Under the pieces are notes generated by a model. The model saw nothing but the letters and a program-made list of their open reading frames with translations, was not told the origin of the DNA and did not search any database. The translations under genes and the position numbers were made by a program. Shown in pieces: positions 1 to 45,816 of a stretch of 45,816 bases of DNA. The DNA comes from a virus (Duplodnaviria; Caudoviricetes): IMG/VR virus record IMGVR_UViG_3300032225_000723, positions 1 to 45,816 of that record, one strand, 5' to 3'. The number at the start of each line of letters is the position of its first letter. Positions within the stretch are counted from its first letter, which is position 1.

Positions 1-184
1 ACTCCTCAAGGTTTTTTTGTAGGTCTTGGATGTTTAAACGGGCAGTAAGAAGACCTTTTATCTCACCAACCATTGCTTTGTACTCCACGTAGTCTTTGGC
101 GCTACCGCTACCCAAGGCTTCCTGAAGTTGTGCCACTTTGTCATCTATCTTTTCAGAAAGAAGTTTTAAGATTTTGTCGTTCAT
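1..184 (-). CDS. Small protein downstream of portal (3' end truncated by window)
   Basis: Hand-translated MNDKILKLLSEKIDDKVAQLQEALGSGSAKDYVEYKAMVGEIKGLL...; ATG overlaps the portal TGA (ATGA); not in the ORF track. Confidence 0.75.
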   Translation of the reverse strand, partial: MNDKILKLLSEKIDDKVAQLQEALGSGSAKDYVEYKAMVGEIKGLLTARLNIQDLQKNLEE

Positions 185-2616
185 GTGTTGCCTTTATTGA
201 TTCGGGCATTTTCTTTGGCTACGTCTACGCCAAGGCGCAGTTTTTCCATTTGCAATTTCTCTTGAGTTTCAATGGCATGGCGTTCAGCCTCTGCTTGAAG
301 TTTTATAGATTCGCCTTGAGTTTGAGCCTGAATTCGCTGTTGCTCAACTTGAATCTGTGCCATCTTCGCTTGTGAGTCTGCGGCATCTTTTTGCTGTTTA
401 CGCTGCAATTCTGCTTGTTTGAGTTGCAATTCTTGCTGTTGTAATTGAACCAATGGGTCTTTTGCTTCCTCGTCTGCCTTCTGCTGGGCGGCTTCGCCCT
501 TGTGAATTGCCAACAACTGCTGGCTGGCTTGAGCAACGAGACGGGACAACTGCACTTCGATAGTGGCTGGCAGTTCTTTGTCTGGCGCTGGGAGAGCAAC
601 GCCCATTTGTTTTTCGATTTGCGAACGGTACTGGAATCCCAAGTGTTCTGCCATGTGCGCTTGAAGAGCCGCCATAATTTGATTGGCTTGAGGATTTTGT
701 CCTATGGTCTTAGTGACCACGGGGTCAGTCATAAATGCTTGGTGCGCTGCAATATGAGCATCGTGGTCTTGGTAAATAAACGCTTTCATTGGTTTACCGT
801 TGACCGCATTCATGTTCTCGCTAATTGGGTCAAGCGGATGAGCATCTTCATCCAGTTTGACCAGTTTCTCTGCGTTTTTAATACCCAACACTTCTAGCAT
901 CTGACGATGCAGATAGGCTAGGTCATAGAGTTGGGGGGCAGTTTGAGCAAGTTGGATAACCGCCTGATACTGGACAACCTTTTGCGATAACGTAGCAGCG
1001 TTCGGGTCCGACACGGGAATAACATCCACCAAGTCGTAATCGGACTTCTTAGCCTGTCTATCACCTTCTTCGGGGTCATATGGATATTCCTCTGGTGTGT
1101 AATCACGAATGATGTCTTTTAAAAGACGCAACTCTTGTTTCAAAGAATAATGAATACGGGCTTGTACCGCACTCATGACTTTCATGGTTCGCTCTAGGAT
1201 TGCCAGCGTAGTTCCTACTGGGGAGTTGGCTGACATATCGGAAATTTGAATGTCGGCTGCGCCAGCAAATCTGCGCCCCTCTTCCACGATTTGATTAAGC
1301 AAACTCATCAAGACTTGGCTTGGCTCCTTGTATGGGAGCGTCATGATGTTGTCTTTGATTGTTCCGCTTGGCACGTCAACGTCACGGAATTCGGCTGGCG
1401 CTATCGGGGTGTCGTCACCTTTAACTCGCAGACCCCGTGTTTTGAAACCACCCGGAAGGTTTGACAAAGTTCCTGCGTCAACAAGTTGCCTGATAAGAGA
1501 AGTACCAGACTTAGCAAAAGCACCGACAAGATGGATAAGCCCGAAACAATAAAAGCCAAAGCCCGGCACATATCCATAATGGACAAAGTGTGTCCTCTTT
1601 TGGTACGTAGAGTCATCTTCTTTCCAATTCCTGCGAATAGAGAGACACTTCCTGCTGCCTTTTTCAATCGTAACAACGTATGGTAAAGCGATGCCAGTGG
1701 GTTCACCATCTTTCCCCTTATGTTCATAGCCTTCTAAATCAAGGTTGACATGCATTTCCAATAACTTATAACGGTCATCGGTAGTGGCACGAAAGCCCAT
1801 CTTCTCGGCAATTTTCTTTTCAACCTCATCCATCGTGTTGTTGGGGTCGCCCAAATCAACATCTAGGTAGAAACCAGCGACTTGGAGTCTGCGGATTTCA
1901 TTCTCGGTCTTACGCATTACGTGAGTTACACGCTCTGCACTTTCTAAATTAGATGCGCCATAAGGCACAACTACGTCTTCTGCGGGTAGGAAAATAGCCG
2001 CTGGGCGTTCAATATTTGGGTCGTAATAGACTTTCTTAAAAGCATTACCCGATAATCCCAAGCCCCAAAGCATACGCTCGGTCTCAGGACGATACTCAAT
2101 CATTACGTCAGAGATTTGGTAATTCATGTCGTTTTGGACACGCATTGCCGCTTCTTTTTTCTCTGGAGTTTCTTTGCCAATAATCTCAGTCTTGACTGGA
2201 CCGCTGGCTGGCAGAATTTCCATAATGGTTTCTGCTTGGAATTTGACCAACGCCTCTGATAACAGGGGATGGTAGACACCGCATGCGCCAGCCCAAGGGT
2301 CGGTACGGTCTTCAATCTTCATGCCAAGGAGTTCTAATCCATCGACATAGGTTTGCATCCAATCTCTGCGGGACGATACGTCATCATCATAGTCGCCAAT
2401 TAAATCGCTAACAATAGACTGAATGGTTTCTTCGCCTAAATACTCGGCAAGGTTGTCATCAAAACCTTCTTCATCTAATGATTCAAGGTCAATTTCCATA
2501 CCATCGATATTGATGTGAACTGACTCTGGGTCTTCGATTTCAATTTCAATATCGGGTGTTTCATCAAGGCTTTCAATTCCTTGAGGGGCTTGGTACAGAC
2601 TTTTTTCTATCGACAT
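181..2616 (-). CDS. Portal protein
   Basis: 811 aa directly after terL; portal-like segments (FKKVYYDP, GFYCFGLIHL, LVDAGTLSNLPGG) and a Gln-rich coiled-coil C-terminus as in P22-like portals. Confidence 0.85.
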   Translation of the reverse strand: MSIEKSLYQAPQGIESLDETPDIEIEIEDPESVHINIDGMEIDLESLDEEGFDDNLAEYLGEETIQSIVSDLIGDYDDDVSSRRDWMQTYVDGLELLGMKIEDRTDPWAGACGVYHPLLSEALVKFQAETIMEILPASGPVKTEIIGKETPEKKEAAMRVQNDMNYQISDVMIEYRPETERMLWGLGLSGNAFKKVYYDPNIERPAAIFLPAEDVVVPYGASNLESAERVTHVMRKTENEIRRLQVAGFYLDVDLGDPNNTMDEVEKKIAEKMGFRATTDDRYKLLEMHVNLDLEGYEHKGKDGEPTGIALPYVVTIEKGSRKCLSIRRNWKEDDSTYQKRTHFVHYGYVPGFGFYCFGLIHLVGAFAKSGTSLIRQLVDAGTLSNLPGGFKTRGLRVKGDDTPIAPAEFRDVDVPSGTIKDNIMTLPYKEPSQVLMSLLNQIVEEGRRFAGAADIQISDMSANSPVGTTLAILERTMKVMSAVQARIHYSLKQELRLLKDIIRDYTPEEYPYDPEEGDRQAKKSDYDLVDVIPVSDPNAATLSQKVVQYQAVIQLAQTAPQLYDLAYLHRQMLEVLGIKNAEKLVKLDEDAHPLDPISENMNAVNGKPMKAFIYQDHDAHIAAHQAFMTDPVVTKTIGQNPQANQIMAALQAHMAEHLGFQYRSQIEKQMGVALPAPDKELPATIEVQLSRLVAQASQQLLAIHKGEAAQQKADEEAKDPLVQLQQQELQLKQAELQRKQQKDAADSQAKMAQIQVEQQRIQAQTQGESIKLQAEAERHAIETQEKLQMEKLRLGVDVAKENARINKGNT

Positions 2617-2624
2617 ATGAATTC

Positions 2625-4133
2625 CTAGTAGTACGCCACTTTGCGTTTAAATGGCTGAACATCGTCTTCACGGTCACTGTTTAAACGAAGAAAGCCACCC
2701 TGCCTGAATCTTAACAGAGCCTGACTCGTTGAGTCTACTAAGTCGTCATGGTCGCCATTAGGAAAAGAGGCGCATTCTTCCATCACTTCATCAGCCCAGC
2801 GAGTATTAGGACACCAAACCATACCTGATGAAAATAAATCAGATACAGCATTTACACGGGCTATCTTATCACTTCCTTTACCCGGTGTGTACTCTGAAAC
2901 AGGAATTCCCATCTGTCTTAATTCATAAATCAAAGGAGCGCCAGCCGCCCGTTTTTCCACGATGCAACTGTCAGGTTCCCATTCCTTATATTGCTCATAG
3001 GCTCTACGCTTAAGTTCTGGAAACTCCATGCGCTCTTTGACGGCATTGAGCAAGATAATATTGGCTTGGCTTTCCCCGTTCGCATTAGGAAGATAAAAGA
3101 CTCCCCACGTTGTACAGGCTGAAAAGTCGGCACGGTTATTCTTCTCGAACGCAGTATCCCAAGACTGAATAATGTAATCACAGGGTGGAGGAACATCCTC
3201 TTCCCAGATTTTCCAATCTTCCCGTTTGATAATTGCTCCCTCTTCCGAGGTTGGATTTTGCTGATATTGGGCTTCCCATTTAGATACTGGAAGTTCAGCC
3301 TTAATTGCTTCAAGTTCTTTTTGTGACCAGAACTCTGACCATAGGGGTTTTCCACTAGGCATCAAAGCAGGGAACTCAATGACTTCCCATTCGTTGGTTC
3401 CGTCCCTTTTGTTGGATGTATCAATGATTTGACCCGTTAAGTCTCGCTTAGACCAGCGGGTCATCACGATAATAATCGCCCCTCCCGGCTGTAAACGCTG
3501 CCGAGGACCAGAGTTGTACCATTCAAAGACCCTGTCGTAGACTGAGGACGTGCCTTGCATCGCCTCTTGCTCGGAGTGTGGGTCATCAATAATCAGAACG
3601 TCAGCGCCCTTACCCGTTACAGCGCCCCCGACACCAATCGCAAAATAGTCACCACCTTTGTTGGTATTCCAGCGTCCCGCTGCTTTGGAGTCTGTGGATA
3701 ACTTGGTGGGAAAGATGGCTTGGTAGTCTGGAGTATTTACCAGATTGCGAACCTTACGACCAAAACCCACGGCAAGTTCTGCGGTGTGGGCTGTTTGAAT
3801 AATCTTTTTCTCAGGGTATTTACCTAAAAACCATGCTGGGAATAGATAGGATGCAAACTCAGACTTGGTGTGTCGAGGCGGCATATTGATAATCAGACGT
3901 TTTAAACTGCCATTGGCTACCCGCTCGAACGCATCTGCCATATCCCTGTGGTGTTTTCCTCCGATAAAGGCTGACCACATTTCCTTTACAAACGGCATGA
4001 AGTTGTTACGGCAGCGCTCTTTTTTGTCTTCTGCGAACAGTGCCCGAACCTTTCCTACGTTGGGATGGTCAGGCGGCAGGACATCTAGCAGTTCTAGGTA
4101 CTGTTTAATTTCGGCTTCTGTAAGCAATGCCAT
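2625..4133 (-). CDS. terL: Terminase large subunit
   Basis: Walker A-like MPPRHTKS, Walker B LIIDDP, coupling motif MTRW, nuclease QSWDTA and HDDLVDS; ATG 4133 overlaps the upstream stop (TAATG). Confidence 0.95.
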   Translation of the reverse strand: MALLTEAEIKQYLELLDVLPPDHPNVGKVRALFAEDKKERCRNNFMPFVKEMWSAFIGGKHHRDMADAFERVANGSLKRLIINMPPRHTKSEFASYLFPAWFLGKYPEKKIIQTAHTAELAVGFGRKVRNLVNTPDYQAIFPTKLSTDSKAAGRWNTNKGGDYFAIGVGGAVTGKGADVLIIDDPHSEQEAMQGTSSVYDRVFEWYNSGPRQRLQPGGAIIIVMTRWSKRDLTGQIIDTSNKRDGTNEWEVIEFPALMPSGKPLWSEFWSQKELEAIKAELPVSKWEAQYQQNPTSEEGAIIKREDWKIWEEDVPPPCDYIIQSWDTAFEKNNRADFSACTTWGVFYLPNANGESQANIILLNAVKERMEFPELKRRAYEQYKEWEPDSCIVEKRAAGAPLIYELRQMGIPVSEYTPGKGSDKIARVNAVSDLFSSGMVWCPNTRWADEVMEECASFPNGDHDDLVDSTSQALLRFRQGGFLRLNSDREDDVQPFKRKVAYY

Positions 4134-4279
4134 TAACCGCAAGTCCTAATTTCTCTGCCCTGAGACTCTTGGATAACACAGCCATTTTCCATGCGAGGAG
4201 TCTTTTGAGGTTCTGTATGCACGGTTGTCCCTGCAAAAAAAGCAATAACCATCAATACGATGACTATTAAAATTTTCAT
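4133..4279 (-). CDS. Small membrane/secreted protein (48 aa)
   Basis: Hand-translated MKILIVIVLMVIAFFAGTTVH...; coupled to neighbours on both sides. Confidence 0.6.
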   Translation of the reverse strand: MKILIVIVLMVIAFFAGTTVHTEPQKTPRMENGCVIQESQGREIRTCG

Positions 4280-4506
4280 AGTCTATTGATGTCTTGCACT
4301 GTTCTGTCCATCAATTTCATCGAACGCACCATATGGGGCTTAATTTGCAACAATCCTTTTTCCCGCAGGGTGTGGATATGTCTGTGGATATTAGACTTAG
4401 AGCGCATGCCTAATCCTTGGGCAATCTCGGAATATGACGGGGCAAAGCCCTTCATTTTGATAAAGGCTTGGATAAAGTCATAGACCAGTTTTTGTTTCTC
4501 AGTCAT
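4276..4506 (-). CDS. LexA-like winged-helix DNA-binding domain protein (no peptidase domain)
   Basis: MTEKQKLVYDFI...GFAPSYSEIAQGLGMRSKSNIHRHIHTLREKGLL matches the LexA N-terminal domain pattern. Confidence 0.85.
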   Translation of the reverse strand: MTEKQKLVYDFIQAFIKMKGFAPSYSEIAQGLGMRSKSNIHRHIHTLREKGLLQIKPHMVRSMKLMDRTVQDINRL

Positions 4507-4735
4507 TTGCGTATTCCTCTCGTTCTTGTTTTTCCATTAACTGCCGCTTGCGCCAGCCCGATATAGGGTGGCTTGCCATATCTGAAGCGTCTTGCAACTG
4601 CGCCAAAACTCGGATAAGCCTACTTCTATCTTCCTGCGGCATTTCCTCTAGGAGTGCCAAAATTTTTTTTGTGTTGGTGTTCGCTATGCTCACATACATG
4701 CCTTCGGCATTTCTACTGAAGTTCATCTTGTCCAT
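4499..4735 (-). CDS. Hypothetical protein
   Basis: 78 aa ORF overlapping neighbours in the operon; GAGG upstream. Confidence 0.6.
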   Translation of the reverse strand: MDKMNFSRNAEGMYVSIANTNTKKILALLEEMPQEDRSRLIRVLAQLQDASDMASHPISGWRKRQLMEKQEREEYAND

Positions 4736-4889
4736 ATGCCTCTTCTAACTGGTGAACCATATCAATTGCCGAGCACAGGCAAGTAGGACAGAAAGCCACT
4801 GGGATGATTCCAAAGTTACCCTTGATACCGCCCTCTTCCTCTAGAGAGAAATCTACACTGCAAGTGCTGCATTTGGCTTGTGTGCTCAT
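4713..4889 (-). CDS. Small zinc-ribbon protein (58 aa)
   Basis: Hand-translated MSTQAKCSTC...FCPTCLCS; two CxxC; AAGGA RBS. Confidence 0.6.
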   Translation of the reverse strand: MSTQAKCSTCSVDFSLEEEGGIKGNFGIIPVAFCPTCLCSAIDMVHQLEEAYGQDELQ

Positions 4890-4968
4890 GGTTTTTTCCT
4901 TAGTTTTTTAAACCATTGGAAAAGGTTATAAAAACGCTTTTGATACTCGGTTAAGTTATCAAAGTGGC

Positions 4969-5100
4969 TCATTTAACGCCCTCGGTAAACTTCTTTAGTT
5001 GGTCAACGATTTTGCCCAGTTCAGTATGTTGTGCTCCACGCATCTCTGCTTGTATCGCCATGAGACTGAGGATGATATTTTTTAACTTGCTCTTTGCCAC
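4969..5100 (-). CDS. Hypothetical protein (43 aa)
   Basis: GTG start after AGGGGG RBS; MAKSKLKNIILSLMAIQAEM... Confidence 0.5.
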   Translation of the reverse strand: MAKSKLKNIILSLMAIQAEMRGAQHTELGKIVDQLKKFTEGVK

Positions 5101-5258
5101 ATTTCCCCCTTATGAGAACGTTACCCAAAGTATATACGAACGTTTAAACTTTGTGTTGGGATTCGATTTGGTCTTTGACTAGGAGAGTAGGAAAGCCAGA
5201 AAAATACCCCCATTGACATCCTCGATTGCTGGCTTAACACCCCAACGCCATTATTTTA

Positions 5259-5274
5259 TGTTCCACGTGAAACA
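5259..5274. promoter_or_regulatory. parS-like centromere site TGTTCCACGTGAAACA
   Basis: Exact match to bacterial chromosomal parS consensus TGTTNCACGTGAAACA; intergenic. Confidence 0.7.
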
Positions 5275-5507
5275 TTTTCAAAAATATATATACCCCCTAC
5301 CCCTGCCGATTCAAAACAACAAGGGGGGTGTTTCCAGTGTAGCAGAACGTTCGTAGTCTATAAAACAATGTGATGGGATTTGTAAAATAGAGCGTATACA
5401 CGTGGGCGGGGGCATGCGGCATATGGGCGGGTACGGGGGTGGTGGGTGTCAGCGGACAGGCATCGCATCGCAACGGCAGTGACAACGCATCGCACACACG
5501 AACGTTT

Positions 5508-6170
5508 TCATTGCAACGATTGTTTGCTAACACGATTCGATTCGAGCAACGCAAGTGATGACTCCAGTTCTTTCTTGAGCGTGTCCACGTTGACCTCCTC
5601 CACTTTCTGTTCCACCTTATCTGTGAACATGCCAACCGCTCTGCCCATCAGTTCCAGTGACTTGAGTCTGTTGCTTAGTTGAGCCTCTTCGTTCTGTGCG
5701 TGTTTAAACAGTTCTGCCATGACGTGTCTCTTCGTTGCCAGTTGGTCTGCTATGACATTTTCTTTGAGACCGTTCCAAAACGACTCAAGGAGCAAAGTGA
5801 TTCGAGCGTCCTTTAAAAGTTTGTTCGCATCAGCAACAATGCTTGCATGACTCATCTTGCTTGTGTCGTAGGCTTTCTCGTAAGCGAGACGTGGTGACAT
5901 CCCTTGCACGATGTTAGAGGCGAATGCATGCATCTTGCCTGTGAGTCTCTTGTCTTTACCTTGTGCATCACTGGTCTCTTCTTTGTGTACTCCATGAGGC
6001 AATCCATTCTTCTTCTTCTTTACCTCTACTGCATTCACTGCTGACCGCATGTCTTCGACTTTCTTTCCCTCGTCAATCGTGCTTGCCTCGTTCTCAAGCA
6101 TCATGCTCTCATCGTTACCCAGTGCGTTTATGTACTCTTCTCTGCTCTTCATGGTGTTCATTCCTATCAT
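5508..6170 (-). CDS. terS: Terminase small subunit
   Basis: RLTGKMHAFASNIVQGMSPRLAYEKAY...ANKLLKDARI HTH and RLKSLELMGRAVGMFTDKVE typical of TerS; upstream of terL. Confidence 0.8.
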   Translation of the reverse strand: MIGMNTMKSREEYINALGNDESMMLENEASTIDEGKKVEDMRSAVNAVEVKKKKNGLPHGVHKEETSDAQGKDKRLTGKMHAFASNIVQGMSPRLAYEKAYDTSKMSHASIVADANKLLKDARITLLLESFWNGLKENVIADQLATKRHVMAELFKHAQNEEAQLSNRLKSLELMGRAVGMFTDKVEQKVEEVNVDTLKKELESSLALLESNRVSKQSLQ

Positions 6171-6227
6171 TCAATCCTGACTGCAATGCATGACATTGTG
6201 AGCGTGTAAACGTTGCATGTAAATGAT

Positions 6228-6253
6228 GTTCGCATTCTGTTCGTTAACTGTTC
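6228..6253. promoter_or_regulatory. Triple GTTC-N7-GTTC-N7-GTTC (alphaproteobacterial-type LexA box)
   Basis: GTTC at 6228, 6239 and 6250, exactly 11 bp apart, upstream of terS. Confidence 0.55.
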
Positions 6254-6585
6254 GCAACAGTGATTGTTTCAACGCATGTTGATGACTACATGCATCACCT
6301 CATGAGTCTCTCTTCACTACATCATCTGCACTGTTTCACTTCGTTTAAATTCCCGCTTTTCACTGGCTCATTCGGTGGCTCATTTTGTGAGCCTTTGACC
6401 ATCCTCGTTTAAACAATCTCCCTTATCAATGTTCCACGACAGTGGCTCATTGATAACCCTCTGCGTTTAAACCATCTGCATTCTCAGCCTGTCCGATGAC
6501 CTTTTTGCCACACTCCTAAGTCATTGATTACATTACGTTTTTACCGAGGGCATATAGAGTTCAAAAAAATATTTACCAAAACCCA

Positions 6586-6612
6586 TTGACAGGTTTAAAC
6601 ACGTGCTATCAT
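6586..6612 (+). promoter_or_regulatory. Sigma70-type early promoter
   Basis: TTGACA (6586) and extended -10 TGcTATCAT (6604-6612) with an A-tract upstream; spacer is short (15 bp) and contains GTTTAAAC. Confidence 0.55.
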
Positions 6613-6696
6613 TGAGTCTCATTCGGTGCTTGCACTGAGTGAAAAAAGAAGTAAGAGGTGCGATGAAAGAGCCTCGGTTTTCTAGAAACCAAAATG

Positions 6697-6981
6697 TTCC
6701 GATGTGCGATAGCAGAGCATCGTTAAACAAGTGGCTGAGTAACTGGTGACTCGCAGTGATAGCACCAGTAGGGTAGATAAGGCTAGTAGGCTCTGTGCGT
6801 GGATACGAGAACACAACCGAACGAGATAACAACCCTGACCGCTTTGACCTGACGGTGACAACGTCAGCGAGTGCGACAGTTACTCAGCGATGAGTTGTTC
6901 TTTCCGATGTGCGACTCCGAGAGCATCGATAAATAAATGCGGATATACGTGCGATAGCAGAGCGTAGAAAAACAAGTGGCT
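6697..6981 (+). repeat. Three imperfect repeats forming hairpins with conserved loop TGCGA...GAG
   Basis: CGATG-TGCGATAGCAGAG-CATCG (6700-6722), CGATG-TGCGACTCCGAGAG-CATCG (6905-6928), TACG-TGCGATAGCAGAG-CGTA (6946-6966). Confidence 0.75.
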
Positions 6982-7089
6982 CGTGAGATTTAATCTCATT
7001 GCACACGACTAGCAACCCACCTACAACATTCGGGTGCTGACTGTGTGCAAGAGGATGCAATCTCGCATCTTTTTGTGGAGGCTTAAACC

Positions 7090-7281
7090 ATGACGATTAA
7101 TACATTTAATGCAGTAGGCATTGCCGAGGGTTTCATTGAGGCTGACTCGGAGGAGCAAGTGCTTGAGGCTTGGCAGTATCTAGTTGACTCAGGCATCGTG
7201 TGGCAGTTGCAAGGTTGGTTCGGACGTACTGCGAACGAACTCATCGAGCGTGGTTTCATCACTGCTCGTTCATCTAACTAA
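7090..7281 (+). CDS. Conserved small early phage protein
   Basis: 63 aa; GGAGG RBS; AWQYLVDSGIVWQLQGWFGRTA motif recurrent in phage early genes. Confidence 0.8.
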   Translation: MTINTFNAVGIAEGFIEADSEEQVLEAWQYLVDSGIVWQLQGWFGRTANELIERGFITARSSN

Positions 7282-7290
7282 GGAGGCATC

Positions 7291-7482
7291 GTGAAAAAAC
7301 TTTTAGAAAGTTTGGTTGTTGTTGTTTCACTCATCGTGTTCGTTCTCTTTCTGTTCGTGTTCATTCTCGATTGGACAGGCGGTTGCGGTGAGACGTACGA
7401 GTATGCGAACGGCACACTGCATCAAGGCGAGTGTGTTGGTCGTGAGTTCTTAAATTCTTATATCAAGGAGGTGTTCAAATGA
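7291..7482 (+). CDS. Small membrane protein
   Basis: N-terminal TM helix; AGGAGG RBS. Confidence 0.7.
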   Translation: MKKLLESLVVVVSLIVFVLFLFVFILDWTGGCGETYEYANGTLHQGECVGREFLNSYIKEVFK

Positions 7483-8042
7483 GCACACGTGAAGATTGGT
7501 TAAACCAAGCAGTAGAAGAGTTGCGCCCTGTGTTCGATGCGAGTGGCTTTGCCTTACCCGCAAACATTCGTGTCACGTGTGGCTTTCCATCCCGCCATGC
7601 ACGTTCGCTTAATCGTGCCATCGGTGAGCACTGGTCTGACAAGGCATCGTCTGACGGTACTCATGAGATTCTTATCTCACCAGTGGAGGCTGACCCTTTC
7701 GAGGTGTTCGGTATTCTCGTGCACGAGTTGGCTCACAGTGCGACTGACGGTGACGGTCATCGTGGTCGTTTTCCATCATGCGTTAAAGCGTTGCACCTTG
7801 AGGGCAAACCGACTAGCACCAAGGTCGGTCAACGGTTCAGAGATAACTTCGGTGCTCTCGTTGAGTCGTTGGGCATCTACCCTCATGCTCGTTTAAACGT
7901 TGGGGCTAATCGCAAGACTCAATCGACACGCATGCTCAAAGCATCGTGCCCCGCTTGTGGCTACACGATTCGTCTCACCAAGACTTGGGCTGACAGAGGC
8001 TTGCCTACTTGCCCAGTTGATGCAGTTACTTTTGTTCTTTAA
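7479..8042 (+). CDS. SprT-like zinc metalloprotease
   Basis: HELAH...GH metal-binding motif and C-terminal CPAC...CP zinc ribbon. Confidence 0.8.
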   Translation: MSTREDWLNQAVEELRPVFDASGFALPANIRVTCGFPSRHARSLNRAIGEHWSDKASSDGTHEILISPVEADPFEVFGILVHELAHSATDGDGHRGRFPSCVKALHLEGKPTSTKVGQRFRDNFGALVESLGIYPHARLNVGANRKTQSTRMLKASCPACGYTIRLTKTWADRGLPTCPVDAVTFVL

Positions 8043-8069
8043 TTCACTTTATCTTCGGAGGCTTAAATC

Positions 8070-9554
8070 GTGAATACAAACCATATCAAACTCGCTTTAT
8101 CAAAACTCTCTCAACCAGTTCTCAATGCAGTGCTAGTCAATCATGGCTTTGCAGTTGAGGCAAACAAGACTAATGCCATCACACTCATCGAGGACTTAAT
8201 CAACAACGGCAAGGTCACTCTCTCTCAGGTGCAGAGCACACAGGCAACGGCAGTCAATTCTGTTGCTACCAGTGCGAACGTTCCTGATGACATCCGCAAG
8301 AAGTTACTCAGCGCACAGGCTGAAGTTGCCAATGCAGTTGCAGAGGTCGAACGTGTTCGTGAAGTTGCGAATCGTTTGCTCGATGACAACCTCAAGCAAC
8401 AGAATGCGAACGACAAAAAGTTCAACGAGTTGACTACTCGTTTGAACAACGAGTTGAACGCAGTGCAAGGTGTTGACTACAACAAGGTCGAGTCTGCAAT
8501 TGCAAGCAGTGTTGCAAAGTCTTTCAGTGCATTCCGCAAGGTCACACCGAAAGAAGAGTTGGTCACCATCGCCAGTGCATTGCCTGTATGCGAACGCAAA
8601 CTGGTCAAGGACGTGTTCACTGGTCAGCAGTTGTCATACGAGCACAAGGGTGAGGTGATTGACTTCTCGAACAACCTCATCGATGTGTGGAACGATTCAT
8701 CTGCTCCCGCTCGTGTCGATGACTACGTGTTCAATGCAGAGCACTTGCATCAGACCTTGTGTGCGCTTGACGGTTCGTTGCCTGACAACGTGTGGCTTGC
8801 GGGTGAGCGTGGCACTGGCAAGACAGAGTTCGTGACTCAAGTTGCATCACGTCTTGGTCGCAGACTTTTCAAGGTGTCATTCGATGAGTCAATCGAGCGC
8901 ACTGAGTTCATCGGTGGCAATACGATTCTGAACGGCAACGTGGTGTGGAAAGAGGGCATCATCACTCAAGCAATCCAACACACTGGCGCAATCGTTCTGC
9001 TCGATGAAATCGGTTTTGCTCGTGCACAGAATCTCGCAGTGTTGCATGCAGTGACAGAGCCATCGCCTCATCGTGCTCTCGTTATCTCTGAAACTGGTGT
9101 TCGCATTCCAGTTGCATCGCACGTTGTGTTCTTCTGCGCTGATAACTCGAACGGTCATGGTGATGCGACAGGAAACTTTGCGGGTGTGCGTGACCAAAAC
9201 ACTGCGTTCATTGACCGCTTTAGTTACACACTGGAGTTCGAGTACTTGCCACACGATGCAGAGGTCGCATTGTTGTGCACACGTACTGGCATCCCTCACG
9301 ATGCAAGCAACGTGTTGGTGACGTTCGCTAACACTGCTCGTGAGAAAGCACGTGCGGGTTTGTTAACTCAACCTCCATCACTGCGCCAGTTGTTTGCGTG
9401 GGCAAGAGCAATACAAAAAGGTGTGCCAGTTTCAATCGCATTCGAGAATGCCATCGTCAACAAGTTCCCCGCAGACTGCGAGGCTGAGTTGCGTGGTGTG
9501 TTCAGTGCAACGATTGATGTTGGTTCGTTGAAATCTTTTCTCGTTAAGAAGTAA
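8070..9554 (+). CDS. MoxR/CbbQ/CobS-type AAA+ ATPase
   Basis: Walker A GERGTGKT, Walker B LLDE, AFIDRF arginine finger, SLRQL sensor 2; coiled-coil N-terminus. Confidence 0.9.
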   Translation: MNTNHIKLALSKLSQPVLNAVLVNHGFAVEANKTNAITLIEDLINNGKVTLSQVQSTQATAVNSVATSANVPDDIRKKLLSAQAEVANAVAEVERVREVANRLLDDNLKQQNANDKKFNELTTRLNNELNAVQGVDYNKVESAIASSVAKSFSAFRKVTPKEELVTIASALPVCERKLVKDVFTGQQLSYEHKGEVIDFSNNLIDVWNDSSAPARVDDYVFNAEHLHQTLCALDGSLPDNVWLAGERGTGKTEFVTQVASRLGRRLFKVSFDESIERTEFIGGNTILNGNVVWKEGIITQAIQHTGAIVLLDEIGFARAQNLAVLHAVTEPSPHRALVISETGVRIPVASHVVFFCADNSNGHGDATGNFAGVRDQNTAFIDRFSYTLEFEYLPHDAEVALLCTRTGIPHDASNVLVTFANTAREKARAGLLTQPPSLRQLFAWARAIQKGVPVSIAFENAIVNKFPADCEAELRGVFSATIDVGSLKSFLVKK

Positions 9555-9563
9555 GGAGGCTAC

Positions 9564-10691
9564 ATGTTAGGTACTGACGTTAAGCGTGGTGTCGCATCAA
9601 CACTAGAGCGTGTGTTCAATTCAAATGGCGAACGGTTCGACAAGTTAGAAGTCTTGTGGACAGGGCGCACTGCGGGAATCATCTTCAATCGTACGTTGTT
9701 CAAGTGCGATGCCAAGGTGCTCTTCCCCGCCATTGATGAGACCGCACAAATCCCCAACGATACTTTCAATAACCTCATCGGGTATGCGTTGCATGAGTTG
9801 GGTCATGCATGGTTCACCGATAACAAACCTTGGGACGATGCACGTAATCGTCATGGTCACTTTGTGAGCAATCTCATCAACGGTCTTGAAGACCCACGCA
9901 TTGAGCGTAAGGTCATCGAGTCAGGTCGTGCGCCAAACAGTCGTGCGTTGTTTGAGAATCTTCTTAACTCTGTTCTCAAGCGTGATGGTTACGTTGAGGC
10001 TGATGACAAAAAGAACATTCCCTTTCTGCTTGCAGTTGAGGGTAGACGTTTAAACGGTTATCAAATCAACGTTTCAAACATCATCAACGATTCACCTTGG
10101 GCAAAGCATTTGCACTGGGCACTCAAACGTGCAAGCCAAGCCAAGGACACCGCAACGATTGTGAAGATTGCAATCGAGTTGTTCAAACGTATCAAGGAAC
10201 AAGAGCAAGCGGGTAAGTCAGAGGGCAACGAGAAGTCTGACGAGGGTCAACCTCAACAGGGTGACGGTCAAGACGGTCAGCCACAGGGTGACAAGCCCAG
10301 TGACAAACCTAGTGATGGTCAGCCTAGTGACAAGCAAGACGGTGACAAGCCAAAGCAAGACGGTGAGAACGGTCAGCCTGATGGTGAGGGTGACGGTCAA
10401 CCTGACGGTGACGGTGAGCAAGGTGACGGTTCTAATGGCTCTGACAGTGGTGATGGTCAGGACGGTCAGGACGGTCAGCCTAGTGAGTCAGACGGTGAGT
10501 CAGAGGGTGACTCGCAAGATGGCGAGGGTGGTGGTAACGGCAAGAGCGATACAAGTTTTGATGGTGGTCGTGATGTAGAACCAAGCGACTTCATTCAAGG
10601 CGAGTTGACCAAGCACTCATCGAGCGCAGACAACGTGACAAGCAGACCGTCAGTTGGCAAGCCTCGTGTTGAAACTTTTAATTGGAGGTAA
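9564..10691 (+). CDS. CobT-N-like metallopeptidase-motif protein with acidic G/D/Q linker
   Basis: HELGH and NGLEDPRIER motifs; follows the AAA+ gene; low-complexity GDGQ tail. Confidence 0.75.
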   Translation: MLGTDVKRGVASTLERVFNSNGERFDKLEVLWTGRTAGIIFNRTLFKCDAKVLFPAIDETAQIPNDTFNNLIGYALHELGHAWFTDNKPWDDARNRHGHFVSNLINGLEDPRIERKVIESGRAPNSRALFENLLNSVLKRDGYVEADDKKNIPFLLAVEGRRLNGYQINVSNIINDSPWAKHLHWALKRASQAKDTATIVKIAIELFKRIKEQEQAGKSEGNEKSDEGQPQQGDGQDGQPQGDKPSDKPSDGQPSDKQDGDKPKQDGENGQPDGEGDGQPDGDGEQGDGSNGSDSGDGQDGQDGQPSESDGESEGDSQDGEGGGNGKSDTSFDGGRDVEPSDFIQGELTKHSSSADNVTSRPSVGKPRVETFNWR

Positions 10692-10696
10692 TCATC

Positions 10697-11506
10697 GTGG
10701 CTACATTAATCAAATCAGAATGTGAGCGTAACTTTTCTTTTCAGTTCAACGCACAACCTAGTGGTCTCGGTGCTACTCGTGCCAACCTCTTGCGCCTATT
10801 GCGTTCGCTTGACCTCGTAGGTTGGAACACACACGAGGAGTCAGGACGTTTAGACCGTAAAGCGTTTACACGTTTTGCTACTGGCAGTACCGCAGTATTC
10901 AGCAAGCGTGTGCACGTTGATGCCGAGACTTCAGCAGTATCAATCTTGATTGACTGTTCGGGTTCGATGAGCAATGGTGGTTTGATTCAGACTGCCGAGG
11001 CTTTGACTATCCAGTTGTCACGCATCCTCGACAAAGCGAACGTTGAGTTCAACGTCACTGGGTTCTACGGTGAAGATGGTCGCATTCGTTCAGAGGCAAG
11101 TGGCGCAGTCAAGACTGACGTGAGCATCAAGTACGAGCGCCCTACATTCGTACCGTTCAAGACTTGGAAAGATTCACTGCAACGTGCATCTGCTAAGTTG
11201 GGTTCGATACATCAGTGGGCACAGTCAGCAACACCTGACTACTCATCAATCAGTATCACGATTGAAGAGTTGGCGCAACGTCAAGAGCAACGCAAGATTT
11301 TGTTCTTGCTCACTGATGCCAGTGGTTACAACAAGGCTCACATGAAACACTTGCAGTCAGTTGCTGACAAGTTGAATGTGAAGATTGTCGCAATCGGTAT
11401 TGGTCGCACTGATGTCAAGGAATGCTTTCGCTCAAGCGAGAACGTTACGAGCATCGATGGTCTTGCATCTGCATCGTTTAACAAGTTGCTAAAGGAGTTG
11501 CAATGA
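10697..11506 (+). CDS. VWA-domain protein (CobT C-terminal-like)
   Basis: SGRLD, MIDAS DCSGS, LLTDA, IGIG; GTG start after GGAGG. Confidence 0.85.
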   Translation: MATLIKSECERNFSFQFNAQPSGLGATRANLLRLLRSLDLVGWNTHEESGRLDRKAFTRFATGSTAVFSKRVHVDAETSAVSILIDCSGSMSNGGLIQTAEALTIQLSRILDKANVEFNVTGFYGEDGRIRSEASGAVKTDVSIKYERPTFVPFKTWKDSLQRASAKLGSIHQWAQSATPDYSSISITIEELAQRQEQRKILFLLTDASGYNKAHMKHLQSVADKLNVKIVAIGIGRTDVKECFRSSENVTSIDGLASASFNKLLKELQ

Positions 11507-11688
11507 TGAACAGTTTGTGGTCTGAATGCATCGAGCAAGACGATGACAAACTGTTTGTCTTGCATGAAGTATTTACTAGATTTGATGGGGCTGAGTATAA
11601 GTTGAAGTTGAATGCTCAGTGCCCTGTCAACGCAATCGAAATCGCACGTTCAATTCCAATCAAACACTGGGAGAAACTAAATGTATAA
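11503..11688 (+). CDS. Hypothetical protein
   Basis: AAGGAG RBS; coupled ORF. Confidence 0.6.
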   Translation: MMNSLWSECIEQDDDKLFVLHEVFTRFDGAEYKLKLNAQCPVNAIEIARSIPIKHWEKLNV

Positions 11689-11866
11689 AGAAGAAATTAT
11701 TAAGCACTTCACAATCCTCTGCACCTCCAACGGTTACATGATTGAGCATGAAGACGATGACGGTGGATATGAATATATCCATGCGCCCAATGGTGACAAC
11801 ACGTTTGACACGTACTCGCAAGCAACGGTTGTCTTGGCTCATTACTTACTGGGGGTGGTGCTATGA
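11681..11866 (+). CDS. Hypothetical protein
   Basis: GGAG RBS; coupled ORF. Confidence 0.6.
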   Translation: MYKEEIIKHFTILCTSNGYMIEHEDDDGGYEYIHAPNGDNTFDTYSQATVVLAHYLLGVVL

Positions 11867-12045
11867 CTCAATACAAATGGGAAGTCGCATGCGTTGACCA
11901 ACGCTTTGACGATGAGGGTTTTGAAATTGGTCGTTCTGTTAAAACCCACGATGGCAAGTGGGCTTATGAAATTTACAAACAAGTGTTCGTGCATCGTGCT
12001 GATGCCGAGCGTGTTGCTGAACGTTTAAACAAGGAGCAATCATGA
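11863..12045 (+). CDS. Hypothetical protein
   Basis: ATGA overlap with previous ORF. Confidence 0.6.
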   Translation: MTQYKWEVACVDQRFDDEGFEIGRSVKTHDGKWAYEIYKQVFVHRADAERVAERLNKEQS

Positions 12046-12191
12046 TTGATATTGATGAATTGAAGAGTGACATCCAAGAGTTGCTTGACCTGACAGTGGA
12101 GGAGCATGCCACTGGCACTGTCAACAAAGAGGCTGACAAGTTGTGGTCAAAGATTGATGGCACGTTAAACAAACTAAAGGAGTTGTTATGA
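12042..12191 (+). CDS. Hypothetical protein (49 aa)
   Basis: Hand-translated MIDIDELKSDIQELLDL...; AAGGAG RBS; ATGA overlaps on both sides. Confidence 0.65.
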   Translation: MIDIDELKSDIQELLDLTVEEHATGTVNKEADKLWSKIDGTLNKLKELL

Positions 12192-12520
12192 GCACTGATT
12201 ACTATCACACCGACAGTTCGGCACGTGACACCATTCGTAACTACAGGGATGGCAATGGGTTCGATACGTTCGCAGAGGCTATCGCTGACATGCAAGCATG
12301 CATCGATGACCTTGACGATGAAGACAAGAGCGCCCTGTGCTACGTTGAGCGCAAGCCTGACATGCTTAACCAGTTGTGCAACACACCTCGCAAGTTCATC
12401 AAGCGTTGGTGCGTGGTCGTGCAGTGGAGCGATGGCACGTCAGAGGAGCGTACCGATGTGCCACCTCTGCGTGACCTTGAGGAATGTTTTGATGAGTGGG
12501 AGTTGGAGGCTAACCAATGA
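12188..12520 (+). CDS. Hypothetical acidic protein
   Basis: 110 aa; AAGGAG RBS. Confidence 0.65.
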   Translation: MSTDYYHTDSSARDTIRNYRDGNGFDTFAEAIADMQACIDDLDDEDKSALCYVERKPDMLNQLCNTPRKFIKRWCVVVQWSDGTSEERTDVPPLRDLEECFDEWELEANQ

Positions 12521-12663
12521 AGATTAAACCAACCAACCCTGTGGTCAAGGCGATGATTGAACAACCCAACCGCTCGATTAAGAAACACAAATCGTCCCGA
12601 TGGAAACTGTTTCAAGACATCATCAAAAAAGAAATCAAAGAACGTGAAACTAATCAGCGATAA
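12517..12663 (+). CDS. Small basic protein (48 aa)
   Basis: Hand-translated MKIKPTNPVVKAMIEQPNRSIKKHKSSRW...; GGAGG RBS. Confidence 0.65.
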   Translation: MKIKPTNPVVKAMIEQPNRSIKKHKSSRWKLFQDIIKKEIKERETNQR

Positions 12664-12686
12664 AAAAGAATCTTGACACTAGTTCT

Positions 12687-12722
12687 TCCCCCCCTTGGGC
12701 AACCATCGGGGGGATTTTTTTT
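12687..12722 (+). terminator. Rho-independent terminator of early operon
   Basis: TCCCCCC..TGG-GCAA-CCA..GGGGGGA hairpin followed by 8 T. Confidence 0.85.
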
Positions 12723-12855
12723 GCCCAAATTTTTTAAAAGTGGGAAATTCCCCAGATGAAGGTAAAGCGTTTAAACGGTCTGCTGTTGGCGTATCCGCTT
12801 CGTTTCCTGCTTTTCAGGATTACCTGCCGTTGTTTAAACGGCAAGTGTTTACAGG

Positions 12856-14559
12856 TTAAAACGCATCCGTTTCTTCAAAGTAAGTTCCAGTTGCCTTGTT
12901 GTAACCAAGAGTTGTTTCGCCCTGAGTTCCAATCCATCTAAAGCGACACTTCCAAACCGCAATCTCTACGTCATTGGTTTTGGTGCGATGAACAGTGATA
13001 CCGCAATCTGCCTTTGCCCACCAAGCCATCGAGCCGGAGATAGCCATGCCGTCAGGTCTTGGCAAGTCCATGTTGGAGCGAGTGATTTTGGATGGGTGAG
13101 CCACAAACCAAATATGAACACCGTAAGCCTTTGCGAACGCTTGCATGCGTGTGAGCATTGATGAAATGAATTCGTGCTCTGCTTGACCGCTCTTGTTCTC
13201 AATGTAGTTGTATGGGTCAATGACTAAGCCACGTATACCGCTACGAGCAACGGCTACTCGTGCACGTTCAAGGATGGAATCAATTGATGATGGTTCAGCG
13301 CCCTCTGAATCTAAGAACAAGAAGTGGTTCTCTACCCACTTGAATGCCTCGTCCTTTTCTACTTCGTTCATGCGCTCCTTGCCATCAAAGAATCGTTTCT
13401 CTTTGTATATCTCCATGAGGCGAGAGATATGAATCTCAGGCTGATTCTCAAACGAACACAACGCAAACTTCCAATCATGCGCCTTGGCTAAGTTCACCAT
13501 CAGTTGGTCAACAAAGTTTGACTTACCGCTTGATGGATAACCAGTGACGATGGTCAGTTGACCTTGAGCCACTGTGTAAATTTCATCAACGTTGGAGTAG
13601 CCAGTAGAAACACCTTTGCCTGTGCCCTTACCCCATAAATCGTTTAAACGGTCTAAGAACTTGCTGGCAGTTGATAAACCCGCTACTGGATATGGCTCGG
13701 CAGATTCAACAATGTTTACAACCAGTTCTTTACCTTGGTCTAAGAATGCCTCGTTCAAATCCTTGTAAGCAAACTTAGCGATACGGCACTTGTCTTTGCC
13801 GATACGTCTAGCCAGTTCTTCCGCTAACGCTTGACCCGCAGTATCGGTGTCAGTTGCGATGGTGACGTAAGGAACATTTTTGAGCATGTCAAACGCATTC
13901 CATACAAAACTAAAACGCTTGTCTTCTGATGCATCAATCTTGCCATCAGTTACTTTCATTGGCGCACCGCTTGGCACTGAAAGCACGTTCTTGATACCGC
14001 ACTCCATGAGTGTTAGGGCATCAATCTCACCCTCAACAATTACCACTGGGAGCGTTTGGTCGATGTGGTCAATACCAAAAAAGTCATGCGCCCCACCCGC
14101 ATCTTGCGTAAAGTCTTTTGATTCAATCGAACGATACTTGGTTGAAACGTAGATACCGTTTCGGAAATACGGGAAGCCGATGGCATCGGTCTCCTTGTTT
14201 AAACGTTGAAAGTATTTGCTGGCGGAAAACAATTTCATCTCATCTGCCACTCGCTCTGAGATACCACGTGACTTCAAGAAGTTGAGGTGTTGTGGTTGTA
14301 ACTTGTTAAGAGTTGGCATTTGTTTGAGAGGAATCACGTTTTGCTCCTTGCGGTAAATTGGTTTAGATGGATATGTTTTGTTGGGTACGATGCCTCCAAT
14401 GCCACAGTGGTGGCAGTGATAGACCAACCCCTCGCTCTTGCGATGGATGGCTAAATCTTTTTGGTTGGATTTCTTGCGCTCGGTCTTGCAGTTTGGGCAA
14501 GTGACACGCTGAGAATCATCGATGTAAAGCGATGATATAAGTTCTGCTACTGCATTCAA
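12856..14559 (-). CDS. Primase-helicase (T7 gp4/Twinkle-like)
   Basis: Zn finger CPNC...CHHC, TOPRIM VEGEID / DTDTAG, SF4 helicase GYPSSGKS, VIDPYN, VAHP; TTG start after AGGAGG. Confidence 0.92.
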   Translation of the reverse strand: MNAVAELISSLYIDDSQRVTCPNCKTERKKSNQKDLAIHRKSEGLVYHCHHCGIGGIVPNKTYPSKPIYRKEQNVIPLKQMPTLNKLQPQHLNFLKSRGISERVADEMKLFSASKYFQRLNKETDAIGFPYFRNGIYVSTKYRSIESKDFTQDAGGAHDFFGIDHIDQTLPVVIVEGEIDALTLMECGIKNVLSVPSGAPMKVTDGKIDASEDKRFSFVWNAFDMLKNVPYVTIATDTDTAGQALAEELARRIGKDKCRIAKFAYKDLNEAFLDQGKELVVNIVESAEPYPVAGLSTASKFLDRLNDLWGKGTGKGVSTGYSNVDEIYTVAQGQLTIVTGYPSSGKSNFVDQLMVNLAKAHDWKFALCSFENQPEIHISRLMEIYKEKRFFDGKERMNEVEKDEAFKWVENHFLFLDSEGAEPSSIDSILERARVAVARSGIRGLVIDPYNYIENKSGQAEHEFISSMLTRMQAFAKAYGVHIWFVAHPSKITRSNMDLPRPDGMAISGSMAWWAKADCGITVHRTKTNDVEIAVWKCRFRWIGTQGETTLGYNKATGTYFEETDAF

Positions 14560-14576
14560 TTAAGCCTCCTACGAAT

Positions 14577-14813
14577 TTACTTTTTATTGTCCGACTTGTT
14601 CGCCCTTGGGGAACGTAGTCTTAAATTTCCTGTTTTTGTTTTGCCACCAGTTTTGATGGGTGTTATGTGGTCGATGTTTTTGCCTGTTCTGTCTATGCCT
14701 TTCTTATCGTATAGCCGTCTTGCTTTTTGACGTTCGAGTTGTCCTTTGTCATCTCCCCTTTGTAACTGGGTTTGATATTCTTTTTTCCAATCTCGTTTAT
14801 CTTTCGTTGCCAT
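14577..14813 (-). CDS. Small HNH endonuclease-like protein
   Basis: NIDHITPIKTGG...NLRLRSPRAN. Confidence 0.8.
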   Translation of the reverse strand: MATKDKRDWKKEYQTQLQRGDDKGQLERQKARRLYDKKGIDRTGKNIDHITPIKTGGKTKTGNLRLRSPRANKSDNKK

Positions 14814-15314
14814 GTTTGCCTTGTTACTATAAGTATTGATACACCTTGTATGTACTGCCCTCTTGGGGAGGGCAGACCTAGCCTTAAACTAGGTGTGCCT
14901 TAACAACCGCCCACATTGGCTCGATTGACCCGACAGACTTTTCATGCGAGGGACTCTGTCTTCGCCATCCCTTTTCGGTCTCTAACGCACTAACCATAGT
15001 ACCGACAATCTAACCTCTTGACCCTACCGTTTTTCATCGACAATCAAGAGCGAGTGATTATGTTACTGGGTTTCGTATGTACGTTGCAAGCGAATTTGTA
15101 AAAAAATATGGTAAACACCTAGCAACGATGTTTAAACTTTGTGATACTCAGCCGGGTCATTGACGACTCAGCCGGTAAAAACCAGATGTGCAAAAAAAAG
15201 AGAATGCGTTTAAACATTCTCTTAAACTCCGTGAAGGAGGAGGCAACTGCAATGAAGCAATCAACGTCTATTGTGAACCAATAAAAAATATTTTCAATCA
15301 GAACGTTTCTGTTG

Positions 15315-15344
15315 TTGACAGATTTTTTTTTCATGGTGTATGAT
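15315..15344 (+). promoter_or_regulatory. Sigma70 promoter of candidate sRNA
   Basis: TTGACA-N18-TATGAT. Confidence 0.7.
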
Positions 15345-15350
15345 TGCACC

Positions 15351-15422
15351 ACTATCTCGATTAAGCCTCCTGATACAGACCAGTAGGTCGGAAAGCCACC
15401 CTTAAAAAAGGTGGCTTTTTTT
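15351..15422 (+). ncRNA. Candidate small RNA with anti-Shine-Dalgarno seed
   Basis: Lies between a promoter and a terminator with no ORF; contains ATTAAGCCTCCT complementary to phage RBSs. Confidence 0.5.
15392..15422 (+). terminator. Rho-independent terminator
   Basis: AAAGCCACC-cttaaaaaa-GGTGGCTTT stem, T-run on + strand; may also stop convergent rusA transcription. Confidence 0.85.
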
Positions 15423-15786
15423 ATTCCCTTGGCGATACCTCTATTTCACACCGAGGGTTCTCTTTATCTACCCCCATCCAATAGATATGCTTTTCTTTGA
15501 CTTGCCTGTCGTTCTCATACAGAACGTCTTGCAGTAAATCAAGAATTAAACTCTCGTCCAAATCAGGTCTGCGTGATGCATACCAAATGCGAATCGTTAC
15601 TACAACATCGCCTGTAAATTTTTGGGAAGCAGGAACATTGCATTGTTGTTTAAACGCTTTAGCATAAGCCAGCGCTTTGCTGGACTTGATAAACATTGGC
15701 TTGCCACCGATGTACACCATCTTGCGTGAGTTTGCTTTGCTTGCGGGTTCGCCAAATATTTTTAGTGATAGTGTTTGCATAGTCAT
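15421..15786 (-). CDS. rusA: RusA-family Holliday junction resolvase
   Basis: GEPASKAN, RRPDLD, DLLQDVLYENDRQV motifs. Confidence 0.85.
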   Translation of the reverse strand: MTMQTLSLKIFGEPASKANSRKMVYIGGKPMFIKSSKALAYAKAFKQQCNVPASQKFTGDVVVTIRIWYASRRPDLDESLILDLLQDVLYENDRQVKEKHIYWMGVDKENPRCEIEVSPRE

Positions 15787-15803
15787 AAAAGTAGTGCTAT
15801 TAT
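15775..15803 (+). promoter_or_regulatory. Sigma70 promoter for recombination operon
   Basis: TTGCAT-N17-TATTAT with TGn extension, 24 bp before the 15827 start. Confidence 0.6.
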
Positions 15804-15826
15804 CAAAGTTCTTAAACGGAGGCTAA

Positions 15827-16720
15827 ATGAAGATTACGAACAAATTCAATGTACCCGAAACGTTGGTCGCTCTTGCATCAAGAGATTACTACAGTAAGGG
15901 CAAGTCTGACTACTCAGTCACAGAAATCATCTCACCACCACGCATTCAACGTCTCAGGCGCAAGCACCATGAAGAGATAGAGCAAGACGTGTCCGACATG
16001 TTGTGGATGCTATTAGGGACTGCACTGCATGTTGTAGCAGAACGTTCTGAGGTGGCGGGTCATACCAATGAAGAGCGCTTGTCTGTTGGTATTGATGACA
16101 TCATTCTTTCAGGTGCGATTGACTTACAAAAGAACGATGCAGATGGCACTGTCATTACTGACTACAAGTTTACGTCAGCATGGGCTTTGATGAACGACAA
16201 GCCTGAGTGGGAGCAACAACAAAACATTTACAAGTACTTAGTTGAGCGGGTGAAGAGGACTCAAGTTAAGAAGTTGGAAATCTGTGCGCTCATTCGTGAT
16301 TGGTCACGCAGAGAGGCAATGGTCAAGCCGTCTTATCCACAAGCACCAATTCAGATTATCAACATCCCTATGTGGACTCATGATAGGACTGAGGCATTCA
16401 TTAAAGAACGTGTCGAGATGCATCGTGACTCCAAGGTCAAAGCAGATTGGGATGAAGAGTTACCACTGTGCACAGAAGAAGACCGTTGGATTCGTGAAAC
16501 TAAGTATGCGTTGAAAAAAGAGGGGCGAAAAACTGCCGTCCGAGTTTTTGACAACGAGCAAGAGGCAAAAGATTTGTTGGCAACCATGCCCGACAAAGAC
16601 AAGGGATTCATAGAAATTCGCAAAGGGGAGGCAGTACGTTGCACTGGTAATTTTTGTGGTGTAGCGCAGTGGTGTACGCAGTATCAATCATCGTTAAAAG
16701 AGGAGGCAGAAGATGAGTAA
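15827..16720 (+). CDS. PD-(D/E)XK (Cas4/RecB-like) exonuclease
   Basis: LGTALH, SGAID, ITDYK motifs; C-terminal Cys cluster (C..RC...C....WC). Confidence 0.85.
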   Translation: MKITNKFNVPETLVALASRDYYSKGKSDYSVTEIISPPRIQRLRRKHHEEIEQDVSDMLWMLLGTALHVVAERSEVAGHTNEERLSVGIDDIILSGAIDLQKNDADGTVITDYKFTSAWALMNDKPEWEQQQNIYKYLVERVKRTQVKKLEICALIRDWSRREAMVKPSYPQAPIQIINIPMWTHDRTEAFIKERVEMHRDSKVKADWDEELPLCTEEDRWIRETKYALKKEGRKTAVRVFDNEQEAKDLLATMPDKDKGFIEIRKGEAVRCTGNFCGVAQWCTQYQSSLKEEAEDE

Positions 16721-16973
16721 CAAAGAACACGAAAATTTATTAAATCAATTTTTAAAAGATAAAGGCTGGAATCTTGAAGTCAATCTTGATGTAGACGAAG
16801 TTGATGTGTGTGAAATATCTGACAAAGAGTTGTTAGAAAGAGTTGTTGAACTTGGATTGTCTGAATACGACATCAGATGGGAGGGTTGCTATCAAAGAGT
16901 TTTGTTTCAAGAGTTAAATGAAAGACTTAAAAAACTTTTATATAAATTGGGGGATTCAGATGGAGACCACTAA
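16713..16973 (+). CDS. Hypothetical protein
   Basis: AGGAGG RBS; coupled ORF. Confidence 0.6.
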   Translation: MSNKEHENLLNQFLKDKGWNLEVNLDVDEVDVCEISDKELLERVVELGLSEYDIRWEGCYQRVLFQELNERLKKLLYKLGDSDGDH

Positions 16974-17136
16974 TTCTTTGGCAGACCAGTTACAAAACAT
17001 GGTAACGAACACGATTCTTGACAGAATTGTTTGCGATAAATCAGCGTTAAGACTGAGAGTGTTGGAGGCAGAGGTGGCATTTCAAACGAAACGTGCCGAT
17101 GCATTAGAGGCTAAATTAAATGGAGTTACTAAATGA
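16960..17136 (+). CDS. Hypothetical coiled-coil protein
   Basis: METTNSLADQ...; start placed at ATG 16960. Confidence 0.55.
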   Translation: METTNSLADQLQNMVTNTILDRIVCDKSALRLRVLEAEVAFQTKRADALEAKLNGVTK

Positions 17137-17783
17137 AAGTTTATAAAAAATTGTCAGAGGCACGTGTTGCCTTGCAGTCAAAGGAGTTGACCAAGTCAGG
17201 TCATAACAAGTTTGCGGGTTATAAATATTTTGAATTGGGAGATTTTCTTCCTGCGATTCAAGAAATTTTTAACGTTGTGGGCTTGGTTGATGTCATTTCA
17301 TTTACAGACGAAGTAGCAACGATGACCATCTACGCACATGAAGATGGTTCGTCAGTAACGTTTACATCGCCTATGGGTTCAGCCTCATTGAAAGGTTGTC
17401 ACGAGGTTCAGAATATTGGTGCGGTGGAAACCTACCAACGGAGGTACTTATATACGGTAGCGATGGCGGTGTCCGAGCATGATGCGCTCGATGCCACTAC
17501 AGGAGGAGTAGCCCCTGACCCAAAGCCAGTTAAGGCAGAGCCAAAAGCAAAGCCTGACACTGGGACTGCAAAGGTAATCGATACCGAACCTAGCCCCGAT
17601 ACCGTGTTGCTTGTTGATAGCCTGATTCAGTTTGGCGAAACATGCATTACGTTGTCAGAGTTGACTTCATTGTGGAAAGCAAACCAAGGTCAGATTGATG
17701 GTTTAAAAACTACGGCTAAGTCAGAGTACAAGAGACTGCAAGATAAGTTTGCAGAGTTCAAAGCAAAATTTAAGGAAGATTAA
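17133..17783 (+). CDS. ERF-family ssDNA-annealing recombinase
   Basis: KSGHNKFAGYKYFELGD, IGAVETYQRRY motifs. Confidence 0.88.
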   Translation: MKVYKKLSEARVALQSKELTKSGHNKFAGYKYFELGDFLPAIQEIFNVVGLVDVISFTDEVATMTIYAHEDGSSVTFTSPMGSASLKGCHEVQNIGAVETYQRRYLYTVAMAVSEHDALDATTGGVAPDPKPVKAEPKAKPDTGTAKVIDTEPSPDTVLLVDSLIQFGETCITLSELTSLWKANQGQIDGLKTTAKSEYKRLQDKFAEFKAKFKED

Positions 17784-17785
17784 TC

Positions 17786-18070
17786 ATGGAAAAGAAGTTT
17801 GAAAAACGTCCGAACAGTGGCGCATTGTTTGCGGTCAAGAGCAAAAAGAATCCCAATCAACCTGACTATCGTGGTGACTTGTTGATTGACCTCAATGCGT
17901 TCGAGGTTGTAGACAATCAAATTACGGTGTCGTTATCAGGTTGGAAAAAGCCAATGAGCGGTGGCAGTACTTTCCTTTCTTTGCAAGCACAAAAGCCTTA
18001 CGTTGCAGAGAACCAAGCACCACAACAACAATCTAACAATGGAGATATGGACGATGACATCCCTTTCTAA
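17786..18070 (+). CDS. ssDNA-binding protein (DUF736-like)
   Basis: NSGALF, PDYRG, acidic tail DDDIPF. Confidence 0.75.
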   Translation: MEKKFEKRPNSGALFAVKSKKNPNQPDYRGDLLIDLNAFEVVDNQITVSLSGWKKPMSGGSTFLSLQAQKPYVAENQAPQQQSNNGDMDDDIPF

Positions 18071-18380
18071 AAAAACAGTACCTGAGTTCCCTTTGAAAAA
18101 ACGTGGCAGACCAGTTGGCTCAAAAAACAAAGTTATTAGAAAAGTTGCTGGCAGAGAATTTGTTTTCAAGAAAAAAGACGCAGCGGCTACCAAGTCGTTT
18201 AAACGTCCTGTAACTCAGCAGCAAACAATTCTTGCAAAACTCCTTGATGATAATTTGCAGTTCATCAGCGACAACAAGAAGTTAGTTGACCGCATCAATA
18301 ATCTTGAGCACCAAGCAATTGGTTACCGAGCCGTTGTGTCTTACTTAGAAAACCAGTTAGGTTTAAAGGTGGCTCAATGA
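18054..18380 (+). CDS. AT-hook + coiled-coil protein
   Basis: KKRGRPVGSKNK; start placed after GGAG RBS. Confidence 0.6.
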   Translation: MTSLSKKTVPEFPLKKRGRPVGSKNKVIRKVAGREFVFKKKDAAATKSFKRPVTQQQTILAKLLDDNLQFISDNKKLVDRINNLEHQAIGYRAVVSYLENQLGLKVAQ

Positions 18381-18793
18381 ACGCACTACAGTTTGAATGC
18401 GTAAAGGTTGCCTTGAAACAAGACCGCACTGGATACGTTCTTACTGTAAGCGTTCACCCTGACGAAGTTCCCGAAGAGTTACTGCGGGACTTTGTTGGGG
18501 CTAGATACGGTGTTGCGATGGTTCGCATCCAAGATAACGAAACCGCCACTCCCTATAACAACAGGGTAAAAAAAGCGGGAATGATTTGCCGTGATTCTGC
18601 TTTTCGTTTGTGGTTACGTGAGGAGTGTGGTGTAGCCACAGTTCGCACAGAAGACGATGCAGTTGAATCTTTGTACAAGATTTGCAATATCCAATCTCGT
18701 ACAGAACTAAACGGCAATCATGATGCTCAACAAAAATTTGACGAAATGGTAGAAAACTATGAACGATGGAAAGAAAAAAGTGAGCCGTTTTAA
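18377..18793 (+). CDS. Conserved phage protein
   Basis: 138 aa coupled ORF; CNIQSRTEL motif. Confidence 0.7.
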   Translation: MNALQFECVKVALKQDRTGYVLTVSVHPDEVPEELLRDFVGARYGVAMVRIQDNETATPYNNRVKKAGMICRDSAFRLWLREECGVATVRTEDDAVESLYKICNIQSRTELNGNHDAQQKFDEMVENYERWKEKSEPF

Positions 18794-19079
18794 AACCGTC
18801 AAACAAAAAGTAATTTACTTACCACATGACTTGGCTGATAAGTTCGAGAAGTATTCGAGCAAAAACAAAATTACTCAGTCAAGACTTGTGTGTGAGGGAA
18901 TCACTATGCGAATGTCGGGAACAGAAGACCCGTTTAACGAAGGATTTAATCAAGGTTTAAACGAAGCGATGCGGATTGTCCGTGAAACTAAGGGGGCAAA
19001 AATGATGTTCCCATCAGGAAAATCTTTTGGCGAGTTGGTATGCGATGAGATTGACCGTTACATCAGGGAGAAGCCATGA
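18780..19079 (+). CDS. Putative ribbon-helix-helix DNA-binding protein
   Basis: KQKVIYLPHDLADKFEKYSSKNKITQSRLVCEGI RHH pattern. Confidence 0.55.
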   Translation: MSRFKTVKQKVIYLPHDLADKFEKYSSKNKITQSRLVCEGITMRMSGTEDPFNEGFNQGLNEAMRIVRETKGAKMMFPSGKSFGELVCDEIDRYIREKP

Positions 19080-19273
19080 CCGAACAGGACAAGCAACACC
19101 TTGAATGGCTTTACAGGGGTTTTGCCATGATGGGATTTGTAATGGCGAATTACCCAGTTGATGAGATTCCTACGTTATCCAAGGATTTGGCAAAAGCAAT
19201 GATGACCGAACCCGAAGAGTCAGGAATCATGGCAATTAAACCTAAGAAGAAGTACGTTCGTAAAGGAGATTGA
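19076..19273 (+). CDS. Hypothetical protein
   Basis: Coupled ORF; GGAG RBS. Confidence 0.65.
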   Translation: MTEQDKQHLEWLYRGFAMMGFVMANYPVDEIPTLSKDLAKAMMTEPEESGIMAIKPKKKYVRKGD

Positions 19274-19274
19274 T

Positions 19275-19457
19275 ATGTTTGAAACGATTGTTAACATTGG
19301 AATCATTGGACTTGCGCTTATCGGATTTGTTTTTGTAGGTTTCTTATGCTTTGTTTTCTTAGTACGTTGGTGGGTTATTTGGAATGAACTAAGAGAAAAA
19401 CGCAAAGAAGAACGTGAATCTAAAACGAGCGTAAAAAGCGATGACAAACTTAATTGA
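19275..19457 (+). CDS. Small membrane protein
   Basis: TM helix then basic tail; AAGGAG RBS. Confidence 0.65.
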   Translation: MFETIVNIGIIGLALIGFVFVGFLCFVFLVRWWVIWNELREKRKEERESKTSVKSDDKLN

Positions 19458-20352
19458 GTTTGGCGATTGCCGAGACATCATGAAACGTTGGATAGCCGAG
19501 GGGGTCAAGGTTCAAACTTGTATCACCTCGCCTCCTTATTTTGGATTGAGGGACTATGGACATGAACGACAGTTGGGCTTGGAAAATGATATTGGGCTTT
19601 ACGTTAGTAATCTTGTGGACGTGTTTAGGGACGTATGGAGCCTACTGTCTGATGATGGAACTGTTTGGCTAAATCTTGGGGACAGTTATTCTGGCTCTGG
19701 GAAGGGACCGAGTAAGAGTTTAAACGGTGAGCACCATGACATGGAACATAAACATTCCAAGATTGTTCCCAATGGTTTAAAACCCAAAGACCTTATCGGT
19801 GTTCCGTGGCGGGTAGCGTTTGCACTCCAAGAGTTTGGTTGGTACTTGCGCCAAGACATCATTTGGCACAAACCTAACCCTATGCCTGAGTCTGTACGTG
19901 ATAGGTGCACCAAGAACCACGAGTACATATTCCTGCTATCCAAAAATTCCAAGTATTACTTTGACAACGAGGCTATCAAAGAGCCTGTTAAAGAGGATTG
20001 GGGCACACGTGATAGAAGTGATGGCAAATACCATAACGAGGGCACAGGACTACAACCGCATAGCGGATTAGAGAAGTCCTACGAGATGGCAAATAAACGC
20101 TCTGTGTGGTCTGTAACAACCAAGCCGTTTGCTGGCGCACACTTTGCCACCTTTCCTCCCGAACTTATCGAGCCATGCGTTCTTGCGGGTAGCCGTCCCA
20201 ACGACATAGTGCTTGACCCTTTCATGGGTTCAGGAACTACCGCTGCCGTTGCTGACCGTTTAAACAGGCTATACCTTGGCTGCGAGTTGAATCAGGATTA
20301 CGAGAAGTTGCAGAAAGAAAGACTTAAACAACGTTCTTTGGAGTTGATATGA
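19441..20352 (+). CDS. DNA methyltransferase, beta-class (N4-cytosine/N6-adenine)
   Basis: TSPPY catalytic motif before DPFMGSGTT SAM-binding motif. Confidence 0.93.
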   Translation: MTNLIEFGDCRDIMKRWIAEGVKVQTCITSPPYFGLRDYGHERQLGLENDIGLYVSNLVDVFRDVWSLLSDDGTVWLNLGDSYSGSGKGPSKSLNGEHHDMEHKHSKIVPNGLKPKDLIGVPWRVAFALQEFGWYLRQDIIWHKPNPMPESVRDRCTKNHEYIFLLSKNSKYYFDNEAIKEPVKEDWGTRDRSDGKYHNEGTGLQPHSGLEKSYEMANKRSVWSVTTKPFAGAHFATFPPELIEPCVLAGSRPNDIVLDPFMGSGTTAAVADRLNRLYLGCELNQDYEKLQKERLKQRSLELI

Positions 20353-20651
20353 ACAATGAACCAGTAGCGTGGATGTCAAATGGAAAAGAGTTTTATGTTC
20401 AGAAAAATTACTGCCCTGACTTTATTCCACTCTACACCCATCCAGCAAAGGAATCAAAAGCAAAGGATAGGTTTTCTAACTATGAATCAATCTGTCTTCA
20501 ATGTGGCATAACAATTTATAAGCCAGCGTTTAATACGCTAACAGATGAGGAAATACAGGAAATAGCACATGGTTTTGAAGCAATAGGGTGGATGGGCGAA
20601 ACAACATACGAATTTGCTAAAGCAATACTAAGAAAGGCACAAGAGAAATGA
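20349..20651 (+). CDS. Hypothetical phage protein
   Basis: EPVAW...PLYTHP...LTDEEI...FAKAILRKA mosaic motifs common in phage. Confidence 0.7.
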   Translation: MNNEPVAWMSNGKEFYVQKNYCPDFIPLYTHPAKESKAKDRFSNYESICLQCGITIYKPAFNTLTDEEIQEIAHGFEAIGWMGETTYEFAKAILRKAQEK

Positions 20652-20989
20652 CTGAAGAAAAGGGTTGTAAAAAACACTTTGACAGTTGGCTAGACCGTCA
20701 GATTAAGCAGACCGAAAGATATTTAAAGTGGTTAAAGACTCAGCCTCATGACGTTGGGCGAGAGAAAATAGAACACTTGACTGAGAAAGAAATTAAGTTG
20801 GCTTACCGTGTTTGGCAAGTGGCTTGGGTTCTTGGGCAAAAGAATGGCAGACAACAGATGCAATCTCGTCAACCTATATCTGACCAAGAGATGAAAGACC
20901 TTTGGATTGAGTGCGGTCAAGGCAAAATATTTGGACGTGCAATCGAAGCGTTACATGGCATTAAAAGTTTTAAGGAAGAAGAGTGCTAA
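20648..20989 (+). CDS. Hypothetical protein
   Basis: Coupled ORF; FGRAIEALHGI motif. Confidence 0.65.
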   Translation: MTEEKGCKKHFDSWLDRQIKQTERYLKWLKTQPHDVGREKIEHLTEKEIKLAYRVWQVAWVLGQKNGRQQMQSRQPISDQEMKDLWIECGQGKIFGRAIEALHGIKSFKEEEC

Positions 20990-21456
20990 TAAAACTATCT
21001 TCATCTGAGATGCGTTTATGTAAATTGATTGGGTCAATGCGCTATGCCACAACCAGTGATGTCTGTGCCGAGCAGATTCAATCGGATATGAATCCGCTTG
21101 AGATTGTGGTGGACGGTGTCATTGGGGAGTATTGCGTATCTAAGCATTTAAATTTGCACTTTAGTTTGGACACAGACCTACGTGAATGGGGCGCTGACCT
21201 TGTGACTTATCAAGGTAAAACAGTTGATGTTAAAAGCACCCGTGCAAAAGGTGGTCGTTTAAACGCTACAAAGAGCAGCGATAAAAAGAATTACGACATC
21301 TACATTCTTTGTGAACTCAATGATGAGGGTGCAGATATTGTGGGTTGGATTACAAGGGATTCGTTCATCAAGCCTGACAACATTGTGATGGGTAAACGTG
21401 GCGAGTATTACGCAGTGGATAGAAGTAAATTAAAAACAACCTTTACAGGAAATTAA
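20983..21456 (+). CDS. Putative PD-(D/E)XK nuclease-fold protein
   Basis: GVIGE...ADLVTYQGKTVDVKST. Confidence 0.6.
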   Translation: MLIKLSSSEMRLCKLIGSMRYATTSDVCAEQIQSDMNPLEIVVDGVIGEYCVSKHLNLHFSLDTDLREWGADLVTYQGKTVDVKSTRAKGGRLNATKSSDKKNYDIYILCELNDEGADIVGWITRDSFIKPDNIVMGKRGEYYAVDRSKLKTTFTGN

Positions 21457-21458
21457 AA

Positions 21459-21779
21459 ATGAGAAAAGAACTTTATTTGGTCGTGGGATTTTGGTTAGTG
21501 CTTGCTTTCTTTTTATTAGGAAGTGATAGAGCAAAGGCTCAGAACACCACGTTTTACACAAACCAATATGGCGCACCCATAGGTTCAGCCACTACCAGTG
21601 GTAATACCACGTTCTATACAAATCAATATGGTGCTCCAGTTGGAACGGCTACTACTAGCAATAACACTACGTTCTATACAAACCAGTATGGCGCTCCAGT
21701 AGGAACTGCTATCAATAACAATACACAACCGCAGACTCAATCGTTTCCACAACCTTACGTTGGGAGTACTACTCGATGA
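21459..21779 (+). CDS. Secreted protein with three 19-aa repeats
   Basis: Signal peptide (AKA/Q) then NTTFYTNQYGAP(I/V)G(S/T)A x3. Confidence 0.75.
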   Translation: MRKELYLVVGFWLVLAFFLLGSDRAKAQNTTFYTNQYGAPIGSATTSGNTTFYTNQYGAPVGTATTSNNTTFYTNQYGAPVGTAINNNTQPQTQSFPQPYVGSTTR

Positions 21780-21937
21780 GTGAAAAGATTGGCATTCCTT
21801 TCTATGGTTATCTTGACATGGAAGATACAGAAAACATGTTGAGAAAGCAAAATGAAATCTTGCAGCGGGAGATAGACCGTTTAAACGCAGAGGTAATGAC
21901 GTTGCGAAACGAACTCAAGGAGTTAAAAGATGACTAG
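21776..21937 (+). CDS. Small coiled-coil protein (53 aa)
   Basis: Hand-translated MSEKIGIPFYGYLDMED...; ATGA overlap. Confidence 0.6.
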   Translation: MSEKIGIPFYGYLDMEDTENMLRKQNEILQREIDRLNAEVMTLRNELKELKDD

Positions 21938-22274
21938 TTATTGTGAGATTCATACCATTCGTTATGAGGGAATGGAATGCCCCTTTTGTTTTAAAGAGGC
22001 AACAGGAAGTTTTCCAAAAACAATTAACGTGGGAGATGGCGAGGCTACTATGACTTTCCATGACCCAGTGAATCATCCAAAACATTACACATCCCATCCA
22101 TCAGGGGTGGAGTGTATTGAAATAACAGAGCACTTAAACTTCTGTTTAGGTAATGCAATGAAATACATTTGGCGAGCGGGTGAGAAAGACCAAGCCAAAG
22201 AAGTTGAAGACCTTGAAAAAGCATCTTGGTATTTAATTCGTGAGATTGAAAGACGGAAAAAAAGTGGCAACTAA
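21930..22274 (+). CDS. DUF3310 (SaV-like) domain protein
   Basis: DPVNHPKHY...ECIE...GNAMKYIWRAGEK...EDLEKASWYL. Confidence 0.88.
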   Translation: MTSYCEIHTIRYEGMECPFCFKEATGSFPKTINVGDGEATMTFHDPVNHPKHYTSHPSGVECIEITEHLNFCLGNAMKYIWRAGEKDQAKEVEDLEKASWYLIREIERRKKSGN

Positions 22275-22536
22275 AGATGAGAAAAAACATTTCAGACGAG
22301 TCGCAGAACTTGGTTGCATTCTCTGCTGGCACATCGGCTACGATGGAACACCCTGTGAAATACATCACATTAGAAGAGGTGGTAGACGAGACGATGCGCC
22401 TGTTATCGGACTATGCCCCGAACACCACCGTGGAAACACGGGAATCCACGGGTTAGGACGTAAAGGCTTTGAGAAAAAATGGGGAACAACAGAAGAAATT
22501 CTGTTGGGCTTCACCAATCATTTACTTAAACTTTAA
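22264..22536 (+). CDS. Ref-family (recombination enhancement) HNH nuclease
   Basis: VAELGCILC...EIHHIR...IGLCPEHHRG...GIH. Confidence 0.8.
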   Translation: MATKDEKKHFRRVAELGCILCWHIGYDGTPCEIHHIRRGGRRDDAPVIGLCPEHHRGNTGIHGLGRKGFEKKWGTTEEILLGFTNHLLKL

Positions 22537-25500
22537 TCAAATTGCTTTCGTAGCATTTTGATGCGAGCAGTAATGGCAACTTGACGGTCATGAATAGCAT
22601 CTAGCGCTTGACGTTTTGCATCTGCATCTATTGTGGTGGAGTTGGTAATGGCAATTTGCATTTGACGTAAACGTTTCATGTCCTTGTCAATTAAATTGAC
22701 ATAATTCTTTAAGCCATATAGTTTGCCGTGGTCTTGCAGATACTCTTTTAAATCTTCGTTATTGCCAGTGCGCTCCAAGACATTCATAGTGCGAGTGATT
22801 TGGTCAATCTCGCTCTTCATATCATAGTAAGCGGAGACTGTGCCCGAATCGGAGGCAAAGAATCGCTTAATCACAGGCATCTGCTCTAGCCTCATACTAG
22901 CCTTAACAGGGTCACCTTGTCCACGATAAACTGCATCTAGCAGTTGCATTGCATAAGTACCCATTGTTCCTGTGTAGCCACGGATAAGGTTCTCAATCTT
23001 GATAGGTGAAGTTCCTGTCGCTGCCCCCAAGTCTTTAACGAACTGGGAAGTACCCGCATTGGATTGAAACTGAGGCGCAACGTCTTCCATGCCACGTCCA
23101 ACCACTGGCTCACCAGTAAAGAACGAGTAGTTGGCTACGTTCTCTACAATTGGTACGAACGCTTGTGGGATTGGATTGAACTGCAAGGTGCTCATTGCAT
23201 TGCGGAACAGAGCCTCTTTTAAATCTTTGCCTGTATCGTTTCCAAAAGCGGTTTCAAGCACACGCTCTGGCAGTACTTTAAATACCACACCCAATTCAAA
23301 TGGGATTGGGAATCGGAAAGGCTTGCCGTTGATAGACAGTGCTGGAACAATCCAGTAGTTATCACGCTCTTCTTTGTTGAGTTTTTTGTACTCATCATCG
23401 TCAGAGACCATGAACCAGTAAAGCATGGACATGCCCATCATTGTCAGGGCACGAGAGGCAAATGCTTTCTTCATTACGTCTGCATTTTCGGTAGCCATTT
23501 TGCCCCAACCCGAACGGTAGAGAATGTCAAGACCTTGAACACGTGCGTTAAAGAACGGAACCATTGCTGACAGAACACGGATAACTGCGTTGTTACCTTT
23601 GCGGGAGAAGTTAAGAACTTCCATTGCTTGGTAGAATGCTTCTGCTTCGCTACCAGTACGCTCAAGGGTGCGTTTATACACCTCTGCACGAGTTGCCATA
23701 TCCGATGCATGTGAGCCATGTTCCAATGCATCCCAAAATGCAGTCAGTGGTAACAGGGCTTTTTCTTGCGAGGTTCTTGCGCCACCACGTTTACGGAGTT
23801 CTTTCTCTACCATCTTAGCGGTAGAGGCAACGTCACCTGAGAAGTCATAGCCAGTTAAACCAGCACGAGCCAAAGCAGATGCTTCAGGAGATTGGTTTGT
23901 CAGCGTCTTTGTAAACTGTTTAAACGTATCAACGATAGGAGTCATGCCCGTACCGCTGGTAATCCACGCTTGCAATGAGTCACGACCTAAGTTAGCAATC
24001 ATAAAACCGGGGTCTTTGGTCACAAAGTTACGCAACAAATTGGCTGGAGCGGCAAGCCAAGATAGGAATTCCATCTGAGGAAGGTTTAAACCCTTCATAG
24101 ATTCCACCAGAAGCGGGTCAGCAACTCGGTAGTACTTGGTCAAACCTTTTTCTTTAACGGTAACAATGTCTGAACCAGTAACTCCAAGCGGAACTTCTTC
24201 TGCTAACTCCATGCGTACGGCATCACGTACGACTCTATTGGCGGCTTCGTTCTTCATGCCAGCCTCAATTGCGGCACGTGCGTTACGAACGATAGTCTCC
24301 ATGAAGTCAGCCAATTCAGCCTCGCCACCCTTGAGTTTCTTAGGTTTAGCGACACCAGCAAGGGCAGAGAACACACGAGGACCAGCCGTTGTTTCGCCAT
24401 CCAATTGACGGTAGAAAGGAATGTAATCCCAGTTTTCAGTCCACAGTTTTGCCTCTTTGTCAGAGATAACTCCTGTGTCTTTCATGTAATTGACCAAGCC
24501 TTGGTTGTACTTTTGATACTCGTTGAACACGTCCTTGAACTCAGGGAACTGTTGTTCTAACTTGTTGCCGTAATCAATGTCTTCTTTGGTAAACAACTGC
24601 TCACGACCATCAGCCAATAGACGTTTACCACGTTTTGTGCCAGCGTAAAACTGGAATGCTTGGAAGATGTCAGGATTGTTGTACTGCATCAATGGCTCAA
24701 GGATTGGAATCAAACCTTTAACTTTGCCATCCAAATCGCTTACATATGTGTAGCCCTTATCGTAGACAGGCACACCATCACGGAAAGAAGATGCCGCAAC
24801 ACCAGCCGCACGGTCAGATTGGAGGGCAGCCGCAATTGCAGAGTTCTCAGCCAACAACTGGTCAGCACCAAACTTCTCACCAATTGCTCGGCTTAAACGC
24901 TCAATGCCTTCATACTTGTTAAGGAATGCCTGACGGAAACGAGCAATAGCCGTAGGAGAAATGGCATCCATCAACCGTTCTACAAATCCTTGTTCTACTC
25001 GTTTATGGGTAGTCGCATTAATGCGATTCTGGATAGCAGGGTCAATGTTTAAACTTTTACGTTGAAAACGGATGTCTGCGTCTTCGGTAGGCTTTTGATT
25101 AAACGCAGATTTAATTTGGTTTGGCTTGAATGCCACCCAATCTCTGCCATCCTTCATGCCATCATATCCACCAGCCTGTATGACTCTTGTCATCGCATCT
25201 GTTGGAAACGTAATATTTGGGAATCGCCCTTGCTTAAAAGTCGCTACCTTTTCATTAATCCAGCCATCTCCAAGTGTTGGATTGTCTGCCCTTAATTCTT
25301 TTTCAAACTGCTCAACCATTGCTTGGGTGTGCACAGTCTTTTGTCCATAAGGGTATGGCTTTTTAATGCTCAAGAACGCTGGAATAATTTCTGCGCCTTC
25401 TTCTGCGCCAGCATATCGGTTCGCATCTTCAATGTCATGGGTAAAGTAATACCCATCAGGATTGCCAGTTCTATTTTTCTTAGGCGATGGTTTAAATTCA

Positions 25501-28500
25501 TTGCCTTCAAAGTTTGATGTTGCGTGATAAACCGCCAATGGATTGCCATCATTGTCTACAACTTTGCTGTTACCAAACCAGCGTTTAAACTCAGTAGTCT
25601 TTGGCGCTCTTAGTTGGAACTGCTCCCCTTCTTCGGCTGTTCCTCCAGTTGTTCCTTCGCTTGGCTTGTTCCATCCATATTCTTTTCCAAACTCTTCGGC
25701 AATGGAGTCGTAATCCTTGCGCCAATTGTCAAGGGTTGGTTGTATATCGGTGAGTTGTCGGGGGCTAAATCTTTCAAGGTAACCTTTGCCATCTGGATTT
25801 TCCTTCCAATTGTTGTATATGTAAGCGCTCTCAGCACGGAATGGGGTAATCGTAAACTCTACTTTATCACCACCGAACTTCTCTAGGGCAGTTTGTAATG
25901 TATCAATGTATGGCGCATCCTTCATAAAGAATGGTTTGCCATCATCTCCACGGAAATTAATAAAGTCAAATGAGTTGTCTACACGGGTAAATCCAACACC
26001 CGGCATCACCTCATCAAGATGTTTAAACAGGCTTTCTTCAAAGTCTTGGGTAATGTCCTGATTAACTGTGACCTTGTAACCTTTGCTTGCCATTTTGCCA
26101 CTGGCAGTTGGGTCAGCACGATACCAAGGAACTGCATCTTGTTTGGTTACGTAGCCAATAATTGCGGCAGTCTTGTCTGCAACGTCAGTAACGTGACCTT
26201 TCTCGTCCTTAGTTAGAACAAGTTTAGTGATGACGTTAGGGGCAATTTGGTTCTCGTAAGCACCAATAGAGTTTTGACTGCTGTAGAGTACGCCTTCGTT
26301 AAGCAGTTTAAATATCTTACTTTCGCCATCTTCGGTTTCAAAGATGTTGCGAACTGCACGATTGAACTCATCTTGTTGTTTGCGAGGCGCATTGTGGATG
26401 CCTTGGAGCATATCAATGCTGGTCGATGGGCGAGATTCCCAAGTAATGTTAGCCGTTGCACGGTTTACATAGTCAGAAAAATCGAGGGAGTTAGGTTTGA
26501 AATCCTTTTCCTTGCCTTCTGCTTTGGCTTTTTGATATTCAGTTGTGTTTTTAATGTATGTCCACAGAACGGCTTGAATTTGACGTGGCAATAGTTTCTC
26601 GCCAGCCTGAGTCAGATTGCCTTCCTTGTCATACTTGGCAGTACGCTTTTCATTGGCATCAGCAATTCTGCGAATCAAGTCTTTTGCGTACTTATATTGG
26701 GTAGCGGAAACAGAATTAGCCCCGCCTTCTTCCCTGTCTTCTGAATGAGGGTAGCCAAACAAACGCATCATCCAACGGTCAATCGTGGATGCATCCTCAA
26801 AAGTATCTGTTTTAAACGTGCCATCGTGCAAGTTTTGGTAGAAGTTCATCAACTTGTCTTCTACACCAGCAAGGTTTGTATTGAATTCTTTAGCCTTAAG
26901 AATTTCAGGGATGACTTTGGCGGTTGTCTCAGGGAAACGACCAGCATAGGCGGTAATATCACCTTTAGCCAATTGAGCCATAGACTTAATCACGGCAGTG
27001 ATGTTGCCACCTAGACTGTTTGCCTGTGAATATAAAGCGGTCAGACGAACAATCTTTTCCATCAAGTCTTTGTCGCCATGAGCAATATCAGCAATAGAGT
27101 CACCACTGCGTTCATACCAATCTTTGGACTTATCATACATAGAGTATGGGTGCTCAAGGAGGTTAGTCATGCGTTTGACTAAAGCGGTACGGTCTTTAAC
27201 GGTACGTGCATCAGGAGGCGCTCCAACAAGGTTGTCACCAATCTTGCGAATGGTTTCCTTTTGAAACTTCTCTTCCTCTGGTACGGCTTGTGGTTTTGGA
27301 GCCTTAATCTTGGCTTCGCCACGTTCAACCTTTTGGAAAATATCTTCTGCGGATTTAAAGCCGTTGAGTTTAAATGCGTTCAGCAGCGCCTTGAACAAGT
27401 CTGATAGACGTTTAAACAGGTTACCAATTAACCCGGCTGGCGGTGAAGTTCTAGAATAATTTGCAAACGCTTCGGCAATTGCTTCTTCAGCAATGAAATC
27501 ATCAAACCCTTTGAGACCACCAGTACGTTCTTTAAAGTCAGCCTTGTAAGACTCATAGACATCAGGCTTGATGTATTGCTTAATCCAATCGGACTTGGCT
27601 TTGTTCTTTAAAGTGTTCCATTCGCCATCTGTAAATGCACCTAGATTCTTAAGCGCATGGATGGATTCATGGCGCAAAGTACCCATTGGGTTTTCAGCAT
27701 TGTAAGCAATCTTGATGAGTTCACGAACGTAAGACCCGTCAGCCTGTCCGTCTGCAATGCTTTTGACAATGTTTAAACCGACACGCTCCAAACCAAAACG
27801 TTTTAGAGTTGGTAATAGCGACTGACGAATCTTTTCAAAGTTCTCTTCGACCTTTGGTGTGTACATGCTGGCACGGACTTCAATGCCTTTTGGCGCATTA
27901 CCAGCACGTCTTTCAAGTTCTTTTTTAGCGTAAGCGGCATAGCGCTTTGGCAAAGTACCTTTGGTGGTAGGGGCAGTATCAATAATTTGCTGGAGCATAT
28001 CGTTGCTCACAACAAAGTCACCGTCCTTATTCTTACGCATTAAACCAAACTGTTCAGCCAAATCCTTTTCTTTAAAGGAGGCAACTGGCTTGCCTTCTTC
28101 ATCGTAGAAAACATGCTTTTTGTTTACAACAGGCTTCTCGCCCATTGGCACAACCTTTAATGGGTTGGTCAGATTCTGAATTTCTTTCTCGTGGAACGCA
28201 ATCTGAGCCTGTGCTTTACGAATCCGAGCACCCATGTCAGCAGATAAGGCATCGTGGGCTGGAGTTCCAAAATAGCCTTGGGACTTATTGATGTCCAAAG
28301 CGGTGTTCATGCTTTCAATGGCTTTGTTTAACTTCTCTACCTTATTACGGATAGGTTGAGCCAACTTCTCATTGATTGCCGCATGCTTTATAGAAGAGGC
28401 TTGGGCTTCTTCGGGTGTTTTAACACGGTCAAGAGTGACGCTACCGTTCTTAACTTCGTAGTTTTCTGGGACAACTCCCTGTTTAAACTCTTGATTACGG

Positions 28501-30185
28501 ATGTCAAAACCTTGCGGCAGCGCTTCAGACTTTCCAGCAAAAGCAATGTTGACTACGTTTCTATCCCGACCATCTACTTTGCGGGTGGTAATACGCTCTT
28601 CAAGGTCACCCCTGTTAATGGCATGGCGCAAAAGAGCACTGGCATCCCAGTTATCTTTAAGCCCAGAGGTGTCTTTAATATCATTAATGACACTAGTTCT
28701 CCCCATTACATCGGTGTCAAAAAACTCGTACTCAGCCTTTAAATTTTTTAAGGCTTGGTTGTACTGCTTGTCCGAGAACCGAACTGCGTTTGTGCCTTCG
28801 GGCAAAATTTGCAACGTCTTAGACTCAGGGATTTTGCGTAGCGCATCGAACGCTGAATAGAGTTGAACTGGACTCATCGCCTCTAAGTTGTCCGTCCCAG
28901 TAGTACGCATCAAGAAATCGTTGAAACCTTGAGTGCCTGTCTCTACGTTCTTGTTCTTTGCAGTTTCAATAACGGTATCTACGGTTGGTACAACCGTGCC
29001 GTCATAGCCCGTCTTATAGGTTAAGAAGTTATCCAACGCACCTTGTTTAGCCTCTGTTGTATCAGAACTGTGACGTAAAGCGTCTACATAGTCTTCTAAA
29101 GAGTAGGAAGATAAACGTGGCTTGCCGTTGTCTTTGCGGTCTTTGTTGATATACGCTATTTGGTCAGGAGTAAGTTCACCCTCAACAAAGTTACCTAATG
29201 GATTTTGGAATGGGTCGTACTTGCGCTCATTTAATAATTGTTCTTCAGGCGCTGGCAACATCAGCATTTCTGATGGGCGTGGAGGCGCTGCTGTAGGAGT
29301 TGGCTCGTTTAAACGCTCTTGAGTCTGCTGCGGGAACGCTTTGTCAAATTTATGACCAACAGTTCCAAACGCACCACCAAGTACTGCACCGCCAATAAAG
29401 TTTTCGTAATAGGCTTTACGAGCCTCTTCATCTGCAATATTTTGACCAGCCTGTAAACGTTGCAAAAATTCTTGTCCTACTTCAGTAGAACCTTCAATAC
29501 CAGCAACCTTAGTGCCAGCCAATGCATATTCTCCAGCCGTAGCCAACATGCCTTTTTTGGCAACTTCTTTGGCTACATCATCCGTAATTGATATACCAGC
29601 CTTGCCAAAGATTCGGTTAACAATTGGAAAAGCCTTAAGAGAAAAAGTGTCTAGAGCGGCTTGTGGTATAGCCGTAGCACCCGCTTTAAGAAGACTTGTA
29701 TCGGCAAGACGTGTGCCATCTTCCATTTGAGCGGCTAAGTTTGAGCCTGTATATTGCGCTGCACCAGCAGTTAAAGCACCAAGGGTAGCAGCACCAATAC
29801 CAGCAACGGCTAACTCTGGGGCGGCAATTGCGGCTGCGCCAGCACCAACAATAGGAGCAACAATGTACGGTACTGAACCGCCTAAAGTCTCTTTAAATTT
29901 GGTAAACGGGGCTTCAGTCCAACCTTCTTCGGTTGGTTTAAACATCTTTTGGGCTTTAATGTCTTGCTCACGTTTGTACTTCTCTGCTTCTTCTAAACCC
30001 ATTAGTCCAGTTTTAGCAAGAGTCAAAGCGCCTTCGCCCTTCATCCGTTCATAGGATGACTTTAAAGCGCCAGTAAAACCCGTGTCAGGTTTAACTTCTG
30101 GCTCTGTAGATACTGGGGCTTGCCAACCTTGTTCCCAAGGTTGCTTGGCTTGTTGTGACCAATTCTCTTCCCAAGGATTAGCCAT
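22533..30185 (-). CDS. Giant polyvalent virion/ejection protein (metallopeptidase-like, glycosylase-like, ART-like and LPD38-like domains)
   Basis: 2550 aa; HESIH; TIDRW...PRQIQAVLW; [12 protein letters not shown]...VYHAT...GYYFT...NQIKS; C-terminal [10 protein letters not shown]. Confidence 0.75.
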
Positions 30186-30188
30186 GTT

Positions 30189-31892
30189 TTAAACCTTTTC
30201 CCAGTTAGCCTTATTGTTTGGGTCACCGCCTTTGAACTTGTAATTGCCATCAGCGCCCTTAACGACAGTGCCTACTGCTGGACCGCCACCGCCTCCAGCA
30301 CCACCGTTACTAGCCCAATTGTACAATTCTTTGGCTTTTTGTCGCTTTTGTTCTTCAGTTAAAGTCGCATTCATTGGGTCTTGAATAACTGACTTATAAG
30401 CCTCTTCAAGAGTCATTGTTCCAGCCTTAGACTGACCTTGCATTATTTTAAATAATTCAGGGTTGGTCTTAGCCAATTGAACCATTTCTGCATATTGGGA
30501 TGGCTTACCAGCAGAAATCATATGGGCTTGAGCAGTCATGCGTTTAACTTCAAGTTCAGCCAAATCCATTTTGTTCTTTTGCTGTGCAGCACGAGCCTCT
30601 TCAACACCTTTAACGTCACCACGTTTACGAGCATCATCTTCTTTAGCAATGTTGCTTTGCAAACCAGCCATTTCAACGGCTTGTTTATCACGTAATGCGT
30701 TCTGTTCTTGCTCCATTTTTGAACCAGCCTGTGCGCTGATAGCGGCTTGGTAACCAAAACCCTTTTCAGGAGCGGCAGTAGCAAAAGAAGCAAGGCGCTC
30801 AATCGTACGGTTGTATGGGTCTTCAGCCTCTTGACCAGCACGTCTAGCCTCAATAGCGGCATAGCGTTTCTTGATGTCAGCCATTGGGTCATTGGAAACA
30901 CCAGCCAACTCATTGAGTTTTTGCCTACGAGCAAACAACTGCTCATCAGTTAAATCAGCCATTGCAGGATTTTGACTAAACGCTGGGGGACGAACTTGAC
31001 CAGAACTGGTAGCCGATGCTTGCTTGTTTGGATTGGCAGGAACGGCATTAGGCTGAACCTTTTGATTTCTCATAGCCGCACCAGCCTCTGCATCTTCAAC
31101 GTCAGAAGCAGTTACTTTTGTAGCATCTGCTTTAGCCTTTTCTTCTGGCTTACGAATGAAATGGTCATAGTATGGGGTCATACTATTGGTCATATCAGGG
31201 CTATCGCCATACAAATATGGTAGGTCAGTGCCAGTAATTGCACGAATTGGGCGAATGATTCCAGTGTTAACCACACCAGCGGCAGCACGTTGTGGCAACG
31301 TCAAAATGTCTGCGGCAGCAGCGCCAAACTGCTTTAAACCGCCTAAGAAACCTTCACGGTCTTCTTGCATCTGTCTGGCATTAGCCGCATCACGTACTGT
31401 CTTATCATCTGTTCCATCAGAAAAAGCCACAATACCGCCATTTGCATAAGAAGATTGACGAAACATGTGTGGCAATGGGAGGGAAGACAAACCGCCTTCA
31501 GCCATTGGCATTGGAGGAGCAGCATTAGGCTGCACTTGTCCAGTAGGAGCGCCAGCAATATTAACTTGTGGGTTGCCCAAAGTCTTAGATGGAGCAGTCA
31601 TACTTGGAGCCAACTGCGGAGGCATTTGGGTAGGATTAACTTGCCCAGTAGGGGCTGCTGCTGGATTTATTTGTCCAATGGGAGCGCCAGTTAAAGAACT
31701 TTCAATTTGGTCTTTAACAGTAGGTTGTTGACCGTAAAAAGCAGAAGACGTATCTTCAACTTGTTTTCTACGGTTTAATTCAGCCAAAGCAAGGTAAGCG
31801 GGTACATCAGGATTTGACCCGTTCGCATATTTCATTACGTCTTGTGTAGGAAGACCACGAATGGCATCCATTGTTTGAATTAAATTAAACAT
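30189..31892 (-). CDS. Ejection (internal virion) protein
   Basis: Ala/Gln-rich; AEGG/ANGG motifs; position between ejection genes. Confidence 0.6.
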   Translation of the reverse strand: MFNLIQTMDAIRGLPTQDVMKYANGSNPDVPAYLALAELNRRKQVEDTSSAFYGQQPTVKDQIESSLTGAPIGQINPAAAPTGQVNPTQMPPQLAPSMTAPSKTLGNPQVNIAGAPTGQVQPNAAPPMPMAEGGLSSLPLPHMFRQSSYANGGIVAFSDGTDDKTVRDAANARQMQEDREGFLGGLKQFGAAAADILTLPQRAAAGVVNTGIIRPIRAITGTDLPYLYGDSPDMTNSMTPYYDHFIRKPEEKAKADATKVTASDVEDAEAGAAMRNQKVQPNAVPANPNKQASATSSGQVRPPAFSQNPAMADLTDEQLFARRQKLNELAGVSNDPMADIKKRYAAIEARRAGQEAEDPYNRTIERLASFATAAPEKGFGYQAAISAQAGSKMEQEQNALRDKQAVEMAGLQSNIAKEDDARKRGDVKGVEEARAAQQKNKMDLAELEVKRMTAQAHMISAGKPSQYAEMVQLAKTNPELFKIMQGQSKAGTMTLEEAYKSVIQDPMNATLTEEQKRQKAKELYNWASNGGAGGGGGPAVGTVVKGADGNYKFKGGDPNNKANWEKV

Positions 31893-31905
31893 ATACGCTC
31901 ACTCA

Positions 31906-33210
31906 TTATTCTGGTGGTGGTTCTGAAGAATTGGTATCAATGGTTTGATTTGCCCAATAGTCATTTACTGTATTAGGGTCGCTACCAATAACATTAGGGT
32001 CAGCCTGAGTAGCAGCAGAAGTTGGCTCTCTGTAATCAGCGCTTACCCATACTGGATTATTGTTTTCATCAAAGCCAAAACCGGGGTTTAAGTTTCCGTT
32101 GTCATCGTACGGAGTTTGACCTCCCGGTCCTGTTGGGTATACATAGTTGCCATTGGCATCCATAGTCACACCACCAGTGGCTGTTGGGTCATTCTTCGTT
32201 AAGCCGTTGATGTACTTAGCAATTGCAGGGATAGACATACCCGCTGCTTTAAGGTCTTTAACCATTCCTGCAACGCCTGAAATACCACCAGCAGCAGACT
32301 GTGCGAGACTTTGTTTTGCAGAGTATGTGTTGGTTGTAGTTGCTGGCAAGCCGTTGATGATGTTCTTTTGTAGGTTGAGCATATCCTGTGGATATTTCAA
32401 TTGACGCAAATACTCGTTGTATTGAGCGTTTAAAGCCTGTTGATTCAATGCTTGTTGGTCTGCTCCAGCCTTGGATTGCGCTTGGAGGTTTGCCAAACCA
32501 TATTGAGCACCTTGAGCGCCAGCATTTGCCGCAGCAGTCTGAGCCTGAGTTGCAGCCTGTAAGCCCTGTAAACCATAGGTAGCGGCAAACTGATTGCCTG
32601 ATTGATTTAATTGCTGGGCTTGCATATTACGTGCTTGGTCAGCATTAAACTGTTGTGCCGCTTGGTTGTAGGCTTGGTTGTAGCCAGAACCAATCAAACC
32701 AGCCTGTTGAGCCAGCAAATTGTAGTTGTTTTGACCTTGCAAAATAGCCTGACGTGAACCACCGTAAGCGCCAGCCTGTGTCAATTTAGCCATATCGCCC
32801 AATTGATTAATCTGTTGCTGACGTTGTAGTGCCGCTAATTGTGGGTCAAGAGCCTTCTGAATGTACGGATTCATGTACTGTTCAGCGGCAGCCTTATTAA
32901 ATTCATTGGCAGTAATAGTGTTTGGCGTATAAGTTAACGCCTGTTCTTTATTACTTATGTCGTTTAAATTGTTTCCTGCATTTTGCAAAGATGCTGGCAA
33001 AGTCAAACCACTAAGACCACTCCATGCTTGATTTTGAAGTTCAGAAGGTCCAGCAGTCAATTGACCTTGGTATGCTGGCATTGCCGTATCAGTAAGAGCC
33101 TGTGCCTTACTAAGCATATCGCTCACATATGGTTGAGCATATGGAGAAACTGTTTGCTGGGTAGACGTGCTTGGTGTAGCGTTTAAACCGCTAGATGAGA
33201 AAAGTCCCAT
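31906..33210 (-). CDS. Ejection/DNA pilot protein, N-terminus MGLFSS
   Basis: Gln/Ala-rich; YMNPY and AGAYGGSRQ motifs typical of podovirus ejection proteins. Confidence 0.7.
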   Translation of the reverse strand: MGLFSSSGLNATPSTSTQQTVSPYAQPYVSDMLSKAQALTDTAMPAYQGQLTAGPSELQNQAWSGLSGLTLPASLQNAGNNLNDISNKEQALTYTPNTITANEFNKAAAEQYMNPYIQKALDPQLAALQRQQQINQLGDMAKLTQAGAYGGSRQAILQGQNNYNLLAQQAGLIGSGYNQAYNQAAQQFNADQARNMQAQQLNQSGNQFAATYGLQGLQAATQAQTAAANAGAQGAQYGLANLQAQSKAGADQQALNQQALNAQYNEYLRQLKYPQDMLNLQKNIINGLPATTTNTYSAKQSLAQSAAGGISGVAGMVKDLKAAGMSIPAIAKYINGLTKNDPTATGGVTMDANGNYVYPTGPGGQTPYDDNGNLNPGFGFDENNNPVWVSADYREPTSAATQADPNVIGSDPNTVNDYWANQTIDTNSSEPPPE

Positions 33211-33211
33211 G

Positions 33212-35608
33212 TTATTTCCTTACCTTTGGCATGTATTGATGAGCATCAATCTGCTTACCTTGTTTTGGGTTTCCTGTTCTGGCTTTGCGTACACGCTCCA
33301 TCATTTGATAAAGCACTTTAGCGCCAGCCTCTGAAGACCCATTACCTAAATGAGAAACCACATCAGCGGGAATGACAAACTCTTCGTTTGCAAGACGGGC
33401 TGGCTGTCTACCAGCAATGCTTGCGGGAATGTCATCAGACATGCCATCTCCCGGTCCTTTTAGCAATCTACCGCCATCGGAGTAACCGCCAAGACTAGAA
33501 ATGCCGCCTGTGTTCATGGCAATTGGCATACCTCCACCAGCAAACATATTGACTGAATTGGATGGGTCAGCGTTGTATTGTTGCGATGAAATATTTGAAA
33601 CGCTCAAGTGATTGCCATCATCAATTGTTGGCTGAATATATTGAGGCTTCATCTGCCCAAATTGATTTTGGGTAGGTTGTGTATATGGCATTTGTCCATA
33701 TGCCGCTTGAGGTTGTGAGCCAGCACTTTGTTGTGGAATATCGCCAGTAGGATATTGTTGGTTTTGCAACGGAGATTGCATGTAAGGAGGAGGAGTAAGG
33801 CTCAATAAACCACCTTCAGCCGCTTTAATATAAGTTGGATTAAGGAATTGTTGACCATAAGCACGTCCATCAATTGGTGCGTTTACGGCATTAGGATTCC
33901 AATTAAAGCCATAACCACTTGAACTTCCAGCGCCTGTAGATTGAGTGCCTGAAGTTAAGTTGTCGTAAATGCCTAAACCAGCACCAATAAGGCTAGGAAT
34001 TATTGAACCGCCACCGCCAGTTTTACTACCAGTAGTGCCAGTAGTACCAGAAGATTTCATGCCACTGCCAGTATTTTTACTACCGCCAAAAGCAGAACCT
34101 CCAAGAGCAGAGCCACCTAGTAAAGCGCCAGCCAAATTTGCTAAAGAACTGTCTGATGCTGGTTTTTCTTCTGGAGGAGGCTCTTCTGGTTTTGGACCAA
34201 ACTCTTCACTAGATTTTCCATCAGGAGTAATAAAAGTGACAGAGCCATCAACGTTAAATATGCGTTGACTTCCATCTTGTTCCAATACTGTGGTTGAACC
34301 ATCAGGGTTATTGGTAATTTTTGCTGGGTAATCTCCCGCTTGGTCACCCAAAGAAAAATCTGTTGAACCAGCAGTAGTTCCAGAAGTATCTTTTGGAGCA
34401 GTAACGTTAATAGTGCCTAAATCTGTAACGGGTTCATTGTTATAAGAAGATGGAGCGGCTTTAATCACTTCTCCGTTGGCAGTAATCCATGCTGGATTTC
34501 CTTGGGTATCAGTACCTTGCACCAATCCAAAGTTTTCAGCAGAACCTAACTGTCTACCTTGTGCATCAAATGCATTACCAGCGGCATCTACTTTAGCCAC
34601 GTTTGAAGCCTGTGTTTCAGGATACAAAGCCGCAATCAATTGATTGACGTTTTCTTCTTCTGCCGTATTTTGAACTGGAAGACCAGTTGCTGGGTCATAA
34701 ACAGTAACAGTGCCTTTTAATTGTTTAATGGCTTCTTCTGTAGGTGTTAATCCTGCATCACTTGCAGTTGCACCAGAACTAGCCAATTGTGGATAGTTAG
34801 GAGCAACGTTTTCAGTAGCCGTTGGCAATTCAGCCAAAGTCTTGTCTGTTGTTTCAAGTTCTGCCTTTTTAACAGTATCGTCAGTTGCGCTCTTATAAGC
34901 ATCATTGGCAGCACCGCCAGCATAGTTAATACCAGTACCAACAATCCCGCTTGCAATCGCTCTTTCAGCCGCAGTAGTTGCATCACCGCCACGCAAAGCA
35001 GCAGTAGTTGCAGCGCCAACCCCGCTACCAACCAATTTGTCGGCAATACTGGTTCCAGTACCGTTTAAATCGGCTTCGGCAGTAACGCCAGCGCCAACTC
35101 CAGAACCAACACCCGCAGTTAAACCACGAGTTAACGCAGCGCCAACATCTTGACCTTGAACAAGTCCAGCGCCAGTTTGTAATGCTGTTGTTGATAACCC
35201 TCTGCCTACAGCAGATGGAAGTGACTCAATGCCAGTATTGGCTCCAATATCAGTAAGGGCTTGTCCAAAAGCAGTGTCTGCCAAGCCTGATGTAATTCCA
35301 GAACCCAGTTCAGGCGCTACGTAAGAAATTGCTGCGCTAGTAAGTGCCTGTTGCACATCACCGCCATGAGCAACAACGTCCACCGCACTAATAACTGGAA
35401 GAAGTTCAAACTGTCCCGTGGCAACCGCAGCGACTTTGGCTATCGTTCCTATTGGGTCATTGACTGCCGTCTCAACAACTGTAGATACGGTATCGCCCAC
35501 AAAATTAACAACATCGCCAGCCGCCTGAACAACAGCATCGGTAACGTCACCAACGGCATCACCAACTGAACTGACTACGTCAGAGACTGCATCTGCTACG
35601 GCTCCCAT
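33212..35608 (-). CDS. Ejection protein, N-terminus MGAVADAV
   Basis: Amphipathic Gly/Ala-rich N-terminus; C-terminal GPGDGMSDDIPA...ARLANEEFVIPADVV. Confidence 0.7.
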   Translation of the reverse strand: MGAVADAVSDVVSSVGDAVGDVTDAVVQAAGDVVNFVGDTVSTVVETAVNDPIGTIAKVAAVATGQFELLPVISAVDVVAHGGDVQQALTSAAISYVAPELGSGITSGLADTAFGQALTDIGANTGIESLPSAVGRGLSTTALQTGAGLVQGQDVGAALTRGLTAGVGSGVGAGVTAEADLNGTGTSIADKLVGSGVGAATTAALRGGDATTAAERAIASGIVGTGINYAGGAANDAYKSATDDTVKKAELETTDKTLAELPTATENVAPNYPQLASSGATASDAGLTPTEEAIKQLKGTVTVYDPATGLPVQNTAEEENVNQLIAALYPETQASNVAKVDAAGNAFDAQGRQLGSAENFGLVQGTDTQGNPAWITANGEVIKAAPSSYNNEPVTDLGTINVTAPKDTSGTTAGSTDFSLGDQAGDYPAKITNNPDGSTTVLEQDGSQRIFNVDGSVTFITPDGKSSEEFGPKPEEPPPEEKPASDSSLANLAGALLGGSALGGSAFGGSKNTGSGMKSSGTTGTTGSKTGGGGSIIPSLIGAGLGIYDNLTSGTQSTGAGSSSGYGFNWNPNAVNAPIDGRAYGQQFLNPTYIKAAEGGLLSLTPPPYMQSPLQNQQYPTGDIPQQSAGSQPQAAYGQMPYTQPTQNQFGQMKPQYIQPTIDDGNHLSVSNISSQQYNADPSNSVNMFAGGGMPIAMNTGGISSLGGYSDGGRLLKGPGDGMSDDIPASIAGRQPARLANEEFVIPADVVSHLGNGSSEAGAKVLYQMMERVRKARTGNPKQGKQIDAHQYMPKVRK

Positions 35609-36078
35609 TACATTTGTCCTTCACGCTTTGGTCCAAGCACTGTAGTTACACGATAGCCACCGCCTTTGGTTTTTTGAACCGCATAGCCCATCGTTGGTTT
35701 ACCGTCTACATCGGGATTGATTTCTGAACGGTGTTTTTGGACATATTTAAAAATGCTTAATAGAGTTGGGTCTTCAAAGTCTGTAACCATGACATCAAAA
35801 CCAGCCATGTACATAGCCTTTGCATAGTCAACGCTATTATTTAAGTAATTGTTTGCTGTATCAGCGTTTAAAGCACGAAACAAAGCAGTACGGTCTTTGC
35901 CGGGATGAACAATAAAAAGGGTATTTCCTTGACGCATAAGAATAGCGCCAGATTCATGGGCTTCAGCAGTCACTGCTGCAAGCACTTGGTCTGGAGAATA
36001 CTTAGACTTTGTCTGCTTTGTAGCCTCAAGAATAATCTCAGGCGGGTCTAGCAATTTCTTTTTACTGTCAACTAGCAT
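35608..36078 (-). CDS. Putative GNAT-like acyltransferase
   Basis: 156 aa; strand/helix pattern ending YAKAMYMAGFDVMVTD...LSIF resembles a GNAT fold; sits where podoviruses often carry an acetyltransferase-like gene. Fold call is an inference. Confidence 0.45.
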   Translation of the reverse strand: MLVDSKKKLLDPPEIILEATKQTKSKYSPDQVLAAVTAEAHESGAILMRQGNTLFIVHPGKDRTALFRALNADTANNYLNNSVDYAKAMYMAGFDVMVTDFEDPTLLSIFKYVQKHRSEINPDVDGKPTMGYAVQKTKGGGYRVTTVLGPKREGQM

Positions 36079-37196
36079 TGTGCATCCTTAAAAATTGCAG
36101 CGGAATACACGTTGCCCATTCCAGCCGCAAGGCTCAAAATCAAACCACCCTTCTCTGATGGGGCTGGTTCGCTAAGAAAAACCTTGTCTTCGTCTGTACG
36201 GTTAGCAATTGCTGGCACAAAACCGTTTTTGATATTATCCAACAATAATACAGTTTCAAGCAAGCCGCTTGCCCCCATAGTATGCCCGATTCTTTGTTTA
36301 AACGATGTTGCCACAAAATCGTTCAAAATGCTAGTCAATGCATGTCTTTCTGCAATATTATTTGACTTTGTTCCTGTGCCGTGAGTCTTGACCGTTCGTA
36401 TCTTAGAGCGTTGGACTTGGGACATGTACAACGCACCTTCAATGGCTCGTTTAAATCCTTGCCCATCTTCTCGTTGACCAATTGCATTTGTTGAGTCTTC
36501 GCCTGATGTGTAAGCCCCCATGAGTCGGGCTTTAGGTTTAAACCCTGTCAGTTTCATGCTTTCTTCAGTCTCAAAGACAGCAAAGACTGCGCCTTGACCT
36601 ACATGAAAGCCATAGTTCTTCTCATCAAAAGCGCTAGGAATAATGCCAGCATCATCGTCTTTTGCCGTCAACACTGCGCCTGATTCACCAAAGAAGTTTA
36701 GTACCGCATTGGTTACCGCATCTTCCACACCTAAAACAATGACTCGCTCCATGCCATACAACTTAATCAAGTTGTAAACATCCATCATCACCTTGAGACT
36801 AGACGCACAGGCTGATGCATCAGTCATAACGTGATTGGTCACTCCACAAGCACTAGCCGTCCGTCCAGCATAAACTTGCGTCAAAGCCATTGGCAAAAAC
36901 TTGTAGGTGTAGGATAGTCGGGTTTTCCCTAAGTCTACAGGCTCTATCCCTGCAAAATGGGCATTCCCAGAAGCAAGAATAAAAGCAGTACGGCAACGGT
37001 TTTCCCGCAGCGTTTGAAGCAGTTCTTTGTCCAGCACTTTCTCAGCCAAACGGTGGGGCGCATAAATCATCCCCGTGTCTTTCCCCTTGTAGGTCTCTGG
37101 AAACCAGTGAACTCGTTGTGGAAAATGTTTTAACTCATCAATAAAATCGATGTTTTCGGTACATGCAGTGCGGGTTTCGGTAAGGTAAATCACCAA
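36072..37196 (-). CDS. Beta-ketoacyl-ACP synthase (FabB/FabF-like)
   Basis: Cys-His-His triad: DASACASS, KTHGTGT, KQRIGHTMGASG; GQGA and AAGMG motifs. Confidence 0.92.
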   Translation of the reverse strand: MVIYLTETRTACTENIDFIDELKHFPQRVHWFPETYKGKDTGMIYAPHRLAEKVLDKELLQTLRENRCRTAFILASGNAHFAGIEPVDLGKTRLSYTYKFLPMALTQVYAGRTASACGVTNHVMTDASACASSLKVMMDVYNLIKLYGMERVIVLGVEDAVTNAVLNFFGESGAVLTAKDDDAGIIPSAFDEKNYGFHVGQGAVFAVFETEESMKLTGFKPKARLMGAYTSGEDSTNAIGQREDGQGFKRAIEGALYMSQVQRSKIRTVKTHGTGTKSNNIAERHALTSILNDFVATSFKQRIGHTMGASGLLETVLLLDNIKNGFVPAIANRTDEDKVFLSEPAPSEKGGLILSLAAGMGNVYSAAIFKDAQC

Positions 37197-37477
37197 TCTA
37201 CCCCTTTGATGGCTTCTTCAACAGTGCCAGATGGCTCTTTAGTTTTGTGCAACTGTATAAAATCCCAGCATTCCCTAGCCGATTTAAACGTCATTTCTTT
37301 GCCAATTTCATCTGGAATGCCATAGATGTCACAGAAATAAATGCACATCATCATGCCATCCATACTATCTAGACCAGTATCTTTTAGGTCATCATCTAGA
37401 GTAACGATGGGCGTAAAGTCTTGATGGGACGGTATTGCCGTACGTGCCACCTTGTTAAACAGTTCAATAAAGTCCAT
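37190..37477 (-). CDS. Acyl carrier protein
   Basis: 95 aa acidic protein; LKDTGLDSMD phosphopantetheine-Ser motif; YGIPDE; overlaps the KS start. Confidence 0.8.
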   Translation of the reverse strand: MDFIELFNKVARTAIPSHQDFTPIVTLDDDLKDTGLDSMDGMMMCIYFCDIYGIPDEIGKEMTFKSARECWDFIQLHKTKEPSGTVEEAIKGVDW

Positions 37478-37520
37478 GCTTTTCCTTTAAGTTATGACAC
37501 GAACGTTAGTGTACCAATCA

Positions 37521-37841
37521 TCATCCAACTTTCCAATTAGTTCCGTCAGAATAGACGGGCACTTTGTTAGTTCCACCAGAGGCAACAGTTGAGCCAAACG
37601 TGGAAACGGAAGAGTCAGTTACAAAGGCTCTATACCCAACTCCAGAACCACTGGCGCTTGGAAGTGAACCAACCGTGTAAACAAGGTTTGTTGGCTGCTC
37701 GGCAACAAGCGTAGCCAATACGCTATTTTCTTGATTGAAATAAAGGCGCAGAACGTTAGTCAGTTGGTTAAGGTATAACTTGCTGAATTGGTCTTGTGGT
37801 AGCGGTAGATTGGGTACTGCTGGGGCTTGAACTTGACTCAT
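37521..37841 (-). CDS. Small virion protein
   Basis: PNLPLP...LRLYFNQ N-terminus; VPVYSDGTNW C-terminus. Confidence 0.65.
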   Translation of the reverse strand: MSQVQAPAVPNLPLPQDQFSKLYLNQLTNVLRLYFNQENSVLATLVAEQPTNLVYTVGSLPSASGSGVGYRAFVTDSSVSTFGSTVASGGTNKVPVYSDGTNWKVG

Positions 37842-39970
37842 GTGTTACCCCTTCTACCGTCAGGACGAATGTCAATACGAGGAGCGCCTAATTGCCATTG
37901 GTCTCCAAGGTTGTTGTTTTCCACTTTAAATGCCATTTGTCTGCCACGTACCCGCACGTAGATTGTTCCTGTGAATTGTTCTACGTTAACTACAGAAGTT
38001 CTGGTAACCGTAGCATAGGCGCTGCCGCCTTGAGACAGAGGGTCGTTGTATCCAGAGCCTGAGTTTTGCAATGGGTACATAGTCATAGTGACATTAGGGT
38101 TTGCACTAGTAGACCCACGGAAAGTTAAGTCAGGAAGAATTCTCCAAACAAACCCAAAGTTATGCCCGTCATCAATGTCAAATTCAGACGAAACAATGTA
38201 GGAGTCAATTGCTGATTCAGGCAAAGTTGTGCCATCGTTGACCCCGTACTCGTGGTAAACAACGTTGTTGGCATAGGTTGCCGCTAATGGATAGTTACGC
38301 AATCCAGTATCTAGCCATGCGGTACGACCAAGATAACCGTAGTACCAAACTTGTTCTAAATAGTTGTAGATAACATAGGTATCAATGACTGTACTGCCCT
38401 CAGAACAATAATAAAACCACACCTCGTTAAAGCCTTCATTGGTACTGGCAAAAAACTGGGAGGCTTGGGATAGGTTGATATTGCCGTAAACAAATTGACG
38501 GAGGTCACAACTAAGCGTACTTACGCTACCGTCATAGCGATAGAACTTGTCTCGCCCCATCCAATACACAATGCCTGATGCCAAAGCCGTAGCGTTTTCG
38601 CCCACAATTGAGATGTTGTCTCCCAAAAGGGTTGAACCCCATACCGCTGGCGCTCCCAAATACTGCAAAGAATAAAGGGAAGAATCTGTCCAAACCAAAA
38701 TTTCCTGACGCACTTGCATCGCAGTTACGATAAGGGAGCCATGAGAAAGGCGCAGACTACCAGCCTGATTTGTAGCGGCAGGAGTCCACATTGTTATTGA
38801 CTCTTGGTCTGACCAGCGAATTAACATAGGGTCTTGTACCGCAGAACCATAGTCATTGCATCCAAACGCAAAGACAAAACGGGATACGTCAGAGATGGCA
38901 ATATAGTTTTGAATAGTAGGTACGTCAGAAGCGCCTACAATAGTAGAGATATTGACTCCAATACTGGTGACTCCGTTGGCAGCAGTCCAATAATAAATAC
39001 CACCACCACGAGGTCCAAACACCAAGTTTTCACCAAAGTTAGCCTGAGACCAAAGACGCAAGTCTTGGGCGGTAGTAGCGCTATTACCCCAAGAGCCAGA
39101 ACCCCATGCCCCAGAACCCCAGCCAGACAAAGGAACAGCAATATCAGTTCCCGTATCAATTTGGTATTGAGCCGTTACCGCACCGCCTTGAGAAGATGCA
39201 CTATTAGAAGCAGTGGTGGAAGCCGTAATGTCATAGGTATTGGCATCGATAACCGTCATCTGATACCAGCCAGTAATAGTCACCCCATAAAAAGTGCTTG
39301 TAGAGGTGAAATCTACAAAGTTTCCTGTAATTCCACCGTGAGAGGTGGCAGTTACCCTGATTCTTGTTGAACCAGAAAAGCATTGAAAAGGATTGGTTAG
39401 GGATACGGTATAGCGTATAGCGGTAATAGAAACTGTGCCACCACCAGCAGGGACGGTAGAAGTCGCAGCATCTGCTACGGTAATTTGAAAGGTGTTTAAA
39501 CCAATTCTGGTAACCGTAAATTGATTGTTAAAGTCGGCAGCAGGGATGCCTCCAACGGCAACAGTACATCCAGAGATTTGAACTACGTCTCCTGTATAGA
39601 GGTCAGAGCCAGCCCAAGTCACTACTACCGTCTTGAGTGTATTGGTTACCCCAAACGCATTGGTTAAAGTGGTTGAAGCCGTTGAATACTTTAAAGGCGT
39701 AATGTCGTAGTACAGACCACCGCTTTCAATGTAGTATTTGAGGTTTGTTCCTACAGCAAGGACGTTTAAACTTGCTAAAGTAATCCAGTTCCACAACGCA
39801 CGGCAGATTCCAAGAAAAGTTGAATTGGAAATCTGATACCAGCCGCCTACCTTCTCAGGTGTGCCTTGACGAAAACGAATTTTGTCACATTCATACCAAC
39901 CGCCCTCAGTTGTATAGCGGGTATTCTCCCGATTTACTCCAGATTTGAATATGATTTTCTTTAGCGGCAT
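37838..39970 (-). CDS. Tail stabilisation / head closure protein (P22 gp10-like beta-propeller)
   Basis: 710 aa; IRFRQGTPEKVGGW, IRWSDQE, NEVWFYY motifs. Confidence 0.7.
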   Translation of the reverse strand: MPLKKIIFKSGVNRENTRYTTEGGWYECDKIRFRQGTPEKVGGWYQISNSTFLGICRALWNWITLASLNVLAVGTNLKYYIESGGLYYDITPLKYSTASTTLTNAFGVTNTLKTVVVTWAGSDLYTGDVVQISGCTVAVGGIPAADFNNQFTVTRIGLNTFQITVADAATSTVPAGGGTVSITAIRYTVSLTNPFQCFSGSTRIRVTATSHGGITGNFVDFTSTSTFYGVTITGWYQMTVIDANTYDITASTTASNSASSQGGAVTAQYQIDTGTDIAVPLSGWGSGAWGSGSWGNSATTAQDLRLWSQANFGENLVFGPRGGGIYYWTAANGVTSIGVNISTIVGASDVPTIQNYIAISDVSRFVFAFGCNDYGSAVQDPMLIRWSDQESITMWTPAATNQAGSLRLSHGSLIVTAMQVRQEILVWTDSSLYSLQYLGAPAVWGSTLLGDNISIVGENATALASGIVYWMGRDKFYRYDGSVSTLSCDLRQFVYGNINLSQASQFFASTNEGFNEVWFYYCSEGSTVIDTYVIYNYLEQVWYYGYLGRTAWLDTGLRNYPLAATYANNVVYHEYGVNDGTTLPESAIDSYIVSSEFDIDDGHNFGFVWRILPDLTFRGSTSANPNVTMTMYPLQNSGSGYNDPLSQGGSAYATVTRTSVVNVEQFTGTIYVRVRGRQMAFKVENNNLGDQWQLGAPRIDIRPDGRRGNT

Positions 39971-39978
39971 ACATAACC

Positions 39979-40401
39979 TTATGTGTAGAGGGGTGTGCCA
40001 GCCTTCAATTGGGCAATTGTTAAACCTCCAGTGTACTGGAAGTGAGCAAACTCTTTAAATGATTTCCATTCAGCAGCCCATTCAAGTCCTGCTTCTTTGC
40101 CTAACTTACCCACTTCAGCCCAGACGGGTGCGGAAGTATCCCACTCAGGCTTTCCATTAACCAAAGGCACAACATCCACTGCACAGCGATAGTTATGATA
40201 AGAATCACCAGCATTAGCATTGGTGACAATTTTTCCCGTTGTCGTGCGTCCTTGGTTGTAAAGGGCGGCTTGAGACTCAAAGTCCCGATAAGTTGACGTA
40301 ACCAATAAATCAATATTGTTCTCCTTGCACAACTCAATAAACTTTTCCACACGCTCTTTGGTTTGTGGATTTAGTTCGTCTAGGCTTCTTGAATTAATCA
40401 T
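39979..40401 (-). CDS. Endolysin, M15 peptidase (L-Ala-D-Glu type)
   Basis: YRDFESQAALYNQGRT, SYHNYRCAVD, EFAHFQ. Confidence 0.9.
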   Translation of the reverse strand: MINSRSLDELNPQTKERVEKFIELCKENNIDLLVTSTYRDFESQAALYNQGRTTTGKIVTNANAGDSYHNYRCAVDVVPLVNGKPEWDTSAPVWAEVGKLGKEAGLEWAAEWKSFKEFAHFQYTGGLTIAQLKAGTPLYT

Positions 40402-40901
40402 TTACCCACCATTGGAGTGGAGTTAAAAAGCATTTGGTCTTTCTTCTGACTGCCAGCGGAAGACCCAAAATAAAACGCAATGATTCCTGTCCAAGCAGTA
40501 CCTAATGAGCCAAGCATAATCATTAGGGGCGTATTTCCAGTATCTGCGGGATGAACCATAAGATAGCCCAAAATACCAAAAAACCCGGCAGTAACAAGCA
40601 CACTAAGAACAGGAGGAATAACGCTCTGAGTAGAAGTTTGCATCTCTCTAGCACTTTTTCTATCCTCCACCGCCAGTTGCTCAAAGTTTAAACCTAGAGA
40701 TTGGGCTTGTTTTTGCAACTCAATTTCAGCAACTTTGACTTGGGCAATCTGTTCTGCTGACATCTTGCCACTGTCCATCATGTCTTTTGCGTCTTCTTGG
40801 CTAACGCCTAACGCTTTGGATACTGCGGAAACAGCAAGTCCTGCCAACGGACCGCCAAGTGCGGTGGCAATTGTTGGCGCAACTTGCTCTAACCAATTCA
40901 T
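40398..40901 (-). CDS. Holin (3TM family)
   Basis: APTIATALGGPLAG, DRKSAREMQ, two TM helices, FYFGSS; adjacent to endolysin. Confidence 0.75.
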   Translation of the reverse strand: MNWLEQVAPTIATALGGPLAGLAVSAVSKALGVSQEDAKDMMDSGKMSAEQIAQVKVAEIELQKQAQSLGLNFEQLAVEDRKSAREMQTSTQSVIPPVLSVLVTAGFFGILGYLMVHPADTGNTPLMIMLGSLGTAWTGIIAFYFGSSAGSQKKDQMLFNSTPMVGK

Positions 40902-40903
40902 AG

Positions 40904-41029
40904 TTACTCCGCTGGCTGTTGGTCTTTTATTTCTTTTTGCAATGCATCAATTAATTGGTACACCTCTTGGTAAGGACGTGAACCAAGATAACCAATTAGG
41001 GCGTTAAGAAGTTGGTCTGATAATTTCAT
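40904..41029 (-). CDS. Small conserved protein (41 aa)
   Basis: Hand-translated MKLSDQLLNALIGYLGSRPYQEVYQLIDAL... Confidence 0.7.
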   Translation of the reverse strand: MKLSDQLLNALIGYLGSRPYQEVYQLIDALQKEIKDQQPAE

Positions 41030-41301
41030 GTGGATTCTTGCTGTGCGGCATGTTCTGTTTCCCATTCAGCCTTTTTTTCAGCCAAAGATTTTATTGAAGC
41101 GGCATTAACAATATCTTCTTTTGTCCCAGAAATAGTTTCACCAGAAGCAGTAATACGTTCAATTTCTGCCGTTACAATTTCTTCAATTGCAATGCGGCAA
41201 CGTTCATGGATGGCATTGTCAATCCATTCTTGTGCTGAAACCGCTACAAACTTAAGCGCTTTGTCTTCGGCATCAGATAAAGTAATTGTATAAGTTACCA
41301 T
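41026..41301 (-). CDS. Small tail-fibre-associated protein
   Basis: 91 aa following a fibre module. Confidence 0.6.
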   Translation of the reverse strand: MVTYTITLSDAEDKALKFVAVSAQEWIDNAIHERCRIAIEEIVTAEIERITASGETISGTKEDIVNAASIKSLAEKKAEWETEHAAQQEST

Positions 41302-41306
41302 TTTTT

Positions 41307-41873
41307 TTAACCTATTAATCTAATTGACATATAGTGAGCGGCATTTGCACCAGCATAATATGTTCCGCTTGTTCTAAAATCTAAGTAATCTCCAGCAACT
41401 AAATATATTACAAATTGTGTATTTGAATTGGCGTAGTTAACAGAGTCTGAATTATTTTCTGTAACAACTGCGGTATTTTTTTCAGTAAAAGCAATCATTC
41501 TCCCAGTAGTTCCACTACCCATTAATGCCCATTGATAATAATAATATCCAGTAGTTGGAGCAGTGTATCTTGTTGCTCCAGAAGGACCGCCTGTAAGATT
41601 TAAACCTCCACCAACAGACCAATTGGTGGTTGGACCACTTACTTTAAAATAATTTGCGCCAACACTTGTTGGAGTGTATGAACTTATAAAAAATCCAACT
41701 TGATTTGGCATTGTTATGTAACCACTAGAAGCCAAGAGTGTTTGAGTTCCGTTTGTTGAAATCGCTACTTGGTTGGATGCTGGATAGTAAATACCCGTGC
41801 CTGTACCGCCAGTACTACCTGTTACGGCTGGCGCAGATACGCTACCGTCTGTTCCGTTTAGAACTAATGCCAT
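41307..41873 (-). CDS. Tail fibre module with C1q-like domain
   Basis: RYTAPTTGYYYY...YLVAGDYL C1q/TNF-like pattern. Confidence 0.65.
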   Translation of the reverse strand: MALVLNGTDGSVSAPAVTGSTGGTGTGIYYPASNQVAISTNGTQTLLASSGYITMPNQVGFFISSYTPTSVGANYFKVSGPTTNWSVGGGLNLTGGPSGATRYTAPTTGYYYYQWALMGSGTTGRMIAFTEKNTAVVTENNSDSVNYANSNTQFVIYLVAGDYLDFRTSGTYYAGANAAHYMSIRLIG

Positions 41874-42040
41874 TATGCTTCTCCTTCATCAGCAGGGAGT
41901 GGAGTGTTACCTTCTTCAAGCCATTTTAGGTAGGCTTGGTAGTCGGTGTTGCCTTCGGCAAAAGGAATAAAAGCCATGTCTGACAAACGTTGAACGCCAT
42001 TTGGTTGATTTGTTACATCATCAATTGTTATTTTGTACAT
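41873..42040 (-). CDS. Small tail fibre assembly-like protein (55 aa)
   Basis: Hand-translated ...AFIPFAEGNTDYQAYLKWLEEGNTPLPAD. Confidence 0.75.
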   Translation of the reverse strand: MYKITIDDVTNQPNGVQRLSDMAFIPFAEGNTDYQAYLKWLEEGNTPLPADEGEA

Positions 42041-42043
42041 TTT

Positions 42044-43177
42044 TTATAACTCCGCTGAACTGCCAAGATGAAATTGAACTGGTGCATAAACACTTTCAGA
42101 AGTGGCTAATAACATGTATCCAAACATGCCTTGGTCACCGTTATTTCCACCGCTGTTTATTGCAGAAACTGTTCTTGTTACTCCAGAACTATATTCATAC
42201 ACAGAGCCTGTTGCACCAGTTACAAAGTTGTAAATTGTTGTAGTTGGCGAAATACGCATTGGAACTGGAAAATTACAGTTAACAAACCAACTTCTAGTAG
42301 GGGAACTATTGTCAAAACAGTAAGCAGTTCTAGCATTTGGCGAAGACGCTGAACCCAATGCAGTACCAGCAGTATAAGTAGTAGAAAAATATCGTTGACA
42401 CAATAACAACTCAGTACCATACGAACGATAGTCAAAGCCAGTGGCTGATGAACCTACTTCTAATTGAACACCAGTAACATAAAAAGTTGCTCCGTTTGTA
42501 CTAACAACAGAAACACCACTAGATGCTGTGTATGAATTTCCTGCTTGCCATGCTCCTGTTGGAGTTCCAGTTGCAGTGTTATTTCCGAAACCAAGGTTTA
42601 TTTGAAAACCAGAACTTGTACCAGTGTATGGACCGCCTGTTGTATCGGCAGGAACCGCCAAAGTTATTTGTTGCCAAGTGTTTGCATTGGTGACTGTATA
42701 AGTAAATGGGAAAGACCTATTTTGTGCACCATTTTGAAGACCGCCAGCAAATGTTCCAGTAAGGCTTGAGTAAACCCAAAAACTAAGAGTCAACGGAGTT
42801 GCGTTTGCAGTTCCCCAGTTTGTACCAAGCAAATTATTTGCTTCAATACGCTGAAATAAAAAGAAATTATCTGTAACGAGAGTGTAAGCAGAGGTTGAAG
42901 TAATTCCTAAATAATTACTAAAACCAGCAGGGGGTGTTACGCCTCCTGCATTTTGTTGAAATGTAAATTTTGAAGCCGTTGTTGAAAATACAGCCCAACG
43001 GTCTAACAAATACACATTTCCAGATGCTGGAGTGACACTTGTAGTGCCGTTGTACTGACTAATTGTCATAGCCCCATTGATAACTTTGTTTTTAAAAGTT
43101 GAAGCATTACCAGCACCTAAGTTACTGTTTGCTACGCTTGTACCGACTACATCGGCATTAACCGTGCCATAAGCCAT
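42044..43177 (-). CDS. Tail fibre protein with carbohydrate-binding-like domain
   Basis: KNKVINGAM, DRW, GVQLEVGS.AT.F, ELLLCQRYF motifs. Confidence 0.75.
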   Translation of the reverse strand: MAYGTVNADVVGTSVANSNLGAGNASTFKNKVINGAMTISQYNGTTSVTPASGNVYLLDRWAVFSTTASKFTFQQNAGGVTPPAGFSNYLGITSTSAYTLVTDNFFLFQRIEANNLLGTNWGTANATPLTLSFWVYSSLTGTFAGGLQNGAQNRSFPFTYTVTNANTWQQITLAVPADTTGGPYTGTSSGFQINLGFGNNTATGTPTGAWQAGNSYTASSGVSVVSTNGATFYVTGVQLEVGSSATGFDYRSYGTELLLCQRYFSTTYTAGTALGSASSPNARTAYCFDNSSPTRSWFVNCNFPVPMRISPTTTIYNFVTGATGSVYEYSSGVTRTVSAINSGGNNGDQGMFGYMLLATSESVYAPVQFHLGSSAEL

Positions 43178-43178
43178 A

Positions 43179-43679
43179 TTACGCTCCTATTCCGTGATTG
43201 GCGAATGCGCCATGATATTTGTTTCTTGCTTCCATCGCTACTAACTCCGCTAGTTCTAGGTCGTCAAATACACCGATGTATTTTTTCTTGCTGTCCACCG
43301 TGATGTCAACTTGATATTTGCTGTTTGCTGTTTTCCATGAAACATTTTTAATTTGAGTCTTGTTTCTTTTCCTGAAAGAAGCATTTTGACCGTTCTCTTG
43401 ACGAGAACACGCCCTTAAATTTTCAATCTTGTTGTCTGCTCTGTTTCCATTGATATGGTCAATAAAATCAGGAACATAGCCGTGCATCATCAAAAACACC
43501 ACTCTGTGCATAGAATGTTTCTTGCCGTCAATGCTAACCTTGCCATAGCCTTCGCTATTGATTGTTCCAGCCTTGCTACCAACTTTAATTTTTGGCAATG
43601 GGCTTTTCTTATAGAACAGTTCTCCATCCCTGTATTCAAACAAAGACAGCAACTGCTCTTGAATCAAGCCGTATGCCAT
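43179..43679 (-). CDS. HNH homing endonuclease with AP2-like domain
   Basis: HRVVF...IDHINGNRADNKIENLR...YIGVFDDLELA...HGAFA. Confidence 0.92.
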   Translation of the reverse strand: MAYGLIQEQLLSLFEYRDGELFYKKSPLPKIKVGSKAGTINSEGYGKVSIDGKKHSMHRVVFLMMHGYVPDFIDHINGNRADNKIENLRACSRQENGQNASFRKRNKTQIKNVSWKTANSKYQVDITVDSKKKYIGVFDDLELAELVAMEARNKYHGAFANHGIGA

Positions 43680-43930
43680 TATTTGACTCCTGTGATTGCA
43701 GAGATTTCATCTGCCGTCAAACCAAGTTTTGACAATTTATCCATTGCAGATATTTTTGCTTCTTCTTTGGCTTGTTGTTTTGCAGTTTCAATATTTTCCA
43801 ATTCCAATGTTTTAGCATCAACGGAAGATTGGTCAATTTCTACTTTATTTCCTTCGGAGTCAAAAGCGCCAAACTCATCGTCAATTTTTACAACTTGAGG
43901 ATATAAAGAATATATGGCTAAGTGGTTCAT
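43679..43930 (-). CDS. Small tail-fibre-associated protein
   Basis: SAMDKLSKLGLTADEI C-terminus. Confidence 0.65.
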   Translation of the reverse strand: MNHLAIYSLYPQVVKIDDEFGAFDSEGNKVEIDQSSVDAKTLELENIETAKQQAKEEAKISAMDKLSKLGLTADEISAITGVK

Positions 43931-44490
43931 CCTGCAATCTCCATCAAAGTTATGTACGAATCAAATCCACTACCTATATATGAGCCGTTAAAATAAACAA
44001 GTGTTGAGCCGGGATAGGCAGTTATTTGCACTGTATAAGTAACGGCAGAAGTTGTAGCGGGGGAATCAAGAATTATTATATTGCCTGTTGCTGATTGAAT
44101 TTCAGAATTACTTGCAGTACCACAATGAGCGCCAACATATCCCGAAATTCGTGTTGCCCCTCTTTTTAAGCCTAACGAAGAGGCAGCATTTATTGTTGAG
44201 TTATATGCTGATTGATGCGTTGCAGTTACCATTACTAAAATTTTGTTTGATGTAGATGATGGCGTAATTGTTGCGGTAAGCGCAGTATCATAATAAGTGC
44301 CAAACGTAGCAGAAAACGATTGCCGTGTTGAGTAAACGCTTGTAACAACTTGCAATACTGCTCCTGTGCTGACATTGGTCAACATTGTTCCTGTTACGGC
44401 AGGAAGCGTAATAGTATTTGTACCCGCCACGTTAGGTGCGGATAGGGTAATTGCCCCGCTTGTGTTACCTGAAATGACAATTGAACTCAT
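43927..44490 (-). CDS. Tail fibre module
   Basis: VLQVV...ITPSSTSNKILV...DSPATTSAVTY...ITLMEIAG. Confidence 0.7.
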   Translation of the reverse strand: MSSIVISGNTSGAITLSAPNVAGTNTITLPAVTGTMLTNVSTGAVLQVVTSVYSTRQSFSATFGTYYDTALTATITPSSTSNKILVMVTATHQSAYNSTINAASSLGLKRGATRISGYVGAHCGTASNSEIQSATGNIIILDSPATTSAVTYTVQITAYPGSTLVYFNGSYIGSGFDSYITLMEIAG

Positions 44491-44502
44491 ATATTTTTCC
44501 TT

Positions 44503-45699
44503 TTAGAAAACAATCCAAGTTTGACCACTTGGCACTGTTACAGAACCGCCAGAAGCAATAGTGATTGGTCCAACACTTGAACCGTTATACCCTGTTGGGA
44601 ATGTGTAATTGCTAGAAATGATTGTGTAGTTGGTATTAATACAGTTATCTGCTGCTGCCCCGCCAATACCGCCCCATGATAGACCGTTATAACCTTCAAA
44701 ACTTACTGTCTCTGAATTGAAACGCAACATGCCAGATGTAGGTGCAGGACGTTGTGCAGTCGTACCCTTAGAGATTGTCAGTGCGCCTGTTGAGGAAAAC
44801 ACTGAATCTAGAGCAGCGTTTACACTGCCAGCCGTTGCATTAATGTTTCCTGCGGTAGCAACAATATTTCCAGCGGTTGCGGTAATGTTTCCTGTGGTTG
44901 CAGTAAATCCAGTTCCAGCAGTAATGCTTCCAGACAAACCTAAAGAATTTGACCACTGTGGAGCGCTAACCCCAGAGTTAACAGTCAATACTTGCCCAGC
45001 AGAACCAATATTTAAAAAAGTTGTGCTGTTGGTATTATTTTGATAAGGCAGTGAGCCAGTATTGCCACCCAACAAATTAGAGGCTGACAGGGTAGATTGC
45101 GCTGACCAGACGGGAGAAGTCCCATTGGATGTCAAAACATAGCCGTTTGTGCCAATGCCTAACTTGGTCATTGCCGTGCCACTGGCGTAATACATCAAAT
45201 CGCCAGCAGTAAAGGTGTTTAAACCAGTTCCACCACTGGTTGTCAGCAAAGCAGAAGTCAAAGTCAAAGAGCCAACATATGCTACGGGGAAGTAGTTGGA
45301 CGCTTGAACCACGTTAGTGGAATCCACATACACAGCGCACTTGTATCCATTAGGAACGGTAATGCCTGTTCCTGCCGCAGTTTTAACCAAAATGCTGGTT
45401 GCACTACTGAGGTTGTTCTCAATAATGTAGTTTTTATAAATTGTAGGAACAATCAGACTACGAGTAACCGTATTTGTGCCTGTGCAATTCAAATAGACAT
45501 TGCGGAAAGTCTGATTTGTAGTAGCGGCAACGGGGGTTAAAGTGACATCTGCGTCTGTAAACGCTACGTTCGCACGTCCAATAATGGCTTCTTCAAAAAC
45601 GTACTGGAAGTTATTGTTGGTCGAAGCACCCCAGATACCAGTTTGTTCACCAGTACCGATTAACTCGATGTATAAGCCAGACGTTGTATATGTTGACAT
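44503..45699 (-). CDS. Tail/fibre structural protein
   Basis: Thr/Gly/Ser-rich; GEQTGIWG, GTTAQRP...GMLRFN, GPITIASGGSVTVPSG. Confidence 0.7.
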   Translation of the reverse strand: MSTYTTSGLYIELIGTGEQTGIWGASTNNNFQYVFEEAIIGRANVAFTDADVTLTPVAATTNQTFRNVYLNCTGTNTVTRSLIVPTIYKNYIIENNLSSATSILVKTAAGTGITVPNGYKCAVYVDSTNVVQASNYFPVAYVGSLTLTSALLTTSGGTGLNTFTAGDLMYYASGTAMTKLGIGTNGYVLTSNGTSPVWSAQSTLSASNLLGGNTGSLPYQNNTNSTTFLNIGSAGQVLTVNSGVSAPQWSNSLGLSGSITAGTGFTATTGNITATAGNIVATAGNINATAGSVNAALDSVFSSTGALTISKGTTAQRPAPTSGMLRFNSETVSFEGYNGLSWGGIGGAAADNCINTNYTIISSNYTFPTGYNGSSVGPITIASGGSVTVPSGQTWIVF

Positions 45700-45816
45700 T
45701 TATGAGCCTACCTGAGTCCAAGTTTGGGGCAAATCCGTGTTTATCTGTGTCCAATTTGCAGTTTGGTCATCGTCAATGATAAACCAACCACCCGCTGCTG
45801 CATAGGCATTGAGCAC
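45700..45816 (-). CDS. C-terminus of an upstream structural gene (partial)
   Basis: ...GWFIIDDDQTANWTQINTDLPQTWTQVGS*. Confidence 0.6.
   Translation of the reverse strand: MLNAYAAAGGWFIIDDDQTANWTQINTDLPQTWTQVGS

Follow-up and report, generated by a model that had tools for sequence, protein, structure and literature searches.

Repressor-stoperator systems have been described for cluster A mycobacteriophages such as L5 and Bxb1 and also for Streptomyces phage R4 (PMC6550527, PMC10276819). In cluster A, one phage protein, a helix-turn-helix monomer, is reported to read tens of sites, some at promoters and most elsewhere, with one site preceding the gene for the regulator itself and words that vary by lineage along with the protein; stoperators are described as 13 to 14 bp long, without dyad symmetry, and oriented with transcription (PMC6550527, PMC10276819). 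In such systems, the bound protein halts transcription and confers immunity. HIP1 (GCGATCGC) of cyanobacteria is an 8-bp palindrome that is far over-represented, falls in all reading frames, and bends codon choice; it is chromosomal and linked to cognate methyltransferases (PMC4390886). The palindrome GTTTAAAC resembles HIP1 in the former traits within the window, by which we mean the whole 45,816-nt stretch of DNA analyzed, but it is carried by phages, no methyltransferase is shared among its carriers, and its copies are packed most densely into control and early regions. We propose that its forty copies are likely landing sites for a phage zinc-ribbon protein, which would be a hitherto unrecognized kind of genome-wide repressor. 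By analogy, the best reading is that the array works like stoperators while being unrelated to them and unoriented.

The window contains 40 exact copies of GTTTAAAC, spanning 32..45224 (0.87/kb). Every start in the hand count of the preliminary description is exact, and no copy had been overlooked. At a GC content of 44.7% (44% had been judged by eye), the expectation is about 1.0 copy from base composition, 1.4 from an order-2 Markov model, and 3.0 from an order-3 model, in line with the one copy estimated earlier. Two trivial sources of the excess that had been singled out, hexamer bias and codon bias, are ruled out by flank counts and shuffles. Bias toward TTTAAA is no explanation because 40 of the 86 such hexamers in the window have G..C flanks, while the runner-up flank pair has 8. 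In a 53-gene set that holds 30 copies, synonymous-codon shuffles (n = 300) gave 2.8 ± 1.7 (maximum, 11), and codon-order shuffles (n = 300) gave 0.9 (maximum, 4). GTTTAAAC spells 19 of the 22 [RCSG]-L-N peptides and 11 of the 18 x-F-K-[RQHPL] peptides in this set, and the R-L-N peptide was found 10 times versus 2.4 expected. The Markov models and both shuffle controls bear out the suggestion that GTTTAAAC is a selected word, and it bends both codon and amino acid choice. Ten copies lie outside the 53-gene set; on reading the sequence, the copy at 32 belongs to an open reading frame with an open end and that at 21879 to a short one, leaving 8 intergenic. GTTTAAAC is a perfect palindrome over its 8 bp, and the C..G flanks said to be frequent amount to only a weak preference. 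Avoidance of other palindromes holds for AGCT, GATC, GGCC, and CGCG, which have zero occurrences in the window. Copy density is 1.1 to 1.3/kb from 6171 to 30185 and 0.45/kb across the ejection/tail/lysis block, and the regularity of spacing in the window does not exceed chance (CV = 0.90, P = 0.34).

At least five phage groups with little else in common share GTTTAAAC. Its cultured carriers include phages of Arthrobacter, Microbacterium, Streptomyces, E. coli, and others, often in the form GTTTACAC. The sole window gene common to all word-bearing groups is the third gene of the early operon (7479..8042, + strand), which encodes a 187-aa SprT-like zincin with a C-terminal zinc ribbon (phrog_6361), the inferred reader. 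Its family is present in 13 of 17 word-rich loci from a triple-word scan, the only gene family to span all groups, and it is the widest spread of the 29 window proteins with any match in 18 other gene-bearing genomes (15 by tblastn and the remaining 3 by profile), 17 of which are clearly word-rich. Among cultured phages with the full-length gene, sites were found in 14 of 14 examined (reversed-pattern controls, 0 to 1), including 42 of GTTTACAC in Stuff, 20 sites in Yang, 16 in Percival, 6 in HeidiAbel, and 4 in Mano, although these co-occurrence counts draw on related phages, which are not independent samples. Homologues without the QxTR arm described below accompany 0 (Dismas, Armstrong, and Epa43) or 1 (CN1) site. 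No array was found in the gene-free phages HTVC023P, DSL-LC04, Ashes, Attoomi, GMA4, and G261 or in any of 62 DSL-like loci without the gene (maximum, 0.17/kb). SWEP2 has 20 sites, largely at the positions of those in Liebe, and no detectable SprT-like gene, its gene cassette having been replaced; G216 has the gene yet just 11 sites in 60 kb. A metagenome triple-word scan (4 of 64 parts) returned 119 loci, the bulk of which were short contigs and local clusters. One locus bore the gene, and a few contigs were word-rich (L497, L505, L509, and L551). Across unrelated phages, genome comparison shows a phage-borne word that covaries with the gene, its ribbon arm, and its promoter.

The zinc ribbon (7893..8039, + strand) is the predicted DNA-recognition module. 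It carries a basic QxTR arm (Q148, T150, R151) and conserved cysteines C157, C160, and C178, is modeled at a pLDDT of 80, and occurs in some phages without the protease domain. Like the SprT/Spartan proteins SPRTN and Wss1 (PF10263), the window protein places a zinc-binding domain after an HExxH zincin fold, and its HExxH motif (H82-E83-H86; 7722..7736, + strand) is intact. The PF10263 profile matches 4 of 7 aligned family members and leaves the window protein itself unmatched; its N-terminal fold resembles SPRTN (6MDX, Z = 8.0) and Wss1 (Z = 7.2), with a Foldseek E of 0.015 and CapP as a weak Foldseek match (E = 0.18). Sequence searches found no solved relatives of the protein, a fold search with the ribbon alone turned up nothing beyond generic zinc ribbons (no match at E ≤ 0.001), and the ribbon's best protein-atlas score of 0.83 is a lead only. 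The "SprT-like protease" of Arthrobacter AZ and Microbacterium EH/EB phages (Lizalica gp46) is a direct homologue, with 42 to 47% identity over about 180 residues. A bearing on lysogeny has been proposed for that protein and a SPRTN-like function predicted, and the available text of the preprint names no binding site (bioRxiv 10.1101/2025.05.26.655371).

Within the family, the word follows the ribbon and not the protease: it persists where the protease domain has lost its catalytic motif or is missing altogether and is absent when QxTR is altered. Densities of at least 0.4 sites/kb were found in 57 of 57 loci with an intact protease, 34 of 39 with a dead protease, 13 of 13 with the ribbon only, and 0 of 8 with the GRNTNL subfamily (loci of at least 6 kb, a set that includes duplicates and word-selected loci). 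GRNTNL loci iterate GTCTTAA instead (52 of 55 at 0.6/kb or more), GTTTAGAC is iterated in two of the five dead-protease loci with low density (26 versus 0.3), and sister phages with another subfamily replace GTTTAAAC by TGTCTTAA(G/T)AC. Five one-base variants in the window (6204..44825), of the GTTTACAC type at 6204, 10864, 37675, and 44818 and GTTTAGAC at 10848, are each the dominant word of other phages. Together, these patterns suggest that the ribbon very probably contacts the word directly.

The same protein might do another job, its ribbon tethering a DNA-activated protease every 1 to 3 kb that clears host proteins (defense nucleases, silencers, and crosslinked proteins) off phage DNA, with the promoter copy setting only its level. 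Its N-terminal fold and intact HExxH motif are consistent with this, as are the even spacing in four cultured phages and the finding that SPRTN cuts DNA-bound proteins in the presence of DNA (PMC5128726). SPRTN responds to DNA generally and repairs crosslinks (PMC5128726), while here a fixed word covaries with the ribbon, and the protease of the phage family, unlike SPRTN, is often dead or absent. Proteolysis activated by DNA and self-cleavage mark SprT-like zincins. However, arrays accompanying a lost HExxH (median, 1.74/kb) or a missing domain (1.53/kb) are at least as dense as those with the motif intact (1.11/kb), and four homologues with an intact protease have no array. We consider such tethering unlikely.

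Of 27 terminase-found actinophage-like loci, 26 have a site no more than 150 bp upstream of the gene, as do 9 of 11 cultured phages, where it adjoins -10 or -35 hexamers by eye; R5C and 4A have none within that distance. In the window's group, sites fall within 150 bp of the gene in 5 of 54 and within 1.5 kb in 47 of 54, the former being few because the gene is third in its operon. For the GRNTNL subfamily, the exact site is within 150 bp upstream in 1 of 6 regions inspected and just inside the gene in 2 more. Intergenic sites are in excess in Yang (8 of 20) and Percival (6 of 16), against 8%. In the window, the copy at 6593-6600 occupies the spacer of a putative early promoter read by eye (TTGACA, 15 nt, TG-TATCAT; 6586..6612, + strand) and is the predicted operator of the operon holding the SprT-like gene. 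Site density in relatives peaks at this position. The promoter is absent from a consensus scan that demands a 16- to 18-nt spacer, and of 80 loci from relatives, one fit a strict promoter pattern with the word inside the spacer. Further copies form pairs in the divergent control region that separates the small terminase gene from the early operon (6407 and 6465; 6407..6472), in the gap where the early operon and the primase-helicase gene converge (12769..12839), and upstream of the leftward HNH/primase-helicase genes (15130..15215, with the copy at 15208 inside a terminator-like hairpin); another, intergenic, lies upstream of the leftward LexA-like/terminase genes (5142..5149). A copy within the SprT-like gene (7891..7898) is kept in 20 of 39 aligned relatives.

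Alternatively, the protein could be a phage nucleoid or counter-silencing factor whose spaced binding compacts, bridges, or insulates DNA or disrupts filaments of host silencers over the early region, without repression. Adjacent-gap ratios show regular local spacing (0.48 ± 0.01 over 418 gaps versus 0.39 for random), and sites in Stuff have no orientation bias (21:21 for asymmetric variants; Henoccus is 20:23, and Yang is skewed at 14:6). The large terminase gene of the window has one copy at codon 483 (2679..2686), and in relatives the gene has just one, placed at codon 483, 494, or 364. The density step at the early promoter of actinophage-like genomes, to 3 to 6/kb, would also fit, but copies overlap promoter elements or directly precede start codons, and the clear plaques of Liebe (see below) point to lysogeny control, which makes this reading quite unlikely. 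Spacing is even in Stuff, Yang, Percival, and Pan1 (CV = 0.34 to 0.56, P ≤ 0.0014), more so than simple repression requires.

A host factor might read or create the word, through a HIP1-type methylase and repair cycle or as a nucleoid protein, with the SprT gene merely traveling along. SWEP2 keeps its array without the gene, and our host counts cover one order. Nonetheless, none of 201 genomes of Burkholderiales, the likeliest though unproven host order, exceeds 0.04/kb versus 0.87/kb in the window (the set includes the unpublished G028, on which no claim depends), which rules out a host HIP for that order. One-mismatch variants of GTTTAAAC are undepleted (35 versus 27 ± 4 expected), ruling out HIP1-like conversion of near-matches, and the window methyltransferase occurs in 0 of the 18 gene-bearing genomes, hence no cognate methylase is shared on the phage side. 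The word is found in phages of hosts from several phyla, phages of the one host strain common to Dismas, Armstrong, and Percival differ (Percival, 16; Dismas, 0), and sister phages swap the word with the subfamily. We regard a host factor as very improbable, and the HIP1-like modification or repair target suggested earlier finds no backing; of the proposed array for a phage or host protein, the phage half stands and the host half is unsupported. Almost no credence can be given to the readers that the preliminary description named, all present in the window (methyltransferase at 19441-20352, LexA-like, RHH-like, and AT-hook proteins), and we dropped them because they occur in 0, 4, 4, and 1 of the 18 genomes, the tracking gene being the SprT-like one it had not named.

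On balance, we favor an operator array of an autoregulated repressor, in which the SprT-like ribbon binds the copies and represses its own promoter and early transcription genome-wide. The protein would bind the palindrome as a dimer, with promoter-overlapping copies causing repression and intragenic copies acting as roadblocks, and may serve lysogeny or a nonintegrated carrier state. The zincin domain is probably accessory, for dimerization or as an off-switch, because many word-rich phages have it in inactive form or lack it. That most copies are intragenic counts against a repressor. Five complete genomes, including three from relatives of the window, yielded no tyrosine or serine recombinase, and prophage immunity therefore cannot be the general role. 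As in cluster A, tens of sites would serve one phage protein, some at promoters and most elsewhere, with a site upstream of the regulator's gene and words that vary with the protein; the cluster A standard is 20 to 30 genome-wide sites including an early promoter, and the window has 40, one of them in the putative early promoter. Unlike stoperators, GTTTAAAC and its near-palindromes have no fixed orientation, the protein tracking the word is a zinc-ribbon zincin, and the phages infect many host groups, many without an integrase.

CI relies on a serine peptidase and RecA, and IrrE and CapP, zincins triggered by single-stranded DNA, cleave a separate repressor. The window protein resembles LexA/CI, IrrE, and CapP in coupling a DNA-binding domain to a protease as a possible off-switch; unlike in CI, IrrE, and CapP, both parts would share one zincin polypeptide. 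We hold a fuller scheme, taken as a whole, only tentatively: a Spartan-type immunity repressor, encoded by a mobile gene, whose ribbon reads GTTTA(A/C/G)AC and whose zincin cleaves that repressor when single-stranded DNA appears, giving RecA-independent induction. It would spread among unrelated phages, each evolving tens of operators, with the word switching upon a subfamily swap, and abundant integrase-less freshwater phages would hold a plasmid-like carrier state using host parS and DnaA boxes.

The SprT-like protein is a candidate for the missing immunity repressor of clusters AZ and EH. According to the available text of a preprint, the AZ repressor has not been identified, the SprT-like protein is a candidate for it, and Liebe, whose copy of the gene is frameshifted, forms clear plaques while Maureen is turbid (bioRxiv 10.1101/2025.05.26.655371); the two differ at three further positions. 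EH phages are turbid with no known repressor, and EB phages are lytic (PMC7302621). No report linking the words GTTTAAAC and GTTTACAC/GTGTAAAC to the SprT gene was found in the literature searched, which included few subscription journals. Our proposal offers an operator and its reader for cultured phages (Arthrobacter AZ, Microbacterium EH, and Zeta1847) that are described as lacking a known immunity repressor, and it is cheaply testable, including in E. coli with HeidiAbel_Bas97. If true, a protease-annotated family would become one of sequence-specific regulators, with a 50-residue DNA-reading module that has natural specificity variants (GTTTAAAC, GTTTACAC, GTTTAGAC, and TGTCTTAAGAC). A single regulator-operator pair would be common to phage families and host phyla and strong enough to alter protein sequences, and there is a hint that common integrase-less freshwater phages may possess a repressed state.

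All 40 starts of GTTTAAAC listed in the preliminary description were exact, and they account for every copy in the window, versus 1.0 to 3.0 expected under order-0 to order-3 Markov models. Its view that the word itself is selected held against hexamer bias and codon usage: G and C flank 40 of the 86 TTTAAA hexamers, and there are 30 genic copies versus 2.8 in synonymous shuffles (maximum, 11; n = 300). Within window genes, peptides compatible with the word are spelled by it in 19 of 22 and 11 of 18 cases, and the tripeptide R-L-N is four times commoner than expected. Alignment to relatives at 30% or greater synonymous divergence showed the site retained in 95 of 214 cases, with identical residues in 106, and TTA codons were retained in 100 of 155 cases within sites versus 493 of 1,978 outside them; the pairs behind these counts are non-independent and come disproportionately from a few genes. 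The window shows neither depletion of one-mismatch variants nor regular spacing. The proposed avoidance of other palindromes was borne out by zero copies of AGCT, GATC, GGCC, CGCG, and CCWGG in the whole window; the avoided restriction-site subsets differ among relatives, with no tie to the GTTTAAAC array.

At 45.8 kb and with no terminal repeat, the window is a fragment of a podovirus-like phage whose complete relatives measure 58 to 64 kb. It encodes a portal, a terminase (52 to 59% identity to the HTVC023P, HTVC027P, and DSL-LC04 terminases), a primase-helicase, Erf, CobS/CobT-like proteins, an endolysin, and a 2,550-aa polyvalent protein (22533-30185; ART-PolyVal, LPD38, and DUF7178 domains) whose gene contains 10 sites. 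The CobT/vWA-like protein that follows the CobS-like ATPase is divided between two ORFs (9564-11506), a split found identically in locus L085. A FabF-like ketoacyl synthase and an acyl-carrier-like ORF (36072-37477) lie within the virion gene block and recur in the otherwise unrelated L142 group. Positions 5259-5274, upstream of the LexA-like and terminase genes, hold what we take to be a canonical bacterial parS-type palindrome, also present in about 30 of 80 relatives found by their terminases, which suggests use of host ParB. Many relatives carry clusters of three to six copies of TTATCCACA, presumably the DnaA box, in the control region adjoining the early operon (genomes G003, 46349-46389; G216, 46292-46468; and G222, 37301-37355; also loci L094, L127, L139, and L102). 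The window has no clustered DnaA boxes, and we found no paper on such clusters.

Enrichment of the word extends to related phages, with at least 0.4 copies/kb in about 66 of the 80 terminase-found loci regardless of GC content or avoided restriction sites; HTVC023P has two copies and DSL-LC04 none. It did not extend to the genomes sampled from the likeliest host order. Fragments of the phage family in a Burkholderiaceae MAG, the only host evidence, weakly suggest a Burkholderiaceae host, and 0 of 201 genomes of the MAG's order, one of them unpublished and not relied on, exceeded 0.04/kb. Only one sampled Burkholderiales genome, G067, has GTTTAAAC over control (82 versus 24 in 2.0 Mb). A scan for three close copies returned 123 viral loci, 80 of them with long flanks; many of the 80 are local clusters only. 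Four further groups are rich in the word throughout while having almost no genes in common with the window or with one another: actinophage-like genomes of about 40 kb (putative host assigned from an ORF that looks WhiB-like by eye), GroEL-encoding phages of 34% GC, L143, and the L142 group. The proviral or partial records G286, G223, and G228 have local clusters with the SprT gene undetected, probably reflecting other readers or AT bias.

Protein clustering of 17 word-rich loci yielded one family that spans all groups, with homologues of the window's SprT-like ORF (7479-8042, plus strand) in 13 of the 17. A homologue was present in 38 of 50 records searched, and the three complete records lacking it have local clusters or modest word counts only. 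Among window proteins SprT is the most widely spread, reaching 18 other genomes (15 by tblastn and three more by profile). The window methyltransferase, suggested earlier as a candidate reader, occurs in 0 of these 18 and was rejected. The SprT model (pLDDT, 92.5) has a zincin domain resembling SPRTN (Z, 8.0), Wss1 (Z, 7.2), and abylysin (Z, 8.0), and a basic QxTR arm precedes its zinc ribbon. Stand-alone zinc-ribbon genes of about 55 to 60 aa, easily missed by gene callers, come first in the early operon in L102 (12467-12622), G256, G263, and G266.

The word follows the ribbon rather than the protease. Among gene-bearing loci of at least 6 kb, a set that includes duplicates and word-selected loci, a density of at least 0.4 sites/kb was reached by all 57 with HExxH, by 34 of the 39 lacking it, and by all 13 with the ribbon alone. 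Complete genomes of the actinophage-like clade, picked by terminase only, have 28 to 57 sites per strand when the gene is dead or ribbon-only, 0 in the one genome without the gene, and 0 to 4 with the GRNTNL subfamily, a second type of SprT zinc ribbon named for its arm. GRNTNL members (L431, L429, and L600-L665; genomes G257 and G258) iterate TGTCTTAA(G/T)AC instead; in G257, TTAAGACA occurs 35 times versus 2.9 expected. This alternate word reaches at least 0.6/kb in 52 of 55 GRNTNL loci, which form one clade and count as one evolutionary event. Two low loci, L409 and L410, encode a QxTR-type protein with a dead protease and iterate GTTTAGAC (13 and 26 copies). G216 has the gene but gives only a weak word signal under a relaxed pattern, an exception to the pairing.

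Sites also accompany the gene's own promoter, which would fit autoregulation. In terminase-found actinophage-like loci, 26 of 27 have a site in the 150 bp preceding the gene, and at that promoter density rises from below 1 to 3 to 6/kb; in cultured phages 9 of 11 do, beside promoter hexamers recognized by eye. In the window's group, SprT is the third gene of the early operon. There the density maximum, 3.2/kb, falls 1.0 to 1.5 kb upstream of it, and a site occurs within 1.5 kb in 47 of 54 loci; the cluster at 6407, 6465, and 6593 is the window's counterpart. The pattern was not clearly seen in the GRNTNL subfamily.

SprT homologues were found in 164 GenBank records, of which 18 were examined. 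GTTTA(A/C)AC was enriched in the 14 cultured phages with a full-length match (Stuff, 42; Henoccus, 43; Yang, 20; Emotion, 17; Liebe, 17; Percival, 16; GardenState, 16; 4A, 15; and, per strand, R5C, 17; Pan1, 16; Arya, 7; HeidiAbel, 6; Persinger, 4; Mano, 4), against 0 or 1 copy of the reversed-pattern controls; the arm was inspected in all except Emotion and GardenState. Phages with an altered arm or ribbon have 0 (Dismas, Armstrong, and Epa43) or 1 (CN1). Related phages without the gene (Ashes, Attoomi, and GMA4) carry no sites, and all 62 DSL-like loci of at least 6 kb without it are below 0.17/kb. The exception is the AZ-type phage SWEP2 (ON528933.2), with 20 sites, no SprT gene, and a retained integrase; the cassette before the integrase is replaced and the sites are largely at Liebe's positions, which may reflect recent loss of the gene. 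Sites are spaced more evenly than expected by chance in Percival, Yang, Stuff, and Pan1 (P ≤ 0.0014), marginally so in HeidiAbel, and not in Mano. PhiAsp2 (L667) carries a longer repeat, starting TTGACACTTCAC, in about 14 copies (for example, 24383-24399 and 25020-25036), one directly upstream of the distant SprT homologue pas43.

The word is thus selected and phage-borne, and it covaries with the gene, its arm, and its promoter. The array most plausibly consists of operators for a zinc-ribbon regulator of the SprT family. The ribbon very likely binds the word, probably as a dimer. Bound protein would repress the early promoter and damp transcription at internal copies, a reading that we favor with some reserve. 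SPRTN self-cleaves on DNA (PMC5128726), which suggests a putative off-switch for protease-intact forms. One rival reading, a tethered clearing protease, would leave the protein-word pair unchanged, and the array is kept where the protease is dead. A second rival, a nucleoid or counter-silencing role, would likewise preserve the pair. Phage SprT-like proteins are treated as proteases against host proteins in PMC7824862. Absence of an integrase from all five complete genomes tested counts against a purely prophage role, and the parS and DnaA-box clusters conserved in the window's group leave room for a nonintegrated state. The stoperator system of cluster A mycobacteriophages (PMC6550527 and PMC10276819) works similarly but differs in site symmetry, orientation, and protein fold. 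The HIP1-like reading was not supported in the host order sampled, the likeness to HIP1 (PMC4390886) being in abundance only.

The operator reading bears on cultured actinophages. According to a preprint on AZ phages (10.1101/2025.05.26.655371), no immunity repressor is known in the cluster, the SprT protein is listed as a candidate, and a frameshift in it is linked to clear plaques. PMC7302621 describes EH phages and Zeta1847 as turbid, reports no repressor in them, and classes EB phages as lytic, which matches the presence of sites in EH and their absence in EB. Literature searches of main texts turned up no account linking the word to the gene. The operator reading makes the question of the missing repressor in cultured actinophages directly testable, with SWEP2 as a natural test strain.

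What the first reader, a model, noticed from the sequence alone, without database searches (positions are those of the whole stretch)
15315..15422. Candidate phage sRNA that base-pairs with the phage's own extended ribosome-binding sites
A near-consensus promoter (TTGACA-N18-TATGAT) is followed about 72 nt later by an intrinsic terminator whose T-run is on the same strand, with no ORF between. The 5' part carries ATTAAGCCTCCT (15360-15371). This is 12/12 complementary to the primase-helicase RBS and first start-codon base (AGGAGGCTTAAT, 14570-14559) and 10/10 to GGAGGCTTAA before the first early gene (7077) and the AAA+ gene (8057). It has 7-8 nt matches to RBSs at about 7281, 9554, 12505, 15818 and 16701. 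I saw the GGAGGCT extension before early/replication genes and not before virion genes. Inference: one trans-acting anti-SD RNA silences early and replication genes together, as an early-to-late switch or for carrier-state immunity.
Basis: partly seen in the sequence, partly recalled or inferred. Interest (0 to 1): 0.78.

Follow-up and report, generated by a model that had tools for sequence, protein, structure and literature searches.

The report
Phage small RNA matching gene barcodes
A group of uncultured phages keeps a predicted 72-base RNA gene whose exposed end is complementary to a private sequence tag in the ribosome-binding sites of the phage's own early and replication genes, and tag and RNA change in step between relatives, so the RNA likely switches that gene set down together, though its expression and effect are untested.

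Summary
Observation confirmed; interpretation largely supported. The unit (sigma-70-type promoter, CU-rich seed, 4-bp hairpin, terminator) lies downstream of RusA in 79 of 114 RusA-bearing loci (43 distinct sequences), with covarying hairpins and a promoter far above controls. Its seed occurs in five variants, and the ribosome-binding sites (RBS) of primase, AAA+, exonuclease and lineage-specific early genes carry the matching variant. Seed state and primase RBS state agree in 59 of 61 phages; phages without the unit lack the RBS extension (1 of 795 start regions). Limits: no expression or binding data; only 4 well-supported independent contrasts (p=0.125); the 7-8-nt matches alone are not beyond chance; many early genes (Erf, SSB, RusA) are untagged. 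No integrase, serine recombinase or ParA was found in three near-complete relatives, which weakens carrier-state immunity. Best model: trans-acting translational damping of early/replication genes. Closest known: P1/P7 c4 RNA, but not a member. The scan noted anti-Shine-Dalgarno RNAs in other (jumbo) phages, none alike in sequence.

The parts
15315..15344 (+). Sigma-70-type promoter (TTGACA-N18-TATGAT)
   Evidence: 11/12. Across 43 homologs a >=9/12 promoter lies upstream of the seed in 88%, against 2% on the opposite strand, 1% at random places, 8% in shuffles
15351..15422 (+). Predicted ~72-nt small RNA; the start is inferred from the -10 box
   Evidence: one strong covariance-model hit per element-bearing genome
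15357..15372 (+). Seed (core 15360-15371); predicted 16-bp duplex with the primase RBS and TTG start codon
   Evidence: -25.7 kcal/mol, two G-U pairs; AGCC.CC columns invariant in alignment A1 (the detection pattern required them)
15378..15389 (+). Small hairpin GACC/GGTC; the loop is C-rich in several homologs
   Evidence: 4 of 4 pairs show two-sided changes, 88.4% of cells paired
15392..15422 (+). Intrinsic terminator, 9-bp stem plus T7; abuts the stop codon of the convergent RusA gene
   Evidence: 7 of 9 pairs with two-sided changes, 97.2% paired; RusA
14556..14571 (-). Predicted main target: RBS and start codon of primase-helicase (12856-14559)
   Evidence: top-ranked of 60 start regions; covaries with the seed in 59 of 61 phages
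8057..8066 (+). Predicted target: RBS of the AAA+ (CobS/MoxR-like) gene 8070-9554
   Evidence: rank 2; variant-matched in relatives
7077..7086 (+). Predicted target: RBS of the first gene of the left early operon (7090-7281, DUF7417)
15818..15824 (+). Predicted target: RBS of the exonuclease, first gene of the right early operon (15827-16720)
   Evidence: shifts to GAGGGCTTAA in 9 of 9 phages with the CCCCC seed
9554..9561 (+). Weaker predicted target: RBS of the vWA/CobT-like gene 9564-10691
12505..12511 (+). Weaker predicted target: RBS of the 48-aa ORF 12517-12663
7281..7287 (+). Doubtful target (AGGAGGC, no GCT extension) before 7291-7482
   Evidence: 7-nt matches are not beyond chance
16701..16707 (+). 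Doubtful target (AGGAGGC, no GCT extension) before 16713-16973

Best explanation
The element is a conserved promoter-seed-hairpin-terminator unit predicted to make a ~72-nt small RNA whose seed is complementary to a phage-private extension of the Shine-Dalgarno sequence on a subset of the phage's early and replication genes, and it likely represses their translation together by pairing over the RBS and start codon. Shown: conservation of the unit, strand polarity of promoter and terminator, complementarity, and the joint change of seed and RBS tags between relatives. Inferred: transcription by host RNA polymerase from the start of infection (near-consensus promoter), occlusion of the 30S subunit, and a role as a build-up timer or gene-dosage brake that turns down primase-helicase and the heads of both early operons as RNA and genome copies accumulate, while late genes, which lack the tag, escape.
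For: Unit in 79 of 114 RusA-bearing loci, 43 distinct; 13 pairs, 94.5% paired, 11 with two-sided changes, 0 of 500 shuffles; promoter 88% against 1-8% in controls. Seed state equals primase RBS state in 59 of 61 phages; the exceptions are one G-U-compatible change (L109) and one primase without tag (L034, whose exonuclease and AAA+ sites match its variant seed). Start-region counts by seed class: common seed, GGAGGCT 116 of 850; CCCCC seed, GGGGCTT 29 of 305 and GGAGGCT 3 of 305; TGAGCC seed, GAGGCTC 12 of 154 (8 of 850 in the common class); TTAGCC seed, GAGGCTA 18 of 205 and GAGGCTT 2 of 205; no element, GGAGGCT 1 of 795. A seed matches more start regions (>=8 nt) in its own phage than in other-class phages in 45 of 47 cases (12.5% against 2.5%). 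Tags sit at Shine-Dalgarno spacing (135 of 167 at 4-7 nt) and the cognate 8-mer is rare elsewhere. Close relative L035/G004 lacks the unit and keeps GGAGG before primase, exonuclease and first early gene without the extension, so ribosomes, not the RNA, need the core. In whole genomes the tags cluster in the early region. RBS occlusion by a base-pairing RNA is the established mode of c4 RNA (PMC12197685).
Against: No transcript or binding evidence. Kinship inflates the counts: only 4 independent contrasts on well-supported branches (none discordant, sign test p = 0.125), the CCCCC class is one event and the TGAGCC class may be one clade (p-AU 0.73); the TTAGCC class is not one clade (p-AU 0.015). 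The cognate seed gave the best mean duplex in 4 of 6 genomes, not in the window or G005. The base 5' of GG does not track the seed well and the G-U asymmetry is inconclusive. The window's seed is only 0.56 unpaired (range 0.24-0.94) and its minimum-energy fold pairs part of it. Late genes lack GGAGG in G004 too (0 of 7 late orthologs), so their escape is not shown to be due to the RNA. A near-consensus host promoter implies early expression, which fits a threshold or timer but not a dedicated late switch. In G005, 4 of 11 late orthologs had >=7-nt matches to the 22-nt segment.
Confidence: 0.72

Rival explanations
1. Same pairing, different purpose: the RNA mainly excludes superinfecting or co-infecting kin (or holds a carrier state), and seed variants define exclusion groups as c4 does for P1 and P7.
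For: At least five seed changes with matched RBS changes among close relatives look like escape and re-matching; cross-class duplexes are mostly weaker; strong constitutive-type promoter; LexA-type HTH gene in the window; c4 precedent.
Against: No tyrosine integrase in 20 records (3 at least 90% complete); no serine recombinase, resolvase or ParA-type ATPase in 5 records. Most sampled phages share one seed, and cross-class pairing stays substantial.
Confidence: 0.12
2. The tag is read by a phage protein (an RNA-binding translational repressor, a GGAG-type nuclease or a DNA-binding protein); the intergenic copy is a decoy on the minus-strand RusA read-through RNA or an operator of the promoter, and all copies drift with the protein's specificity.
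For: Watson-Crick covariation cannot by itself separate pairing from shared identity; the wobble test was inconclusive; the terminator has only T3 on the minus strand, so read-through from RusA is possible.
Against: The one intergenic copy is always antisense to the tags and is framed by a promoter and T-run on that strand only (88% against 2%); complementarity runs on past the tag into spacer and start codon in a lineage-specific way (12-14 nt in G003 and G012); tags sit at RBS spacing, not at promoters.
Confidence: 0.07
3. The RNA is chiefly a host shut-off device: its CCUCC core blocks strong host RBSs, and phage late genes escape by using weak RBSs.
For: The core is a generic anti-Shine-Dalgarno; several homologs show a second C-rich loop; late genes have GGAGG in 0 of 26 cases.
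Against: The extension covaries with phage RBSs, which a host target would not explain; late genes are GGAGG-poor without the RNA too. Host genome unknown, so untested.
Confidence: 0.04
4. Pairing activates or protects: the RNA shields early mRNAs from a nuclease or helps load ribosomes on them.
For: Early expression expected from the promoter; tagged genes are those needed early; PreS shows that a phage sRNA can activate (bioRxiv 10.1101/2024.10.31.621285).
Against: The predicted duplexes cover the Shine-Dalgarno core and, for primase, the start codon; the core is kept when the RNA is absent.
Confidence: 0.04
5. The motif is only the RBS of the minus-strand ORF 15119-15352.
For: On the minus strand it reads AGGAGGCTTAA before a GTG 13 nt away; 10 of 43 homologs have an ATG at 5-10 nt.
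Against: The ORF matches only L001, a 95%-identical relative, among 158 loci, and no PHROG or Pfam family; 15 of 43 homologs have no start codon within 4-14 nt and the rest give 2-69 aa in shifting positions.
Confidence: 0.01

Closest known systems
c4 antisense RNA of phages P1 and P7 (Rfam RF01695)
   Same: Phage-encoded RNA that pairs with a phage mRNA around the RBS and blocks translation; specificity differences underlie heteroimmunity (PMC12197685 passage; PMC8198154 passages; accession from PMC2864571).
   Different: No Rfam match. c4 controls one operon (icd-ant) of temperate phages and is co-transcribed with and processed from its target operon (recalled); this unit has its own promoter and terminator, one 5' seed that is itself an extended anti-Shine-Dalgarno, and 4-15 tagged RBSs across both strands in phages without lysogeny markers.
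Cis-antisense phage RNAs: P22 sar, lambda OOP and aQ, BTP1 STnc6030, PAK_P4as15
   Same: Self-regulation of phage genes by base pairing (PMC12197685 part 2).
   Different: Those are encoded opposite a single target; here the predicted targets lie 0.45-8.3 kb away and pair through 7-16 nt.
Hfq-type phage sRNAs PreS (lambda) and VpdS (VP882)
   Same: Short trans-acting layout with a seed and a terminator; many targets sharing a motif.
   Different: PreS targets are mainly host mRNAs; no phage-wide RBS tag is described in the passages seen; Hfq dependence here is untested.
C-rich anti-Shine-Dalgarno sRNAs of Firmicutes (RsaE/RoxS, RNAIII) and plasmid copy-number antisense RNAs (recalled, no call)
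   Same: Unpaired CU-rich motif that pairs with G-rich RBSs; dosage-linked inhibition of a replication protein.
   Different: Chromosomal or plasmid, not phage; no co-evolving private extension across a regulon that I know of.
Betaproteobacteria-1 RNA (RF02932)
   Same: Neighbour 260 nt away on the other strand.
   Different: A separate element: present in G004 and G017, which lack the unit, and not found in G003, G011, G012, which carry it.

Membership tests
c4 antisense RNA (RF01695) | Match to the family covariance model | tested here: not met
   No hit at gathering score or up to E = 10; only terminator-driven chance hits
c4 antisense RNA (RF01695) | Target is the icd-ant antirepressor operon of a temperate phage | tested here: not met
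   No antirepressor family among 54 proteins; no integrase, recombinase or ParA; window only 74% complete
c4 antisense RNA (RF01695) | Specificity set by a seed that changes with its target between phages | tested here: met
Cis-encoded antisense RNA (sar/OOP type) | Encoded opposite its conserved target gene | tested here: not met
   Opposite ORF not conserved
Trans-acting base-pairing sRNA (Hfq type) | Own promoter and intrinsic terminator with U-run, no ORF | tested here: met
Trans-acting base-pairing sRNA (Hfq type) | Conserved, mostly single-stranded seed complementary to several distant start regions | tested here: met
   accessibility is moderate in the window's own copy (0.56)
Trans-acting base-pairing sRNA (Hfq type) | Transcript detected | not testable with these tools
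   The one run search listed no RNA holder; no evidence either way
Trans-acting base-pairing sRNA (Hfq type) | Hfq/ProQ binding and measured regulation of targets | not testable with these tools
   Needs experiments
Any Rfam 15 family | Score at or above the gathering threshold | tested here: not met
Candidate structured viral RNAs of Fremin et al. 2023 (PMC10690425) | Presence among the 8,495 IMG/VR alignments | not testable with these tools
   The alignment and position files could not be read

The most novel reading that the evidence does not exclude
These phages run an RNA-addressed regulon: a private barcode written into their own Shine-Dalgarno sequences is read by one swappable small-RNA seed, so the same RNA counts genome copies or co-infecting kin and shuts replication of any phage bearing the matching barcode. 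Seed and barcodes are rewritten together to escape relatives, giving RNA-defined exclusion groups in phages with no lysogeny genes, and distant lineages (L150; L098/L099/L121/L126/L135) have kept the design in the opposite orientation with wholly different seeds.
Probability: 0.2. Interest if true: 0.92.

Novelty: new variant of a known kind. Interest (0 to 1): 0.82.

Why it matters
How phages without their own RNA polymerase or obvious late regulators turn early and replication genes down is mostly explained by proteins. Here a genome-wide RBS tag and one small RNA have changed together several times, a natural compensatory-mutation series that gives ready-made orthogonal seed/target pairs for a direct test in a laboratory strain. 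If right, it adds a regulon-level RNA switch to phage development, offers a way to spot such RNAs in other phages (an over-represented RBS extension plus one antisense copy), and may explain kin exclusion among uncultured phages.

Tried and rejected
RNA evidence: no RNA holder listed; this is no evidence either way, and read laying was not used. Rfam: no family for the element. Annotated phage collection: no DNA match; best protein matches 33.6% (primase) and 39.9% (exonuclease), so no cultured close relative and no host. Minus-strand ORF as explanation: rejected. A second, minus-strand terminator unit (15297-15190) as a second anti-RBS RNA: no enrichment overall (1.7% own against 1.5% other, higher in 19 of 52; the trimming there cut off part of some candidates, re-run for element-lacking loci with weak, mixed results), so not claimed. 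G-U asymmetry as proof of RNA-level pairing: inconclusive. 'Late genes avoid GGAGG because of the RNA': not supported. Link to Betaproteobacteria-1 RNA: independent distribution. Lysogeny markers: none found. Metagenome pattern scan gave 8 hits; 7 were inspected, 4 are family members in the same gene order and 3 are chance matches; L211 was not inspected. Earlier-finding look-ups by sequence and by relatives were blank. Tree rows left out: 11 groups with no, short or distant primase, plus L029, whose element region is cut by the contig end.

Full report
CONTEXT. The window is a whole virus record of 45,816 bases, classed linear and 74% complete. PHROG, Pfam and NCBIfam matches show portal, terminase and a LexA-type HTH at the left, a plus-strand early operon from 7090 (DUF7417, AAA+ CobS/MoxR-like, two vWA/CobT-like genes), a minus-strand primase-helicase (12856-14559), RusA (15421-15786, minus), a plus-strand operon from an exonuclease (15827) through Erf, SSB and a methyltransferase, and virion genes from 22533. 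No close cultured relative was found. Relatives occur on two short contigs of betaproteobacterial metagenome-assembled genomes, one of which carries the element; these contigs are all phage genes, so the host stays a weak guess.

THE OBSERVATION. The promoter is the best of 20 promoter-like sites in 17 kb. The 74-nt stretch folds better than 200 of 200 shuffles, mostly through the terminator. Three of 60 start regions match the 5' part by 10 nt or more, P = 0.00085 with the CCTCC core held fixed; the eight matches of 7 nt or more give P = 0.076 under that null. Primase ranks first and AAA+ second of 60 start regions; 8 of 34 early-region and 0 of 26 late-region genes have a match of 7 nt or more. 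The primase duplex is predicted at 16 contiguous pairs over the Shine-Dalgarno sequence and TTG start. Gene starts come from my own simple caller, which favours starts with a Shine-Dalgarno motif.

CONSERVATION. Two scans of viral contigs gave 158 overlapping loci. Reading the DNA downstream of RusA without any motif filter showed the same unit in most close relatives. A pattern plus fold filter found it in 79 of 114 RusA-bearing loci (window included), 43 distinct sequences. In their alignment the 4-bp hairpin and 9-bp terminator stem are 94.5% paired, 11 of 13 pairs have two-sided changes, and 0 of 500 shuffles and none of the slid controls reach this (the structure was derived from the window, which favours it). 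A promoter of at least 9/12 lies upstream in 88% of 43, against 2% on the opposite strand, 1% at random places and 8% in shuffles, although the upstream sequences themselves differ widely. A covariance model gives one strong hit per element-bearing genome and none in G004 or the other element-lacking loci searched. A seed-independent pattern gave 32 hits, all but one on contigs already held, and the two new views carried known seeds.

THE MINUS-STRAND ORF. The 77-aa ORF matches only L001. Behind the reversed seed, 15 of 43 homologs have no start codon within 4-14 nt, and the other 28 give peptides of 2-69 aa at shifting spacing. The ATG seen in 10 homologs is what an RNA pairing across a start codon would carry. 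This rival is rejected.

SEED AND RBS CHANGE TOGETHER. Five seed variants occur, whose complements are GGAGGCTTA (common), GGGGGCTTA, GGAGGCTCA, GGAGGCTAA and GGAGGCTTT. With the second, primase reads AGGGGCTTAA in 9 of 9, exonuclease GAGGGCTTAA in 9 of 9 and AAA+ AGGGGCTTAA in 3 of 3; with the third, primase reads GGAGGCTCA in 4 of 4, and a fifth contig matches at primase, AAA+, vWA and first early gene; with the fourth, primase follows in 6 of 6. Over 61 phages the primase RBS state equals the seed state in 59, of which 19 have neither. The match extends to lineage-specific small genes with no counterpart in the window (G001, G002, G003). Class-wise counts over all called start regions (related phages counted separately, and a few self-antisense pseudo-starts included): GGAGGCT 116 of 850 in the common class, 3 of 305 in the CCCCC class (GGGGCTT 29 of 305), 1 of 795 in phages lacking the unit. 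Each seed matches its own phage better than other-class phages in 45 of 47 cases. L035/G004, nested among element-bearing phages, lacks the unit and keeps GGAGG without the extension. Against this: on the primase tree only 4 contrasts are independent on well-supported branches, none discordant, p = 0.125; the TTAGCC class arose at least twice (p-AU 0.015) but the TGAGCC class may be one clade (p-AU 0.73). That leaves at least five seed changes, each mirrored at two or more sites 0.45-8 kb apart. The cognate seed gives the best mean duplex in 4 of 6 genomes, the base 5' of GG tracks poorly, and wobble patterns do not settle RNA against protein recognition.

MECHANISM. Shown: unit, polarity, complementarity, covariation, placement of tags at ribosome spacing (135 of 167 at 4-7 nt) and their clustering in the early region of six whole or near-whole genomes, with single late-region exceptions in G002 and G005. 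Inferred: host RNA polymerase makes the RNA from the start of infection; it pairs over the strongest RBSs of the genome and competes with the 30S subunit; because the tagged genes include primase-helicase and the first genes of both early operons, rising RNA would brake replication and early expression while untagged late genes go on. I put the RNA gene and its pairing at about 0.88, repression given pairing at about 0.85, and the self-damping role ahead of kin exclusion because no integrase (0 of 20 records, 3 at least 90% complete), serine recombinase, resolvase or ParA-type ATPase (0 of 5) was found. The two roles do not exclude each other.

COMPARISON WITH WHAT IS KNOWN. No Rfam family matches. 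It works like c4 RNA of P1/P7, which pairs around the RBS of ant mRNA and underlies heteroimmunity (PMC12197685: parts 1-2 of 6 and search passages seen; PMC8198154 and PMC2864571: passages), but it fails c4 membership on model match and target. PreS and VpdS are trans-acting phage sRNAs, PreS mainly on host targets (bioRxiv 10.1101/2024.10.31.621285, passages). Ten full-text searches (listings only unless named above) returned no description of a phage RNA matched to a genome-wide private RBS extension; the library lacks most subscription papers. The motif could be among the 8,495 unannotated IMG/VR structures of PMC10690425 (passages seen; alignment and position files unreadable), and the supplement of PMC5737381 was unreadable. 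Earlier notes of this scan list anti-Shine-Dalgarno RNAs in jumbo phages (unchecked here), none alike in sequence; the excerpts shown mention no seed/RBS covariation.

VERDICT. A real, conserved, apparently undescribed phage small-RNA gene with unusually direct comparative evidence for its targets. New variant of a known kind; interest 0.82; best explanation 0.72; transcription and effect remain to be shown.

Noticed in passing
window 14928-15051 (-): Betaproteobacteria-1 RNA (RF02932, 68.9 bits). It is found in 15 of 21 related phage records, so this orphan Rfam motif appears to be a phage element upstream of the HNH-like ORF and primase.
   Followed up: partly
window, 40 sites (e.g. 6593, 12023, 15130, 15208): The palindrome GTTTAAAC occurs 40 times against about 1 expected, 34 inside called genes; it is the top 8-mer in 6 of 7 genomes examined but not in G003. 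Unexplained.
   Followed up: partly
window 15297-15190 (-): A second, divergent unit: promoter-like site 15297-15270, CCTCCTCC tract, small hairpin and terminator with GTTTAAAC in its loop. The terminator recurs in most relatives; no RBS enrichment overall. May be the RusA terminator, a leader of the primase transcript or a second small RNA.
   Followed up: partly
L150, L098, L099, L121, L126, L135, L035, L158, just downstream of RusA: Phages lacking the element carry a CU-rich tract plus terminator, mostly in the opposite orientation. In L150 it is complementary to TGCGAGGT before early genes (2 of 33 called starts, and the AAA+ site by 7 nt); in the L098 group to ACTGGAG (16 of 196, but also 17 of 305 in another class). 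Possibly divergent seeds.
   Followed up: partly
window 6586-7089 (+): Promoter-like site TTGACA-15-TATCAT with TG extension and GTTTAAAC in the spacer, followed by about 470 nt without a called plus-strand gene, with short internal repeats, before the first early gene. Possible long leader or further RNA.
   Followed up: no
window 9564-11506 (+): The vWA/CobT-like partner of the AAA+ ATPase is in two genes that match the two halves of phrog_1576; the split recurs in relatives.
   Followed up: no
window 4276-4506 (-): Stand-alone LexA DNA-binding domain without peptidase domain, directly before TerL, also in G001-G003.
   Followed up: no
L034, L112, L142, L143, L149, L209: The small hairpin's loop carries a second C-rich anti-Shine-Dalgarno-like tract in several homologs; L112 has the tag on 15 of 33 start regions.
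   Followed up: no

Follow-up and report, generated by a model that had tools for sequence, protein, structure and literature searches.

Eukaryotic NMT lipidates the N-terminal amide of its substrates after removal of Met, with Gly2 and the consensus G-x-x-x-S. Salmonella encodes a dedicated ACP, IacP, together with a delivery machine that penetrates membranes, and acylation of SipB at a Cys promotes membrane insertion and is non-essential (PMC5279801). The RtxC/HlyC enzymes (PF02794) have a GNAT-like fold without CoA-binding elements, an acyl-ACP donor and a membrane-inserting target (PMC8339906), and CdiC is grouped with the toxin-activating acyltransferases (PMC8510554). GdvG, FeeM and SbzI are described as carrier-protein-dependent GNATs with an altered P-loop (PMC11685415). 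In podoviruses a GNAT commonly adjoins the internal virion genes, as T7 gp13 does, and has been assigned only a vague role in morphogenesis (PMC6775973). The field has yet to explain how soluble, capsid-packed ejection proteins form a channel across the membrane, and the words 'acyl', 'acetyl' and 'post-translational' do not occur in a review on ejection proteins.

The locus described here lies in a stretch of 45,816 nucleotides of phage DNA (IMGVR_UViG_3300032225_000723), below called the window, which is estimated to be 74% complete. The five ORFs from the ACP gene to the 434-aa gene are all present on the minus strand and the gene calls are real (Table 1). An alternative GTG start of the KS, one codon past the TTG, overlaps the ACP stop as GTGA, the KS and 156-aa ORFs overlap by 7 nt, the 156-aa and 798-aa ORFs are joined via a TAATG overlap and a 1-nt gap separates the 798-aa and 434-aa ORFs. 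The coordinates and overlaps thus agree with the preliminary description of a chained cassette between tail and ejection genes, except that a 106-aa gene, without a match in Pfam and PHROG profile searches, separates the tail gene from the ACP. The arrangement is not due to chance, because the 156-aa family adjoins the KS in 51/80 viral and 76/80 metagenome KS loci. KS relatives are abundant, being encoded by at least 549-569 viral stretches in scans of viral sequences. In the annotated phage set the cassette occurs in one record only, MW202545, where the gene in the position of the 710-aa tail protein is annotated 'phage stabilization protein'; this record derives from a spring sample and names no host, so that an isolate is not available.

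Table 1. Genes of the cassette and its upstream context in the window.
Feature	Coordinates	Strand	Basis or remark
Tail/virion structural protein, 710 aa	37838..39970	-	phrog_3287 (E 1e-59); cassette context, upstream
106-aa gene between tail gene and ACP	37521..37841	-	Context; occurs in close relatives
Divergent ACP, 95 aa	37190..37477	-	GLDSMD, Ser38, acidic
Ketosynthase (KS), 374 aa from TTG	36072..37196	-	Pfam KS domains; Cys130, His272, His305
Candidate acyltransferase, 156 aa, predicted GNAT fold	35608..36078	-	gp13/gp14-like slot ahead of ejection genes
798-aa protein (MGAVAD), probable first ejected protein, predicted acyl acceptor	33212..35608	-	Position, leader
434-aa DNA ejection protein (MGLFSS), less well supported as a possible second acceptor	31906..33210	-	phrog_4287 (E 2e-10)

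The ACP matches phrog_28189 (E 2e-7) and, weakly, Pfam PP-binding (E 0.066, a score below the curated cut-off). D37, S38 and D40 (Asp-Ser-x-Asp) are invariant in 95/95 aligned ACPs, the median net charge is -10, and the gene is found upstream of the KS in 77/80 loci, the remaining three being cut by contig edges. By sequence it is a small acidic protein with the conserved serine motif of an ACP. Its phosphopantetheinylation would rely on a host PPTase; as reported earlier for the window, no PPTase was found there, nor in five near-complete relatives. The KS matches ketoacyl-synt (PF00109, E 8e-12) and ketoacyl-synt_C (PF02801, E 3e-17) and the Cys130/His272/His305 triad is intact in 95/95 aligned KSs, in agreement with the intact Cys-His-His first described. 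The pair resembles AcpP and FabF/FabB of type II FAS in these KS domains, in the triad and in the acidic, serine-bearing ACP, but the phage KS is about 25% identical to FabF/FabB, and the window ORFs that were scanned include no recognisable FabD, FabG or PPTase. In a FastTree analysis of 68 rows the KS clade is separate (support 100) and lies on a long branch from three host FabF/B-like sequences. Other records of the phage collection reach 23-28% identity at best, and no close KS was found in plasmids searched at E 1e-20. Judged from these comparisons, the KS is a distinct subfamily that is mostly phage-borne.

The 156-aa protein gave an AF2 model with pLDDT 93.9, for which VIA returned Z 9.9 and rmsd 2.8 across 120 aa, and all 50 of the 50 matches listed are acyl/acetyltransferases, in line with the GNAT-like character first proposed. 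SbzI is among the fold matches (Z 8.6), level with ordinary GNATs. Foldseek gave a best E of 3e-4 with RNase E matches intermixed, and weak fold matches to 'internal virion protein A' were also obtained. The protein belongs to the GNAT superfamily by predicted fold. Neither it nor its 96 homologues matched Pfam or PHROG, and the HlyC profile (PF02794) at E 0.1 had no match in the window protein or in 97 aligned members. The nearest named ESM-atlas clusters are DUF2824/Acetyltransf (0.91-0.92, with 123-138 features in common), DUF2824 presumably being the P22 gp14 family; this tie is one of atlas similarity, with no Pfam or PHROG match. The phage protein has the genomic slot before the ejection genes and the predicted fold of podovirus gp13/gp14-type GNATs, and DUF2824 neighbours in the atlas, but has no sequence-level family match to them and is usually joined to ACP-KS.

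The hallmark of CoA-dependent GNATs, a pyrophosphate loop after strand 4, is lacking from the aligned sequences of the 156-aa family. The Q/R-x-x-G-x-G/A loop was found in 0/95 members in residues 64-95 and in 4/95 anywhere. An altered or missing P-loop is reported for carrier-dependent GNATs (PMC11685415) and its absence also for RtxC enzymes (PMC8339906). The loss may be common to KS-free gp13-like podovirus GNATs too. Invariant residues of the family are S5, E39, G51, N52, A69, N71, D73, N77 and F101. A complex prediction of the GNAT with the ACP scored 0.01 and was weighed neither for nor against.

The two proteins that follow had both been called ejection proteins with hydrophobic or amphipathic N-termini. 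The PHROG match agrees with this function for the 434-aa protein, whereas the 798-aa protein has no Pfam or PHROG family match and is assigned from its position. Of the two N-termini only that of the 798-aa protein is amphipathic, with a hydrophobic moment of 0.41-0.48 across residues 2-49 against 0.02-0.05 across residues 2-25 of the 434-aa protein. Residue 2 of the 798-aa homologues in KS-adjacent loci (n=102) is Ser in 55, Gly in 36, Ala in 8 and another residue in 3. A G, S, A or T is found at this position in 127/129 homologues, against a baseline of already 358/585 in long ORFs, and 105/129 start with M[SG][AG][VA]. The feature conserved in the sequences of this family is a small residue 2 together with an acidic amphipathic leader. 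A conserved Lys or Cys acceptor was sought in the leader and none was found (Cys in 3/124), so that the alpha-amine remains as candidate acceptor.

The preliminary description amounts to a version in which a possibly beta-keto chain goes specifically onto Gly2 of both Met-Gly proteins, much as in myristoylation, the second protein fitting the G-x-x-x-S pattern; a Gly2 that is not conserved had been named there as evidence against it, and Gly2 does vary. Both window proteins do start with Met-Gly, and the residue 2 seen most often in the 434-aa homologues is Gly (Gly 13, Ser 4, Ala 3 and Asp 1; n=21), but this version is now very improbable. Ser2 outnumbers Gly2 beside the KS, Gly2 is commoner in 798-aa homologues without an adjacent KS (18/27), and G2 with S6 is present in only 7/21 homologues of the 434-aa protein and 11/129 of the 798-aa protein. 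A beta-keto chain is a weak guess, given the additional FabA/Z-like (dehydratase-like) or desaturase-like genes of relatives. The aligned targets do not follow the rule of N-myristoylation substrates, an obligate Gly2 usually with Ser/Thr6. What would be shared with eukaryotic NMT is the proposed N-terminal amide lipidation following Met removal, whereas the phage targets appear to require neither Gly2 nor G-x-x-x-S and the predicted enzyme is a single small GNAT domain.

The reading preferred here, for which confidence is evenly balanced, is that the ACP-KS pair is an optional private acyl-donor module feeding a predicted GNAT-dependent N-terminal acylation of the 798-aa, probably ejected protein. 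Host AcpS would prime the phage ACP, and host FabD and reductases would supply and trim the chain. The ACP and KS would build a custom fatty acyl chain and pass it to the adjacent predicted GNAT-fold protein, with acyl-ACP as the putative donor given the absence of the P-loop and the gene context. Host MetAP would take off Met1 of the target and the GNAT would move the chain onto the N-terminal amine of Ser or Ala as well as Gly; the acylated 798-aa leader would then probably ease entry into the host membrane. The core virion module would be the GNAT and its target, the optional ACP-KS pair setting the chain type only, and phages without the pair would use a host acyl donor instead. Observed in the locus and its relatives are the gene chaining, the ACP serine, the KS triad, a GNAT-like model without CoA loop, the small-residue leader and the repeated pairing.

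Such a system would be like IacP-SipB in having a dedicated ACP beside a delivery machine. It differs in that Cys is absent from both window targets, that the cassette also includes KS and GNAT-fold genes and that the machine is a phage virion. With RtxC/HlyC and CdiC it shares a fold without CoA elements, the donor and target roles being predicted for the phage, but Pfam HlyC does not match the phage protein and the candidate leader shows no conserved Lys. GdvG, FeeM and SbzI belong to biosynthetic clusters, where their products are small molecules or short lipopeptides, whereas carrier use by the phage protein is putative.

In favour of the preferred reading, the KS is adjacent in 106/134 GNAT representatives (90% identity), four changes in adjacency suffice on a quick GNAT tree, and four records with a relocated pair keep the GNAT elsewhere. 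ACP and KS in unrelated contexts had been named beforehand as evidence against the lipidation reading, and the pair does occur in other contexts in 26/80 viral loci. It is relocated to the replication region in 25/80, a site that is empty of ACP-KS in 7/24 loci. The relocation and the empty sites suit an alternative that is possible though doubtful, namely that ACP-KS is a movable lipid-metabolism accessory for host fatty-acid synthesis and the GNAT a separate protein, either an acetyltransferase or a gp13/gp14-like morphogenesis factor, the two being neighbours through insertion history. Since podoviruses often have a GNAT beside their internal virion genes, the adjacency could be one old insertion. 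Pointing the same way, ACP-KS is followed by FabA/Z-like genes in L345 and L471 and adjoined by weak FA_desaturase_2 matches in L426, L436 and L454, and the complete T7-like record G472 has ACP-KS-desaturase-like genes apart from its gp13-like gene. In G429 (50 kb, 77% complete) the GNAT and leader are kept, both known pair sites are empty and no KS match was found. Phage loci without a recognised adjacent GNAT are L021, L426, L431, L436, L447, L451, L454 and L480, several of which carry desaturase-like, FabA/Z-like or DUF2269 genes. Against this alternative stand the position of the pair in late virion operons whose stops and starts are coupled and the distance of ACP and KS from the host FabF/B-like sequences tested, and it leaves the two further settings described below unexplained. 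Because the records are mostly fragments, genome-wide co-occurrence counts are limited: lone-GNAT records have a KS elsewhere in 1/20 and 1/16, and a GNAT was found in 1/5, 0/15 and 1/5 of the records searched for it.

By sequence and predicted fold, three distinct settings pair the KS subfamily with a protein of the GNAT superfamily: the phage family of the window, a second phage family and a bacterial locus. In the second family, which has an SU10/N4-type portal, a gene of 100-135 aa lies 3' of the KS in 68/71 loci. Its product models as a minimal GNAT (pLDDT 79.5), with a best VIA Z of 7.4 (<8) to AcrVA5 and all 50 of the 50 matches listed GNAT-type; the two phage GNAT families did not match each other when their profiles were compared, and an atlas search with the second gave no match. 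The bacterial locus L161 has the order HlyC (E 2e-7), ACP, KS, HlyC (E 5e-21); an outer-membrane efflux gene lies upstream of this block and an ORF with RTX repeats downstream. In the FastTree analysis its KS, between two HlyC genes, branches as the sister of the freshwater phage clade. A HlyC-flanked ACP-KS was found in 1/401 genomes searched, and no acyltransferase adjoins the pair in the bacterial loci L160, L163 and L165 (two contexts). Lipidation as first proposed thus draws support from the GNAT fold and from the HlyC-flanked and second-family settings, but not in its details of Gly2, G-x-x-x-S and beta-keto chain.

A wider reading, held tentatively and at somewhat less than even confidence, is that several aquatic podovirus families lipidate the first-injected protein with their own ACP, KS and GNAT, and that the gp13/gp14-type GNAT is generally an ejection-protein acyltransferase. 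The ejection machine would then be a lipoprotein conduit. Already on the narrower reading the GNAT gene would gain a chemistry, a common 'fatty-acid auxiliary gene' would be reclassified as virion maturation and the three genes would form an N-terminal lipidation kit. N-terminal lipidation of an injected phage protein is a proposal, and none of the phage papers searched describes it. An acylation system of phage ACP, KS and GNAT is likewise absent from the literature searched, a body largely without subscription papers, and supplementary AMG tables may list the genes.

An unlikely variant accepts the acyl-transfer unit but places the chain on an internal residue, another virion protein, a host protein or an envelope lipid. 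It would fit the internal lysines acylated by HlyC-type enzymes (PMC8339906), the retention of the leader without the pair in G429, and the second family, where the trio lies ahead of the portal and some 6 kb away from the gene with the leader. Acylation of the leader itself is favoured by the GNAT abutting the leader gene in the phage family of the window and by the same kind of leader in both trio-bearing families, the second-family operon encoding a protein of ~900 aa whose acidic Val/Ile leader, beginning M[GSA], resembles that of the 798-aa protein in 17/26 records. In G471, a second-family record without the GNAT and the single case examined, the protein has a different start at the leader position. 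The leader likeness of the ~900-aa protein is a low-complexity resemblance.

The cassette formed by the acyl carrier protein (ACP), ketosynthase (KS) and GNAT genes is real and widespread. In the window it belongs to a linear virus record that is 74% complete. The chaining of ACP, KS and 156-aa genes into the gene for the first ejection protein, EJ1, noted in the preliminary description, is borne out by the coordinates: ACP/KS, KS/156-aa and 156-aa/EJ1 overlap, and a gap of 1 nt separates EJ1 from EJ2. The ACP motif D37-S38-x-D40 and the KS triad C130/H272/H305 are invariant in 95 of 95 aligned sequences, the latter confirming the intact Cys-His-His site. No PPTase had been seen in the window, and neither there nor in five relatives (91-100% complete) was an ACPS-family gene found by a search whose control was positive in 10 of 14 genomes. 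One GenBank record labels the cassette KS merely as 3-oxoacyl-ACP synthase. The polyvalent 2550-aa protein (22533-30185; ART-PolyVal, DUF7178 and LPD38 domains) closes the ejection block. Elsewhere in the window (8070-11506) a MoxR/CbbQ-type AAA ATPase gene, a 375-aa gene and a CobT-like VWA gene are consecutive.

Features of the window cassette and of related loci (L, KS/GNAT loci from the searches)
Feature	Position	Strand	Remark
Tail/virion gene	37838-39970	-	phrog_3287
106-aa gene	between tail/virion gene and ACP	-	
ACP	37190-37477	-	
KS	36072-37196	-	
156-aa gene	35608-36078	-	
EJ1, 798 aa	33212-35608	-	start MGAVAD
EJ2, 434 aa	31906-33210	-	start MGLFSS; phrog_4287 DNA ejection protein
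567-aa gene, then 2550-aa gene	beyond EJ2	-	
100-135-aa protein	L367-L437, e.g. L387:1181-1525		phrog_28689; between KS and portal
FabA/FabZ-like phage dehydratases	L345:3038-3502; L471:6091-6522; L529:2007-2435		by KS or elsewhere in genome
Diiron, acyl-ACP-desaturase-like gene	L426:5984-6772; L436:353-1198; L454:6080-6889; L462		with phage ACP-KS
HlyC-ACP-KS-HlyC / RTX-repeat locus	L161:3775-6021 and 6690-7550		

By its predicted fold the 156-aa protein is a GNAT in the customary podovirus GNAT slot, because its model, the VIA and Foldseek matches and its nearest named atlas clusters (DUF2824 and acetyltransferases) agree; a GNAT in that slot is common among podoviruses according to the available text of PMC6775973. 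The AlphaFold model, built on 97 sequences, has a pLDDT of 93.9 and reached Z 9.9 with VIA (rmsd 2.8, 120 aligned), where the 50 matches listed were all acyl- or acetyltransferases within about 1 Z unit. Foldseek was weaker, with a best E of 3e-4 and RNase E matches mixed in, and weak viral fold matches include 'internal virion protein A'. The protein has 499 homologues at E 0.001 and no Pfam name; its profile speaks against HlyC. The CoA P-loop motif is missing from residues 64-95 in 95 of 95 family members, which is compatible with ACP as the donor. An altered P-loop is described as typical of carrier-dependent GNATs in the available text of PMC11685415, and that of PMC8339906 reports CoA-contact elements missing from RtxC enzymes.

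The start of EJ1 was compared after reducing the GNAT loci from 296 to 195 and then to 134 representatives at 90% identity, with incomplete GNATs and lone GNATs with <1.5 kb of upstream DNA excluded. Residue 2 was Ser in 55, Gly in 36, Ala in 8 and another residue in 3 of the 102 sequences with an adjacent KS, and Gly in 18, Ser in 8 and Ala in 1 of the 27 with KS not adjacent. It was small in 127/129 EJ1 proteins as against 358/585 long ORFs of the same loci, and in 7-13 of 94 for ACP, KS and GNAT. The start M-[SG]-[AG]-[VA] is conserved (105 of 129) and leads into an amphipathic helix that is acidic and rich in Val; no conserved Lys or Cys was found in this leader. If EJ1 is acylated, the likely site is the alpha-amine freed by Met removal. 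The conserved Gly2 and G-x-x-x-S pattern proposed earlier did not hold, Ser outnumbering Gly beside KS and Gly2 with Ser or Thr at position 6 occurring in 11/129 EJ1 and 7/21 EJ2 homologues; N-myristoylation was rejected for want of a consistent Gly2. Compared with the distant homologue in record G001, EJ1 seems conserved over its last ~90 residues (33212-33500) and not in the middle. Some loci that lack the pair or GNAT at the expected position have an aromatic start (MGWF, MGWI, MSGSW, MGWN) instead of the leader, the few cases being L093, L096, L284 and L533/G471; the GNAT motif has drifted in L093 and L096. The contig L162, binned with a Parvibaculum genome but probably phage DNA, encodes KS, GNAT and a >1800-aa protein with an EJ1-type leader.

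In 80 viral KS loci the KS was followed by GNAT in 51, lay in the replication region after the helicase in 25, at a contig edge in 3 and in a third place in 1; ACP was upstream in 77, the other 3 being cut. GNAT was present in 76/80 KS loci of a metagenome scan. Four records with a relocated pair (G001, G017, G430, G461) retain GNAT elsewhere, most records tested being too partial. The relocated site holds the pair in 17 of 24 loci and is empty in 7, and G429, 77% complete, keeps GNAT and leader with both known pair sites empty and no KS match. Because the pair relocates and can be absent while GNAT and leader stay, GNAT and EJ1 form the constant module, to which ACP-KS is an optional addition. 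Adjacency changes four times (at least three forced) on a quick, midpoint-rooted GNAT tree, consistent with early adjacency and repeated later separation.

As the likeliest reading, gene anatomy and these associations suggest, with middling confidence, that phage ACP-KS and GNAT acylate the N-terminal amine of EJ1, aiding membrane engagement. Host AcpS would prime the phage ACP, KS with host FabD and reductases would build or select an acyl chain, GNAT would transfer it to the amine, and the lipidated amphipathic leader would help the ejected EJ1 engage the host membrane. It is unlikely that the trio acylates another acceptor. Such an action would resemble that of RtxC/HlyC and carrier-dependent GNATs and, from the available text of PMC5279801, IacP-dependent SipB acylation. 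No phage ACP-KS-GNAT system was found in the literature searched, mostly at title level, and term searches found no mention of acylation in an ejection-protein review (PMC8954989) or the DEV structure paper (PMC11445570).

A FabA/Z-like gene is added to the pair in L345 and L471 (E ~1e-29), a weakly desaturase-like diiron protein in L426, L436 and L454, and a DUF2269 gene in L451/L480. To judge from their sequences, these neighbours show real chain tailoring, which would fit a custom acyl donor or a host-lipid role alike; that ACP-KS is a metabolic accessory next to an independent GNAT agrees with them, but so equally does a custom donor, and we consider the accessory role possible but less likely. 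The earlier suggestion of a beta-keto chain is undercut because relatives carry the FabA/Z-like or desaturase-like genes, and with Gly2 not the rule in EJ1, Gly-specific beta-keto acylation is very improbable. In G472, a complete T7-like genome, the ACP-KS-desaturase-like genes follow the tail-fibre region, apart from the gp13-like gene (phrog_308) and from the first internal virion protein, which starts with Met-Cys and a hydrophobic run.

A second family, phages with SU10/N4-type portals, has ACP-KS, a 100-135-aa gene and the portal gene in 68 of 71 loci, many closely related. Profile comparison did not match the small protein to the window GNAT, yet its strands and helices follow the order of the GNAT core. 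Its model is that of a minimal, AcrVA5-like GNAT: the 50 VIA matches listed were all GNAT-type, with a top Z of 7.4 (to AcrVA5) that calls for caution, being below 8. About 6 kb downstream in G469, a 911-aa gene starts with an acidic Val/Ile leader, and its homologues, present in 17 of 26 records, begin for example MGGVVDAIV, MGFIADIF or MAAVIDLL. The EJ1 leader profile matched 12 of 22 overlapping N-terminal reads at E <0.01, in a comparison that used a very small database and no shuffled sequences. G471 lacks this GNAT and begins differently at the leader position, a single case.

A KS profile search of 1.84 billion representatives gave a discrete subfamily of ~40 clusters ahead of modular PKS matches, set apart from three host FabF/B-like sequences in a 68-row FastTree. 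The pair is not confined to the ejection cassette: besides the replication region of 25/80 viral loci, it occurs in bacterial loci L160 (4064-7128), L163 and L165, downstream of DUF6345 or metallopeptidase/HEAT genes and with no adjoining acyltransferase, which tells against a simple acylation account. Their KSs nest among phage KSs. L161, from a Burkholderiales genome bin, has consecutive HlyC, ACP, KS and HlyC genes, preceded by an outer-membrane efflux gene and followed by a GGxGxD-repeat ORF; it resembles a locus for RTX acylation equipped with a dedicated ACP and KS. This arrangement was found in 1 of 401 genomes searched within Burkholderiales; its KS and one sequence of uncertain context together form the sister group of the freshwater phage clade. 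The RTX ORF of L161 also has a small residue at its start, followed by a Val/Ile-rich stretch.
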